From the NCBI RefSeq assembly GCF_000829235.1, contig NZ_AP012549.1, positions 2,400,001 through 2,432,000 on the forward strand: a stretch of DNA of 32,000 bases. Direction: 5' to 3'. The position numbers were made by a program, and so were the translations under genes. This document shows, one piece after another, positions 1-32,000 of the stretch (positions are counted from its first letter, which is position 1; each line of letters starts with the position of its first letter). This stretch comes from a cyanobacterium endosymbiont of Epithemia turgida isolate EtSB Lake Yunoko. Its GTDB lineage: Bacteria; Cyanobacteriota; Cyanobacteriia; Cyanobacteriales; Microcystaceae. The notes under the pieces were generated by a model that searched no databases, was not told the origin of the DNA, and worked only from the letters and a program-made list of their open reading frames with translations.

Positions 1-398
1 TGATTTATCTTTTCCACCATTAGTTGGAAAATTCAATTACTAAAATAAATTTTAATTATGTAAGTACATCCACTTACTATAAGTAGTTTCTGTCCATTAT
101 ATAAATTGATTGAAAACTTCATCACTCGTCACTCATTGTTTTTGTTTCAACAATATCTCTCATCTTCTCGATATCATTTTAATCTTAATAAGAAACAAAA
201 TGATAATGCCGTTCCTTTCAAAAATACTACTTCTCGCATAAAGCTGTAACTTCTTTTTCTCTCCATAAATTTCCGTAGAACTACGTTTAAGTAGGGTAAG
301 TTACGTATAAGATTTATTTTGAACAGAAATTAATAAGTTTTTATTCATACTGTAACCCGCCAAATTAGTCATGATATTTAATCATCTTGAATATCAAT

Positions 399-433
399 AA
401 AATCTAAAAATTGCCACCTTCATTGGTAGCAAT
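399..433 (-). terminator. Probable intrinsic terminator of glnA
   Basis: On the minus strand about 30 nt after the glnA stop. It has a 9-bp stem ATTGCTACC/GGTGGCAAT (one G-U pair) and a 6-nt loop, followed directly by TTTTAGATTTT. Confidence 0.55.
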
Positions 434-461
434 TATGAAGATTTAACTATTTGATAAAAGC

Positions 462-1883
462 TTAGACATCATAGTATAAGGCAAACTCATAAGGATGAGG
501 GCGTAACCGTAAAGGGTTAACTTCATTATCAAGTTTGTATTCAATCCAACTCTCGATAAAATCTTTAGTGAAAACTCCCGTATTGGTTAAAAATGTCTGG
601 TCCTTTTCGAGGGCTTCTAGGGCTGCCTCAAGAGAGCTGGGAGTTGAAGGAATTTTACTTAACTCTTCAAAGGTAAGATCGTAGATATCCACATCTAAAG
701 ATGGACCTGGATCAATTTCATTCTTAATCCCATCAATTCCTGCACATAGCATCGCTGCAAACGCCAAATAAGGGTTGCATGTGGCATCAGGACATCGGAA
801 TTCCAACCGTTTAGCTTTAGGATTGGGTCCAGACAAAGGAATACGAATAGAAGCAGAACGGTTCCCTTGAGAATAAGCTAAGTTAACAGGAGCTTCAAAA
901 CCAGGAACTAGACGCTTATAAGAGTTGGTGCTGGGATTAGTAAACGCTAACAAAGCAGAAGCGTGTTTAAGGATACCACCAATGTAATTTAAAGCCATTT
1001 TGCTCAAATCTGCGTAACCGTTCCCCCAGAATAGTGGTTGCCCATCTTTCCAGATAGATTGGTGAGTGTGCATGCCAGAACCATTGTCATTAAACAAGGG
1101 TTTGGGCATAAACGTCACGGTTTTACCATATTTCCTAGCAACATTTTTTACGACATATTTGTAGGTCATCAAATAGTCTGCCGCTTCAACGAGGGTAGCA
1201 AAGCGAAAACCTAATTCGTTTTGTCCTCCTGTAGCTACTTCGTGATGGTGTTTCTCAATTGGAACTCCACATTTAGCCATAGTTAGCAGCATTTCTGTCC
1301 GCATATCCTGTAGAGTATCTGTCGGGGGTACAGGAAAGTAACCCTGTTTGTAGCCAGGTTTATAGGCGAGGTTTCCACCCTCCTCTTTACGTCCCGTATT
1401 CCAGCGTCCTTCTACACTGTCTAGGTAGTAATATCCTTTATTCTCAGTTTGGTCAAAACGAACATCATCGAAGACAAAGAATTCAGCTTCAGGTCCAAAA
1501 AAAGCAGTATCGCCAATTCCCGTAGTTTTGAGAAATTCAACCGCTTTAGCAGCAATGGTACGAGGATCGCGGCCGTACCATTCTCCTGTACGAGGTTCCT
1601 TAATACTACAAATTATACTAAGGGTAGGTTCTTCACAAAAGGGGTCGATCCAAGCCGTTGTCGGCTCGGGAATCATGACCATATCAGACTCGTTGATGGC
1701 TTTCCACCCCCGAATACTCGAACCGTCGAAGGGAACCCCATCGACAAAAGAACTTTCGTCAATTTGATTGTAGTAGAATGAACAATGTTGCCAAATACCT
1801 GGGGTATCAATGAATTTCAGGTCAACAATTTTTATGTTGTTGTCTTGAACTATTTTCAAGACGTCTTGAGGGGTTTTAGCCAT
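462..1883 (-). CDS. glnA: Glutamine synthetase type I
   Basis: 473-aa ORF with GS-I hallmarks along its whole length ([38 protein letters not shown]). An AGGAG Shine-Dalgarno lies 7 nt upstream of the ATG (plus-strand CTCCT at 1891-1895). Confidence 0.97.
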
Positions 1884-1919
1884 GGACAGACTCCTATTTT
1901 ATTCAGCCTCAAACCACCA

Positions 1920-1961
1920 ACCCTAAAGATAGGTCACAAGATATTTTGTATTCCATGATAC
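1920..1961 (-). promoter_or_regulatory. NtcA-type (class II) promoter of glnA: GTA-N8-TAC box plus -10 element
   Basis: GTATTCCATGATAC at 1948-1961 fits the GTA-N8-TAC NtcA consensus. Exactly 22 nt further on the minus strand lies TAGGGT (1925-1920), which fits the TAN3T -10 consensus. This places the start site about 30 nt upstream of the glnA ATG. Confidence 0.7.
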
Positions 1962-2691
1962 AGGCATCCTTGTTTAAATCTGTAGATAATGCAAAGTTTT
2001 GAAGCTACTCTGCAACCTAAGTAGTCGGACATAAATGGACAACACTATGCTAACGCGAATTTGACAAGGTTTGAAAATATTTTTATTTTTCTTCTATTTC
2101 GCAGAGTATATTAATAACCGCCATAACCCCATTAACCCAATTTTGTCCCATCGGTAAATTGTTGACTGTCGAGGGAGCCTCTTTTAAATAAATAACAATT
2201 TTTTTCGCCTTTCACCTCATTGCTAATGATCTAATTACATTAACTCTATATTATGTTGTTATAGAAATTTTTTAAACTTCAATTAACTCATATAAATTCT
2301 TCTTTTTACTTTTTTTTAAAAAACACCATTACACTCAAATACAACATTAGTTAATCATAATTTTTATATCTAACTTTCATTAACATAAACTTTGAATTTA
2401 TGGTAATTGATTTTAAATCAATAAGGTATTATAATAGGTTATTAATTTAAACCTCTATTTAGATAAAAAACCTAAATTTTTTTAACAAGATATTGCAATA
2501 TTTTAACATAATTATTGTTTTAAAAAAATAACTTAGGCGGTCAATTCAAATAAAGATTTGTCCTTATGAGATGATAGATAAGGAAAAAAACACTAAACTT
2601 TATAGTAGGCTATAAAACATTGTTGACGTAATTATTATCTAATTAAAAATTATGATCTTACCGTACGTTATATGATAGGGATCAGAACGCA

Positions 2692-2808
2692 ATGAATAGG
2701 CTTAAAGACTATTATTTGCCTGATATAGCTTCTATCAGTGCGGCTGCGGTTGTTAATGCCAATTTTCCTGAAGTTCTAAGACAGGTGAGACTTAGATTAT
2801 TTGAATAG
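2692..2808 (+). pseudogene. apcA: Phycobiliprotein relic (apcA-like, central helix region only)
   Basis: Frame reads ..NAMNRLKDYYLPDIASISAAAVVNANFPEVLRQVRLRLFE*. It aligns with the phycobiliprotein core [28 protein letters not shown]. The chromophore-Cys position is substituted and only about 40 codons remain, with stops on both sides. Confidence 0.5.
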
Positions 2809-2877
2809 GTGTCTTAATTAGTTTTTTCTGAAGTAAATACTTATACTAATCTTTCTTATTCAGCTTTTCTAGAGTAA

Positions 2878-3129
2878 ATAGACTATTCTCTACGCTATGC
2901 TAGTTATGCTTTAGCAGAGGGTGAGTACAATGTTCTTGATAAAGGGATATTGCGAGAGTGGCGCAAAACCTATAACTTCTTGAGAGTTCTCATTATCTCA
3001 AAAATCAAGGAAATCCAAATTATGAAAGACATGGTAAAAACCATAATGGCTGATACTGGGATTAAAGATGTCTCATTTAATAATTTTTTTGCTCACAGAG
3101 CTCTTGATATTAGTGAAATTTCTGTTTAA
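2878..3129 (+). pseudogene. apcB: Allophycocyanin beta-subunit relic (C-terminal half)
   Basis: The frame opens right after a TAA with no start codon. It reads DYSLRYASYALAEGEYNVLDKGILREWRKTYNFLRVLIISKIKEIQIMKDMVKTIMADTGIKDVSFNNFFAHRALDISEISV*. This is collinear with ApcB [76 protein letters not shown]. The N-terminal ~85 codons, including the bilin-binding Cys, are missing. Confidence 0.75.
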
Positions 3130-3183
3130 GTTCGTTGAAAATTAATAAGATTCTTAGAGACGATCACTATTCTTCAGTCAACA

Positions 3184-3309
3184 GTGATTACTTCTCTAAA
3201 TCAAAAAAGATTGTTAGGATGTAGACTTAGTGTAACTAAAATTATTCGAGAAGCACCCAGTTTGGACATAATGAGTATAATACCATCTATGGGAGTTAAA
3301 CTAAAACTA
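3184..3309 (+). pseudogene. apcC: Possible apcC (small core linker) relic read through into clpS
   Basis: The upstream extension of the clpS ORF (NQKRLLGCRLSVTKIIREAPSLDIMSIIPSMGVKLKL) loosely parallels ApcC TQRELQNTYFTKLVPYENWFREQQRIMKMGGKIVKVEL, with internal deletions. Its position after the apcA/apcB relics matches apcABC operon order. Confidence 0.35.
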
Positions 3310-3603
3310 ATGATGGCTGTAGCCTCGGTTACCCCCAAGGGGTCAACCTCAGTTATACGGAATGTTTACCCTAACTATAAAGTTATAGTACTTAATGATA
3401 ATTTCAATACCTTTGAGCATGTTGCTAACTGCTTAATGAAGTATATACCGAACATGACTGGTGATCGTGCTTGGGAACTAACACACCAAGTTCATTCTGA
3501 AGGACAGGCAATTGTCTGGGTCGGTCCTCAAGAGCCTGCCGAACTCTATCACCAGCAGTTACGGCGAGAAGGATTAACTATAGCTCCTTTAGAGGAAGCT
3601 TAA
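3310..3603 (+). CDS. clpS: ATP-dependent Clp protease adaptor ClpS (cyanobacterial ClpS2 type)
   Basis: YPNYKVIVLNDNFNTFEHVANCLMKYIPNMTGDRAWELTHQVHSEGQAIVWVGPQEPAELYHQQLRREGLTIAPLE is a full ClpS core. I prefer the ATG at 3310 (97 aa) to the GTG at 3184 given in the ORF track, because the extension looks like a decayed upstream gene. Confidence 0.9.
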   Translation: MMAVASVTPKGSTSVIRNVYPNYKVIVLNDNFNTFEHVANCLMKYIPNMTGDRAWELTHQVHSEGQAIVWVGPQEPAELYHQQLRREGLTIAPLEEA

Positions 3604-3604
3604 G

Positions 3605-3937
3605 ATGATGAACAAATCTAAAGGACGGCTTGTTTGGAATCATTCAACTCACCTTCAAGGACTGATTCCTATCCTTGAAAAGTTGATTAATTGCACTGGA
3701 ATTACTACGGTTACTCCCGGGGTAATCAGTTGTTCTAAGAGTCACTATCCTTATTTAAAGTTACGGATATCTGTTCCCGTTCGTGGCGGTTATAAGGTGA
3801 TCGCAAGACAAGGAAAAACAGTTCAAGAAGTATTTATCGTTACAAAGTTAAGTCGTCAAGAATTAGAAACTGCTATTAACACAATTATTGAATTAAAGTT
3901 TAATAGAAAAAATAACACTCTTCACATAAGTCGATAA
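3605..3937 (+). CDS. Conserved hypothetical protein, translationally coupled to clpS
   Basis: 110-aa ORF starting 1 nt after the clpS stop. Its composition is gene-like rather than spacer-like. It resembles small conserved cyanobacterial proteins (RLVWNHSTHLQGLIPILEKL..GITTVTPGVI..YLKLRISVPVRGGYKVIARQGKTVQEVFIVT), but I cannot name the family with certainty. Confidence 0.6.
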   Translation: MMNKSKGRLVWNHSTHLQGLIPILEKLINCTGITTVTPGVISCSKSHYPYLKLRISVPVRGGYKVIARQGKTVQEVFIVTKLSRQELETAINTIIELKFNRKNNTLHISR

Positions 3938-5318
3938 CGTTCAGTAGTGTTTCATAATATAGATAGTTATAAATTATTCTAAACTAGTAACTCTGACGAC
4001 TTCGGCATTAAAAATTGAGTTTTAACCCACTATGGGATAATTGACATTGAACCTGATTTTTGAATCATAAATATCAGTAAGAATTACTGAGACAACTTAA
4101 CTTTTCATTTGACAAATTAGTAATTGTCTATTTACTGCAATTACTAATTTTTTTTGGCAAGGACTATAAGCTCGACTTTAGGAAATATAACAGTCGTGTT
4201 TTCTGCTTAATTTATGTTTACAACTATATTTTCGGGCCCGGTGATAATATTACTCTGATCCAGATAGAATTATAGAAGCTCACAGTTAACTAAAGAATTA
4301 AAGCTAAAATAATTTTAGCTTTATTTAAAATTTTTGCAAAGACGAGGTTATTCATAGTAAGAAAAGATTATTCATTATCAATAAAAATCACCTTCTTTAA
4401 GAAGAGGACTGATCATGATTACCTTTTGCGTGAGATTTTAGTTTATTACATTAGTTAAATAGGATTTATATTCCAATAAATTTATGACAATCTTATGCAT
4501 TTTTATTTTAGACTATTTCCCTTCTATATATGTTTAGTCCATAACTAAAAAACACTAGGATTTTATCCTAAGTGTGATTTGATAACTTATATTACTGCTA
4601 TTATCAATTGATATGGATCTTAAACGTTTTACCGACTAACCAATAATTAATCTAAATTTTATATTTAAATTTTTAAAAAAAGAGAATAATTAGAGAATAA
4701 ACCTGTTAATTTAACCTTAATTAATTTATTGGTATAATTTATTTTTTATGTATTTAAATTGGATTAATAAGTAGCACAATATTTATTACAAATAATATCA
4801 ATATATAAATAAAAATCTTAAATATTAAATGAAATTATTATACTTATATACAACTATGATAGTGATTACTTTTATTGGTATTAATCTACAAAAATAAATA
4901 TGATTTTTAATAAAAATTTTATTAAACCTAAGAAATTGACATGTGTTATTTAACACAATTTTTTATATATCAAACATAATATATAAATATATAGTATATA
5001 CATAAATATAATTTTTATATAACTTCATGATAGTTACTAATTAAACTAAATATAAGCAATATACCCATATCTAAAATTAGATTATAGAGAAAAATCAGTA
5101 ACTAACTTTTAGTTTAGAGATTAAGCCATTCCTGGTCATAAAAATAAAAATTTAGTTAATTCTCAATTTATTGCACAAAGAAGTTCAATTGAAACAACAT
5201 CAACAAAGTATAGAATTTCTAAAATAAGTAGATAAACAATAGAATTAATTGAATGTATTTATAAGCTTATTAAGCTGTACAGGTGTAATTAATATATGAT
5301 ACAGTGCATTAAATAAAT

Positions 5319-5550
5319 TTACGAAGCGATTAACTTGAATGAGTTATGATTACATTTTCGTATAACAGATAAGTTAAGGAAAAATTTTTTGCATATTAGG
5401 GTAACATATAAATATTTCCATTCCCGATAAGCTTGTTGAATAATTGAAGGTCACGCTTCAGTCTCTGCAATGGCAGTTGTTTGAATTTGTTTGATCTCTG
5501 GTAAAAAGGAAGGTGCATAGTTACGCCGGGGGCGTACTTGCTAAGCTTTA
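5319..5550 (-). pseudogene. rbcS: RuBisCO small-subunit relic
   Basis: The minus-strand frame reads VRPRRNYAPSFLPEIKQIQTTAIAETEA*PSIIQQAYREWKYLYVTLICKKFFLNLSVIRKCNHNSFKLIAS*. Compare cyanobacterial RbcS [60 protein letters not shown]...CRSQYPGHYIRVVGF. The RR..S.LP, KQIQ, A.E..E and WK positions match. There is an in-frame stop, an apparent 6-codon deletion and no start codon. Confidence 0.5.
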
Positions 5551-5689
5551 CAGGTTCAATTGTTCCTAATGCTTTTCATCAGAATGAATTAGAAGATAAA
5601 GAAAAATAGTGAAAAGATAGTTAATGAGTTAAGTAAACAGTATTTACTTTAATTGTTTATAAGATATCATAATAAAATTTTAAGAAGTG

Positions 5690-5945
5690 GCGATTAAAAG
5701 TCAATATATACGAATGAGCCGTTTAATCCGTAGCGAAGTTACACGATGTGTAAAGTGTTTATATAAAAACAGTACTCATTCAAAATATATAAATAGAAAA
5801 TAATTTAAACAAGATAGTTATTGTTGACATCTAGGAGGGAAATTGTAAAATTTATATAACTTGAAAGTGTCTTATAATCTTAGCAGTAAATACCCAAATA
5901 TTCAACTTCTTAGTCTTGGCATTAACTACAATGTTGTCGTCTTAT
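5690..5945 (-). pseudogene. rbcX: Possible RuBisCO chaperone rbcX relic
   Basis: Minus-strand fragments are VNAKTKKLNIWVFTAKIIRHFQVI* (cf. RbcX AKETAITLQSYLTYQAVRLISQQL) and VTSLRIKRLIRIY (cf. LVLRILTVRENLAE). The two fragments lie ~181 nt apart, matching the ~60-residue spacing of these motifs in RbcX. The relic sits directly upstream of the rbcS relic, as in rbcL-rbcX-rbcS operons. Confidence 0.4.
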
Positions 5946-6040
5946 TTTAAACTTCTTTTCTAGATAAGTAAGAACTATTCATTCATTTGACAGAAGATAG
6001 GGTAGTAACAATTTAAGAATTGTAAGTCTATATAAATCGA

Positions 6041-8758
6041 TTAATCACTCATCATTTGTTTAACTAAGTTTTCTGCTTCTTCCTTAGTTTTAATTTTTTT
6101 ATCTAAAGAAGCAGTCAATAACCTATCTAAAATAATTTTGTATGTAGGACCTGGTTTGTAACCCATTGCTTTTAAATCATTGCCATTTAATAGAGGCTGA
6201 ATATTAGACCACTTTGTAATATATTGCCAAATTGTACGACGAATTTCTTTAGAAGAACGAACCGCTACTAAGATTAAGGTAGGCAATCTATATAAATTAA
6301 GTAATCTAGTTTTTTCACTTATTATGTTATTTTTTAAAAGCTTTTTTTTAATTTCTAACTCGACTTCTGACAATACTTTTAAGCGTATAATGCTATCTTT
6401 TGGTAATTGAAAATCAAGAGCAATTTTAATAGATTCTACTGTATCTAGTTGACTAATTAATACTTCTAAACGAAGTAACCAATGTTCTAAATTATTTTCA
6501 GGATCAAGATATTTTAACCAACGGGAAATATAGCAAGTTTGCCACCATAATATATCATCTAAAGCTAACTTAGAATGTAAACATAGTAAAGCGTCTAAAT
6601 CAGCTAATAATTTTAAAGCTTGTTTCCAATAATGAGCTTCTAAAATAGATTTTAATTCTATTTTTAATCTAGTTTTTAAGGCAGGAACTGCATAATTTTT
6701 ACTTTTTAACTGTTTATAAATGCCGCTTTTAATAGCATTGTTAATATAAGCTTTTGTTTGGGGTTCAATTTTAAATCCCAACCGCGCAGCAAAGCGTACT
6801 GCCCTATAAATTCTGGTAGGATCTTCAATAAAACTATTAGCATGAAGTACTCGAATTTGACGCAATTGTAGGTCTAACATTCCTCCAAAAAAGTCTAATA
6901 ATTCCCCTTCCCTTGGGGATGTCAACCTAACCGCTAGAGCATTAATTGTAAAATCTCTACGATATAAATCCTGATGAATAGAACTAGCTTCAACTTTGGG
7001 GTTAGCTGCAGGATAAGGATAAAATTCTGTTCTTGAAGTGGCAATATCTACCCATAAAGACCCTAATTGGGGATCTCTGTCCCATACTAAAGCAGCTGTT
7101 TGGAATTCTCCATGTACTGATAGTCTAGCATTTGGGAAAGTTTTTCGTAGGGTCGAAGCCAATTCAACCCCAGCTCCCACACCAGCGGAATGATGAAATC
7201 CATCGACGACTAGATCAATATCCTGCAGTAATAACAATTTCTCTTCTTCTGATAAAAAGAAATCTCGGACTGCCCCACCAACTATATACAAATGCCAGCC
7301 CCGTTTTTTTGCTTCTTTTGCAGCGAGTTGTAATAATTTCCATACAGGAGAAGATAAACGCTGACTAATAGAAGGTAAAAAACAAGAAACTAAGGGAATT
7401 GGGTTACTATTTTTATTTTTTTTTTCTCTTCGAGCTTGATAAATTTGCCGTAATAAATCTGTTCTGGTAACAATTCCTAATAATTTATTGTTTTCAACAA
7501 CAGGTAATCTTTCCACGTCATTAGTTACCATTATTGATTCAATTTCAGGTAGTATAGTATCAGGAGTAATAGTTTTAAAATACTGTGCCATATGTCCTTT
7601 GATTGGGGCGTGACTAAGTCCATAATGGAAGGCTAAATCAATATCTCTACGAGAAATAATGCCCACTAAGTACTCATTTTCATCTACTACTGATAATCCC
7701 GAATGGCCATAGCGAAATAAGATTTTTTGCGCTTGTTCTATAGTTGTTTCTGGGCGAATTGTTTTAACAGGAGAAGACATTAAATCTCTAGCGGTTAGAG
7801 GGTAAGGAATTTGGGCAATAAATTCTTGCAATAACTTATCTAAAGTACTTTGAGGTTCTACCTCCTGTAGCATTAAAGAACCAGCTTGTTTATGTCCTGC
7901 TCCCTCATAAGATTGAAATAATTGCTGAAGATTGGTTCCCTCAATTCTGGTGCGACCAATAATAGTTAGTAACCCCTTTTTATCAGGTTTATTGTTACGA
8001 CATTTATCATCAAAATAACCTAATAATAAGGCATCACTTTCAGTTAATTTAATTAATAGTTCAGCTAAACTAGATAACCCAGGAATATAAGTTTCTGTTT
8101 TCAATAAAACTGAAGTAATAGTGTAACCTCTAATTTCAATTTTTTGAAAATTTTCTAACGCTTTTTGCAATAATTGTTGTAGTTTTAGAGAAAACCTAGG
8201 ATCGCAATATTCATCAATAGTTTTTACATTTGCTCCTCTTTCCATTAACCAAGCTAGGGCATAGGCATCACGGGAAGTAGACTGAGAGAAAGTAAGAGAA
8301 CCCGTATCAACATGAATACCTAAGGCCATCACCGTTGCTTCGATAGGGTTAGGATGAACGCTTTCTCGTTGCATTCTTTCCACTATCAGGGTTGTAGTCG
8401 CCCCGACAGGTTCTATTTTAGTGAATGTAGAGGGAATGTCTGAATATGAATTAGTGTTGAGATGATGATCATAGATTTCAATAGTTTTGATGTGAGGTAA
8501 ATCAAACCAAGAGGACACTGTTCCTAGGCGATCACATTTTTGACTATTCACTACTATTAGAGTACGAATTTGTTTAGGATTAATGATATGCAGTTCAATT
8601 AGTGCGAATTCGTCTCGGTAAAGGGCTAAAAAATCTCTAACTGCTGGATGTGCGCCCCCGGTAAGGACAATTCGACTATCTATTTTGAGACAAGAAAGTC
8701 CTACGGCTGCCCCTAGTGCGTCAAAATCTACGTTTTGATGACATAAAATTAAATCCAT
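6041..8758 (-). CDS. DHH phosphoesterase - tandem CBS - poly(A) polymerase/tRNA nucleotidyltransferase family fusion protein
   Basis: Intact 905-aa ORF. The N-terminus is DHH-type (LCHQNVDFDALGAAVG, DHH at IEIYDHHLN). Two CBS modules sit in the middle (ARDLMSSPVKTI..., HMAQYFKTITPD...). The C-terminal half has a nucleotidyltransferase head (YIVGGAVRDFFL..DIDLVVDG, RRDFTINALA, EDPTRIYRAVRFAARLGF). This architecture is typical of the ~900-aa cyanobacterial CCA/A-adding enzyme family. Confidence 0.9.
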   Translation of the reverse strand: MDLILCHQNVDFDALGAAVGLSCLKIDSRIVLTGGAHPAVRDFLALYRDEFALIELHIINPKQIRTLIVVNSQKCDRLGTVSSWFDLPHIKTIEIYDHHLNTNSYSDIPSTFTKIEPVGATTTLIVERMQRESVHPNPIEATVMALGIHVDTGSLTFSQSTSRDAYALAWLMERGANVKTIDEYCDPRFSLKLQQLLQKALENFQKIEIRGYTITSVLLKTETYIPGLSSLAELLIKLTESDALLLGYFDDKCRNNKPDKKGLLTIIGRTRIEGTNLQQLFQSYEGAGHKQAGSLMLQEVEPQSTLDKLLQEFIAQIPYPLTARDLMSSPVKTIRPETTIEQAQKILFRYGHSGLSVVDENEYLVGIISRRDIDLAFHYGLSHAPIKGHMAQYFKTITPDTILPEIESIMVTNDVERLPVVENNKLLGIVTRTDLLRQIYQARREKKNKNSNPIPLVSCFLPSISQRLSSPVWKLLQLAAKEAKKRGWHLYIVGGAVRDFFLSEEEKLLLLQDIDLVVDGFHHSAGVGAGVELASTLRKTFPNARLSVHGEFQTAALVWDRDPQLGSLWVDIATSRTEFYPYPAANPKVEASSIHQDLYRRDFTINALAVRLTSPREGELLDFFGGMLDLQLRQIRVLHANSFIEDPTRIYRAVRFAARLGFKIEPQTKAYINNAIKSGIYKQLKSKNYAVPALKTRLKIELKSILEAHYWKQALKLLADLDALLCLHSKLALDDILWWQTCYISRWLKYLDPENNLEHWLLRLEVLISQLDTVESIKIALDFQLPKDSIIRLKVLSEVELEIKKKLLKNNIISEKTRLLNLYRLPTLILVAVRSSKEIRRTIWQYITKWSNIQPLLNGNDLKAMGYKPGPTYKIILDRLLTASLDKKIKTKEEAENLVKQMMSD

Positions 8759-9931
8759 AGTTGGCTTTAATGTATTTATCTTAGTGAAGATAAATTATAA
8801 GATAATTTATCTTTAACCTCAATTTTTAAAATCTAATCTATAAAGTATAACCCGTCAGGTAAATATTTTTTGATAAAATTTTCTAGCATTAAATAATTGA
8901 AGTTAGCGATCATTTTAATTGTCGATTTCCAAATATAAAATAATTAGCTTGACTCTAATTAAAATGTTAAATATATAAAAATATAACTCTTCTATACTAA
9001 AGATGATGTATCTATGATTAGTAATTAATGACTTCTAATATTTTTATTATAACTGCGTTATTCAATTCCATAAATTTGGCTATTACAGAAATATTTGCAA
9101 CGAGCATACAATTTAACTCACTCCATATATAAGTCATATTTTTTCTGAACAATCCTTCTCATTTAGTCTTTTTTATAGGGTTTTTTATAAAAATTAATTA
9201 CCTTTCAAAGAAACTCTATCTTTGATCGGTACATTACATAAAAATCTTAATATTTAAAATATCTATTTATGAGATAAGTAAAGCTCTCTACATATTTATC
9301 TAAAAATTCTATTTATAAAAGGTAAAAATAGAACTGTATTTCGTATGTATTAATTCAAATTTTCTGACTTAATTTATTGTTCCTAAAAAATTACAATATT
9401 GACTCCTTATTTTCTAGTTATTTAGTCAATAAAGTATTTATAGTTTCATTGCAATAATTAAATATTTATATATTATTATGACTAATTAGATAAAAATCTG
9501 TTTATATATTAAATATAGTTTTAATCTATAAAGTTGGGGCATTAAAACGTTATAATCATTATTAATCTACTATCTACATCTGTAGAAGATCTTAAGATTA
9601 CAGTCCCAACAAAAACCATAGTTAATTAATGACCCTGAATTGACAAGATTACCGACTATATAAATATTTTTTAATATATAAGCTATAGGTCATTGATACA
9701 AATACACAATTGATAATACAGGTGCAATACGTAATAAATTCATTTTGCGATTCCATTTGGTTACACTAAAGTATTAGCGCCCAAACTATTCTGCAGAATT
9801 TAACTTGTCGATAAAAAACTTCCTGGAAAAATCTTAGAACAGCTCGTGTAAAAATCCTTAAAGTATAAGGCAGGACTTGACCAATTAACGATATAGTGAA
9901 CATCAGAACAATTTTTCGTTAGGCTACCTCG

Positions 9932-10705
9932 GTGACACAGGTTTCATTTTGGTCTAGACAACGCCAGTATCTTCTCTCACCTTCATTGTTGAAATATTTC
10001 AAGAGTTCAATGACGACTATCCTGACTCAAAGAAGATGGCGTAAAAGGGGATTATGGTTAATGGGGTCAACCGGTCTAACCTTTATGGTTGCTTGGAATG
10101 GGAAACTAGTACTAGCCACCACCACAGGCGTTTTCTTAATGAGACTAGTGTATCAAATTCAAGGGGGAAACTGGCAACGTCGATGGTCGTACTACCGTGA
10201 ATTTCTCAGAGGATCTTCAGGTAAATTAATCCTATCAGTGAGTAGTGGAGGTTTAGGGGCTATAGTAGCCTATATTGCTGCATCTGTCTGGGCTAATTCT
10301 GGAAACCGTTGGTTAGCTATAGGATGTATTGCACAAGGGATAGGAACTCTACTTAGCTTTGGATTGTTGCTCTGGCAAATTGTTCAAGTTAGAGAGAAGA
10401 GCTATGAAAATCAATTTAATCAATGGATATTAGATTTAACTAGTGCTGATCCTCTTAAACGATTAATTGCTGTTAAAAGTCTGGGAAATCTTTTGAATAA
10501 ACAGTGGTTTAACCATCATTACCACCAGCAGCTTAGAGATTATTTTAAATTAATGTTAACCAAAGAAACAGAATCATTAGTCCGTCGAGGAATTTTAGAA
10601 GGATTAGCAACGTGTAACGAGCAACAAGTACCTAATTTAAAGAAAGATACAACAATTAGTCTAAAGAAAAAAAAATTTATAATCCATAAGGAGCAAATTA
10701 TATAA
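9932..10705 (+). CDS. Hypothetical membrane protein with C-terminal HEAT-like repeat
   Basis: 257-aa ORF from a GTG; an alternative ATG at 10010 gives MTTILTQRRWRKRG.... It has three to four hydrophobic segments (LWLMGSTGLTFMVAW, LVLATTTGVFLM, LGAIVAYIAASVWA, IGTLLSFGLLLWQIV) followed by DPLKRLIAVKSLGNLL. Codon composition is gene-like. Confidence 0.65.
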   Translation: MTQVSFWSRQRQYLLSPSLLKYFKSSMTTILTQRRWRKRGLWLMGSTGLTFMVAWNGKLVLATTTGVFLMRLVYQIQGGNWQRRWSYYREFLRGSSGKLILSVSSGGLGAIVAYIAASVWANSGNRWLAIGCIAQGIGTLLSFGLLLWQIVQVREKSYENQFNQWILDLTSADPLKRLIAVKSLGNLLNKQWFNHHYHQQLRDYFKLMLTKETESLVRRGILEGLATCNEQQVPNLKKDTTISLKKKKFIIHKEQII

Positions 10706-10740
10706 TATATCAAAGAATTAATATTATATATTAAGATTGA

Positions 10741-11421
10741 ATGATAGAAATTAGTATTATTATTCCGGTGTTAAATGAAGAAACTTTCATTTTAAAAACT
10801 TTAAATAATCTACGTACAAATGAAGCTATCGAGGTGATTGTTGTTGATGGTGGAAGTCAAGATAATACCGTTCAATTATTGCAAAATATGGGAGTAAAAA
10901 TAATAAAGCTTACTCAAGCTAGTCGATCATTACAAATGAATCAAGGGGCATTATTGGCAACTGGAAATATTCTTTTATTTCTTCATGCAGATACTATATT
11001 GCCAGAAGGATATGATGAGCTAATACTTAATAGTTTTTCAAACTCAAAAATAGTTGGGGGAGCTTTTAAATTAAAGATCGATCTTTCTCTATTTTCACTC
11101 CGTTTAATTGAAATTTTAGTTAACTGGAGATCACAAATTTTTTCTATTCCTTATGGTGATCAAGGAATTTTCGTTAAGACCTCAGTATTTCGAGAAATAG
11201 GAGGGTTTACAAATTTTCCCATCATGGAAGATTTCGAGTTTATGCAAAAACTCAACAAACGAGGTAAAATCGTCATCGTATCAGCTAAAGTGGTGACCTC
11301 TGGCCGTCGTTGGCAAAAATTAGGAGTAGTTAAAACAACGCTCATTAATCAACTGATTATTCTAGGATACTATCTAGGAGTTTCTCCCAAAAAATTAGTA
11401 CAATGGTATCGAGAAAAATAA
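10741..11421 (+). CDS. Family-2 glycosyltransferase (small cyanobacterial GT-A type)
   Basis: 226-aa ORF. ISIIIPVLNEE...VIVVDGGSQDNT...LLFLHADTILP...GDQGIFV..FREIGGF...MEDFEF is a GT-A fold with DxD-like motifs. Confidence 0.85.
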   Translation: MIEISIIIPVLNEETFILKTLNNLRTNEAIEVIVVDGGSQDNTVQLLQNMGVKIIKLTQASRSLQMNQGALLATGNILLFLHADTILPEGYDELILNSFSNSKIVGGAFKLKIDLSLFSLRLIEILVNWRSQIFSIPYGDQGIFVKTSVFREIGGFTNFPIMEDFEFMQKLNKRGKIVIVSAKVVTSGRRWQKLGVVKTTLINQLIILGYYLGVSPKKLVQWYREK

Positions 11422-12604
11422 CAAATATATTATATATAAATAATATCTATAATAAAAAATTAATATTTTTTGAAATTAGTAGAAAATAGAAATTATTAAA
11501 GTACATAATGTTGCTATTGTTTGTTATGACTAAGACAGAGATCAAAGATTTTGCTATTAAAATCCTTAAATTTTTAAAAATTAATAAAACTAGCTTAGAA
11601 TACAAGAATATTACAAGCTAGTTTTAAGAGTAATAGATTCAATATATGAGTAAACTTTTTTTGTCCTACTTATGAGATTTAGTCAACAAGAATATTTGGG
11701 ACTAAAATAGATTGCCTTTAATGTGTAAAGTATATAAAAAATTATTGCTATTGCTAATTTAGACTTAAAAGTAGCTCAGATTATAACTCTTTATAATCTC
11801 TGAATTAACAAATTAAAAACGCAGTTTTTAATAAAATAGACCAGTTGTATTTTAAATTTGATAAAGAAGTTGACATTTGATTACATACTTTAAATATTAC
11901 AGTAATTAATAATTAAGGAAGAAACAATAAAACTTTTAATTAATGGGTTTTAGTATAATCAATGGTATATAGTATGACGCCAAAAGTAAAGGAGGACATT
12001 TTATTAAAAAATCTTCTTAGTTTTATAATTGGATGACATTAGATAAAAATGCAGAAATATATAGAAAAGATAGTTTAAAAGTAGGACCGTGATATTTCTT
12101 TTATATGTTTATATACTTGTCTATGAGCCCATCCTATCTTTATTTTTCAGACTATTAAAGGACTAAGAGATGTGATTTTTATCTCTTTTGTTTATTAGTT
12201 TATAGAAAAAGTTGACTATATATTTTGAGAATCATAAGGAAAAAATCTTGATTCTATTAGATTAATGGTGTTTTTTATTCATATAAAGTATACACCCAGG
12301 CTAATTATAGCTATACATAAAGGGTGATAGTTACTGTTCTTTAAGAACAGATAAATAACAAAATTATTAGTAATAAATTCTCAATAATAATTTTAGATAT
12401 TGAATAGTGTATTTCATAAACTTGAAGTAAAATATATAAATTTTTATCTAGTAAAATTAAGAGAACAACTCGACATTATTAATTAATGACAGAATTTATA
12501 ATCATATTAATAATAGACTTTATAAAATGAGATTGGCAAAAACTCAATAAGCTCAAGAATAAAATATTATTCCCCTATTTCAAGCCTTAGATTGGTTAGA
12601 AGAA

Positions 12605-12636
12605 AAGTAATCTAACTCCTAAGTAATCTAACTCCT
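12605..12636. repeat. Perfect 16-bp tandem duplication
   Basis: AAGTAATCTAACTCCT occurs twice head-to-tail (12605-12620 and 12621-12636) inside a spacer. Confidence 0.9.
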
Positions 12637-13019
12637 GCAACATAATTATACTATCAATTAAATGAAGTAGGCCAGCAATTATTCATTGGCGCTTTTATTT
12701 ATTTTGAATCTGATATGTGTCATTTATTTTGACTATAAAAATACCGTATATTTAAGGATTATAGTTGATGAAGATATGTACGATAGCTACATCAATTTTC
12801 TTTTCTTATATCACTAAAACTCTTGATTTTAAGCACATTAAAAGGTTTTTCATAAAAGTTATAAACCAATCAATATTAAGGAAATTGTACCCATGGTATC
12901 TAAGATTGATTTGACTCAATTCCATAGAAGAAATTATAGACTTATTTTTCTAAAAATATCAATATTATAAACAATTTATCAAATAATCAAGTGAGGAAAA
13001 CTAAAAACAACTGCCTCTA

Positions 13020-13340
13020 TCACCCAATACAATAACAATCCTTAACTTCGTTAGTGTCTACAACCCGTTGAGAATAACTCCACTGTCATACCAAGCAACG
13101 ACTTTAACCATGTCGTTCTCCATTACCATGGTTAAGCTAGAATCAACCATAGAAGAATGATCAGTTACATGATAGTCACAGAAAACTACAAGGGTAAGTC
13201 ATTCTATAAAATAATGCCCTTCATAGAACCCTGAGAAGCTTCTCGCAATACATCATTCACTCCTTCGACAAGGGTACTTTTTTTCTGTATGACTAAGTCC
13301 ACCAATTTATTTTTTTTTTACCGGACAAATTTAGTCATGA
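13020..13340 (-). pseudogene. gap2: Glyceraldehyde-3-phosphate dehydrogenase relic (C-terminal third; weaker traces up to ~13520)
   Basis: Minus-strand fragments: [72 protein letters not shown], then after a frameshift [19 protein letters not shown]. Compare GAPDH VDLVVQVEK.TFAEEVN.VLR.AAEG.LKGILGYT.LPLVS.D..G...SSIVDASLTMVMGGDMVKV.AWYDNEWGYSQRVVDLAE. There is an in-frame TAG and at least one frameshift. The N-terminal half has no room before murC. Confidence 0.85.
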
Positions 13341-13551
13341 ATAGGAAACTTCCAAGATAATAATGACAAAATGTAGAATAAATCTAACTTTAACTCCTTT
13401 TTAGCTATCCTGATTCAGGTAAAAAACAGTACCAAACATCATAATTAATAAAAACACAATTGATGACCAAGTGGTCAGTTTTTGATATCATAGCCCGTAA
13501 TTAATAAGCAACGACGTTTTGTGGTAATCGTGTGGTGTGTTAGGAGATGTA

Positions 13552-15042
13552 ATGGTAAAAACGGTTGATTTTAGTGGACGGCCTTTCCATTTCATCGGAA
13601 TCGGCGGGATAGGGATGTCGGCTTTAGCTTATGTTCTAGCTAAGCGTCAGATTCCCGTATCCGGTTCCGATTTACGATCGAGTCATATTACAAAAAGATT
13701 GCAAGAAGTTGGAGCGTATATTTTTAGTCGTCAAGAGGCGACTAACCTAGAACTCTTTCATTCTAGCAACGGACAAATCACTGAATCTGTCCTACCTTTG
13801 GTCAATAATTTGACAACATCTTTGGTTGATAAAAATGGACATGATCATGAATTGAGTCCGAAAAGGATTTTAACTGAACAGTTACCTCAAGTTATATTTT
13901 CAACAGCGATTGCTCAAGGTAATTCAGAATATCGGGCCGCCCAGGAAAAGGGATGTCCGATTTTCCACCGTTCTGATGTTTTAGCCGCTTTAATTACAGA
14001 TTATCAAAGTATTGCGGTAGCTGGAACTCATGGGAAAACCACTACTAGCAGTCTTTTAGGTTACGTACTGCTCAAGGCAGGACTCGATCCAACTATTATC
14101 GTCGGAGGAGAAGTAGATGCTTGGAAGGGTAACGCTTACTTTGGTTCTAGCAAATACTTAGTAGCTGAAGCAGATGAGTCTGATGGCTCTCTAGTGAAAT
14201 ATTTTCCCAGTATCGGAATTGTCACTAATATTGAACTTGATCACCCGGATCACTATAAAAGTCTAGAAGATGTAGTAAAAACCTTTCAGATTTTTGAAAC
14301 TCAATGTGAAATATTAGTAGGGTGTGTTGACTGTGAGACAGTGAGAACTCAGCTAAACCCGACTATTACCTATAGCCTTGATCTTAATCAAAACGCAGAT
14401 TACATTGTCAAGGAAATTACTTATAGTCTTGAGAACACAACGTTTGAAGTTTGGGAAAGAGGGCAGTTTTTGGGGCAAATGTGCCTAACCATTCCAGGAA
14501 AACATAATGTTAGTAATGCTATGGCTACTATAGCTGTAGGGCTGCAATTGGGATTGGAGTTTAAGATAATTGCTGAGGCATTAGCTACCTTTGGCGGAAC
14601 AAAACGGCGTTTTGAATACCGGGGTCAAACCCATGGTATTACGTTTATTGATGATTACGCTCATCATCCTAGCGAAATCAGAGCTACCCTCTCGGCAGCT
14701 CGTTCTAAGGTTGAGCAAAACTCTCGTGTAGTTGCTGTTTTTCAACCTCATCGTTATAGTCGTACCGCTGCATTTTTAGAAGAATTTACTACTTCTTTTC
14801 AAGATGCGGATTTCATTGTTCTAACCGATATTTACAGTGCAGGGGAAGCTAATGTTGCTAACATCACAAGTCAAGACTTAGCTAATGAGATTAAACGTCA
14901 TCATGGTGATGTGATTTATCAACCCTCTTTAGAAGCTTTAATTGAATCTCTTCCTAAACTTTTGCGACCTGGAGACTTAGTTCTGTTTTTAGGGGCGGGG
15001 AATCTTAATCAAATTATTCCCCAGGTAATTGCTGGGTTTTGA
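13552..15042 (+). CDS. murC: UDP-N-acetylmuramate--L-alanine ligase
   Basis: HFIGIGGIGMSALA Rossmann N-terminus, GTHGKTTTSS P-loop, and Mur ligase middle and C-terminal domains (DDYAHHPSE, FQPHRYSR). I place the start at ATG 13552, which has an AGGAG 5 nt upstream, rather than at the GTG at 13537. Confidence 0.95.
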   Translation: MVKTVDFSGRPFHFIGIGGIGMSALAYVLAKRQIPVSGSDLRSSHITKRLQEVGAYIFSRQEATNLELFHSSNGQITESVLPLVNNLTTSLVDKNGHDHELSPKRILTEQLPQVIFSTAIAQGNSEYRAAQEKGCPIFHRSDVLAALITDYQSIAVAGTHGKTTTSSLLGYVLLKAGLDPTIIVGGEVDAWKGNAYFGSSKYLVAEADESDGSLVKYFPSIGIVTNIELDHPDHYKSLEDVVKTFQIFETQCEILVGCVDCETVRTQLNPTITYSLDLNQNADYIVKEITYSLENTTFEVWERGQFLGQMCLTIPGKHNVSNAMATIAVGLQLGLEFKIIAEALATFGGTKRRFEYRGQTHGITFIDDYAHHPSEIRATLSAARSKVEQNSRVVAVFQPHRYSRTAAFLEEFTTSFQDADFIVLTDIYSAGEANVANITSQDLANEIKRHHGDVIYQPSLEALIESLPKLLRPGDLVLFLGAGNLNQIIPQVIAGF

Positions 15043-15183
15043 AGCATCTTATCACTCTTAGGGGTTCAAGTTTTTTTTGATATTTAGTCTTAACTCTATT
15101 TCTCAGACCCTTGTGTCTGGAAACAATTTGAATAATTTTTAGTTCACCGTCTTCAATTGACTTCCCATTAAACTAATAAACTA

Positions 15184-16110
15184 ATGATTAAAGCGTTGTC
15201 TTCTCCAATACGATTGCCCGTGGCCAATTGTCATATTTTCCCTAATTTTTCTCTAGCTAATCAAACTTCCTATCGCGTAGGAGGTGAAGCTCGATGGTAT
15301 GTTGCTCCCCGTACTTGGGAGGCTCTACAAGCCACCTTTGAATGGTTTCAAAAGCAAGATATTCCTCTGATACTGTTGGGGGCAGGTTCTAATCTTTTGA
15401 TTAGCGATCGCGGAATCGATGGCTTAGTGCTAAGCACCCGCTATCTACGTTATCGTAAATTTGACCCTGAAACAGGGTGTGTTACTGTAGCGGCTGGTGA
15501 CCCTGTAGCTAAAATTGCTTGGCAAGCTGCTAAACATGGTTGGCGCGGCTTGGAATGGGCTGTAGGCATCCCAGGGACTGTGGGAGGAGCAGTGGTAATG
15601 AATGCGGGAGCTCATCGTCAATGTGCTGCTGATTGTTTGATCAGTGCAGTGGTGGTGTCTCCTGATGGCACAGTAGAAACTCTTACATCTAAAGACCTTG
15701 ATTATAGTTACCGCACCTCTTCGTTACAAGGAGCTGAGAAACTTGTTTTAGAAGCCACTTTTCAATTAAAGATGGGGTTCAGTCGTCAAGAAGTCATGAC
15801 AACTACTCAACACAATCTTCAACAACGTAAAAATTCCCAACCTTATGATAAACCCAGTTGTGGGAGTGTGTTTCGTAATCCTACTTCTCATGCTGCGGGA
15901 TGGTTAATTGAACAATTAGGCTTAAAAGGATATCGTATTGGTAACGCAGAAATTTCCCATCGTCATGCTAATTTTATCCTTAACTGTGGTCAAGCTAAAG
16001 CGCAAGATATTTTTCGCCTGATTTATCATGCTCAAGAACAAGTAGAAGCTCGTTGGTCTTTATTACTGGAACCAGAAGTCAAAATATTAGGTGAATTTTC
16101 TGCCTCCTAA
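15184..16110 (+). CDS. murB: UDP-N-acetylenolpyruvoylglucosamine reductase
   Basis: 308-aa ORF with the FAD-binding domain (YRVGGEARWYV, LLGAGSNLLISD, GIPGTVGGAVVMNAGA) and the MurB C-terminal domain (CGSVFRNP, HANFILN). Confidence 0.95.
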   Translation: MIKALSSPIRLPVANCHIFPNFSLANQTSYRVGGEARWYVAPRTWEALQATFEWFQKQDIPLILLGAGSNLLISDRGIDGLVLSTRYLRYRKFDPETGCVTVAAGDPVAKIAWQAAKHGWRGLEWAVGIPGTVGGAVVMNAGAHRQCAADCLISAVVVSPDGTVETLTSKDLDYSYRTSSLQGAEKLVLEATFQLKMGFSRQEVMTTTQHNLQQRKNSQPYDKPSCGSVFRNPTSHAAGWLIEQLGLKGYRIGNAEISHRHANFILNCGQAKAQDIFRLIYHAQEQVEARWSLLLEPEVKILGEFSAS

Positions 16111-16206
16111 GGCTGTAGGAAACACCACAGGAATACTAAGATTGACTAATGGAGTTCCCTATTAGGCTCTAGCTCATTATCATTAAAATCAATACTCTTA
16201 AAAGAT

Positions 16207-16551
16207 ATGACAAAAGGACAAGGATTTGGATTTGGATTAGGCAAAATTAGAGAATTACAAGAAGCTTTCCAAAAAGCACAACAAGTTCAAGTTGGAGCGC
16301 AGGAACTTCAAAAACAATTGGAGGAAATGGAAATCGAGGGAGCTTGTGGGGGAGAATTGGTTAAAGTTATCATGAGTGGCAACCAAGAGCCTCTTTGCGT
16401 TGAAATTACCCCAGACGCGATGGAAAAAGGAGCCGATAGTCTTTCCCAATTAGTTACTGAGGCAATGAAAGATGCTTATGCTAAGTCTGCCGAAATGATG
16501 CGAACTAAGATGGAAGAACTTACCAGTGGTTTGAATCTTCCAGGAATGTAG
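16207..16551 (+). CDS. ybaB: YbaB/EbfC family nucleoid-associated protein
   Basis: 114-aa [56 protein letters not shown] and the size are characteristic of the YbaB family. Confidence 0.9.
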
Positions 16552-16565
16552 TTCTTAATGGCTTA

Positions 16566-16620
16566 CAATCGAATAAATCCGTCCGAGTAATTGAAGTGCT
16601 CGGACGGATTTATTCGATTG
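16566..16620. repeat. Perfect 22-bp inverted repeat with 11-nt loop (hairpin; possible ybaB terminator)
   Basis: CAATCGAATAAATCCGTCCGAG [TAATTGAAGTG] CTCGGACGGATTTATTCGATTG, verified base by base. It starts 14 nt after the ybaB stop. No U-tract follows (GTTGGAAG). Confidence 0.9.
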
Positions 16621-17538
16621 GTTGGAAGTCACTGAGAAGCACACAATATACCATCTTGCTTTTCTTTGCAGAGACTGTTCATTTAGTAGTTTGTTCAATT
16701 TTTTTGCTCCAAACTCCTTCACATTAACCAAATCAGAAACTCAGACAGCAAGAAACAGCCTTTTCAGTGTACTTAGTTGCAATTATTAAGCTAATCACTC
16801 GTACTAATGGAGCCTAACAGATGGAAATAAAACGGACTAAATGGGGGTTAACTCTGTTTAAAATAGTTACTCTTCGAGACAATTTTTTCGAGACAATTTT
16901 ATCAATGCTATTGTCAATACCTTTGTCTGAGAGACTTTTTGGCTGTTTGTGTTTAAGGGGAAAGCTTTCTGTACTTATAAAAGTCCATGAAGTATTGCTA
17001 TTGATGGTGTTTTTAACACTAAAAGGTTATTTAAATTTTTGAAAAAATTTTATTATCTTTATTTTTAATATTCTACTATAAATTGTCAATAATTTTGATT
17101 TAGTTCAGGTAGTAAAATATTTTTTGTATTAATAAACAGAAAATAATTAGTTTTAATTAAAGCCTAAAATTTTAAAAAATTATTATTAAAAATAATATTA
17201 TTGATAATATTGTAAACCGATAATTTTATATGAGAATAATTTTTATTATAAATAGAATTAATAGGTTTGTATTGGAAAAATTTACAGATATAACACCGAA
17301 GTTTATGAATTAGTATCCTAATAAAAACAGCCTATTTTAAAAAATTATCATTATAAAGTTGGCGTAGTAGATAAAATGTACCATAATTAAATTATACAAT
17401 TTAATTATGGTACAAAACTATATAGTAGGACAATAAAAGATTATATTATTACTACAAGGCGAGCAATACATCGACCTACAAGGTTTTATAACCCTATCAA
17501 TATTTCAATCATATACATTTTTTCCATTAGATTTTTTT

Positions 17539-17847
17539 TTAAAAAAGATCTAATGGAAAAAATGTTTTTAACATTTTTCTTATCTTCAATAAAAAGATCA
17601 TGTGTTTAAATTGAGAATTAAGTTCGGAAGGGTAAGGACTCTCAGCTAATCTCGCTTTAATTTCGGCATATTCTCCAGATGTTAAAGGTTTTCCATCAAT
17701 AGGTGATCGCCCTTCAGTTACAATTTCTGTCCGCAAAATTTCTTCAGGTATATCTTCAGGAGGAGGCAAGGCTACTCCTGAATTTAACTCTAATACTAAC
17801 CTAACTATATTAATAAAAATTGACCATTTTAATAAACGATGATTCAT
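17539..17847 (-). CDS. Conserved hypothetical small protein (signal-peptide-like N-terminus)
   Basis: 102-aa ORF lying 14 nt downstream of the GST gene on the same strand. The PPPEDIPEEILRTEIVTEGRSPIDGKPLTSGEYAEIKARL core looks like a conserved cyanobacterial family that I cannot name. Confidence 0.6.
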   Translation of the reverse strand: MNHRLLKWSIFINIVRLVLELNSGVALPPPEDIPEEILRTEIVTEGRSPIDGKPLTSGEYAEIKARLAESPYPSELNSQFKHMIFLLKIRKMLKTFFPLDLF

Positions 17848-17861
17848 AGAAACTTTTTTAG

Positions 17862-18530
17862 TTAATTTAACCCTGCTGGTAGCTTTTCTCCACAGATTTG
17901 ATGGATTGCAATTATTTTTTCAAACAACCAAGGATAATCCTGACGATACTCAGGAATTAAGCCTAAAGGGCTCAATAAAGCTGAGGCTGTTAAATCAGCA
18001 ACACTTAAACTTTCACCAACCAAATAGGGCTGATATTGCCAGTAAGATAACACATTCATGGCATTTTTCAACCGTTCTGAGGCTAATTCTACGGTAGCAG
18101 AAGTAATATTATATTGGTGACGGACAATATTAATCACTATTTGACTAAATAATGAAGAATCAATATATTTTCCTTTTTCTGCACGAAAATGATAGTAAAT
18201 AAAACGCGTGGCGGTTCCGATGCTCTCATCTAACCAGTCTTCTAGCAACCAAGCTTGAGTTTGTTTGCTGGCGTCAGGTAACATTAATGGAGGATTATTT
18301 TGATAGGTTTCGAGGTATTGAAAAATTCGAGTTGAGTCAGCAATTACTTGCGGTTCTTCTACTCTTTGAGGTAATAAGACTGGAACTTTTGTCAACCCTG
18401 TAAGAGGTCTTAATTTAAGTAGATGTAAGCCTGGCGTTAGGTTCTCGACTTGATAAGAAATTTTTTTATACCCTAATGCTAATCTAGCTTTACGGCAATA
18501 ATGAGAGGTACTAAATTGTAACAATAACAT
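17862..18530 (-). CDS. Glutathione S-transferase family protein
   Basis: 222-aa ORF. The N-terminal thioredoxin-like GST domain is (LLQFSTSHYCRKARLALGYKKISYQVENL..KVPVLL), followed by a helical C-terminal domain (LVGESLSVADLTASALLSPL). Confidence 0.85.
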   Translation of the reverse strand: MLLLQFSTSHYCRKARLALGYKKISYQVENLTPGLHLLKLRPLTGLTKVPVLLPQRVEEPQVIADSTRIFQYLETYQNNPPLMLPDASKQTQAWLLEDWLDESIGTATRFIYYHFRAEKGKYIDSSLFSQIVINIVRHQYNITSATVELASERLKNAMNVLSYWQYQPYLVGESLSVADLTASALLSPLGLIPEYRQDYPWLFEKIIAIHQICGEKLPAGLN

Positions 18531-19154
18531 AAGTTAATCAGTAATCAATGTTAAACATAATAATCAACTACAGACGAAGACTTAATTAGACTAGGAACAA
18601 TTATCCCAAAAGTAACTAAATATCTTCAAAAAAGCAATCTTTATTTTTTAGCTTAACTTTTTATAGTCAAAAAACACCTTATTTGCAGGACTCTACTATA
18701 ACGCGTTTTTAAAAACTGTTATTTCTAGCACACTTTGCTGATTTTTAAAATATCATTATGACTGGGGAGACACAAAAAAAATGTTCTTTTTTTAAAGAAA
18801 ATTATTTTTATTTAAATATTAAAATTATGGCCATAAGCATAGGATTTATATCCTAAAAATTTTTGAAAAGAAATAGTTATTTTTATAGTTTTAATTGATA
18901 CTAATAAAATTATTGGTAATGTATCAATTCTTTTCTTTATCGATGTGAGTATTCCAATTTTTATTATCCTTGTTTGGAGGGATAAAGAAAAGAAGCAGAT
19001 AAAACCTATAATTTACTGTTGAGCTAATTTTATCTTAATTAAGATCTTAATATACCATTAAAATATATTTTTTTAGGGAGAAAAGTCTGGTGTTCTAGTG
19101 TAGAAAAATACGATTGATTATGCTAGGATAAGTCCTAGTTTTAGGAAAGTACCA

Positions 19155-19337
19155 ATGAACCAAGATACTATTCGGGAAAAAGTGAAAGCCATCGAAGGTG
19201 AGAGAGAATTTTTAGTCCAACTTCTCAATAAACCAGATTTAGGAATTTTGAGTATCGATGTCAAGCAGGCTATTGAAGAACTTGATGAGTTAATTGATGA
19301 ATTTGAATTTACTTTTCCGGAAAAAAATATGAATTAA
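19155..19337 (+). CDS. Small acidic hypothetical protein (60 aa)
   Basis: The ORF has gene-like rather than spacer-like composition, a coiled-coil-like sequence (IREKVKAIEGEREFLVQLL...AIEELDELIDEF) and AGGAAAG upstream of the ATG. A palindromic terminator-like element follows it. Confidence 0.5.
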   Translation: MNQDTIREKVKAIEGEREFLVQLLNKPDLGILSIDVKQAIEELDELIDEFEFTFPEKNMN

Positions 19338-19390
19338 ATCACTGGTATGGTAAACGAAAGTCAGAAAGGGCTTAAGTCCATGATATTTCA

Positions 19391-19417
19391 GAAAAGCTAT
19401 TTTAAAAATAGCTTTTC
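19391..19417. terminator. Perfect 27-bp palindrome, terminator-like, downstream of the 60-aa ORF
   Basis: GAAAAGCTATTTT A AAAATAGCTTTTC (13-bp arms), 54 nt after the stop at 19337. The U-run is embedded in the descending arm. Confidence 0.45.
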
Positions 19418-19539
19418 CTACTTACCTATGTAAATTTTAAATAAGGTTTTTTAAAAAAGCTCTCACAATTAATCAAAAGTCAATAAGTTATTTGTTTTAA
19501 CTTTTCTGAACTGAATGTGATTAGCTAGAAAATTAATAA

Positions 19540-19594
19540 TTTATAATTGAGTTATCTGAGCTATACTTCATGGCTCAGATAACTCAATTATAAA
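19540..19594. repeat. Perfect 22-bp inverted repeat with 11-nt loop (hairpin)
   Basis: TTTATAATTGAGTTATCTGAGC [TATACTTCATG] GCTCAGATAACTCAATTATAAA, verified base by base. The geometry (22/11/22, 55 nt) is the same as the hairpin at 16566-16620, but the sequence is unrelated. Confidence 0.9.
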
Positions 19595-20096
19595 AAAATC
19601 TTTACAAAATTATATTTCTTACAGAAGATAACTCTCAATATTTATTGAAATAACGTGACAACTAGTCTAGAAATATCATTTGTTTTGATACTCAAAACAA
19701 CTCAAACTTTGATTATTATAATTTTTTTAGTAAAAACTATCTTTGATGGTAATTAAAACTTTGATAAGTAGATGCTCTTAAATAAGTGTAAGATGGAAAA
19801 GTAATTAAATTAAAAGTGCTTACTAGATATCAACCTAACTAAAAATTAAGCTAACATAATTAAAAAATAAAGAATCATAAAAGTTGATTTATAACTAAAC
19901 AATTCCCTTCATAGGGAGAACAATAAAATAAAATTTATGTTGAAATACAAGAGGATAGAAAGATAGAAAAATTTAAGACTAAGTGAAGCTATTAAAAAAT
20001 ATAATTAAGACAATAATTTATCTAGTCACAAAACTTTATTATAAAAATAATACCTAATATAAGGATGTAAAATTATAGTCGATTTTAATTAGGTAG

Positions 20097-20148
20097 CTGA
20101 TGAAGACATAATAAGAGTAGATAAACTAACTAATTATGTCTTCATCAG
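20097..20148. repeat. Perfect 16-bp inverted repeat with 20-nt loop
   Basis: CTGATGAAGACATAAT ... ATTATGTCTTCATCAG, in the middle of an extremely AT-rich 1.8-kb spacer. Confidence 0.9.
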
Positions 20149-21150
20149 TTGCTAAATCAATCGTTTTATTGATAGGCTTCTTTAATTTACGAATATTTTT
20201 AGATATTAATTTAAAAATATATTTAAAGAATGGTTATTTTTAAAAAAATCAACTAAAAATATTGATTAATAAACTTCTTATGTTGAAAAAATTTACAATG
20301 TTAATATTTAAAATATAGCATTCAAAAATGAAACAAGTAAATAAAAACTAGAAATAATATTTAAAGGTAAAAATAAAGAATTATAAGGAAAAAACCTTCA
20401 GGTATTAATATAGTTAGTAACTGATAAATTTACTTTATTTTAAAATCGAAGTTAAATAACTTTAAAATACTGGTTAAAACCACAAAAATATAAGGTTTAT
20501 ATTAAAAGTCAATATGTTATTTTAAAACAATAAATATAACTTAAGTAAAAGATAAAAAAATCTAATTTATTAGATAATTAAATACTATATATTAAGACTA
20601 TTAAACTTAGTAAGTTGGTGTTAAAAACCTATATAATATTAGGCATTAGAAATAAATTTATTTTTTTACAAAAAAACAACTTAGGGACTATTAGAAAAAA
20701 TCAATTATAAATTAAAGTTGCCAAAAAAGATGATCAAAAGCAAAGCGTTTAGATTTAGAAGTTCTGTTAATTCTTACCTCCAAAATTTATCAAACTTACA
20801 TTTTATTAGTTAATTCTATATTGTTAGTTTTCCATAGCCAAAATTATATTATTTATTAATATAAAGACTAGTCATGAGAATGATATTAAATAAACTATAA
20901 TAAAAATTATTGTGCTTAGTAAAAAATAAATTAGTAAATTTTAAATAAAATAATTATGAGCAATTTACTACTTTAATTTTCATTAAATAGGTTATGTTTA
21001 AACTTACTAGAATTAGTTTGTTGACAAGTATAAACTTAGATATCTTTTGTTAAATAAATTAAGATAAAAAATTTGAAAATTATTTATTTTATAATATTAT
21101 TTTTTATTTTAATTACACTTTTTAAAAAATTAATAATAAACCTGAATTAG

Positions 21151-21891
21151 CTACAATTTTAAATCATTAGATAATTGAATTGCATCTCGCAATTCTTTTG
21201 AGGATAAAGGTTTAAAAATAAAATCTATATTAAAACATTCTTTGGCAGTTTCAGTTAAAATATTAATAATATTTTCTGGATAACAATTATCAGGTAATTG
21301 TTCAAGAAGTCCTAAACTCCAAGGTGCAGATTGATTAAAAATAGTTTTAAATAGTGTTTTATTAGTTGATAAAACCATAGATCCATGTTGCAATATAGAT
21401 TTTTTTCCCCTTCGTTGTGCGCTTCCAATAAGTTTACTTCCATCAGAAGTAATTAAATCAGAAATAGTAGCCGTATTAAAACAACTAGAGTTATGAATAT
21501 AACCTCGTCTAGCTATTCCGTAATCTAATTTAATTCCTAAAGACGACCAACCTTTAATCAAAAACTGACAAATTTGTTTATAAATTTCTAAAGTTCTTCG
21601 ATTATTAATTGGAGTAATTATACCATAAGTTAAGTCTCCTTGATGAAGAACTGCTCGTCCTCCTGTGGAACGACGTACTAATTCTATAGGACGTTTTTCC
21701 CAAGTTAAATTACACCAGAATAAAGGCCATTGTTTTTGTAAACGACCCAGAGAAATTGTCGGTGATGACCAAGTATAAAAGCGTAAAGTAGGAGGATGTT
21801 GTCCCTTTTCGTGCTGGATAAATAACCAATTATCAATAGCCATTTGGATCGTACCTGATGCTTCAATAGGAGGAATTAAACGCCATTTCAT
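21151..21891 (-). CDS. Lipoate-protein ligase / octanoyltransferase family protein (BPL/LPL catalytic domain)
   Basis: 246-aa ORF. PTLRFYTWSSPTISLGRLQK...RRSTGGRAVLHQGDLTYGII...KLIGSAQRRGKKSILQHGSM carries the LplA/LipB-type catalytic core motifs. Confidence 0.8.
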   Translation of the reverse strand: MKWRLIPPIEASGTIQMAIDNWLFIQHEKGQHPPTLRFYTWSSPTISLGRLQKQWPLFWCNLTWEKRPIELVRRSTGGRAVLHQGDLTYGIITPINNRRTLEIYKQICQFLIKGWSSLGIKLDYGIARRGYIHNSSCFNTATISDLITSDGSKLIGSAQRRGKKSILQHGSMVLSTNKTLFKTIFNQSAPWSLGLLEQLPDNCYPENIINILTETAKECFNIDFIFKPLSSKELRDAIQLSNDLKL

Positions 21892-22828
21892 AATTAATTT
21901 AGTTACTCCATAACAATAATAAAAGACTATTCATGTTTCAGTAAAATAAAGAATATTTTAATTGCGTTGTTCATAAAGTAATTTCACTTTTAATTTAAAT
22001 TTAAATTTACCTATTTGTTGAGGTAAACAAGCAGAATTAAGAATATAAATTTACCAATTACTTATGATTTATGCCCTATTTCGTAACAAAAGAGTAGCTA
22101 ATTCAAAAGGTCGCTAAAAACCGTTATTTCTAGCAACGTTGACGAATGACCCTTTGACGAAAAAATGGAAGTATGGCATAAATCACTTCCTGGTCATCAA
22201 TTAATTGAGGTTTATTGAGATCATTTTTATAACCCTAAAGGAATTCAGAGATAGTTGACCGACTCCCAAGCCGAGTACACATCAACATCAAATTTAGCAA
22301 AGTATTTTGACTAATTGAAAGCTCATTTACTTTTTATAATAGTCCTTCATCAGGTTTAAATTCATCATAAATTTCTACTTGTTGATCAAAAAATAACTAA
22401 TCTTTATTAAATAATGTATAATCACAGAAACTAATTCTATAATTATAACCACTAATCTAGATTAAATGAATTATGATTTTTAAATTATTTAATTATATTA
22501 ACTTTTGTTGTATCTACCAAGCATATTTTAGATTGTCAAAATTTCCTGGTTGTGAATAAACTAAAATAGGGAATTGTTTAGCTAGTTTAAAATTGCTTAG
22601 AACAGAAATAATGTCTCTATCATTAATACGTAGACATTGGATTTTATAAAAAATATCATAAATATTAATTTAAAGTCAATTTTTGACTTTAAATTTTTTA
22701 GAGTTTTTATAAAATAAATAATACCAAATAAGTAGATAATAATTCTTGAACCTATCATTTTAACTGTATTGCAACAATGTTAAATCATTATTCCTATAAA
22801 GATGAAATTATTGGAATTATAAAAAGCC

Positions 22829-22864
22829 TATAAAACCCAAAATTTTAAAATTTTGGGTTTTATA
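22829..22864. repeat. Perfect 36-bp palindrome (bidirectional terminator-like)
   Basis: TATAAAACCCAAAATTTT|AAAATTTTGGGTTTTATA, with all 18 pairs checked. The CCC/GGG core with flanking A/T runs gives a hairpin followed by a U-run on both strands. It lies ~190 bp upstream of recN. Confidence 0.9.
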
Positions 22865-23053
22865 AAAATAATTATAGCTAGTTTAAAATAACTCTTATTG
22901 TTAACTTAAAGTGATTGTCGAGATACTGAAAATATCAGCATCTTAAGACTAAACTGGGAACCGTATCATAAAATTTAATCTTTTGTGTCTGAAATATTCA
23001 CCTTAGGTTAAGATAAACAGAAGTCTCTGGTATTGATAAGTCAGGGTTATTCA

Positions 23054-24814
23054 ATGCTATCTCTATTAAAGATCAAAAATTTTACCTTGGTAGACCAGCT
23101 TACCTTAAAATTTGGTCAAGGGTTAAATGTCCTTACAGGAGAAACTGGAGCAGGTAAGTCCATTATTCTTGATGCGATTGATATTGTTTTAGGTGGAAAA
23201 ATCAATCATTATTTAATTCGTCAGGGAATGCAACAAGCATCTATTGAAGCCACCTTTGAAATGGATAACACTTTACAAGTGTGGCTAGAAGAACAAGAAA
23301 TTAAACCGTTAGAAGACAAAACTCTATTGTGTTATAGAGAGCTAACCCTCACAGGGGAAACCATGCGATCACGTTCACGGATCAATGGGGTGGTAGTGAA
23401 TTTGCAACTGATGGGAAAATTGCGTGATCGCCTTGTGGAAATTACTGCTCAAGGAAAACCTGTTCAACTGGTGGACTCTATACGACAACGAGAATTACTG
23501 GACTTGTATGGAGGGATGAGTCTTCTTAAACAGCGAAAATTAGTAGAGTCAGCTTACAAAAAATGGAAAATTGCAGATAAAATACTTAAAAAATGCCGAA
23601 AATCAGAGGAAGAAAGATTACAACGCCTTGATATAGTCGAGTATGAACTGAGAGAATTAGAAGAAGCTAAATTAATCAATCCTAAAGAGCTTGAACAACT
23701 TAACCAAGAACGTGATTGCCTCTCCTATGTAGGAGAGTTACAACGGTTGAGTTACTATACCTACCAACTGCTCTATCAAAATGATACTGGAGAGTCCGCG
23801 ATCGCTGATCAGTTAGGAGAGGCTGAAAGTATCTTGACAAAGATAGCGAAATATGGCGGAGAAATAGAGTTAATTTTAGAAATGATCAGATCTGCCTTAA
23901 CTCAGGTGGTAGAAGCAGGACAGCAAATTAATGGCTATGGGGATAGATTAGAAGCTGATCCAGAGAGATTAATAGAGATAGAAGAGAGGATTAACCTGTT
24001 AAAGCGTATTTGTCGTAAATATGGTCCTTCTTTAGAAGAAGTAATCAATTATCATCAGCAATTACAGCAAGAATTAGGAGAATTAACCGACAATCAACAG
24101 TCTATTGAACAGTTGGAACAACATACTAAAGTTGCTAGAGAAACTTTTTATCAAACCTGTAAAATATTAACAGAGCTACGTCAGAAAGCGGCCATCAAAT
24201 TAGAAAAACAATTAGTTGAAGAATTAAAATCGCTGGCAATGGATAAAGTAATCTTTGTCTGTCAGATAACCACTTGTTTACCAACAGTAATGGGAAGTGA
24301 TGAAGTTATTTTTTATTTTAGTCCGAACCCTGGGGAAAAAATAAAACCTCTTTCTAGTACAGCATCCGGGGGAGAAATGAGTCGTTTTTTATTGGCCTTA
24401 AAGGCTTGTTTTGCAAAATCAGAGAAGAGCTCTCGAACCTTGATTTTCGATGAAATTGATGCAGGAGTTTCAGGAAAAGTTGCTCAGGCTATTAGCGAAA
24501 AGTTACATAAACTGAGTCGTAAATATAAAGTTTTATGTGTAACCCATCAACCTTTGGTAGCTGCAATGGCAGACAATCATTTTCGAGTTACTAAGCAAAT
24601 GATTGAAGAATATTCTAAGACTGGAAACTTAGACAATAAGCAACTGAGTTTACCCAAAATTAGGACGGTTGTTCGAGTTACTAATTTAGATGATCGACAG
24701 ACTAGACGAGAGGAATTAGCCCAATTAACAGTGGGACATTCAGAACAAGAAGCAATTGAATTTGCTCAATCATTGTTAGTTAACGCGGAAGCATATCGTT
24801 TTAAAAAGAGTTGA
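23054..24814 (+). CDS. recN: DNA repair protein RecN
   Basis: The N-terminal Walker A is (LNVLTGETGAGKSIILDAI), followed by a long coiled-coil middle. The C-terminal signature and Walker B are (ASGGEMSRFLLALK, LIFDEIDAGVSG, VLCVTHQPLVAA). I prefer the ATG at 23054 (MLSLLKIKNF...) to the TTG at 23033. Confidence 0.93.
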   Translation: MLSLLKIKNFTLVDQLTLKFGQGLNVLTGETGAGKSIILDAIDIVLGGKINHYLIRQGMQQASIEATFEMDNTLQVWLEEQEIKPLEDKTLLCYRELTLTGETMRSRSRINGVVVNLQLMGKLRDRLVEITAQGKPVQLVDSIRQRELLDLYGGMSLLKQRKLVESAYKKWKIADKILKKCRKSEEERLQRLDIVEYELRELEEAKLINPKELEQLNQERDCLSYVGELQRLSYYTYQLLYQNDTGESAIADQLGEAESILTKIAKYGGEIELILEMIRSALTQVVEAGQQINGYGDRLEADPERLIEIEERINLLKRICRKYGPSLEEVINYHQQLQQELGELTDNQQSIEQLEQHTKVARETFYQTCKILTELRQKAAIKLEKQLVEELKSLAMDKVIFVCQITTCLPTVMGSDEVIFYFSPNPGEKIKPLSSTASGGEMSRFLLALKACFAKSEKSSRTLIFDEIDAGVSGKVAQAISEKLHKLSRKYKVLCVTHQPLVAAMADNHFRVTKQMIEEYSKTGNLDNKQLSLPKIRTVVRVTNLDDRQTRREELAQLTVGHSEQEAIEFAQSLLVNAEAYRFKKS

Positions 24815-26279
24815 ACTAGCCTGTATATCATTTAAGTTAGATATTACCTAAGAAAAAAGATAGTTTTACTAAACTTAGAAAGGTTAACTGATAGCTAGGA
24901 ATACAAAACAAGGAATGGGGAACAGTAAAAATAAAAAATTAGAGAGATATTTAGATATAAATGATATTAGTGATCTTCAAGACTTAATACTTCAACAAAA
25001 AGGCGTGGATATTACTGAGAGATACAATTTAAAAACTAAAAATTTTTCAAAAACAAACTATATTGTATGGTTTACCTTTTTGGAAGAGGTATTACCTAAA
25101 TTAAAGCTAACATATCGGAAGGATACAGAAAACAATATAGGGGAGAATACATAAGATTTTTAGTTATAGTGTTAACTTAAGTTAAAGACGAGAATAATTC
25201 TTACTTTATTTAGACAGAAAAACATAATTTTATATTTCCTCGCTTTAAAAGTATTGGTTTTACCTGATAAGTTCAATAGAACTAAACAAATTAATAAAAC
25301 TATACTTCAAGACATTTACGAGTCATTTATTCTTAAGGATTACCAAAAATATTTTCTGTTTGATTTAGATGTGATTGAGTAACCATAACAATTTTCTTGA
25401 TCCTATTTTTGGCATAAAAAAACAGTATAATCTACCATTTTGGTTGCCAGTTTTATATCATTGGTGATGATGATATTCGTATATTTCTCTTTTAAATAAA
25501 CAATTAATTCTTTTACTTGATGAATATAAATTTTATAAAGAAAGAAAACAAGTTCATTGATTTAAATAAGTTCTCTTTTAACACAACCAATGTGAACAAT
25601 ATATAACTCTTGTTTTTTCTACTAAAAAAGAGAGTTTTTTACTAACATGTCTTCTAAAATATTATTAATTATTACACTATAGACAATATTTTTCTAAATC
25701 CAGGAGTCGGGCATTGACAGATAAACTTACTTAAATGCGGTCTATCTAAAAATATAAAGTAATCACTAAAAACTAAAAAGTAAAAAACCATTATAACTTT
25801 TACTAATAAATCAATGGCTAAGTAATATTAAAATTTTTATACTTGGTATCCGATTGTTGAATCTTAATATTTAGGATGTAATAGTTTACCCGAGATATTT
25901 AATAATTTATCTCATGATCAAGAGTTATATTTAATGATAGTAATAGTTAAAACTTGATAAGTCTCAATCAAAGAAGTAGAATATTATTCGTTTAAAAGTT
26001 TAGAGATAATCGAGTAATTTTTAGTTACTGTAACTATACGATGCTCACTTTATCTATCCTAAGCTAGTCAATACATATTTTACGTAATTTATTTTTTAAA
26101 TGCGCATTTCTCAAATCTATTTAAATCTCCTAAATCAGAAAAATAATAATTAAGTTTAAAAATATAAGATATCAGTAAAGTCATCACAAACAATTCTATT
26201 GTAACTTTCCATCTACACTCATAATCAAACATTATATTCACAATATATAGACTAAAAAAATAGATAAAAATTTAAAATC

Positions 26280-27770
26280 TTTACTTCATCTATCCTATTC
26301 TAAGTTGTATTTTTATCAGCTCAAATTCAGTAAAATTTATACCTCTAATGTAGAAGCATGACGCACTTTCCCAGAAGAGAATAAAATCTCCCCTAAACTG
26401 CTCAAATAATCGTCAATTATTTGGGCAGTACTAGAGCCGATAAAGAGCGTCCTTACATGACGTATTTTTTAAATAAAATTTTAAGATTTAGCCAAAGCTA
26501 ATATTAAAGTACTGTGAAAAGAATTGATTGATAATGGACACGGCTTGTTCTAAAGAATCCACTACAACAATTAATCGATCGTAAGAGATCATCTTTGCAC
26601 TGAGAACTCCTGAGAAATATTCATCAGATTTATAAATGACTATCTTCTGTAGCATTGTGCCTCAAGTCACATCAGGAGTCAACAAAATCACTACGTTTGT
26701 GGACTCTTGTTCTATTTATACGAATAGAGTGCCCCAATATAGTTGAGGTTAGCCTTGCGCTCAGCAATGATTACTAAGTCAGAAATATCAAAAGATGTAC
26801 CAATAGCTACCGCTCCATAAACTGTTTTTTCGCCAACGTAACTTCGAGATCTCCTATTCCTGTAATGACTTCTACTCTTGGGAAAGTTTTAGTTCCGTAG
26901 GATAAAATGACAATAGCTGCTGTTTTTGCCAACCCTGTAAATTCTCTTGATTCCTATTTCTTGAGTGAGCGGCTGCCAAAATTAAGGGATAAATTTTTTC
27001 AAAAATATTAGGGGAAGTTATCACTATAGTTAGAAAACCTTGGCGACTTTTGCGAGGATGGCTTGAGTCAAAAACCCACTGATTTGAGGACATAAATCAC
27101 TCTCAATATAAGGTTCGGCTCCTTTAAAATGCTGGAACAACTCAAATTCTTGAGACTAGTTTTAATTGATGAAACTGGAGTTAAGCTAGCCATAACTTGT
27201 AATTTTACTAAAGCAACTAAGGGAAAATACGTTTATAAGGAATATATCAGTAGAGGAAGAAATATTGTCTGAAATTGGGACGATCACTACGTCGGTTTTT
27301 TGAATCCTTTTACTTTTTAAAAATAGATAAATCTAAAAAAATTTTTTGCACTGATAAAATAGAAGTTCTAATATGATTAAATATAGCCGGTGACTGTTGT
27401 AGTTATAGTTAAGTTGTTAACTCGTAAAACAACAACAAAAGTTGGGGAACTGATGGAATCTATAGAAGCAAAAGTCGTGTTCCTATTTCCTCAGTAGCTA
27501 TTAGTCATAAATTAGAAAACATTAACAAATTAAATGATCCTCTAACTCTAGAGTCCTTAATCAAACTCTCAATAAATCAATTGATTGAGCAACTGATGAA
27601 TACATAATTTACCAGTGTATCCACTTCTGCTATTACCAAGTTACCCAGTTAGAAACCGCTATAAAAACCAAAATCTGCATCGCTTTACCGCCGGTTCCGA
27701 CGAGTAAAAATAGCCGAACCAACTCTCACTCCAAAGCTTTGTCTGTTTCTTTAGTTCATTTTTCTGCTTG
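26280..27770 (-). pseudogene. hisD: Histidinol dehydrogenase relic, near full length, multiply frameshifted and split by an IS remnant
   Basis: Minus-strand fragments lie in different frames. Each is listed with the HisD segment it matches: (1) FKGAEPYIESDLCPQISGFLTQAILAKVAKVF, cf. LYVPGG.AAYPSSVLMNAIPAKVAGV. (2) PLILAAAHSRNRNQ and GLAKTAAIVILSYGTKTFPRVEVITGIGDLEVTLAKK, cf. GGAQAIAALAYGTETIPKVD.I.GPGNIYVTLAKK. (3) VYGAVAIGTSFDISDLVIIAERKAN, cf. V.G.VGID..AGPSEVL.IADE.AN. (4) RLIVVVDSLEQAVSIINQF, cf. .I.VDSLEEA.ELSN. (5) TLFIGSSTAQIIDDYLSSLGEILFSSGKVRHAS, cf. AIFLG..TPEA.GDY.AGPNH.LPTSG.AR..S. N-terminal traces (YTGKL cf. YT.KFD, RFHQ cf. AFH.Q) lie at 27400-27700. One frameshift coincides with a T6 run at 26825-26830. 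The ORF-track entry 26872..27093 is one frame of this relic. Confidence 0.85.
27128..27385 (+). mobile_element. Degraded IS630-family (DDE) transposase fragment inserted in hisD
   Basis: Plus-strand fragments: MLEQLKFLRLVLIDETGVKLAITCNFTKATKGKYVYKEYISRGRNI, then after a frameshift LSEIGTITTSVF, then FESFYFLK...KIEVLI*LN. These follow the IS630 pattern ..lvFiDEsG.n..m.r.ygra.kG.r......rg.n.tligal...G...F..fl......vlvmDN. Only about 85 of ~340 codons remain and no terminal repeats are recognisable. Confidence 0.6.
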
Positions 27771-27821
27771 ACTCCCGATGCTTTTTCAATAAAGATACCA
27801 TAACAATGGTACCACTTAACT

Positions 27822-29450
27822 TCATATGGTTACTGTATCCTCTATCGAATTTTCTAAAAGTAAACCATATTCAATTCCTTCGACAACTGCTTCATAGGAG
27901 GCTTCCAAAATATTGGGAGAAACTCCGACGGTACTCCAACGTTCTTTGCCATTACTAGACTCAACTAAAACTCTTGTTTTAGAAGATGTTCCTGATTCTC
28001 CATCCAGAATCCTAACCTTATAATCCGTTAGATGAAACTCTGCAACTGCCGGATAGAAATTTTCTAAAGCTTTCCGTAAGGCACTATCTAGGGCGGCAAC
28101 GGGACCATTTCCTTCGGCTACCTCCAATCTATCTTCTCCATTAACTGTAACTTTAATAGTTGCTAAAGCATTACTGTAAGATATTTCTTGTCCTCGTAAC
28201 ATATCACAATGTACTTGAAATCCTTTAAGTTGAAACATAGGTTTTCGTTGTCCCAATGCTTGACGCATTAAAAGTTCGAAACTAGATTCGGCTGCTTCAA
28301 ATTGATATCCTTCATATTCTAACTTTTTAATCCGTTCTAAAATGTCATGACAAGCAATATCTTCTTTTTTTAACTCAAGTCCAAAGGTTTTTGCTTTCGA
28401 TAAAACATTACTTAATCCTGACTGATCAGAAATGACAATACGCCGTTTATTGCCAATTTTTTCAGGTTTAATGTGTTCGTAGGTTAGGGGATTTTTTTGA
28501 ACAGCCGAAACATGAATTCCTCCCTTATGAGCAAAGGCAGAACGCCCTACAAAAGGAGCATAATCATCCGGTGCTAAATTAACAATTTCACTAATGAAAC
28601 GGCTAGTTTTACTTAATTGCGTTATTTGAGTATCTGTTAAACAAGAATACCCCATTTTAAACTGTAAATTTGGAATTAAGGTACATAAATTAGCATTACC
28701 GCACCTTTCCCCATACCCATTGATTGTTCCATGAATCATTCTCACCCCTTCTACCACCCCAGCTAACCCATTCGCTACTGCAGTTCCTGAGTCATTATGA
28801 GTGTGAATTCCTAATTTAGGAAAGGTTTCTCTATCAGGAGCTACATCTAACTCTTCTACCACTTCTTTAACAATTTTACTAACTTCCTGAGGCAAAGTTC
28901 CACCATTAGTATCACATAATACTAACCAAATAGCCCCGGCATTTTTAGCAGCTTTTAGGGTTTGTAAAGCATAATCAGGATTTTGCTTATAGCCATCAAA
29001 CCAATGTTCTGCATCGTAAATTATTTGTCTTCCCTGACTGCGGAGATATTCAATCGTATCTCTTATCATGGCTAAATTTTCTTCCAAGGTGGTTTTCAAC
29101 CCCTCAGTGACGTGGAGATCCCAAGACTTGCCAAAGATAGTTACCCAACGAGTTCCGGCGGCTAAAATCATCTGTAACATTCGATCACGATCTGAGGGAA
29201 TATACGGGCGACGAGTGGAACAAAAAGCCACGACTTCGGCCTGATTTAAAGGTTCTTCCTGTAACTTCCAGAAAAACTGGACATCTTTCGGATTAGCCCC
29301 TGGCCATCCTCCCTCAATAAAAGGAATTCCTAGCTTATCGAGTTGGTGGGCAATTTTCAGCTTGTCCTCCAGAGACAGAGCAATTCCCTCCCGTTGTGCC
29401 CCATCTCTTAGGGTGGTGTCATAAAGCAAAACTTGATTGGCCATACCCAT
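27822..29450 (-). CDS. cimA: (R)-citramalate synthase (LeuA-related, isoleucine pathway)
   Basis: 542-aa ORF. LYDTTLRDGAQREGIALSLEDKLKIAHQLDKLGIPFIEGGWPGANPKD (DGAQ rather than the DGEQ of LeuA), HTHNDSGTAVAN and the C-terminal LeuA-dimerisation-type regulatory domain fit the cyanobacterial CimA subgroup. 2-isopropylmalate synthase cannot be fully excluded. Confidence 0.85.
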   Translation of the reverse strand: MGMANQVLLYDTTLRDGAQREGIALSLEDKLKIAHQLDKLGIPFIEGGWPGANPKDVQFFWKLQEEPLNQAEVVAFCSTRRPYIPSDRDRMLQMILAAGTRWVTIFGKSWDLHVTEGLKTTLEENLAMIRDTIEYLRSQGRQIIYDAEHWFDGYKQNPDYALQTLKAAKNAGAIWLVLCDTNGGTLPQEVSKIVKEVVEELDVAPDRETFPKLGIHTHNDSGTAVANGLAGVVEGVRMIHGTINGYGERCGNANLCTLIPNLQFKMGYSCLTDTQITQLSKTSRFISEIVNLAPDDYAPFVGRSAFAHKGGIHVSAVQKNPLTYEHIKPEKIGNKRRIVISDQSGLSNVLSKAKTFGLELKKEDIACHDILERIKKLEYEGYQFEAAESSFELLMRQALGQRKPMFQLKGFQVHCDMLRGQEISYSNALATIKVTVNGEDRLEVAEGNGPVAALDSALRKALENFYPAVAEFHLTDYKVRILDGESGTSSKTRVLVESSNGKERWSTVGVSPNILEASYEAVVEGIEYGLLLENSIEDTVTI

Positions 29451-29716
29451 ATAATTATTACTACGTATAAGTGTCCGTCAACTTCAAACAAATAAAAATC
29501 AACGAGATTAGTTCCGACTATGACAGTGCAAGGCAAAGAGCTAGTTTTTTATCACAACACTAAACCAACCTCAGCCGTGTTTTTTGTACTGCACTACACC
29601 TCGCTCTACAATGATAAGTCAAAATCTAGGGAGTGGTCATTACAATGAAAAGACGAAAATTAAATTTATATTGCTCTCGATGAGTAACGCAAGTATATGG
29701 TGCAGGCTTCCCTACT

Positions 29717-29899
29717 TCAGAATAATGTGTTACCATTTAATCGGTCTTTTCTAGATAAAAAATATTGCTATTCATCTAGCTCTCTTCAGATAACTGCATA
29801 ATCCGTACTATCGACTGTCTAAAACGTTTTGAGCTTGTTAGTATTGTTGCTTGATTGTTTTGCAAAACGTGGGGATATGCATTTCAACTCGTTATAGTG
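29717..29899 (-). pseudogene. Possible plant-type [2Fe-2S] ferredoxin relic
   Basis: A single minus-strand frame reads HYNELKCISPRFAKQSSNNTNKLKTF*TVDSTDYAVI*RELDE*QYFLSRKDRLNGNTLF*. Compare PetF ..[49 protein letters not shown]... Matching positions are .L...S.R, KL, TVD..D, E and Y.L. All cluster-ligand Cys are lost and there are three in-frame stops. Confidence 0.35.
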
Positions 29900-29900
29900 A

Positions 29901-29946
29901 TGGAGTAAACTTACAGAGAGAAAACTAGCACTGTAAGTTTACTCCA
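29901..29946. repeat. Perfect 16-bp inverted repeat with 14-nt loop
   Basis: TGGAGTAAACTTACAG [AGAGAAAACTAGCA] CTGTAAGTTTACTCCA. A weaker GGGTT/AACCC hairpin follows immediately. Confidence 0.9.
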
Positions 29947-30123
29947 CAGGGTTTAAGGCTTTAACCCAAATGGGTGAACTATCTGGAGGAAGTACAAAAA
30001 CAGACAAACTTATAAACTGTACATTGTGAGGGGTGCCTATGCGACACTAACAAGTTATGGCATCAAGTAAAAGTCTTTCGTTCTTAATCTTTATTATTAT
30101 CTAGTTTAAGCAGGAGAACCTCG

Positions 30124-30192
30124 ATGGAGCTCATATCTCTTTCCCTCATTTTGGCTGGAACTTTTCTGGCAGATTATCTCCTCTACAGTTAA
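30124..30192 (+). other. 22-codon hydrophobic sORF with canonical RBS; possibly a truncated petG derivative
   Basis: AGGAG (30112-30116) lies 7 nt before the ATG. The peptide MELISLSLILAGTFLADYLLYS* has an ILAGTFLADYLLYS segment that parallels PetG TLAGLFYAAYKQYK (L,A,G,F,A,Y,Y identical). About 9 N-terminal-helix residues and the C-terminal KRPNELGG-type tail are absent. Confidence 0.3.
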
Positions 30193-30380
30193 GTCTAGAG
30201 TATACTTACTTTCTGAAAAAACCTGCAGCAGCTAAATAAAACTGAGGCGCAGCCGTATTGCAAAGATAAGTCGCGGACTGTACCCGCGGGTGGTATATTT
30301 ATCAACTCTTAGCTGTGATTTCAATCACCTTTTTAACAGCCTTAAGCTCCAAGAGAAGTTGAAGTTGGTTTTTTAGTATT

Positions 30381-32000
30381 TTAACTTTCTTTGAGAGACA
30401 TGCAACTCTCTTGATATATAACTAAGTCAAACCAGAAAGTTGTTCCAACACCGATCTCACTAATCAGATGGATTCGACTATGGTGTTTATCAATAATGTT
30501 TTTAACAATAGAGAGTCCTAGTCCTGTTCCTTCTAGCGTATGAACACGATTTTCCACACGAAAGAAACGGTCAAAAATCGCCTCTTGATCTTCGGGATCA
30601 ATTCCAATCCCTGTATCAGCAATTTCTATTCTTACCTGAGGTTGATAGGTAGGATTATGAGGGCTTTTCGTAAGTTGATAAGCTCGAATCACGATTTTCC
30701 CCCCCGCCTCAGTGAATTTTAAGCTGTTACCGACTAGATTGGTCATCACTTGAAGTAAAAGGTCGTAATGTCCTAGGATAGGGGTTAAATTTGGTTCTAT
30801 TTCTTGAGTTAAGGTTAATTGTTTATCCTTAGCATTTAGTTGGTAAGTACGTAGAATTTGTTCGACCACCTGATTGATATCAACCCGATCAAGATGATAA
30901 ATTTTTGAGGATTCTAAACGAGATAGATCAAGAACATCATTCACCAAACGAGTGAGGCGATCGGTTTCATTGTTGGCAGTTTCTAAGAATTCCTTACGTT
31001 CACTTTCCGTTAAGTCTTTGCCAAATTCACTTAAGGTTTCAATAAAAGATTTGATATTGAATAAAGGGGTTCTTAACTCATGGGAAACATTACTAATAAA
31101 TTGGCTTTTGGCTGCATTTAACTCCACTTCACGGGTAATATCTTGCGCCGTCATCGCAATACCTTTAAGGGTTTCGCGGTATTGGTCAAAAACTTGGGTT
31201 AAGAGAACCCGAATAATACGCTGGGTTGGTTGAGTTAGCGTAATACGGAACTCCCAAGGGGATCCCCCTTGGTGACTTTCGGAAATTTCAGAAAGTGATT
31301 CGGAGGAGTTTTTGTCTTTGTTTGTGTGAGTGTCTTCCTGAGCCATCTCGTGAAGAGGAGCTGTCAATTGCCAGGTTAATTCCGGGGACAAAAGTTCAAA
31401 GATATTGGTTCCAATGACATCTTTTCCTTCCCAACCAAACATCCGCCGTGCCCGTGGATTAACTAATAGTAATTGTAAGTTAGAATCAAGTAGAATGGCA
31501 CCATCAACTATAGTTGAAACGAGAGTTTCCAACTTAGCTTTCTCGGCGGTTAATTCTTCAATATTTTGTTCTTCATAGCGTTCAAGACGTTCAGCCATTT
31601 CGTTAAAACTGCAGATTAATTCTCCTAATTCTCCCTCAAAAGGTAGATTTATCCGTTGTTTAAAGTTTCCGGCAGCGATATTTTTGACTCCAACTAATAA
31701 TTCTTTAATTGGTCGGGTAATGGTTAAAGCGTTAAAAACAACCCCTAGAATAACCATAGCCCAAATAGCGACAAAAACTGCAATCGTAACATCCCGAGTA
31801 AGGTTGGAAGAATTTACCACTGTAGGATTAGGATTAATACCAATGGCGAGAATTCCTAAATAGTTACCGTCATGTTTCAATGGAACAAAAACATCAGTCA
31901 CCTTTCCATCAGGGCTGAGATGTTGACGGACAAGAGGAAGATTAATGTTTGTCAGATCAGTTTTAGGTAACTGGATATGCCGTTCAATGGTTAGAGAATT
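30381..32000 (-). CDS. nblS: Sensor histidine kinase NblS/Hik33 (5' end lies beyond the window)
   Basis: The reading frame stays open to the window edge (..PLVRQHLSPDGKVTDVFVPLKHDGNYLGILAIGINPNPTVVNSSNLTRDVTIAVFV). The domains are a TM segment, HAMP (ITRPIKELLVGVKNIAAGNFKQRI), PAS, HisKA (FISNVSHELRTPL) and HATPase (DTGIGI..GTGLGLSIV). The sequence is near-identical in long stretches to what I recall of NblS/Hik33. The GTG at 31901 in the ORF track is internal. Confidence 0.85.
   Translation of the reverse strand, partial: NSLTIERHIQLPKTDLTNINLPLVRQHLSPDGKVTDVFVPLKHDGNYLGILAIGINPNPTVVNSSNLTRDVTIAVFVAIWAMVILGVVFNALTITRPIKELLVGVKNIAAGNFKQRINLPFEGELGELICSFNEMAERLERYEEQNIEELTAEKAKLETLVSTIVDGAILLDSNLQLLLVNPRARRMFGWEGKDVIGTNIFELLSPELTWQLTAPLHEMAQEDTHTNKDKNSSESLSEISESHQGGSPWEFRITLTQPTQRIIRVLLTQVFDQYRETLKGIAMTAQDITREVELNAAKSQFISNVSHELRTPLFNIKSFIETLSEFGKDLTESERKEFLETANNETDRLTRLVNDVLDLSRLESSKIYHLDRVDINQVVEQILRTYQLNAKDKQLTLTQEIEPNLTPILGHYDLLLQVMTNLVGNSLKFTEAGGKIVIRAYQLTKSPHNPTYQPQVRIEIADTGIGIDPEDQEAIFDRFFRVENRVHTLEGTGLGLSIVKNIIDKHHSRIHLISEIGVGTTFWFDLVIYQESCMSLKES

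Follow-up and report, generated by a model that had tools for sequence, protein, structure and literature searches.

A 32-kb piece of the Epithemia turgida spheroid body chromosome in which about half of the DNA appears to be decaying gene debris

The window, i.e. the whole stretch of 32,000 nucleotides analyzed here, contains 16 intact genes. They are listed below with their matches in the Epithemia turgida spheroid body (EtSB) and, in one case, the state of the gene in RgSB, the Rhopalodia gibberula symbiont (AP018341.1).

462..1883, minus strand: glnA, type I glutamine synthetase (TIGR00653, 684 bits; BAP18375.1)
3211..3603, plus strand: clpS (NF009563, 181 bits), gene order shared with the free-living relative
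3605..3937, plus strand: DUF2103 protein (PF09876 on an identical Logan gene call), syntenic
6041..8758, minus strand: DHH-CBS-PolyA_pol tRNA nucleotidyltransferase family gene, intact
9932..10705, plus strand: conserved hypothetical protein, sharing a 90%-identity cluster with the 231-aa BAP18379.1 of EtSB
10741..11421, plus strand: TIGR04283-family glycosyltransferase, intact in EtSB and split in RgSB
13537-15042, 15184-16110 and 16207-16551, plus strand: murC, murB and ybaB, intact
17539..18530, minus strand: two intact genes, one for a 102-aa hypothetical protein (BAP18384.1) and one for a GST-like protein
19155..19337, plus strand: 60-aa conserved hypothetical protein (BAP18386.1)
21151..21891, minus strand: lipoate-protein ligase family gene, intact
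23054..24814, plus strand: recN (TIGR00634; 100% identical to BAP18388.1)
27822..29450, minus strand: cimA, citramalate synthase (TIGR00977, 871 bits; BAP18392.1)
30381..32000, minus strand: nblS, hik33-type histidine kinase (NF045911, 868 bits), intact and continuing past the window end

The last of these is free of in-frame stops as far as the window reaches and is collinear with a 673-aa RgSB protein. Together the genes make up 15,843 of the 32,000 nt (49.5%), which bears out the ~15.9 kb of intact coding sequence given in an earlier note on this DNA, and they correspond to a density of 0.50 genes per kb. The overall GC content is 0.321, with 0.376 within genes and 0.267 elsewhere. No tRNAs were found in the window, nor any credible Rfam family, the sole match at E<=0.5 being a chance match of a miRNA model to a hairpin. 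Between the genes lie ten long spacers, whose coordinates in the earlier note all agree with the ORF map:

1884-3309, 3938-6040, 8759-9931, 11422-13551, 16552-17538
18531-19154, 19338-21150, 21892-23053, 24815-27821, 29451-30380

These measure 624-3007 nt (median 1300 nt, n=10) and amount to ~15.4 kb. At five homologous loci in free-living relatives, 81-87% of the DNA is coding and the intergenic gaps have medians of 107-207 nt and maxima of 419-691 nt. The spacer excess is therefore beyond chance or usual bacterial spacing, as had been claimed. The accompanying description of the spacers as AT-rich holds for nine of the ten (GC 0.198-0.296) and fails for 29451-30380, whose GC of 0.373 equals that of coding DNA.

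Seven proteins were checked against EtSB and all were exact matches, namely GlnA (BAP18375.1), RecN (BAP18388.1, 100%), CimA (BAP18392.1), BAP18384.1, BAP18386.1, BAP18389.1 and BAP18390.1, which are carried on a chromosome of 2,794,318 bp. The window consequently comes from the Epithemia turgida spheroid body (diazoplast) chromosome, and the diagnosis of a diatom spheroid-body-type cyanobacterial endosymbiont, which the earlier reader had made correctly from the raw sequence alone, was right. Independent Logan assemblies of run SRR29904087 (two contigs) showed 100% nucleotide identity over 1-11883 and 22835-31086, and collinearity with the window extends to two further spheroid-body genomes, RgSB and ERZ25042306. 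Identity to the window was 81-97% for other spheroid bodies, 79-80% for GCA_002110465.1, 75% for Rippkaea PCC 8801 and 67-73% for Crocosphaera, in a ranking, as distinct from a tree, that used MurC, RecN and the nucleotidyltransferase. This ranking puts the window next to Rippkaea orientalis and 'unicellular cyanobacterium SU2', in the Crocosphaera-related clade; GCA_002110465.1 is presumably the strain named SU2 in a 2026 preprint (10.64898/2026.03.19.712447). The window's GC and coding density agree with the values of 33.4% GC and 1,720 genes in 2.79 Mb quoted for EtSB (Nakayama et al. 2014, PNAS 111:11407, via PMC5638926).

Six gene relics were mapped, covering ~19% of the spacer DNA:

2623..3129, plus strand: apcF (allophycocyanin beta-18) pseudogene (PF00502 match)
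3989..4302, minus strand: FKBP-type peptidyl-prolyl isomerase pseudogene, in two frames
13044..13305, minus strand: pseudogene of gap2 (Calvin-cycle type GAPDH, NADP-dependent), with ~90 codons of the C-terminal end spread over three frames
21937..22669, minus strand: AhpC/TSA_2-like redox protein pseudogene, near full length, with one frameshift and many stops
25315..25693, minus strand: pstB (phosphate ABC transporter ATPase) pseudogene, in the recN-cimA spacer
~26328..27096, minus strand: hisD (histidinol dehydrogenase) pseudogene (PF00815), about 250 codons in two frames

The apcF relic is collinear along all 169 codons of the syntenic 169-aa gene of GCA_002110465.1 (52.7% amino acid identity over 150 residues), has lost its start codon and contains six in-frame stops; the best solved-structure matches of the ortholog in the relative are ApcF. 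The AhpC/TSA_2-like relic matches residues 1-244 of a syntenic 263-residue gene of the relative at 45-55% amino acid identity (E about 1e-46 to 1e-48), and in both these relics the stops and frameshifts were read straight from the translations. The FKBP relic is 37-41% identical to its syntenic relative gene over 117 residues (E about 1e-9 to 1e-11), the ortholog being named by NCBIfam, while the pstB relic is 31-65% identical (E about 5e-12) to the recN-adjoining gene of the relative, assigned to PstB by TIGR00972. The hisD relic matches residues ~139-390 of the ~430-440 in solved HisD structures, and another spheroid body keeps a 149-aa HisD ORF fragment in the same place; the segment 26195-27156, which contains the relic, is without a counterpart in RgSB. 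The relic does not imply that histidine synthesis is gone, and spheroid-body amino acid pathways are described as comparable to those of free-living relatives (10.64898/2026.03.19.712447). The best preserved of the six is gap2 (GC 0.389, 62-72% amino acid identity; best match of the ortholog 3B1J, GAPDH (NADP+)). Since gap2 is intact in RgSB, its loss is independently shown to be recent and EtSB-specific; relative to RgSB, 828 nt with its 5' part are missing in EtSB.

Relic positions follow the gene orders glnA-apcF-clpS-DUF2103-FKBP-hyp155-cca and lplA-AhpC_like-recN-pstB of the free-living relative, as well as gap-murC-murB, which with ybaB is common to the window and Rippkaea PCC 8801. No recognizable relic of hyp155 is left in the window. 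GC falls from the 0.389 of gap2 through 0.364, 0.338, 0.303 and 0.256 to 0.227, and amino acid identity declines broadly alongside. The proposal that decay state could order gene losses thus stands at least for gap2, the least decayed relic and an EtSB-specific loss.

Dead light-harvesting, carbon-fixation and histidine genes had all been claimed, and are verified here as apcF, gap2 and hisD, respectively. The FKBP, AhpC/TSA_2-like and pstB relics had gone unmentioned. The dead genes are functionally mixed, as those for phosphate transport (pstB), prolyl isomerization (FKBP) and redox function (AhpC/TSA_2-like) go beyond photosynthesis and histidine synthesis. Genome-wide loss of photosynthesis in EtSB, along with 225 pseudogenes, is known from the literature (PMC5638926), and the window itself shows dead apcF and gap2 and contains no nif gene. 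Spheroid-body genomes are characterized by missing photosystems, chlorophyll synthesis and RuBisCO, together with nif genes that have been kept. The expectation that readable spacers hold relics is only partly true: five spacers share the six, and no recognizable relic was present in 8759-9931, 16552-17538, 18531-19154, 19338-21150 or 29451-30380. Context and neutral divergence suggest that these five, too, may derive from dead genes.

Spacer constraint was assessed by comparison with RgSB. In coding DNA, 0.938, 0.961 and 0.849 of codon positions 1, 2 and 3 are identical, with e.g. 0.975/0.985/0.838 for glnA, 0.951/0.983/0.770 for the 60-aa gene and 0.913/0.932/0.879 for the gene at 9932..10705. 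For the spacers, 11,892 nt were aligned; identity there is 0.786, and indels add up to 798 + 509 nt. They appear to diverge at or above the rate of third codon positions, a yardstick that is not fully neutral and comes from one pairwise comparison, and so give no sign of constraint overall.

It is very improbable that the spacers in general hold unannotated functional genes or RNAs under selection (e.g. small proteins, sRNAs, extended regulatory regions), and for the bulk of the DNA this is largely refuted by the divergence, indels and broken ORFs in RgSB. Two GenBank hypothetical proteins are annotated in the recN-cimA spacer, but one (73 aa) overlaps the hisD relic in another frame, and length-comparable spacer ORFs of at least 45 aa, the other annotated one (79 aa) included, are broken in RgSB or flat by codon position. 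Among those with an RgSB counterpart alignable across their length none is intact there; three, at 16821-17042 and 26488-27272, are without an alignable counterpart, and two more at block edges have marginal coverage only. Conserved pieces do exist: upstream of glnA, clpS, murC, recN and the 60-aa gene, identity to RgSB is 93% or more. For glnA this applies in 60-nt windows over 1884..2102 (minus strand, in spacer 1), of which 1889-2003 is 86% identical to the free-living relative. Such gene-proximal parts are probably regulatory, i.e. promoter- or 5'-UTR-like. Another conserved piece, of ~250 nt, lies in spacer 10 and is shared from a free-living relative to three spheroid bodies. All conserved pieces total roughly 1.2 kb of the 15.4 kb, however, and Rfam gave no credible match even at E 0.5.

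The piece in spacer 10 consists of the following:

29953..30200, plus strand: conserved non-relic element, ending in a 22-codon ORF
30124-30192, plus strand: 22-codon ORF, apparently unannotated, MELISLSLILAGTFLADYLLYS

In the free-living relative, the intergenic stretch upstream of cimA matches the element at 72.8% nucleotide identity. Four genomes, those of EtSB, RgSB, a third spheroid body and the nearest free-living relative, have the ORF intact; about 12 of the differences among them are synonymous and 5 are conservative replacements, none disrupts the frame, and the DNA around the ORF is decaying. It is preceded by a Shine-Dalgarno-like AGGAGA and a conserved ~170-nt leader. We lean slightly towards regarding MELISLSLILAGTFLADYLLYS as a real, clade-specific gene for a 22-residue hydrophobic peptide, retained through the massive gene loss, which may serve as a regulatory leader or be a small membrane protein. 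Because 29451-30380 combines coding-like GC with this conserved element and small ORF, it would not be valid to label all non-coding DNA in the window as debris.

An origin of the AT-rich blocks in foreign or mobile DNA, be it remnants of prophages or insertion sequences or islands gained by horizontal transfer, can practically be dismissed. A 60-nt repeat occurs inverted in two spacers (20116-20175 and 27566-27625), a 19-bp hairpin lies at 20094-20152 and EtSB has 18 dead IS elements (PMC5638926), but six-frame scans of the scanned spacers gave no transposase, integrase or phage family match, each recognizable relic is the ortholog of a same-position gene in free-living relatives, and RgSB is collinear across the spacers.

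With a probability of about 95%, we thus regard the window as a piece of the EtSB chromosome of which about half is decaying debris of dispensable genes, the rest being kept by selection. This reading builds directly on three results: which organism the DNA comes from, relics that are syntenic with intact free-living genes, and unconstrained spacers. A Rippkaea/Crocosphaera-related cyanobacterium would have become an obligate, non-photosynthetic, nitrogen-fixing endosymbiont, in which purifying selection would hold needed genes, e.g. glnA, murC-murB, recN, cimA, nblS and the tRNA nucleotidyltransferase. Life in the host would make others dispensable and lead to the inactivation of the phycobilisome-core gene apcF, Calvin-type gap2, the phosphate-uptake gene pstB, the FKBP isomerase and the redox protein. 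Dead genes would then drift, gathering stops and frameshifts, while a presumed AT-biased mutation would bring an initial GC of about 0.38 down towards about 0.20-0.25 and deletions of tens to thousands of bases would remove them piecemeal. As DNA removal would lag behind inactivation, the genome would be caught with about half of its DNA as debris, slow deletion being the presumed cause.

The other rhopalodiacean spheroid bodies, RgSB and ERZ25042306, have the same gene order throughout and a similarly low coding share at the homologous loci (44-51%), and other spheroid bodies share the apcF, FKBP, AhpC-like and pstB pseudogenes with EtSB. RgSB differs in having gap2, an opuA-type permease and fur intact, which are lost or truncated in EtSB, and in having a split TIGR04283 glycosyltransferase and a deleted hisD relic. 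In three other spheroid bodies, the GST gene and the 60-aa gene are separated by the permease gene and fur, both of which are missing in EtSB. By coordinates, the homologous stretch would be about 41.3 kb in RgSB and 31.8 kb in EtSB. Spheroid-body genomes are reported to have 0.58-0.68 genes per kb and 33-35% GC, with low coding density from degraded gene fragments (10.64898/2026.03.19.712447), and 22 new ones have been described (Abresch et al. 2026). The window shares this low coding density and GC and holds six relics. High synteny and a lack of intact transposases also mark spheroid-body genomes, and within the window synteny is high and the spacer scans gave no transposase family.

UCYN-A, the nitroplast (Candidatus Atelocyanobacterium thalassa), is likewise a Crocosphaera-clade N2-fixing endosymbiont that has lost photosynthetic functions, but has far fewer pseudogenes and a higher gene density (PMC12377750, PMC12903740), so that, compared by literature description, the window represents an earlier, debris-rich stage. 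Pseudogenes, minimal coding density and AT-enriched unconstrained DNA are shared with early-stage reductive genome evolution (McCutcheon and Moran 2012, cited via the 2026 preprint), whereas the window differs in its stable gene order and lack of transposase relics. It agrees in this with the preprint, according to which spheroid bodies do not follow the model in its mobile-element-driven form.

As a discovery this carries little weight. The EtSB genome has already been published, as have its non-photosynthetic state and hundreds of pseudogenes; that degraded genes make for a low coding density was reported in 2014, 2017 and 2026, the last in a comparative study making the same point genome-wide in more than 20 spheroid-body genomes (10.64898/2026.03.19.712447). 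Added to the published genome are a relic-by-relic map of 32 kb and the candidate 22-codon ORF, possibly the sole new item. The map illustrates in practice how gene losses can be dated from their state of decay, as gap2 is both the least decayed relic and, independently, an EtSB-specific loss. The 22-codon ORF, if a true gene, would be one addition to the minimal set of young nitrogen-fixing organelle-like symbionts.

By exact protein matches to EtSB (Epithemia turgida spheroid body) accessions, the window is assigned to the EtSB chromosome published in 2014. GlnA (BAP18375.1), RecN (BAP18388.1), CimA (BAP18392.1) and four further proteins match exactly, RecN being 100% identical to a protein of "cyanobacterium endosymbiont of Epithemia turgida". 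These matches support the earlier note's reading of the DNA as that of a non-photosynthetic endosymbiont of the diatom spheroid-body type. The window is likewise 100% identical to two contigs that come from an independent assembly of run SRR29904087, which excludes an assembly artefact. The MurC and nucleotidyltransferase rankings were taken over cluster representatives, among which EtSB itself does not figure; it emerged with RecN. MurC was closest to metagenome proteins (97-87% identity), followed by "Cyanobacterium sp. uoEpiScrs1" (85%), i.e. the Epithemia pelagica spheroid body according to a 2026 preprint (10.64898/2026.03.19.712447), and then by Rippkaea orientalis PCC 8801 (75%) and Crocosphaera (about 71%). 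In a MurC scan of species-representative genomes, the nearest among the matches listed was Crocosphaera at 71%. Among free-living genomes, the nearest one reached was GCA_002110465.1, with a protein identity of 79-80%; by our inference, this is probably the preprint's "SU2" strain.

Sixteen genes were counted, together occupying 15,843 of the 32,000 nt (49.5%), and the ORF list puts genes at the positions implied by the spacers, the ten long stretches between intact genes that the earlier note had delimited. The GC content is 0.376 in the genes and 0.267 in the rest of the window, gene-sized blocks at 0.35-0.44 alternating with blocks at 0.17-0.30. The following intact genes were named by family scans.

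glnA
clpS
DUF2103 protein
DHH-CBS-PolyA_pol tRNA nucleotidyltransferase
10741-11421, TIGR04283 glycosyltransferase
murC
murB
ybaB
GST-like protein
lipoate-protein ligase
recN
cimA
30381-32000, nblS (hik33-type kinase)

The spacers measure 624-3007 nt (median 1300 nt). In five homologous loci of free-living relatives, 81-87% of the DNA is coding and the intergenic regions have a median length of 107-207 nt and reach at most 419-691 nt, and the low-density pattern is therefore real and far beyond normal bacterial spacing. In the corresponding loci of other diatom symbionts, the coding share is 44-51%. The claim that the spacers are far longer than normal thus holds, while the claim that they are AT-rich applies to nine of the ten (GC 0.198-0.296) and not to 29451-30380 (GC 0.373). 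EtSB has a genome of 2.79 Mb with a GC content of 33.4%, 1,720 genes and 225 pseudogenes, is non-photosynthetic, and shows pseudogenisation further along than in RgSB, the Rhopalodia gibberula symbiont (PMC5638926). More than 20 such genomes carry 0.58-0.68 genes per kb, which has been ascribed to degraded gene fragments, and display high synteny and no intact transposases (10.64898/2026.03.19.712447). The finding is correct, and the phenomenon, a low coding density caused by gene debris, is already known.

Gene relics, i.e. pseudogene remains inside the spacers, were positioned by blastx of the window against syntenic genes of relatives. In GCA_002110465.1, the orders glnA, apcF, clpS, DUF2103, FKBP, hypothetical, nucleotidyltransferase and lplA, AhpC/TSA_2-like gene, recN, pstB-pstA-pstC are found, and gap adjoins murC-murB both there and in Rippkaea. 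The relics are as follows, the first five being those placed in this way.

2623-3129, plus strand, apcF relic
3989-4302, minus strand, FKBP relic
13044-13305, minus strand, gap relic
21937-22669, minus strand, AhpC-like relic
25315-25693, minus strand, pstB relic
about 26328-27096, minus strand, hisD relic, roughly residues 139-390 in two frames

A six-frame Pfam scan of pseudo-proteins joined from stop-free pieces of at least 20 aa identified only three of these (phycobilisome protein, GAPDH C-terminal domain and histidinol dehydrogenase); the FKBP, AhpC-like and pstB relics were missed and recovered by the synteny-guided blastx. All 169 codons of the apcF relic are collinear, the start codon is gone and six stops are present, one of them adjoining the chromophore cysteine position; solved ApcF chains are the best matches of its ortholog. 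The ortholog of the gap relic best matches the NADP-dependent, CP12-binding enzyme and is therefore of the Calvin-cycle type. The dead light-harvesting, carbon-fixation and histidine genes of the earlier note all have a counterpart here (apcF, gap and hisD). Its statement that relics occur wherever the spacers are readable stood for five spacers with named relics; the other five gave none in a permissive search with 35 neighboring proteins from relatives. In these remaining spacers, nothing below E 0.2 was obtained for polysaccharide deacetylase, GHL10, CBS-CP12, cbiMNQO, PsaL, MscS, pstA/C, FGE-sulfatase, GUN4, carotenoid-protein genes, opuA permease or fur. Jointly, the relics make up about 19% of the spacer DNA.

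Histidine synthesis should not be taken as lost on account of the hisD relic, since the amino-acid pathways of such genomes resemble those of free-living relatives (10.64898/2026.03.19.712447). RgSB has no counterpart of the segment bearing this relic, and at the same site a HisD ORF fragment of 149 aa persists in a third symbiont. BAP18390.1, a GenBank hypothetical protein (26872-27093, minus strand), overlaps the relic out of frame.

Constraint was measured by alignment with one genome, RgSB, which is collinear with the window throughout. Genes are 93.8, 96.1 and 84.9% identical at codon positions 1, 2 and 3, respectively; for the spacers, the identity is 78.6% across 11,892 aligned nt, and indels amount to about 1.3 kb. 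Every spacer ORF of at least 45 aa that could be aligned lengthwise was either broken in RgSB or devoid of a codon-position pattern; for three ORFs, at 16821-17042 and 26488-27272, a counterpart in RgSB could not be aligned, and two more at block edges were covered only marginally. The ORFs lacking conservation include BAP18389.1, a 79-aa GenBank ORF (24915-25154, plus strand), where RgSB has four stops plus indels totalling 96 nt. Situated in decaying DNA, BAP18389.1 and BAP18390.1 both resemble false gene predictions. Over most of the spacer DNA, the alignment and the ORF comparison thus yield none of the conserved products that the earlier note had named as evidence against its reading. Stretches at least 93% identical lie mostly immediately upstream of glnA, clpS, murC, recN and a 60-aa gene (19155-19337, plus strand), and are probably promoters and leaders.

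Other features of the non-coding DNA were also noted. A 320-nt spacer piece (27157-27475) is 68% homologous, in inverted orientation, to RgSB locus L088 6492-6785, where the 60-aa gene and lplA are the flanking genes. This points to a small rearrangement confined to non-coding DNA. A sequence of about 60 nt occurs inverted in two spacers (20094-20175 and 27566-27625, 82% complementary), with a 19-bp hairpin around GCTGATGAAGACATAAT at one copy. It is also found at the homologous place in RgSB (L088 13128-13184) and may be what is left of a small element, either repeated or mobile. Three long near-perfect palindromes with 25-27-nt arms may be terminators: 16566-16620 (conserved in RgSB) and 17515-17565 are at the 3' ends of ybaB and a 102-aa gene, respectively, and 19540-19594 lies downstream of the 60-aa gene, about 200 nt away. 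The last gave the sole Rfam match at E 0.5, a chance match to a miRNA model; no credible family was found in the window at the gathering threshold or at E 0.5, and no tRNA genes were found.

As for the order of gene loss, gap2 is intact in RgSB (338 aa), although RgSB is also non-photosynthetic, and EtSB lacks exactly the 828 nt containing the gap2 promoter and the first ~243 codons. Three other symbionts have an intact opuA-type permease and fur in the interval bounded by the GST and 60-aa genes; the corresponding EtSB interval (18531-19154, 624 nt) holds no trace of either.

Window 13302-13311, RgSB locus L091 4679-5506: 828-nt EtSB deletion
L085 5630-11985, L088 1-5260 and L092 456-5151 (loci of the other symbionts): opuA-type permease and fur region

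The relic GC content forms a series of 0.389 (gap2), 0.364, 0.338, 0.303, 0.256 and 0.227 (pstB), and protein identity drops broadly in parallel. Of these losses, gap2 is demonstrably the youngest. Since it also has the highest GC, and identity parallels GC, the earlier proposal to order losses by decay is reasonable. The TIGR04283 glycosyltransferase, whole in EtSB, is called as two pieces (123 and 98 aa) in RgSB (L091 7427-8107), the alignment being without indels. This is the opposite of the published trend of further decay in EtSB.

The kinase nblS is known to regulate photosynthesis-related stress genes, and it has been kept in a symbiont that no longer performs photosynthesis. An N-terminal truncation, considered as the profile match begins at position 145, was rejected because no stop interrupts the frame before the window ends; the gene is collinear with a 673-residue protein of a related symbiont. 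Its codon-position identities to RgSB (0.959/0.985/0.839) show retention under strong purifying selection.

Lastly, a systematic nucleotide-level comparison of the gene-masked window with free-living loci yielded relics, gene-proximal leaders and a sole other element of about 250 nt (29953-30200), which aligns at 72.8% identity with intergenic DNA upstream of the free-living relative's cimA. Searches with the 22-aa peptide encoded near its end gave no Pfam or NCBIfam family, no entry in the protein collection and no match in metagenome contigs, scanned twice with degenerate DNA, and alignment folding of the four leader sequences gave no convincing structure. The element closes with a Shine-Dalgarno-like AGGAGA and the 22-codon ORF MELISLSLILAGTFLADYLLYS (30124-30192, plus strand), which is intact in four genomes, i.e. 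EtSB, RgSB, the third symbiont and the free-living relative. The differences, as counted by us from the alignments, are about 12 synonymous changes and five conservative replacements, and the ORF probably represents a genuine small gene that has escaped annotation.

Follow-up and report, generated by a model that had tools for sequence, protein, structure and literature searches.

The DNA directly upstream of clpS in the endosymbiont of Epithemia turgida (EtSB) very probably carries the remains of one monocistronic gene, apcF, whose product, the allophycocyanin beta-18 subunit, is a minor component of the phycobilisome core. Within the window (the whole stretch of 32 kb that was analysed), positions 2625-3129 are read here, with a probability of roughly 0.93, as a unitary apcF pseudogene in a non-photosynthetic endosymbiont. 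The original prediction, made from the sequence alone, had seen in this region about 620 bp left of an apcA-apcB-apcC operon of about 1.4 kb; what is left amounts to 505 nt of a single gene of 510 nt. The features of the locus are collected in Table 1, in which SB stands for spheroid body.

Table 1. Features at the apcF locus of EtSB, numbered from the first nucleotide of the window; lesions are given relative to SU2 apcF.
Feature	Position	Strand	Basis
glnA (ETSB_1658), intact, divergent from the apcF relic	462..1883	-	Exact match to BAP18375.1; tag from PMC12903740 Table S2A
What is left of the DNA preceding apcF (promoter / 5' leader)	2527..2624	+	Alignable to SU2; 21/80 aligned positions differ between EtSB and SU2
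23-nt deletion (GTTGGGAGAAAACTTTAATGCGA in SU2); ribosome-binding site, ATG and codon 2 lost	junction 2624/2625	+	Also in L083 (E. adnata-type SB) and L082 (Rhopalodia SB)
Probable apcF (allophycocyanin beta-18 subunit) pseudogene, codons 3-170	2625..3129	+	tblastn with SU2 ApcF, PDB matches, DNA alignment
1-nt deletion, frameshift, codon 7	after 2636	+	Alignment to SU2; tblastn needs two frames
5-nt insertion GATAG, frameshift	~2674-2678	+	Common to L083 and L082
In-frame stop TAG, codon 62 (GAA in SU2)	2806..2808	+	TAG in L083, TAA in Rhopalodia SB L082; first-position T common
In-frame stop TAA, codon 65, EtSB-specific	2815..2817	+	GAA in L083 and L082
Codon 82 TGT to TTT, bilin-attachment Cys to Phe	2866..2868	+	TTT in 4/4 endosymbiont copies; TGT in SU2 and Crocosphaera
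In-frame stop TAA, codon 85 (GAC in SU2)	2875..2877	+	TAA in Epithemia SBs, TAT in Rhopalodia SBs
3-nt in-frame deletion, codon 153	junction 3078/3079	+	Alignment to SU2
apcF-clpS intergenic spacer, 180 nt	3130..3309	+	SU2, with intact apcF: same length, aligns base for base
clpS (ETSB_1660), intact, 97 residues	3310..3603	+	NCBIfam NF009563, E 2.2e-54, full model; exact match to WP_044107686.1 / BAP18376.1
DUF2103 gene (ETSB_1661), intact	3605..3937	+	Pfam PF09876, E 1.4e-21; exact match to WP_044107216.1

Genome setting and synteny

The GlnA, ClpS and DUF2103 proteins encoded around the relic match EtSB exactly, and the window therefore belongs to the spheroid body (diazoplast) genome of Epithemia turgida; for the last of the three, BAP18377.1 corresponds to ETSB_1661 and is a 109-aa member of the WP_044107216.1 cluster. 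EtSB is a diatom endosymbiont in which photosynthesis has been entirely lost, and its pseudogenes have been catalogued by tBLASTn (PMC5638926). Some 14.1 of the 32 kb of the window lie outside open reading frames of at least 90 residues, with a G+C content of 22-37% there, and a tblastn comparison with 2,567 open reading frames from the fetched loci of relatives detected only one further relic in the window. Additionally, no Rfam family and no tRNA was found anywhere in the window, and in a consensus scan of positions 1850-3400 promoter-like sites were not in excess and no terminator was detected.

The closest relatives of EtSB were found by a ClpS scan of species-representative genomes. The unicellular cyanobacterium SU2 (L001), reported to be closer to the spheroid bodies than any other free-living relative (PMC11131595; bioRxiv 10.64898/2026.03.19.712447), carries glnA on the minus strand followed on the plus strand by an intact apcF of 169 codons (9310-9819 of that locus), clpS and the DUF2103 gene; the 169-codon protein matches the Synechocystis beta-18 subunit (ApcF, PDB 7sc7 chain AK) over its full length (E 1.1e-84). 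A free-living Crocosphaera MAG (L007) likewise has an intact apcF, at 9151-9660, directly upstream of clpS. In Rippkaea orientalis PCC 8802, apcF (Cyan8802-0836) adjoins glnA (0837), apcA, apcB and apcC (Cyan8802-3315 to 3313) occupy a locus unrelated to apcF, and clpS is gene 1753 (PMC12903740 Table S2A). The idea that clpS follows apcC in relatives is thus contradicted by the gene order: SU2 and Crocosphaera have apcF and then clpS, and the apcABC genes of PCC 8802 lie elsewhere. Between glnA and apcF, EtSB has 468 bp of additional, AT-rich DNA (2004-2471) for which SU2 offers no counterpart.

The existing annotation points to the same position. The tags ETSB_1658, 1660 and 1661 denote glnA, clpS and the DUF2103 gene, and the corresponding protein accessions run without a break (BAP18375 to BAP18377). 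Because a tag is skipped and no accession is, ETSB_1659 should be a feature without a protein between glnA and clpS; the depositors have probably already tagged the apcF relic as a pseudogene under this number. A gap of one tag between glnA and clpS was also present in four other endosymbiont annotations and absent in E. pelagica.

Identity of the relic

The phycobiliprotein-like coding sequence on the plus strand is real and far beyond chance, judging from the profile and alignment scores. Pfam PF00502 (Phycobilisome protein) matches positions 2878-3129 alone with E 1.5e-9; this frame-tolerant profile search had been set beforehand as the check on the relic call, and with a significant match the call of a phycobiliprotein relic directly upstream of clpS stands. 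On the translation joined across its stops, the same family matches as a single stretch spanning profile positions 15-139 of 155 (E 3.3e-16, 60.1 bits vs. a cut-off of 22.2). A tblastn search of the window with SU2 ApcF returned a single HSP for residues 20-169, in one frame at 2680-3126 (53% identity, E 3e-41); residues 8-19 were placed at 2639-2674, in a different frame.

These alignments bear directly on the number of genes. The original prediction had distinguished two fragments and assigned them to apcA and apcB. On the NCBIfam apcB model, fragment 1 occupies positions 19-60 and fragment 2 positions 85-167, and all pieces that were named share one reading frame, that of position 2602. Since the fragments fall on separate, non-overlapping stretches of one model and one protein in the same frame, they represent the N- and C-terminal parts of one gene; the supposed apcA is residues 20-62 of the very protein whose C-terminal part is fragment 2. 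A phycobiliprotein D-Y-Y-L-R helix had been ascribed to each fragment, a similarity that dissolves upon alignment: the "DYYL" at 2707-2718 falls on residues 29-32 of the N-terminal helices, which read DYFS in SU2, and the true DYYLRY helix (residues 87-92) is the "DYSLRY" of fragment 2.

The assignment to ApcF rests on comparison with proteins of known structure and on length. A frameshift-corrected, stop-masked conceptual translation of the relic was used as the phmmer query against the PDB. The seven best matches are all beta-18/ApcF-type core subunits of 169 residues (94-121 bits; E 2.7e-34 to 9e-26), with alignments to ApcF-type chains running from residue 9 to residue 169, whereas the best ordinary beta chain of 161-162 residues (ApcB-type) scored 80 bits (E ~1e-21), about 40 bits lower. 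The relic also keeps the ApcF-length C-terminal tail, with codons 169-170 (GTT TAA) conserved at 3124-3129; the stop TAA at 3127-3129 is conserved in all relatives. Fragment 2 therefore does reach its natural stop, as had been stated, but as the end of ApcF rather than of ApcB. Combined, the PF00502 domain, a greater closeness to ApcF than to ApcB, ApcA, ApcD or CpcB, the 169-codon length including the tail and the orthologous position are all found in the relic; an intact open reading frame, a start codon and Cys82, by which it would belong among functional ApcF proteins, are not.

Lesions

With SU2 apcF as the reference, eight disabling or damaging lesions were identified in EtSB (Table 1). 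From the alignment, the decay of apcF consisted of small lesions, with almost no length lost. The earlier description of what is missing was correct for the start codon, which is deleted together with the ribosome-binding site, and incorrect for the N-terminal halves, which are not lost, as the relic begins at 2625. The substitution at the bilin-binding cysteine was confirmed at codon 82. Assembly or sequencing error was considered as a source of the lesions and rejected, with the same lesions present in the independent assemblies L083, L084 and L082.

The spacer and the start of clpS

The interval between the relic and clpS had been interpreted as a third relic, matching the small core linker ApcC. 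Instead, it is an ordinary spacer. In its plus-strand frames, neither ApcC/CpcD nor any other family was matched in Pfam or NCBIfam at E <= 10, a search against the PDB gave no match at E <= 10, and the best Smith-Waterman score against three PDB-verified ApcC sequences (24) is that of shuffled DNA (mean 24.3; p ~0.5). The same interval had been invoked to explain the N-terminal extension of clpS. The extension is indeed spurious, the 139-codon open reading frame from GTG 3184 being a mechanical artefact and the ClpS model covering the 97-residue version from ATG 3310; an ApcC relic behind it left no signal.

The 5' part of the spacer (~3149-3202) is the counterpart of the apcF terminator, which is made up of a HIP1-type GCGATCGC hairpin and a T run behind it. 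Hairpin energies are -22.7 kcal/mol in SU2 (z -2.4), -25.2 in Crocosphaera (z -2.9) and -13.5 in EtSB (z -0.68), so that folding predicts a weakened apcF terminator hairpin in EtSB. A clpS-proximal block of 26 nt (3195-3220) is conserved with 0-1 mismatches across all endosymbiont loci and SU2. Overall, divergence is lower in the spacer than in the pseudogene (22/164 vs. 103/493; Fisher p 0.04), which fits a promoter or leader of clpS.

Age and mode of decay

The same locus was compared in two spheroid bodies of Rhopalodia (L081, L082), in one of E. adnata type (L083, L084) and in that of E. pelagica (L002); the 5' half of L081 is masked by N, and the 5' lesions in Rhopalodia rest on the single copy L082. 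Four lesions are common to the Epithemia and Rhopalodia copies, namely the 23-nt deletion, the 5-nt insertion, the T in codon 62 and Cys82Phe. As these lesions are common to both, the inactivation of apcF predates the split between the Epithemia and Rhopalodia endosymbionts. The spheroid body genome of E. pelagica is reported to be early-branching and smaller, and at its locus approximately the last 36 nt of apcF are left recognisable, plus the spacer. The shared lesions place the inactivation no further back than the ancestor of the freshwater endosymbionts sampled; in E. pelagica the informative region has been lost.

The pattern of substitution within the relic is that of a gene no longer under selection. 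Differences at codon positions 1/2/3 number 18/16/83 between the intact apcF genes of SU2 and Crocosphaera, and 33/31/39 between the relics of EtSB and the Rhopalodia spheroid body. The overall divergence between these two relics is 103/493 = 0.21, compared with 27/147 = 0.18 at the 4-fold sites of clpS, the DUF2103 gene and a CCA-enzyme-like gene, a figure that leaves out glnA. The lack of codon-position bias, together with a divergence close to the 4-fold-site rate, is the signature of neutral drift.

A simple course of events would account for these observations. With the reliance of the endosymbiont on the photosynthesis of its host, the selective value of apcF would have vanished; the gene would then have been disabled in an ancestor common to the freshwater Epithemia/Rhopalodia endosymbionts at least, and the dead gene would have drifted neutrally from that point. 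Its survival at near-full length may be owed only to the slow deletion of DNA in these endosymbiont genomes, most of apcF being gone in the marine E. pelagica spheroid body.

Alternative readings

Two alternatives concern the identity of the relic. That three relics of an apcA-apcB-apcC operon remain, with the N-terminal halves and about 800 bp deleted, is as good as refuted: fragment 1 does contain D-Y-Y-L and fragment 2 does match the NCBIfam apcB model (E 1.8e-15), yet the fragments are collinear in one protein and in the same frame. An apcA relic was likewise not seen, with no phycobiliprotein match in any frame of 1884-2640 in a six-frame Pfam search, nor was there an ApcC signal in 3130-3309; relatives, moreover, have a single apcF here, then a spacer of the same length, with apcABC located elsewhere in PCC 8802. 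A pseudogene of apcB or another beta-type paralogue is very improbable, if slightly less so than the operon. The apcB equivalog is the best NCBIfam match, and no ApcF-named NCBIfam family appears among the matches, even for the intact SU2 protein. That model, however, does not separate ApcB from ApcF, since intact ApcF also exceeds its cut-off (265 vs. 228 bits). The seven best PDB matches, all ApcF-type and with a margin of about 40 bits over the best ordinary beta chain, the ApcF-length tail kept to codon 169 and the intact 169-residue orthologue at the same SU2 locus, with its E of 1.1e-84 to 7sc7_AK, all argue against apcB and for apcF.

A third alternative accepts apcF and questions its uselessness: the dead gene could be kept as working non-coding DNA, for instance as a long clpS leader read from the old apcF promoter. 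Such co-option, in which the relic would serve clpS as a promoter region or transcribed leader and a weakened terminator would allow read-through, is very improbable, although it is the least improbable of the three. The near-full-length state of the relic in at least four endosymbiont lineages, an upstream region that can still be aligned to SU2 and a weakened terminator hairpin, which would favour read-through, are consistent with it. However, the divergence of the relic matches that of 4-fold sites (0.21 vs. 0.18) and exceeds that of the adjoining spacer, the E. pelagica spheroid body has lost nearly all of the relic yet keeps clpS, and low deletion rates account for retention (bioRxiv 10.64898/2026.03.19.712447). 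An apcF pseudogene decaying without function is the preferred reading, and no observation speaks against the call of a pseudogene.

Significance and comparison with known systems

The apcF relic is ordinary and expected, and the biological state that it reflects is essentially known; beyond correct annotation it has little importance, as the loss of photosynthesis and phycobilisome genes has been published repeatedly and slowly eroding gene remnants are known to fill these genomes. It offers a modest use as a neutral marker, the gene having died before the spheroid bodies of E. turgida / E. adnata and those of Rhopalodia separated. The series from SU2 (intact) through the freshwater spheroid bodies (a full-length wreck) to the E. 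pelagica spheroid body (~36 nt) illustrates a regime of slow deletion. Additionally, the case is a caution that, where a gene has decayed, a short motif likeness such as DYYL can be mistaken for the trace of additional copies that do not exist.

The state of the organism, which the original prediction had called striking for a cyanobacterium, is the already published state of EtSB (PMC5638926, PMC12903740). Its inference of a lost phycobilisome agrees with the published tables, which list the phycobilisome genes as absent and are the source, beyond the 32 kb analysed here, for the lack of intact apc/cpc genes elsewhere in the genome; the route proposed, decay of the apcABC operon, does not hold for this locus. 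In PMC12903740, 16 phycobiliprotein-related core cyanobacterial proteins are missing from all rhopalodiacean endosymbionts, the loss of antenna proteins is described as "no surprise", and apcF is marked "No-RE", i.e., without an orthologue in any rhopalodiacean endosymbiont. The tables of that study show apcF as absent ("--"), unlike rbcL, which appears as a bracketed broken gene. A description of the apcF relic itself was not found in the literature searched, and the supplements of PMC5638926 and PMC11131595 mention neither apcF nor allophycocyanin.

Among known systems, the apcABC operon shares with the relic the PF00502 superfamily and the cellular structure to which its products belong; unlike the operon, the relic consists of one phycobiliprotein frame, with no alpha-type and no CpcD/ApcC-type relic. 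The closest protein is ApcF itself: the relic is collinear with the Synechocystis subunit (slr1459, 7sc7 chain AK) over residues 9-169 (E 2.7e-34), with the same tail and stop, and it occupies the same position as SU2 apcF in the order glnA, apcF, clpS. Unlike ApcF, it has no start codon or ribosome-binding site, contains two frameshifts and three in-frame stops, has Phe in place of Cys82 and retains about 53% amino-acid identity to SU2 ApcF, and it cannot encode a functional subunit. Spheroid-body or diazoplast genomes hold more than 150 pseudogenes each (PMC12377750), and degraded pieces of genes lying between the intact ones are given as the reason for their low coding density (bioRxiv 10.64898/2026.03.19.712447). 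It is to the published pseudogenes of EtSB and RgSB (PMC5638926), with rbcL, rbcS and chlorophyll biosynthesis genes as documented examples among spheroid-body pseudogenes, that the relic compares best: it comes from the same genome and represents a dispensable photosynthesis-related gene, broken by stops and frameshifts and only slowly removed.

Gene erosion around the apcF relic

Downstream of clpS and the DUF2103 gene, the window holds a second gene relic (see table), that of a SlyD-like FKBP-type peptidyl-prolyl isomerase. The closest free-living relative, SU2, carries an intact 142-residue gene directly after DUF2103 (L001 10697-11125, minus strand), with which the relic aligns over 76 residues at 37% identity (E 2e-9). 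Within the aligned part, the reading frame meets two stop codons and there is a gap of 13 codons; the N-terminal half of the gene is not recognisable in the window.

Features of the window, by position
Feature	Position	Strand	Remarks
AT-rich stretch, 468 bp	2004-2471		between glnA and the apcF relic
26-nt block TCTAAATCAAAAAAGATTGTTAGGAT	3195-3220		~90-115 nt upstream of clpS
SlyD-like isomerase relic	3989-4177	minus	similarity to intact SU2 gene

The AT-rich stretch has no counterpart in SU2, where 13 bp occupy that place; it is also found in the E. adnata-type endosymbiont, and a six-frame protein-family search of it gave no signal. Across the window, about 44% of the sequence (14.1 kb) lies outside ORFs of at least 90 residues, with these gaps having a G+C content of 22-37% vs. 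32% for the entire window. Searches for tRNAs and Rfam families over the 32 kb found none, and the large gaps, e.g., 18531-21150 and 24815-27821, probably hold more unrecognisable gene wrecks.

Among the other endosymbionts, the loci from both Rhopalodia endosymbiont chromosomes contain long runs of N (L081 1-2514; L082 1366-2150) that mask glnA and, in L081, also the apcF relic over its 5' half; the 5' lesions of apcF in Rhopalodia are therefore documented by L082 only. In the E. pelagica endosymbiont (uoEpiScrs1), 693 bp (L002 9079-9772) stand in place of the apcF relic, without detectable similarity to window positions 2103-3093, and only ~36 nt of the apcF 3' end and the spacer are kept. 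At this site, the same erosion has gone further.

The clpS upstream region

Public annotations of the same or near-identical clpS genes place the start differently (window region 3184-3309), giving proteins of 97, 104, or 110 residues; the ClpS equivalog model matches the 97-residue form, starting at 3310. Upstream of this start, all six endosymbiont copies (the window and five loci) and SU2 carry TCTAAATCAAAAAAGATTGTTAGGAT with 0-1 mismatches; it was absent from the remaining 78 cyanobacterial clpS loci. The block is a candidate promoter or leader element of clpS.

Follow-up and report, generated by a model that had tools for sequence, protein, structure and literature searches.

The remains of gap2 beside murC in the non-photosynthetic spheroid body of Epithemia turgida

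The diatom Epithemia turgida houses an N2-fixing endosymbiont that does not photosynthesise, its spheroid body (EtSB), which carries, with a probability that we put at about 95%, a non-functional remnant of gap2 at the ancestral site beside murC, where the gene was dismantled by deletions and is now decaying neutrally. The product of gap2 is an NAD(P)-dependent phosphorylating glyceraldehyde-3-phosphate dehydrogenase (GAPDH), which serves the cyanobacterial Calvin cycle and the gluconeogenic direction. The new analysis, which covers a stretch of 32,000 nucleotides of the endosymbiont genome (the window), places a piece of the C-terminal GAPDH domain at 13305..13057 on the minus strand, where about 85 codons remain that correspond to residues ~243-327 of 338. 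Specifically, when Gap2 of Crocosphaera sp. XPORK-15E or of Rippkaea orientalis PCC 8801 is used as the query, tblastn returns three collinear segments in three frames, with a joint E-value of 9e-20 within the window. The remnant as a whole and its three segments are the following:

13057..13305, minus strand: gap2 coding remnant (NAD(P)-dependent GAPDH, EC 1.2.1.59), from tblastn, DNA alignments with orthologs, NF005641 and 3b1j
13305-13189, frame -3: tblastn segment 1, residues 243-282
13189-13082, frame -2: tblastn segment 2, residues 282-317
13085-13044, frame -1: tblastn segment 3, residues 318-331

The peptide reconstructed from these segments matches the Pfam domain Gp_dh_C with an E-value of 1.7e-12, positions 243-331 of the 337 in the NCBIfam model NF005641 with 5.5e-33, and the Synechococcus NADP-GAPDH structure 3b1j in the PDB with 1.2e-30. 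Judged by such sequence comparison, the similarity of the relic to GAPDH is far above chance. By contrast with this clear C-terminal signal, Gap2 residues 1-242 have left no trace in the whole window, in which tblastn (word size 2, E up to 10) returned chance matches only. An earlier reading made from the letters alone, here called the sequence-only reading, had proposed a GAPDH pseudogene abutting murC. The GAPDH peptides that it quoted lie on the minus strand and are confirmed by the tblastn, Pfam, NCBIfam and PDB matches. Its call of C-terminal GAPDH coding sequence therefore stands, but its estimate of ~100 codons has to be lowered to the 85 or so that remain. Likewise, the span that it gave, 13020-13540, is right for the gap2 part and wrong for 13311-13551, which is the retained intergenic region between gap2 and murC. 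A degraded stretch of gap2 at 13306-13540 can be rejected, since this sequence aligns gap-free with what lies between gap2 and murC in sister genomes.

To follow the fate of the gene across related genomes, comparison loci were gathered through relatives of MurC, and seven of them describe the state of gap2 from free-living cyanobacteria to a truncated relic like that of the window:

L083, Rippkaea PCC 8801, free-living: gap2 intact
L082, GCA_002110465.1: gap2 intact
L089, the spheroid body of Rhopalodia gibberula (RgSB, AP018341): gap2 intact, 338 aa
L090, a 3.10-Mb ENA assembly: gap2 intact, 338 aa
L085, sister of L090: first 159 gap2 codons open, at which point the contig ends
L086, with a MurC 92% identical to that of the window: gap2 full length, broken
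L088, a JGI metagenome contig 96.5% identical to the window: truncated relic, as in the window

L082 is presumably free-living too, as its neighbouring genes are intact and its branch falls outside that of the spheroid bodies. A neighbour-joining tree of murC-murB-ybaB, built from 2,471 ungapped columns, joins EtSB with L088 and then with L086, followed by RgSB, the pair of L085 and L090, and the free-living genomes; the grouping of EtSB with L086 has 90% bootstrap support. In L086, gap2 lacks its start codon and is interrupted by two stops and four indels (deletions of 8 and 5 bp, insertions of +1 and +2). In the 85 codons that the window and this pseudogene both retain, they have no lesion in common. 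Downstream of the relic, 11422-13043 is homologous 'junk' common to all spheroid bodies, in which searches for relics of flanking genes (GUN4, pyrH and frr of Rippkaea, the methyltransferases of L082, an ABC permease of Crocosphaera) found none at E<0.01. Across the window, decayed spacers of 0.18-0.27 G+C alternate with genes of ~0.38-0.43.

Base-level alignments with the intact orthologues and the sister pseudogenes define the individual lesions of the remnant. All of these are given here for the minus strand:

13303..13310, minus strand: junction of the ~0.82-kb 5' deletion, from the alignment with L086; the junction in L088 is identical
between 13285 and 13284, minus strand: 3-bp in-frame deletion that costs one Val codon (at ~residue 249), also in L088; not in L086, RgSB or L090
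13206-13204, minus strand: in-frame TAG derived from a conserved Tyr codon TAC (~residue 276), also in L088; L086 and all intact orthologues keep TAC
~13189-13190, minus strand: +2 bp insertion, the first frameshift, also in L088 (there TT instead of TG); not in L086 or the intact genes
between 13085 and 13084, minus strand: 4-bp deletion, the second frameshift, within the WYDNEWGYS motif, from the alignments
13062-13057, minus strand: GTAGAC, junction of the ~52-bp 3' deletion between two GTAGA direct repeats, from alignment A4 with RgSB, L090 and L086
13011..13056, minus strand: former 3' flank of gap2, non-coding, with the apparent 'TNEVKDCYCIG' as read-through; aligns past the stop codon in RgSB, L090 and L086

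The extent of the larger deletion follows from the two blocks on either side of it. Because window positions 12773-13302 align to 1124-1652 of L086 and positions 13311-13600 to 2479-2768, the 826 bp at 1653-2478 of L086 are missing from the window. This deletion took gap2 codons 1-242 with the start codon and ~90-100 bp of the upstream region, including a block whose conservation extends from Crocosphaera to the spheroid bodies (columns ~1-105 of alignment A3). The ~52-bp deletion cost the gene its stop codon and the 11 codons before it, along with ~10 nt of the 3' flank, and thereby joined the former flank to 'VVD'. The tail 'TNEVKDCYCIG' had also been considered as a diverged Gap2 C-terminus; this is rejected, as the sequence is 3' flank brought in by the ~52-bp deletion. 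Both deletion junctions can be placed to within a few bases, and one of them lies between 5-bp direct repeats. As to the smaller lesions, the in-frame TAG of the sequence-only reading is present, and so is a frameshift, but the count was wrong: there are two frameshifts, +2 and -4, in addition to the 3-bp in-frame deletion.

The alignments thus bear out the pseudogene claim, in that the upstream region, the start codon and the N-terminal part are deleted and what is left contains a stop and two frameshifts, so that the reading frame is disrupted and shortened relative to the intact orthologues. Additionally, the signals for the expression of gap2 are lost with the start codon and the conserved upstream block. 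The relic cannot encode the enzyme, because the cofactor-binding domain, the catalytic Cys and His and the S-loop are gone. Its pattern of substitution agrees with this. The relic and the L086 pseudogene differ at 17, 13 and 20 sites in first, second and third codon positions, a total of 19.6%. The non-coding flanking 'junk' from the glycosyltransferase gene to gap2 has diverged by 18-23% and the third positions of murC by 11%; intact gap2 copies compared with one another differ at 29, 16 and 80 sites. As the differences in the relic are even over codon positions and reach the level of the flanking junk, it evolves neutrally and does nothing. When the relic is compared with the intact gap2 of RgSB, the divergence at second positions is 11.5%, about half of the neutral distance of 22.6%, which indicates that the EtSB copy has been unconstrained since about the split of EtSB and RgSB.

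These same data bear on the suggestion that the remnant has been kept for a secondary role, for example through a small peptide, through a regulatory or antisense RNA, or as spacer or terminator for the genes next to it, which we consider very unlikely. Such a role could be read into the longest ORFs across the remnant, two short ones of 30 and 33 aa, and into the adjacent 13311-13440, which evolves more slowly than junk DNA. Even so, the substitutions are spread over the codon positions at the neutral level, the further stop of L088 falls inside the 33-aa ORF, Rfam finds nothing in the window, and no minus-strand gene that would need a terminator lies downstream within 1.6 kb. A non-functional remnant under neutral decay accounts better for these observations.

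The next question is which GAPDH the remnant descends from. Among the GAPDH family models, NF005641 scores the relic at 114.6 bits, NF005830 at 83.0 and the rest at 71 or less, with the E. coli-type model NF011954 at 35 bits. NF005641 is a 337-position equivalog for cyanobacterial Gap2 whose full-length cut-off of 616 bits is out of reach for a fragment; the intact positional orthologues of RgSB (685.5 bits) and Rippkaea (733 bits) both exceed it. The PDB gives a similar ranking. The best match of the relic is 3b1j, the NADP+ GAPDH of S. elongatus PCC 7942, at 108.8 bits, followed by the chloroplast enzymes GapA/B at 85-97 and Thermosynechococcus at 87 bits, while all others (Bacillus, Thermus, E. 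coli, eukaryotic cytosolic) remain at 76 or below. In terms of E-values, Gap2 and GapA/B fall between 1e-30 and 1e-23 and all others at 1e-20 or weaker. The full-length RgSB orthologue yields 591 (3b1j), 530, ~503, then 429 (Bacillus) and 338 (E. coli) bits, in the same order as the relic. Furthermore, all named top matches in a search of 5.8 billion proteins are called 'GAPDH (NAD(P))' or '(NADP+)(phosphorylating)', and the sole match named plain 'GAPDH' has 49% identity. Finally, the relic aligns base for base with the intact 337/338-aa genes adjacent to murC in Rippkaea, L082, RgSB and L090. The model and structure rankings, the names of the matches and the positional orthology support the assignment of this sequence to gap2 and not to gap1, and hence the identification as the NADP-type paralogue that the sequence-only reading had proposed.

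An origin from another GAPDH paralogue, whether the glycolytic gap1, gap3 or an acquired copy, is in our judgement exceedingly improbable. What speaks for it is that the residues for NADP specificity, in the N-terminal domain and the S-loop, are deleted. Thr33 and Ser188 (Bacillus numbering), which we take from the GapA and Gap2 structures to be the determinants of NADP specificity, both fall within the deleted codons 1-242, and the cofactor type is for this reason unreadable from the relic. At these sites, the Rippkaea orthologue has the motifs INDTSD and LDASHRDLRRARAA, as in GapA, and the RgSB orthologue has an Ile at the Thr33 position. Against another paralogue stand the score of NF005641 over every other GAPDH model (114.6 against at most 83 bits), the gap in PDB E-values, the enzyme names of the matches and the alignment with the murC-adjacent genes, gap1 being 345 aa long and located beside dapB (PMC12903740). 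The relic resembles Gap1 neither in its scores on NAD-type models and structures nor in the length and location of its orthologues, and there is no gap1 or gap3 among the 90 fetched loci. The assignment to gap2 is therefore retained below.

Equally negligible is the notion that the gene is actually intact and that the stop, the frameshifts and the truncation are errors of sequencing or assembly. Nothing speaks in its favour except the proneness to error of AT-rich homopolymers, of which the T-run at 13310-13319 is one. Against it stand the Logan assembly L081 (run SRR29904087), 100% identical to the window across 19,307 bp, and the independent JGI contig L088, which repeats the 0.82-kb and 3-bp deletions, the TAG and the +2 insertion and has one extra stop. 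The nature of the damage is against it too, since miscalled homopolymers cannot produce five separate lesions together with deletions of 52 and ~820 bp. Since L081 is identical to the window and L088 has four of the lesions, these are not assembly errors. The pseudogene claim thus holds in independent sequence data.

The site of the remnant is itself informative. The sequence-only reading had stated that gap2 lies divergently next to murC-murB in several cyanobacteria, and this arrangement is real: at 70 of 80 cyanobacterial murC loci, taken as one genome per species, a Gap2-like gene lies directly upstream on the opposite strand, and several of the 10 exceptions merely have no upstream sequence. 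The Gap2-like genes at the 70 loci are 75-89% identical to the Crocosphaera protein. In the window, the rest of the arrangement is intact, and the intergenic part next to murC is retained:

13552..15042, plus strand: murC (UDP-N-acetylmuramate--L-alanine ligase), intact, with a product identical to BAP18381.1 from the Epithemia turgida endosymbiont
15184..16110, plus strand: murB, intact, which completes the gap2/murC/murB arrangement
13311..13551, plus strand: retained part of the gap2-murC intergenic region, 90% identical and gap-free to L086; alignment A3
13464-13477: palindrome TGACCAAGTGGTCA, in the block upstream of murC
13475-13500: invariant 26-mer TCAGTTTTTGATATCATAGCCCGTAA, in the block upstream of murC

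Within the retained part, the ~110 bp at 13441-13551 are conserved even to the free-living relatives, with 13-17% divergence and a single 1-bp gap. This block contains the palindrome and the 26-mer, the pattern of which is found only in the clade of Crocosphaera, Rippkaea and the spheroid bodies, together with an extended -10-like TGATATCAT, a promoter-like match at 13463-13491 and a putative AGGAG ribosome-binding site. On these sequence features, 13441-13551 is probably the promoter and leader of murC, for which a transcription start near 13495-13505 is predicted. A structured RNA upstream of murC was considered as well and rejected, as the block has no Rfam match and no covariation support (an RNAalifold covariation term of 0.03 and one compensatory pair out of 28). 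As a separate observation, the neighbouring 13311-13440 evolves more slowly than junk DNA. The ~0.82-kb deletion stops short of murC by ~240 bp, and the probable reason is that selection still acts on sequence required for the expression of murC. Selection on the predicted promoter and leader may, in other words, have set the right-hand limit of the deletion.

The comparative series also allows the loss to be placed in time. Between RgSB and L090, gap2 has a dN/dS of 0.147 at a dS of 0.44, which matches the 0.143 of murC for these two genomes and is roughly threefold the free-living value of ~0.05. The intact copies in spheroid bodies are under purifying selection. Since such selection kept gap2 in sisters that are likewise non-photosynthetic, its loss is not a direct result of the loss of RuBisCO. 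Moreover, because the copies of RgSB and L090 are intact and selected, the loss is specific to a lineage and not ancestral to all spheroid bodies. The spheroid-body lineages had already begun to separate when the gene died, and its loss is therefore later than that of the photosystems. This is in line with the more recent inactivation that the sequence-only reading had suggested, gap2 being still intact in some spheroid bodies that are already without photosynthesis. A single inactivation in the ancestor of EtSB and L086 fits the tree; there may instead have been two independent inactivations, one in the EtSB lineage and one in that of L086.

The available data are compatible with a model in which selection on gap2 would relax in an endosymbiont that lives on host carbon and, according to the literature, retains gap1 and gapN. 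The gene would have been inactivated at about the time when the lineages of EtSB and RgSB split. It would then have eroded through small indels and two larger deletions, under the deletion bias that is typical of bacterial genomes.

A loss of Gap2 in EtSB is already on record, and what the present analysis adds is its fine structure and the end point of a graded series. Specifically, the supplements of a 2026 paper list Gap2 (EC 1.2.1.59) as present in the endosymbionts of R. gibberula (RgSB, with RGRSB-1341 as its single entry) and E. clementina (EcSB), as 'broken' in those of R. gibba (RaSB) and E. pelagica (EpSB), and as absent from those of E. adnata (EaSB) and E. turgida (EtSB, scored '--') and from UCYN-A (Elhai 2026, BMC Genomics, PMC12903740). 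The same source lists gap1 in all of these (ETSB-0045 in EtSB), as a gene of 345 aa that adjoins dapB in this clade, and GapN in all rhopalodiacean endosymbionts (ETSB-0167 in EtSB). That EtSB has gap1 and no second intact gap2 is taken from these published tables, and our own analysis concerns the 32-kb window. For the genome of EtSB, 225 pseudogenes and a low G+C content of 33.4% are reported (Nakayama & Inagaki 2017, PMC5638926), and among its pseudogenised genes are rbcL and rbcS as well as genes of the chlorophyll pathway (Nakayama et al. 2014, as summarised in PMC5638926). In the literature searched, the ~250-bp remnant and its deletion boundaries were not found described, and no main text joins 'gap2' and 'Epithemia'.

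The long persistence of purifying selection on gap2 in spheroid bodies without photosynthesis, and the distribution of the gene, raise a possibility to which we give clearly less than even odds. Gap2 might have a non-photosynthetic role in some diazoplasts and have been lost separately in others, instead of disappearing as a mere by-product of the loss of the Calvin cycle. The separate losses in that case would be those of the group of Epithemia sensu stricto and L086 and, according to the literature, that of E. pelagica. If this tentative idea is true, candidate roles for Gap2 would be in redox balance, next to GapN, or in an NADPH-linked gluconeogenesis that leads to glycogen. The loss of gap2 would then mark a metabolic divergence between pairs of host and endosymbiont, as does the vitamin B12 pathway.

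The remnant as such is ordinary, being one more eroding gene in a genome rich in pseudogenes. Its value lies in the series to which it belongs: the gap2 locus can be read at four stages, namely intact, full-length but broken, truncated and, as reported, absent. The series thereby illustrates cleanly the manner and pace at which a gene that is no longer needed is taken apart next to an essential one. The locus also indicates that the loss of gap2 postdates that of photosynthesis.

In comparison with known systems, the best sequence match of the relic is to cyanobacterial Gap2 (EC 1.2.1.59; NF005641; 3B1J) and its chloroplast descendants GapA and GapB, and its position beside murC-murB is that of cyanobacterial Gap2 loci; unlike these, it keeps only residues ~243-327, and these interrupted. 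The glycolytic, NAD-dependent Gap1 (EC 1.2.1.12) is more distant, as the relic scores far lower on NAD-type models. Where the table of Elhai 2026 has EtSB simply without Gap2, a remnant of ~250 bp with its deletion boundaries can now be added. The other rhopalodiacean losses of gap2, together with the copies on the L086 and L088 contigs, concern the same gene at the same locus and by the same process, although the L086 pseudogene differs in that it has no lesion in common with the window where both retain sequence. Finally, the remnant resembles the photosynthesis pseudogenes of EtSB (PMC5638926) as a product of reductive evolution in a recently host-restricted, non-photosynthetic cyanobacterium, and differs from them in that gap2 was lost later than the photosystems.

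The G+C content across the window alternates between ~0.34-0.43 in intact housekeeping genes and 0.18-0.27 in long ORF-free spacers, a pattern typical of former genes decaying under AT bias. Specifically, the intact genes of higher G+C are glnA, clpS, a CCA/poly(A)-polymerase-like gene, murC, murB, ybaB, a leuA-like gene and a histidine kinase gene, and the whole 32 kb holds only ~17 ORFs of at least 90 aa. ORF-free DNA also separates the gap2 relic from the glycosyltransferase gene:

11422-13043: highly AT-rich, ORF-free DNA (~1.6 kb, G+C ~0.24).

This stretch has a homologous counterpart in every spheroid-body locus examined, namely those of the Rhopalodia gibberula spheroid body (RgSB), L090 (gap2 intact) and L086 (gap2 full-length and broken), and no similarity was detected between it and the genes that neighbour gap2 in the free-living relatives, namely GUN4/pyrH/frr, methyltransferases and an ABC permease. 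The murC-murB spacer (15043-15183) is ~50 bp shorter in L086 (4211-4301); indels therefore accumulate even between two essential co-oriented genes.

The DNA directly upstream of murC has these features:

13441-13551, plus strand: conserved block, shared by the spheroid bodies with their free-living relatives Rippkaea and Crocosphaera.
13464-13477: palindrome TGACCAAGTGGTCA, inside the block.
13475-13500: invariant 26-mer TCAGTTTTTGATATCATAGCCCGTAA, inside the block.

The block diverges by 13-17% from Rippkaea and L082, a second comparison locus outside the spheroid-body clade, with essentially no indels (one 1-bp gap), and the 26-mer occurs, among 90 loci, only in the 11 that belong to the Crocosphaera/Rippkaea/spheroid-body clade. 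The block, which contains an extended -10-like TGATATCAT, is probably the murC promoter plus leader; RNAalifold found no covariation in it, and an Rfam search returned no match. The adjacent 13311-13440 is spheroid-body-specific and not alignable to free-living relatives (~50% mismatch). Its divergence is nonetheless only 7.7% against RgSB and 13% against L086, and it has zero indels, whereas the adjoining decayed DNA diverges by 19-23% and carries many indels. The stretch thus evolves more slowly than neutral, even where gap2 is dead.

A further intergenic element lies between the lplA-like and recN/SMC-like genes:

22829-22864: near-perfect ~36-bp palindrome ATAAAACCCAAAATTTTAAAATTTTGGGTTTTAT.

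It may be a bidirectional terminator, and its hairpin probably breaks short-read assemblies, since L081, an independent Logan contig, terminates exactly there.

Two non-photosynthetic spheroid-body lineages retain gap2:

RgSB (L089) 2641-3657: intact gap2.
L090 2642-3658: intact gap2.

For these copies dN/dS is 0.147, matching the 0.143 of murC. Even so, RgSB Gap2 is substituted at sites that are usually conserved: INDISD versus INDTSD in relatives, at the NADP-specificity position Thr33, PTFTG in place of PTSTG, and TAPSKD in place of TAPGKG, where L085, the sister of L090, reads TALSKG. Selection on the intact spheroid-body gap2 may be relaxing ahead of outright inactivation.

Follow-up and report, generated by a model that had tools for sequence, protein, structure and literature searches.

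The window analysed here is a stretch of 32,000 nucleotides from the spheroid body (diazoplast), the cyanobacterial endosymbiont, of Epithemia turgida (contig NZ_AP012549.1, positions 2,400,001 to 2,432,000), and all coordinates below count from its first letter. Its genes are cyanobacterial (glnA, clpS, murC, murB, ybaB, recN, cimA), and positions 17862-18530 encode a glutathione S-transferase (GST) that matches BAP18385.1 exactly. A-T-rich DNA that has no open reading frames (ORFs) makes up about half of the window. This fits the published picture of spheroid-body genomes, which have low coding density and many decayed genes, together with high synteny and no intact transposases (bioRxiv 10.64898/2026.03.19.712447).

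Two hairpins stand out in this non-coding DNA. The one at 19540-19594 is made of a left arm TTTATAATTGAGTTATCTGAGC (19540-19561), a spacer TATACTTCATG (19562-19572) and a right arm GCTCAGATAACTCAATTATAAA (19573-19594). The one at 16566-16620 is made of a left arm CAATCGAATAAATCCGTCCGAG (16566-16587), a spacer TAATTGAAGTG (16588-16598) and a right arm CTCGGACGGATTTATTCGATTG (16599-16620). As a first-pass annotation of this DNA had noticed, both are built as 22 + 11 + 22 nucleotides, that is, a perfect 22-bp stem closing an 11-nt spacer, with every pair Watson-Crick (22/22 at each site) and with stems unrelated in sequence. The arms have no second match anywhere in the window at three mismatches or fewer.

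Folding z-scores for the two hairpins run from -10.6 to -11.8, and none of 200 shuffles folded as well. The window holds seven perfect stems of at least 16 bp (the longest in 20 local shuffles has 12 bp); five of these, of 16-18 bp, begin at 17377, 17515, 20097, 22829 and 29901. Neither of the two hairpins matches a family in Rfam 15 at gathering thresholds, and at relaxed thresholds the matches are just generic eukaryotic miRNA-precursor hairpins, at 20-26 bits against cut-offs of 51-150 bits. A tRNA scan found nothing, and a terminator scan of 15000-23000 has neither hairpin among its listed sites.

The 16566 hairpin begins 14 nt past the stop codon of a ybaB/ebfC-like gene (16207-16551, + strand), an ORF with a Pfam YbaB_DNA_bd match. 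The 19540 hairpin had been described as adjacent to no intact gene. This is wrong; an intact, conserved gene of 60 amino acids (19155-19337, + strand) ends 202 nt upstream. Its product is 93-95% identical in the endosymbionts of Rhopalodia gibba, R. gibberula and E. clementina, against about 75-79% for the flanking DNA of the same genomes. In the free-living Rippkaea the protein is 80% identical, and there are homologues across cyanobacteria. The hairpin sits between convergent genes, this ORF (+) and an lplA-like gene (-). A smaller perfect hairpin (19391-19417; 12-bp stem, 3-nt loop), with two differences in the sister genome, lies between the 60-aa gene and the 19540 hairpin. In Rippkaea the ORF is followed by a rhomboid-protease gene, and a placement of the hairpin within a decayed copy of that gene was considered and rejected, with no remnant detectable in any spheroid body.

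The history of the two sites can be read by comparing orthologous sites across eight related endosymbiont lineages, with 35 loci of free-living cyanobacteria as controls. The sister genome (CP076462, here L041) is 96.9% identical to the window in nucleotides over 20.7 kb, and a Logan assembly of the same lineage (L042) is 96.6% identical. A metagenome contig (L048) at about 94% covers the 16566 site only. Over the two genes adjoining the hairpins, the endosymbionts of R. gibba (L002), R. gibberula (L003) and E. clementina (L004) are about 93%, 91% and 89% identical in nucleotides. Two more endosymbiont genomes are represented by L047 (from ENA), whose GST is 88% identical in amino acids, and by L044, at 81%, which we take to be the endosymbiont of E. 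pelagica.

The five outgroup lineages agree among themselves against the window at both sites; L044 has no detectable 19540 orthologue. A search of metagenomes for the 19540 locus, with the conserved flank AAAGTCAATARGTTATTT as query, returned 120 unrelated A-T-rich matches and none from a spheroid body, the pattern being too unspecific.

At 19540, parts of the hairpin are old. In L002, L003, L004 and L047 the spacer reads T[GA]TACT[GT][CT]AT[GA], with the length and the orientation that it has in the window. The right arm also resembles the outgroup sequence (18/22, 14/22 and 17/22 identity to L002, L003 and L004, by eye from the alignment). An imperfect inverted repeat was already present in the outgroups, the L002 arms being complementary at about 15 of 22 positions by eye. 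No stable counterpart of the hairpin exists in the five outgroup lineages, however; the folding energies of outgroup orthologues are -4.3, -10.8 and -1.3 kcal/mol, where the window hairpin reaches -33.4.

The left arm, the acceptor in this history as the right arm is mainly the donor, has been rewritten to the exact reverse complement of its partner. Six differences, five of them substitutions and one a 1-nt deletion, set it apart from both L002 and L003. They cluster around TTGAG, where the outgroups have ATCTA or AACTA; the outgroups read ...AA[AT]CTATTATT... and the window ...AATTGAGTTA-T.... All six changes lie within the 23-nt ancestral arm, and they are common to the window and the L041 lineage only. 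L004 is without the left arm, apparently via a deletion between TCTGAAC repeats. Two further derived changes lie in the right arm, and these imply more than one event. All eight create pairing; none breaks any.

Because the rewritten left arm is also found in L041 and L042, the main rewriting predates the split of the window from L041. What differs between the two lineages is the interior. In L041 and L042 the spacer reads CATGAAGTATA, which is the window spacer exactly reverse-complemented. Over the inner 19 nt, window and L041 disagree at eight positions when read directly and at one when L041 is taken as its reverse complement. L041 has also lost 9 nt of the right arm between CTCA repeats, and has gained TTAT, the complement of the left flank ATAA, extending the repeat 4 nt into that flank. 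The outcome is a different perfect hairpin, with a 16-bp stem and a 22-nt loop.

The site at 16566 has an older structure. Each of the eight spheroid-body lineages has a hairpin 14 nt past the ybaB stop, and in a free-living relative a classic hairpin with a T-run behind it comes after ybaB. In the five outgroups the middle stem is perfect, and the ancestral lower stem, CAGTTTAT / [AG][AG]ATTG, contains G.T and T.G wobbles and a bulged T. Their loop region is 20-30 nt long and includes a conserved apical helix, GCAATYG...KATTGC.

The window, L041 and L048 have all lost 19 nt by a deletion of this ancestral apical stem-loop, and what remains of it is the 11-nt spacer. In these three only, the left arm reads CAATC.A and is fully Watson-Crick. 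The conversion, of the lower 7 nt of the arm (CAATCGA in the window), consists of three substitutions and a 1-nt deletion inside 8 nt. The window alone is perfect at 22/22 pairs, with 19/22 in L041 and 20/22 in L048; a C specific to the window at 16615 in the right arm is mirrored by a G at 16571 in the left. Across the lineages, six pairs of the stem have undergone double changes.

Here, too, the spacer is found in both orientations. The L048 spacer, CACTTCAATTA, is TAATTGAAGTG exactly reverse-complemented. Window and L048 differ at eight positions directly and at three against the reverse complement; for L041 and L048 the numbers are ten and three. Stem position 6 is a mismatched pair in both relatives, L048 having (T,G) there and L041 (C,A), just as an inverted hairpin interior predicts. 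The interior has been inverted on one branch, with ambiguous polarity. Selection on structure at the 3' end of ybaB probably acts at this hairpin as well.

The two hairpins have company. At 17515-17565 (18-bp stem, 15-nt loop) an inverted repeat has been perfected by a 4-nt insertion and substitutions that make up its left arm, absent in L002-L004 and present in L041; its right arm overlaps the 3' end of an ORF (17539-17847, - strand) and is coding-constrained. The lineage-specific perfect repeat at 17377-17414 (17-bp stem, 4-nt loop) has only its left arm in the outgroups, the right arm being a clustered derived change, and in L041 the region is replaced. The repeat at 22667-22695 (13-bp stem, 3-nt loop) is perfect only in the window, with six clustered differences from L041; L041 and L004 retain an ancestral-like left arm. 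At 22829-22864 (16-bp stem, 4-nt loop) the repeat is imperfect in L041, with five differences in 36 nt. A further perfect repeat lies at 29901-29946 (16-bp stem, 14-nt loop).

An older inverted repeat, at 20097-20148 (16-bp stem, 20-nt loop), has been kept perfect by paired changes. It pairs at 14/16 positions in L002 and 13/16 in L003 (by eye), and one pair shows a double change from A-T to C-G in L041, between genomes that are 97% identical. A cluster at 21999-22007 was considered as a new palindrome and was not counted; it is a tandem repeat, (AATTTA)3, for which slippage accounts equally well.

Nearly all long perfect repeats of one lineage, the relatives' own hairpins included, are imperfect or absent at the orthologous sites elsewhere. 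Between the window and L041, where the cases of inversion and arm copying were checked by hand, the share of alignment columns that differ is 14.3% in ten perfect repeats, compared with 4.7% in the remaining non-coding DNA and 0.9% in coding sequence. Perfect repeats are thus changing about three times faster than the non-coding DNA around them, and a Fisher p-value for this excess overstates its significance because clustered differences are counted as independent.

Long perfect inverted repeats are also about five times denser per non-coding kilobase in the endosymbionts than in free-living relatives: 0.277 stems of at least 16 bp (19 in 68 kb) against 0.055 (5 in 91 kb). The endosymbiont figure comes from about 115 kb of spheroid-body DNA, one syntenic region in non-independent lineages. 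Loss of repair nucleases was considered as a cause of the enrichment; replication and repair genes are published as largely intact, and this idea is not relied on.

What, then, is to be made of the shared geometry of the two hairpins? It holds only under strict counting of perfect pairs. The minimum-energy DNA fold of the + strand has 25 pairs and a 5-nt loop at 19540, and 23 pairs and a 9-nt loop at 16566; by another measure the arms are 25 and 27 nt long. The two hairpins came to an 11-nt spacer by two routes, the 19540 spacer being ancestral and the 16566 spacer the product of a 19-nt loop deletion.

Nor does the geometry recur. A census for an excess at 22/11, the check that the first-pass annotation had proposed, could be made in part over the 115 kb of spheroid-body DNA, and it shows none: of 19 long perfect hairpins there, the other 17 have stems of 16-23 bp and loops of 3-25 nt, most commonly 4, and none is 22/11. 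When geometries are resampled, the probability that the two longest of the seven hairpins in the window agree is 0.06, that of any shared geometry with a stem of at least 20 bp is 0.05, and that of any coincidence among the seven is 0.59. We read the match as chance; a probability near 5% is low, yet not negligible. That two hairpins agree in geometry is by itself a weak argument for an element defined by its structure, and a comparison of orthologues settled the question quickly.

Inverted-repeat-templated mutation, by template switching during replication or, in other words, quasi-palindrome correction, very probably made the hairpin at 19540 and the perfect form of the one at 16566, to judge from these alignments. 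The setting of these events is the slowly decaying non-coding DNA of the spheroid-body genome. In such a process the nascent strand quits its template during DNA synthesis and pairs with the complementary arm of an imperfect inverted repeat close by, either within the nascent strand itself or across the fork. A stretch of that arm is copied before the strand returns to its original template. When the switch stays inside the arms, one arm ends up as the exact reverse complement of its partner; when it spans the spacer, the spacer is left inverted.

Both sites carry the traces that such a process would leave. In each, the derived arm exactly copies the reverse complement of nearby sequence, and a cluster of substitutions with an indel is confined to one arm on one branch. 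In each, an imperfect inverted repeat was there beforehand, part-complementary at 19540, wobbled and bulged at 16566. In each, the spacer is inverted between close relatives (in L041 and L042 at 19540, in L048 at 16566). The idea of a common mutational mechanism, one of several that the first-pass annotation had offered, is therefore borne out by arm homogenisation and spacer inversion at both sites; the preferred size that went with it is not.

The two histories run as follows. At 19540, the start was a weak quasi-palindrome with an 11-nt spacer, whose left arm was rewritten before L041 split off. In L041, after the split, the spacer was inverted, 9 nt of the right arm were lost, and the repeat grew 4 nt into the flank. 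At 16566, the hairpin behind the 3' end of ybaB is old; its wobbles and bulge gave way to Watson-Crick pairs, its apical loop was deleted and, on one branch, its interior was inverted.

The events themselves are seen in the alignments, while polymerase switching is the route that we infer for them. Recombination between the arms, or repair of a cruciform or hairpin, would of course give identical footprints. The 19540 hairpin presumably has no function of its own, and selection could have retained it after its origin.

The most serious competitor to template switching holds that these are selected RNA structures, stabilisers or terminators at the 3' ends of transcripts, maintained by compensatory substitution, with stems that are long since A-T-rich pairing needs length for stability. 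The 16566 site gives this idea its best material: a hairpin that begins 14 nt past a stop codon, keeps its position in 8/8 lineages with six pairs double-changed, and corresponds to a classic hairpin and T-run after ybaB in a free-living relative. The 19540 hairpin, for its part, lies between convergent genes. However, none of five outgroup lineages has a stable counterpart of the latter, which is rearranged in a sister that is 97% identical, and the rate of change in the repeats is about three times that of neighbouring non-coding DNA. An intrinsic terminator combines a G+C-rich stem with a 3-8 nt loop and has a run of T immediately behind the stem; here both loops exceed 8 nt, and the + strand continues past the stem with AAAAAAATC at 19540 and GTTGGAAG at 16566, neither of which supplies a T-run. 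Selection at the RNA level needs neither the replacement of wobbles by Watson-Crick pairs nor perfection at 22/22, and so the conversion at 16566 points to a DNA-templated process. Clusters with indels on a single branch, in turn, point to single events. As the main explanation of 19540, selection on RNA is distinctly unlikely; as an added layer, at 16566 only, it is plausible.

A family of hairpins defined by a 22-bp stem and an 11-nt loop, recognised by a protein through their shape, would explain the identical perfect-pair geometry, and the first-pass annotation had pointed as well to loops that begin TA and end TG and to a GAG in both stem tops. These features are indeed present in both hairpins, but they are not conserved among relatives, and where the relatives' spacers are inverted the loop ends are reversed. 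The orthologous perfect stems in L041 are 15 bp with a 13-nt loop and 16 bp with a 22-nt loop, the geometry does not recur among the 17 other long perfect hairpins, the routes to it were different, and the minimum-energy folds are unlike. An element with a preferred 22/11 structure is left without support, nothing favours a hairpin recognised by a protein, and such a family is very improbable. As short perfect inverted repeats in non-coding DNA, the hairpins could be taken for foldback MITE-like elements or REP-like repeats. The orthologous sites, though, hold imperfect versions in situ rather than empty sites; no further copy occurs in the window (at three mismatches or fewer) or in 52 loci; the flanks of the stems, AATAA/AAAAA and GCTTA/GTTGG, show no sign of a target-site duplication; and spheroid bodies are reported to hold no intact transposases (bioRxiv 10.64898/2026.03.19.712447). 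Mobile origin is scarcely credible here. The same can be said of sequencing or assembly artefacts such as foldback chimeras. Amplification chimeras can yield perfect palindromes; the Logan assembly of a separate run (SRR29904087), however, is 100% identical across 15 kb spanning both hairpins, so that neither is an assembly artefact, and the derived arms occur also in L041, L042 and L048, which are separate samples.

Inverted-repeat template switching has consequences for how these genomes are read. Young, organelle-like spheroid-body genomes are reportedly stable in structure and without mobile elements. Yet at the scale of 50 nt they are subject to frequent rewriting driven by inverted repeats, which raises stems of -33 kcal/mol from almost nothing. 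The clustered differences that result inflate apparent divergence, and can mislead alignment, phylogeny and tests of selection, as minute inversions do in chloroplasts. The sites described here are clean natural cases with known polarity in which a hairpin is born, or a compensatory change made, by a single event, and they have parallels in plastid non-coding DNA.

It is rather doubtful that the rate of inverted-repeat template switching is raised in spheroid-body genomes beyond what neutral accumulation in junk DNA would give. Such a raised rate might be tied to unusual replication, all spheroid bodies being reportedly without dnaA. Were it so, long perfect hairpins would be continuously born, flipped and destroyed, and spheroid bodies would offer a natural setting in which RNA or DNA stem-loops could be followed as they arise de novo. 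Some of these (for example, the one after ybaB) would then be kept as 3'-end structures, as in plastids. Interest would rise if a whole-genome analysis showed a truly raised template-switch rate in organelle-like genomes.

Among known systems, intrinsic terminators and 3' stabilising stem-loops resemble the 16566 hairpin in its conserved position directly downstream of a stop codon. The two hairpins are unlike them in having no U-tract, 11-nt loops and stems far longer than usual; that at 19540, moreover, is 202 nt from the nearest stop and is not ancestral. With REP elements and foldback MITEs the hairpins share the character of short intergenic palindromes. They differ in that each is single-copy, unique and arisen in situ, with no transposase or RAYT context known.

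Chloroplast DNA offers a closer likeness. One account (PMC12371153, citing Kelchner & Wendel 1996) describes small inversions of 4-50 bp associated with hairpins. The setting is similar (A-T-rich non-coding DNA in a compartment derived from a cyanobacterium), loops likewise flip between close lineages as stems stay, and one of the two hairpins here likewise stands at the 3' end of a gene. The 11-nt spacers and part of the stems are inverted here between genomes that are 94-97% identical, as in an inversion of the chloroplast type. Unlike the chloroplast case, the host is the genome of about 2.8 Mb of a recently acquired endosymbiont, not a plastome.

The closest system is quasi-palindrome correction, Ripley's model, described from bacteria, yeast and rRNA genes (PMC5941160, PMC8604942, PMC8794818, PMC7202029). 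In bacteria, imperfect repeats are preferentially corrected (PMC5941160); template switching homogenises arms and inverts spacers (PMC8604942), and it both creates and repairs stems (PMC8794818). The spheroid-body sites behave in the same way: a clustered change of several bases, indels among them, turns one arm into an exact complement of its partner; stems stay perfect by means of paired double changes; spacers flip between close relatives; and a repeat grows into its flank. The stems here are longer, at 16-23 bp, than the yeast cases (arms of 10-16 bp, spacers of 3-5 nt; PMC8604942). The events here lie not in genes but in the decaying non-coding DNA of an obligate endosymbiont, where they are unusually dense, and their mechanism is read from phylogenetic footprints rather than from reporter assays. 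In the published accounts of spheroid-body genomes that were examined, the terms "hairpin", "inverted repeat" and "palindrom" do not appear. What the two hairpins add is, in short, a new instance of a known process, with spheroid-body genomes as its setting.

If the hairpins arise by template switching, one arm is the acceptor, that is, the arm that is rewritten. Here, the acceptor is the 5' arm on the plus strand in four of five hairpins (those starting at 16566, 17515, 19540 and 22667), versus the 3' arm on that strand in one (17377). This split may reflect a replication-strand bias, although five hairpins are too few to test for one.

One of these hairpins lies in DNA that is replaced in the sister genome. 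The segment at 17346-17418, which contains the 17-bp hairpin at 17377, is occupied by unalignable sequence in that genome (L041, CP076462), which is 97% identical to the window. With 46 alignment columns differing between the two, the segment is a further local hot spot of change.

Related spheroid-body genomes carry long perfect hairpins of their own, and these are lineage-specific. They are found in the endosymbionts of Rhopalodia gibberula (L003, 14336-14400, 20-bp stem and 25-nt loop), Epithemia clementina (L004, 12727-12776, 23 and 4) and R. gibba (L002, 8965-9012, 22 and 4). The first of these is the orthologue of the hairpin at 16566; following a duplication of CAATT in its left arm, it is perfect across a different span. 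Immediately 3' of the 16566 hairpin in the window lie 30 nt (16621-16650, GTTGGAAGTCACTGAGAAGCACACAATATA) that are near-invariant in most spheroid-body lineages, while the DNA further out decays. This stretch has no match in Rfam.

Close to the hairpin at 19540, a promoter-like sequence matches at 11 of 12 positions (TTGAGA, 18 nt, TATAAT; 19609-19638, minus strand). A promoter predicted here would start transcription on the minus strand just ahead of the hairpin. The match is weak evidence for this, because such matches are common in this A-T-rich DNA, where 71 were found versus 45 expected.

Genes present in other spheroid-body lineages are also missing from the window. A deletion has its junction at 18883-18896, where ~6.1 kb is lacking in comparison with other genomes of this group. 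At this site, L002, L004, L044 and L047 hold an intact Fur gene, a gene for an OpuC-type ABC transporter, and the remnant of a DUF2854 pseudogene, all absent from the window and its sister. In L045 and L047, murC and a glycosyltransferase gene are separated by a GAPDH gene (338 aa), of which L044 carries a truncated copy. At the corresponding position in the window (11421-13537) the DNA contains no open reading frames, and the GAPDH gene therefore appears to have been lost or to have decayed in this lineage.

A 60-aa open reading frame (19155-19337, plus strand) is still intact in spheroid-body genomes despite their decay. It has no Pfam family, and encodes a small protein conserved in cyanobacteria, with 80% identity to that of free-living Rippkaea orientalis PCC 8801 and 60-70% to those of Nostoc and Symploca.

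Follow-up and report, generated by a model that had tools for sequence, protein, structure and literature searches.

Probable remnant of a degenerate histidinol dehydrogenase paralog beside an IS630-family relic in a spheroid-body endosymbiont genome

The window, a stretch of 32,000 nucleotides from the nitrogen-fixing cyanobacterial spheroid-body endosymbiont of the Rhopalodiaceae diatom Epithemia turgida, contains a decayed, 5'-truncated, non-functional remnant of a second HisD-like gene on the minus strand (26340..27137). Beside it, on the plus strand, lies the relic of an IS630-family transposase (27156..27636). We read this locus as debris of reductive genome evolution, in which a dead copy of a degenerate HisD paralog sits next to a dead insertion sequence and the histidine pathway is intact (probability about 0.85). 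A sequence-only reading had taken the remnant for the pathway gene hisD itself, inactivated by the insertion comparatively recently.

The HisD-family similarity on the minus strand, which that reading had recognized correctly, is real and far above chance. The Pfam family Histidinol_dh (PF00815) matches two frames of the relic (E 1.3e-6 and 2e-4), and the stitched translation retrieves HisD proteins with a best E value of 1.6e-42 in a search of 5.8 billion sequences. Frameshift-aware alignment was done against a reference set of eight paralogs and eight canonical HisD proteins. In this alignment the relic (GC 0.367) corresponds to residues ~117-381 of ~430, with its coding sequence scattered across three frames, as had been noted. 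There are six frame-shifting indels (near 27034, 26967-26964, 26924, 26823, 26728, and 26508) and four in-frame stops (26718-26716, 26664-26662, 26483-26481, and 26471-26469), and both termini are undetectable, so that there is no intact ORF. The N-terminal 125 residues of HisD scored z ~0 against shuffles in 27115-27640 and in 27630-27840, and no HisD N-terminus rose above shuffles on either side of the IS relic or elsewhere in the window. The C-terminal ~50 residues were undetectable by alignment. Segments covering almost the entire protein had been claimed, and this does not extend beyond residues ~117-381. A match to the C-terminus of the paralog P0053 at 16396-16515 was rejected as chance; it sits within an intact 114-aa ORF (16207-16551), which we take to be a ybaB-like gene.

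The plus-strand transposase remnant, also called from the letters, is an IS630-family relic of ~480 bp (GC 0.299) that was located by frameshift-aware alignment, tblastn, and DDE_3/NF033545 matches. It retains the complete DDE_3 domain region, corresponding to positions 145-293 of 299 in the NF033545 model, and has at least five frameshifts and one stop. Its alignment to an IS630 transposase of Nostoc flagelliforme (WP_100902788 type) scored 141.5, against 41.9 +/- 7.2 for shuffles (z ~14). By tblastn, the relic matches a Gloeocapsopsis transposase (E 1e-3) that itself hits DDE_3 at 6.5e-14 and NF033545 at 1e-10. The frameshift-corrected composite matches DDE_3 with an E value of 5.6e-9 (36.4 bits, above the 28.6 cutoff) and NF033545 with 4.4e-4, below the 100-bit cutoff. 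Among the scans with the Nostoc protein or the family models, only frameshift-aware alignment and the corrected composite saw the relic: raw or hand-stitched frames of the region gave nothing in Pfam or NCBIfam scans, and the Nostoc IS630 protein had no match in the window by plain tblastn. The DDE_3 domain is thus recognizable at full length as in cyanobacterial IS630-family elements, but unlike them the relic is pseudogenized, non-mobile, and without the N-terminal HTH half. It begins at model position ~145, and the DNA upstream of that point is the HisD-like relic.

The two 5'-truncated relics meet in a junction zone at 27138..27155, where one alignment ends and the other starts and the exact breakpoint is not resolvable. 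At this junction, the IS has lost its 5' half and the gene its first ~116 codons. The insertion had been described as lying between two HisD segments, '..GLYV' and 'PGG..AYPS'. The '..GLYV' side falls inside the transposase relic, which abuts the truncated gene, and no HisD signal was found beyond the transposase relic. Where 'PGG..AYPS' was claimed, the relic reads YIESDLCPQIS, a paralog-type motif.

It is possible, though less likely than not, that the IS630 element was the direct cause of the loss of this same paralog: it would have landed inside the coding sequence around codon ~117-126, after which separate deletions took away the upstream half of the gene and the 5' half of the IS. HisD-like similarity does start ~20-45 nt from the start of the transposase relic. 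In addition, a 27-nt imperfect inverted repeat, 70% complementary (27112-27138 / 27694-27720), brackets the transposase relic and could pass for its terminal repeats; it is the sole such candidate. Its right arm lacks conservation among the sister genomes, and the perfect 9-mer at its core seems to have arisen in the lineage of the window, and therefore the repeat is probably due to chance; neither terminal repeats nor a TA target duplication could be demonstrated for the relic. The absence of an N-terminal HisD signal from the far side of the IS also argues against direct causation, as does the spacer there (27637..27821): the 185 nt from the transposase C-terminus to the cimA stop codon are too short for 116 codons. 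The spacer shows conservation in the spheroid bodies of both R. gibba and R. gibberula. HisD N-terminal alignments to it were no better than shuffles, and it is presumably the 3' end of the IS plus old intergenic DNA.

The gene beyond the spacer in the ORF list is an intact cimA (citramalate synthase, 542 aa; 27822..29450, minus strand), whose product is 93-95% identical in amino acid sequence to those of three spheroid-body genomes and 87% identical to that of free-living SU2. The HisD-like relic is indeed downstream of cimA, with the transposase relic and the spacer between the two. On the other side, blastn, alignment, and composition identified no gene remnant in the AT-rich non-coding stretch between recN and the relic (24815..26339, GC 0.241). 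Part of this stretch (25232-26194) is ~75% identical to EcSB and RgSB and is deleted in the R. gibba spheroid body. No Rfam family and no tRNA was found in 24500-28000.

A further alternative is that the IS marks a rearrangement breakpoint, at which IS-mediated recombination brought the cimA locus together with a remote paralog locus that was already truncated, so that the two genes were never neighbors in the free-living ancestor. A HisD-like neighbor of cimA was found at none of 80 cyanobacterial loci, SU2 included, and no neighbors of the paralog in PCC 8801 or SU2 were detectable in the window. The window likewise shares no neighbors with the cimA neighborhood of SU2, and an SU2 gene 4.5 kb from cimA sits 20 kb away in the window. 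These observations would fit a breakpoint. However, gene order around the paralog differs among PCC 8801, SU2, and UBA12306, which makes the missing synteny uninformative, and no second copy of the breakpoint was identified. We therefore regard this alternative as rather doubtful. As no synteny is shared with the paralog loci of PCC 8801 or SU2, the orthology of the relic rests on sequence comparison.

The comparison indicates that the relic derives from the catalytically degenerate paralog (Cyan8802-3453 / PCC 8801 P0052 / SU2 P0053) and not from the pathway hisD. P0052 is the ortholog of Cyan8802-3453, since its gene order in PCC 8801 matches the PCC 8802 tags 3465, 3464, 3458, 3453, 3448, 3447, and 3446. 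Every one of the eight paralogs (alignment scores 433-540, 45-53% identity) outscores every one of the eight canonical HisD proteins (352-395) against the relic. The best match is SU2 P0053 (score 540, 53% identity), and SU2 is also the closest free-living relative by cimA. Diagnostic columns were defined as those conserved within the paralog clade and within the canonical clade but differing between them; of these 25 columns, the relic has the paralog state in 15, another state in 10, and the canonical state in none. The paralog-type genes, which comprise a second 'hisD' in Rippkaea orientalis (Cyan8802-3453; P0052 in PCC 8801) and the orthologous genes of SU2, Aphanothece sacrum, Crocosphaera UHCC 0190, and Cyanothece UBA12306, are 45-53% identical to the relic and have the clade motifs GxGDLEV, SDLxIIA, EQ(D/E), QYL, and YLxSxGxIL in common with it. 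They are intact and under purifying selection, whereas the relic is truncated and dead.

The parent paralog belongs to the same fold family as canonical HisD (EC 1.1.1.23; PF00815, TIGR00069; E. coli 1K75, Brucella 4G07) and can be aligned over its full length to HisD proteins of solved structure (E 9e-74). The residues of the active site are different. At the position of the catalytic pair, the relic reads ..FSQY.. against ..APEH.. in canonical HisD, and the intact paralogs have PQY or PEY; Q-Y thus replaces E-H in the relic and its intact orthologs. We also looked at the zinc ligands, namely the Gln and His of QAEHD, the Asp of GDY, and the C-terminal His of the partner subunit. Both the relic (IEQES) and all eight paralogs (QVEQD or QAEQD) have Q in place of the QAEHD His, while the Asp of GDY is kept. 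The C-terminal His is changed to N, S, or T in the paralogs (N or S in the intact orthologs of the relic), and this segment is gone from the relic. The PGG..YPS and GPGN motifs are altered in the relic and its orthologs, and GPNHTLPT lacks its N-H. The paralog has no equivalents of EcHisD His262, Glu326, His327, His367, and His419; for His367 we presume a functional role. The roles of Glu326 and His327 have been described (PMC11382572), and His262 and His419 would be zinc ligands by their equivalence to the zinc ligands of CpHpsN in the same study. The relic therefore retains homology to PF00815 / TIGR00069 without the catalytic pair or the full set of zinc ligands. It has the residues specific to the paralog clade and is closest to the SU2 paralog, and it is not orthologous to the single-copy pathway gene (slr1848 / Cyan8802-0200). 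Frameshift mapping with HisD queries, which had been suggested as a check, thus upheld the similarity but not the pathway identity.

On this reading histidine biosynthesis is unaffected, and for the window's own genome the presence of a canonical hisD is deduced from published tables, which cover six genomes that are its sisters or identical to it. These tables give each of the six sequenced spheroid-body genomes an intact canonical hisD of 434 aa (ETSB-1313, KPI85-01265, JJP05-01315, RGRSB-1702, P3F56-06620, and OXU93-01710), every one an ortholog of Cyan8802-0200, and these genomes were judged complete for all 20 amino acid pathways (PMC12903740). The auxotrophy that had been predicted from the locus fails because of these genes; an intact second hisD elsewhere had been named as the finding that would overturn it. 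We see no evidence here that the endosymbiont depends on its diatom host for histidine, in agreement with the published view that spheroid bodies retain every amino acid pathway. It is accordingly very improbable that the pathway hisD was knocked out by IS630 fairly recently, leaving a need for host histidine: the HisD-family homology is real, the transposase relic abuts the HisD-like relic, and annotation models do name the parent gene 'histidinol dehydrogenase', but against this stand the lack of any canonical state at the 25 diagnostic columns, catalytic positions reading Q-Y as in the intact paralogs, the intact hisD tabulated in six spheroid-body genomes, and an IS relic common to the sisters, which makes the event ancient. 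The comparative tables of PMC12903740 have no entry for the relic at 26340-27137; in them, Cyan8802-3453 is scored '--' (absent) for every endosymbiont and is not bracketed as a pseudogene. We also considered whether the 434-aa hisD that spheroid bodies keep could be a member of a 434-aa degenerate group, 'RILDFGF'. When this group was used in a profile search, only a small metagenomic clade came up, with no Crocosphaera or spheroid-body proteins, and this candidate was rejected.

The pseudogene is old rather than comparatively young. Three sister spheroid-body genomes have the 3' part of the IS relic in the identical position, and thus the event is ancient. The HisD-like body is deleted in each of these sisters with different endpoints (25063-27430, 26195-27211, and 26144-27509 in window coordinates). 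The sister comparison that had been proposed thus finds the IS relic shared and the HisD-like body missing from each sister. On codons picked by amino acid-guided alignment, with third positions saturated, the relic branch has 0.35/0.20/0.46 substitutions per site at codon positions 1/2/3. By comparison, third positions of cimA have 0.30 along the entire lineage, and pairwise values inside the spheroid-body crown are 0.11-0.17.

Our preferred reading, a dead degenerate paralog beside an IS relic, suggests the following history, in which the order of IS insertion, truncating deletion, and loss of constraint is deduced. The free-living ancestor would have carried two HisD-family genes. One was probably the canonical HisD (Cyan8802-0200 / slr1848 type), retained intact elsewhere in the spheroid-body genomes, and the other a diverged paralog (Cyan8802-3453 / P0052 / P0053 type) without the catalytic Glu-His pair and two zinc-binding His residues. 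By the time of the last ancestor shared by the spheroid bodies sampled, an element of the IS630 family would already have been located between cimA and the paralog. A deletion at the junction would have removed the 5' half of the IS together with the first ~116 codons of the paralog. The remaining ~800 bp would then have drifted neutrally, gaining frameshifts and stops and falling in GC from ~0.46 to 0.37, and the three sister lineages would later have deleted the body of the relic, while the window lineage still has it. The locus would thus illustrate reductive evolution: one lineage still keeps an ancient IS and pseudogene pair that three independent deletions have cut back in its sisters. 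For EtSB and RgSB, 225-286 pseudogenes have been counted, together with 18-22 IS elements whose transposase ORFs are all either truncated or in fragments (Nakayama & Inagaki 2017, PMC5638926), and the relic, with its frameshifts, stops, AT drift, and lineage-specific deletion, is the same kind of object.

In free-living relatives, the paralog is a functional gene under purifying selection (dN/dS 0.12-0.17). The clade of the parent gene, comprising the P0052/P0053 type and the Pannus, Gloeothece PCC 7424, and 'RILDFGF' groups, is undescribed as far as we could find. It has lost the catalytic and zinc-binding residues of HisD, yet it is under purifying selection. We propose tentatively, at somewhat less than even odds, that its members are either pseudoenzymes, such as partners for canonical HisD, itself an obligate dimer, or enzymes with a new chemistry. 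If so, the loss of the gene from every spheroid body would mean that its function is needed only in free-living life. Degenerate HisD-like proteins of this kind are routinely annotated as hisD. The intact paralogs score 378-382 bits on TIGR00069, against a cutoff of 243.8, and both TIGR00069 and Pfam name them histidinol dehydrogenase; therefore, reconstructions of metabolism from gene presence in cyanobacteria can miscount hisD copies. Cyan8802-3453 is described as 'present in all cb' in a supplementary note of PMC12903740, which conflicts with the narrow distribution seen here.

HisD-like peptides were found on the minus strand of the window by six-frame translation. Two of the three minus frames matched Pfam Histidinol_dh (E 1.3e-6, profile 312-368; E 2e-4, profile 174-208), and the stitched translation of the relic matched only histidinol-dehydrogenase-family proteins among 5.8 billion sequences searched (best E 1.6e-42). 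Frameshifts were mapped with HisD queries, as the sequence-only reading had proposed, using a purpose-written frameshift-aware protein-to-DNA aligner and judging scores against those of shuffled proteins. This located four in-frame stops and six frame-shifting indels, but significant similarity was limited to 26340-27137 (minus strand; residues ~117-381 of ~430). The N-terminal 125 residues of HisD scored at shuffle level in both 27115-27640 and 27630-27840, the C-terminal ~50 residues were not detectable below 26340, and neither missing part was found in the rest of the window. Thus, the sequence-only reading was right about a HisD-family pseudogene with frameshifts and stops but wrong about its near-full length. 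The segment taken for PGG..AYPS is actually YIESDLCPQIS, and the supposed HisD N-terminus (..GLYV and upstream) falls within a transposase relic.

Because the best matches of the stitched translation had odd active-site motifs, a profile search was carried out, and it recovered a clade of eight HisD-like paralogs: P0052 (Rippkaea orientalis PCC 8801), P0053 (the free-living relative SU2), P0054 (Aphanothece sacrum), P0103 (Crocosphaera UHCC 0190), P0001 (Cyanothece UBA12306), P0002, P0056, and P0066. When these were aligned to solved HisD structures and canonical cyanobacterial HisD, the canonical motifs YVPGGRASYPS, GPGNIYV, GPSEV, QAEHD, APEHLEL, GPNHTLPT, and the C-terminal SHAD corresponded to YVAGD..S.IS, GTGDLEV, SSDL, QVEQD, APQYLML, SSGVILPP, and S/A-N/S-A/T-E (e.g. 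ANTE, ASAE) in the paralogs. In this alignment the paralogs have no equivalents of EcHisD His262, Glu326, His327, His367 (which we take to have a functional role), and His419. In HisD, His327 is the general base and Glu326 the water-activating base, and in a close homolog zinc is bound by Gln, His, Asp, and a His of the partner subunit (PMC11382572); His262 and His419 are probably the equivalents of these ligand histidines. The dN/dS of the paralogs was 0.12-0.17 (PCC 8801, SU2, and UBA12306 compared), and they are under purifying selection despite the lost active-site residues.

The relic scored higher with every one of the eight paralogs (433-540, 45-53% identity, best with SU2 P0053) than with any of eight canonical HisD proteins (352-395, 40-43% identity). 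At 25 diagnostic columns, conserved in at least 7/8 sequences within each clade and differing between the clades, it has the paralog residue in 15, the canonical residue in none, and another residue in 10. The 15 include the active-site His-to-Gln, Glu-to-Gln, and His-to-Tyr positions. The relic is thus most probably a descendant of a P0052/P0053-type paralog; the sequence-only reading had the family correct, but its assignment to the pathway gene, and the physiological meaning drawn from it, were wrong.

According to PMC12903740, the genomes of rhopalodiacean endosymbionts point to complete biosynthesis of all 20 amino acids, and its supplementary tables give two hisD genes, Cyan8802-0200 and Cyan8802-3453, for Rippkaea PCC 8802. 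Cyan8802-0200 (434 aa) is orthologous to Synechocystis slr1848, and each of the six spheroid-body genomes has an intact ortholog of 434 aa (ETSB-1313, KPI85-01265, JJP05-01315, RGRSB-1702, P3F56-06620, OXU93-01710), while Cyan8802-3453 is tabulated as absent in all endosymbionts (PMC12903740). According to the tables of these six genomes, the pathway hisD is retained in spheroid bodies, and the histidine auxotrophy once predicted from the pseudogene is contradicted by this intact second hisD. In PCC 8801, P0052 lies in the order FGGY kinase, NUDIX, AAA ATPase, HisD-like gene, two GGDEF-EAL proteins, and ParA-like protein, with other genes between some of them. This matches PCC 8802 gene for gene (3465 ribulokinase, 3464 NUDIX, 3458 AAA, 3453 hisD, 3448 and 3447 GGDEF-EAL, 3446 ParA), and P0052 and Cyan8802-3453 are therefore orthologs. 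The relic is most probably the remnant of this copy, already known as lost from the endosymbionts. In supplementary file 3 of PMC12903740, Cyan8802-0200 is marked 'Found rarely in cb but in all Cyanothece' and Cyan8802-3453 'Present in all cb'. By sequence, rarity and degeneration belong to the 3453 type, and the two remarks look swapped.

The plus-strand transposase fragment noticed earlier is indeed an IS630-family remnant, but it is far larger than described. The first lead came from tblastn against plasmids (7.3 Gb), where a Gloeocapsopsis transposase fragment was matched at E 1e-3; this fragment has E values of 6.5e-14 with DDE_3 and 1e-10 with NF033545 (IS630 family). Positions ~27156-27636 cover residues ~30-196 of the DDE part (200 aa) in the alignment with an IS630-family transposase of Nostoc flagelliforme (score 141.5; shuffles 41.9 +/- 7.2). 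Plain tblastn failed to detect the relic, and family scans of the raw frames gave no match. As an independent check, a frameshift-corrected composite of window 27132-27440 and the better-preserved syntenic copy from the Rhopalodia gibba spheroid body matched Pfam DDE_3 (E 5.6e-9, 36.4 bits, cutoff 28.6, profile 1-142 of 146) and NF033545 (4.4e-4, positions 145-293 of 299), so the IS relic keeps the entire DDE domain without the HTH half. A 27-nt inverted repeat flanks it (27112-27138 / 27694-27720), with 70% complementarity and a perfect GGTTCGGCT/AGCCGAACC core. The sister genomes lack this core and differ at several positions, so the repeat is probably coincidental. A second, likewise pseudogenised copy of the same transposase type lies at the locus edge in the R. 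gibba spheroid body (L001 13415-13622, ~5.8 kb from cimA), with 72% DNA and 47% protein identity to window 27173-27331. SU2 encodes a 201-aa DDE_3 transposase ~9 kb from its paralog (L087 160-765), which belongs to another subgroup and has no similarity to the window relic.

The pseudogene had also been considered comparatively young, and a comparison with sister strains had been suggested. The HisD-like body is missing from all three sister genomes, but the 3' part of the IS relic is present at the same site downstream of cimA in all of them (blastn and alignments), so the IS is older than their divergence. The deletion endpoints all differ: window 25063-27430 with a clean junction in R. gibba, 26195-27211 in R. 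gibberula (RgSB), and 26144-27509 in Epithemia clementina (EcSB). As the flanks on both sides are common to the sisters, the relic is ancestral and its absence derived. In a three-taxon comparison of the relic, SU2, and PCC 8801, Jukes-Cantor (JC) distances at codon positions 1/2/3 were 0.35/0.20/0.46 on the relic branch and 0.02/0.04/0.29 on the SU2 paralog branch. For cimA they were 0.06/0.04/0.30 on the window lineage, and third-position distances among spheroid bodies were 0.11-0.17 pairwise. By rough estimate, the relic would have been free of constraint for well over half the interval since the SU2 split, which exceeds the depth of the spheroid-body crown, and its proposed youth cannot be maintained. 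The GC content of the relic is 0.367, compared with 0.457-0.470 in the matching segment of intact orthologs (cimA: window 0.394, SU2 0.409); its moderate GC matches the expected outcome of ~0.3 neutral substitutions per site and is no sign of youth.

In this reductive genome, the locus is an ordinary old pseudogene accompanied by a dead IS. The 5'-truncated paralog relic adjoins the 5'-truncated transposase relic, and a single deletion may have taken away the 5' parts of both. The IS could have inserted within the paralog coding sequence, could have been located upstream of it, or could mark a rearrangement breakpoint, and the arrangement is compatible with all three.

Three more cyanobacterial HisD-like groups have partly degenerate catalytic motifs, e.g. 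AQAEQ(D/Y), APQYLAL, APSHLEL, and AQAERTP: the Pannus type (P0023/P0025/P0026), the Gloeothece PCC 7424 group (P0080), and the RILDFGF group, named after its C-terminus (P0073/P0091/P0108/P0137/P0156/P0163/P0164, 434 aa). In a neighbour-joining tree they and the P0052-type paralogs make up one clade next to canonical HisD, a clustering that suggests a single old duplication, after which active-site residues were lost step by step. P0052-type paralogs score 378-382 bits with the TIGR00069 'hisD' model (canonical protein 564), and P0052, P0053, P0137, and P0023 score 366-466 bits with this equivalog model. All pass the cutoff of 243.8, which explains their annotation as hisD or histidinol dehydrogenase. 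We found no description of these paralogs in the literature; selection maintains them in free-living members of Chroococcales and Pleurocapsales, and they are a side observation of some interest.

The intact cimA (citramalate synthase, 542 aa; 27822-29450, minus strand) encodes a protein with 95%, 93%, and 94% identity to those of the R. gibba, E. clementina, and R. gibberula spheroid bodies, and 87% to that of SU2, a free-living unicellular cyanobacterium. The window therefore belongs to a spheroid-body genome distinct from these three, probably of the E. turgida/adnata lineage. None of 80 cyanobacterial loci has a HisD-like gene beside cimA, and no RNA family or tRNA was found in 24500-28000. 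Between recN (23033-24814, plus strand) and the relic, 24815-26339 is very AT-rich (GC 0.24) without an identifiable gene remnant. Its part 25232-26194 is conserved at ~75% in EcSB and RgSB and missing in the R. gibba spheroid body, whose recN and cimA genes are just ~650 bp apart. In SU2, cimA is followed by a 327-aa ORF and an RNase R-like gene, neither of which occurs in the window. The gene at window 7310-8758 (SU2 locus L004, 1-1452) is ~4.5 kb from cimA in SU2 and ~20 kb in the window. The cimA neighbourhood has been rearranged.
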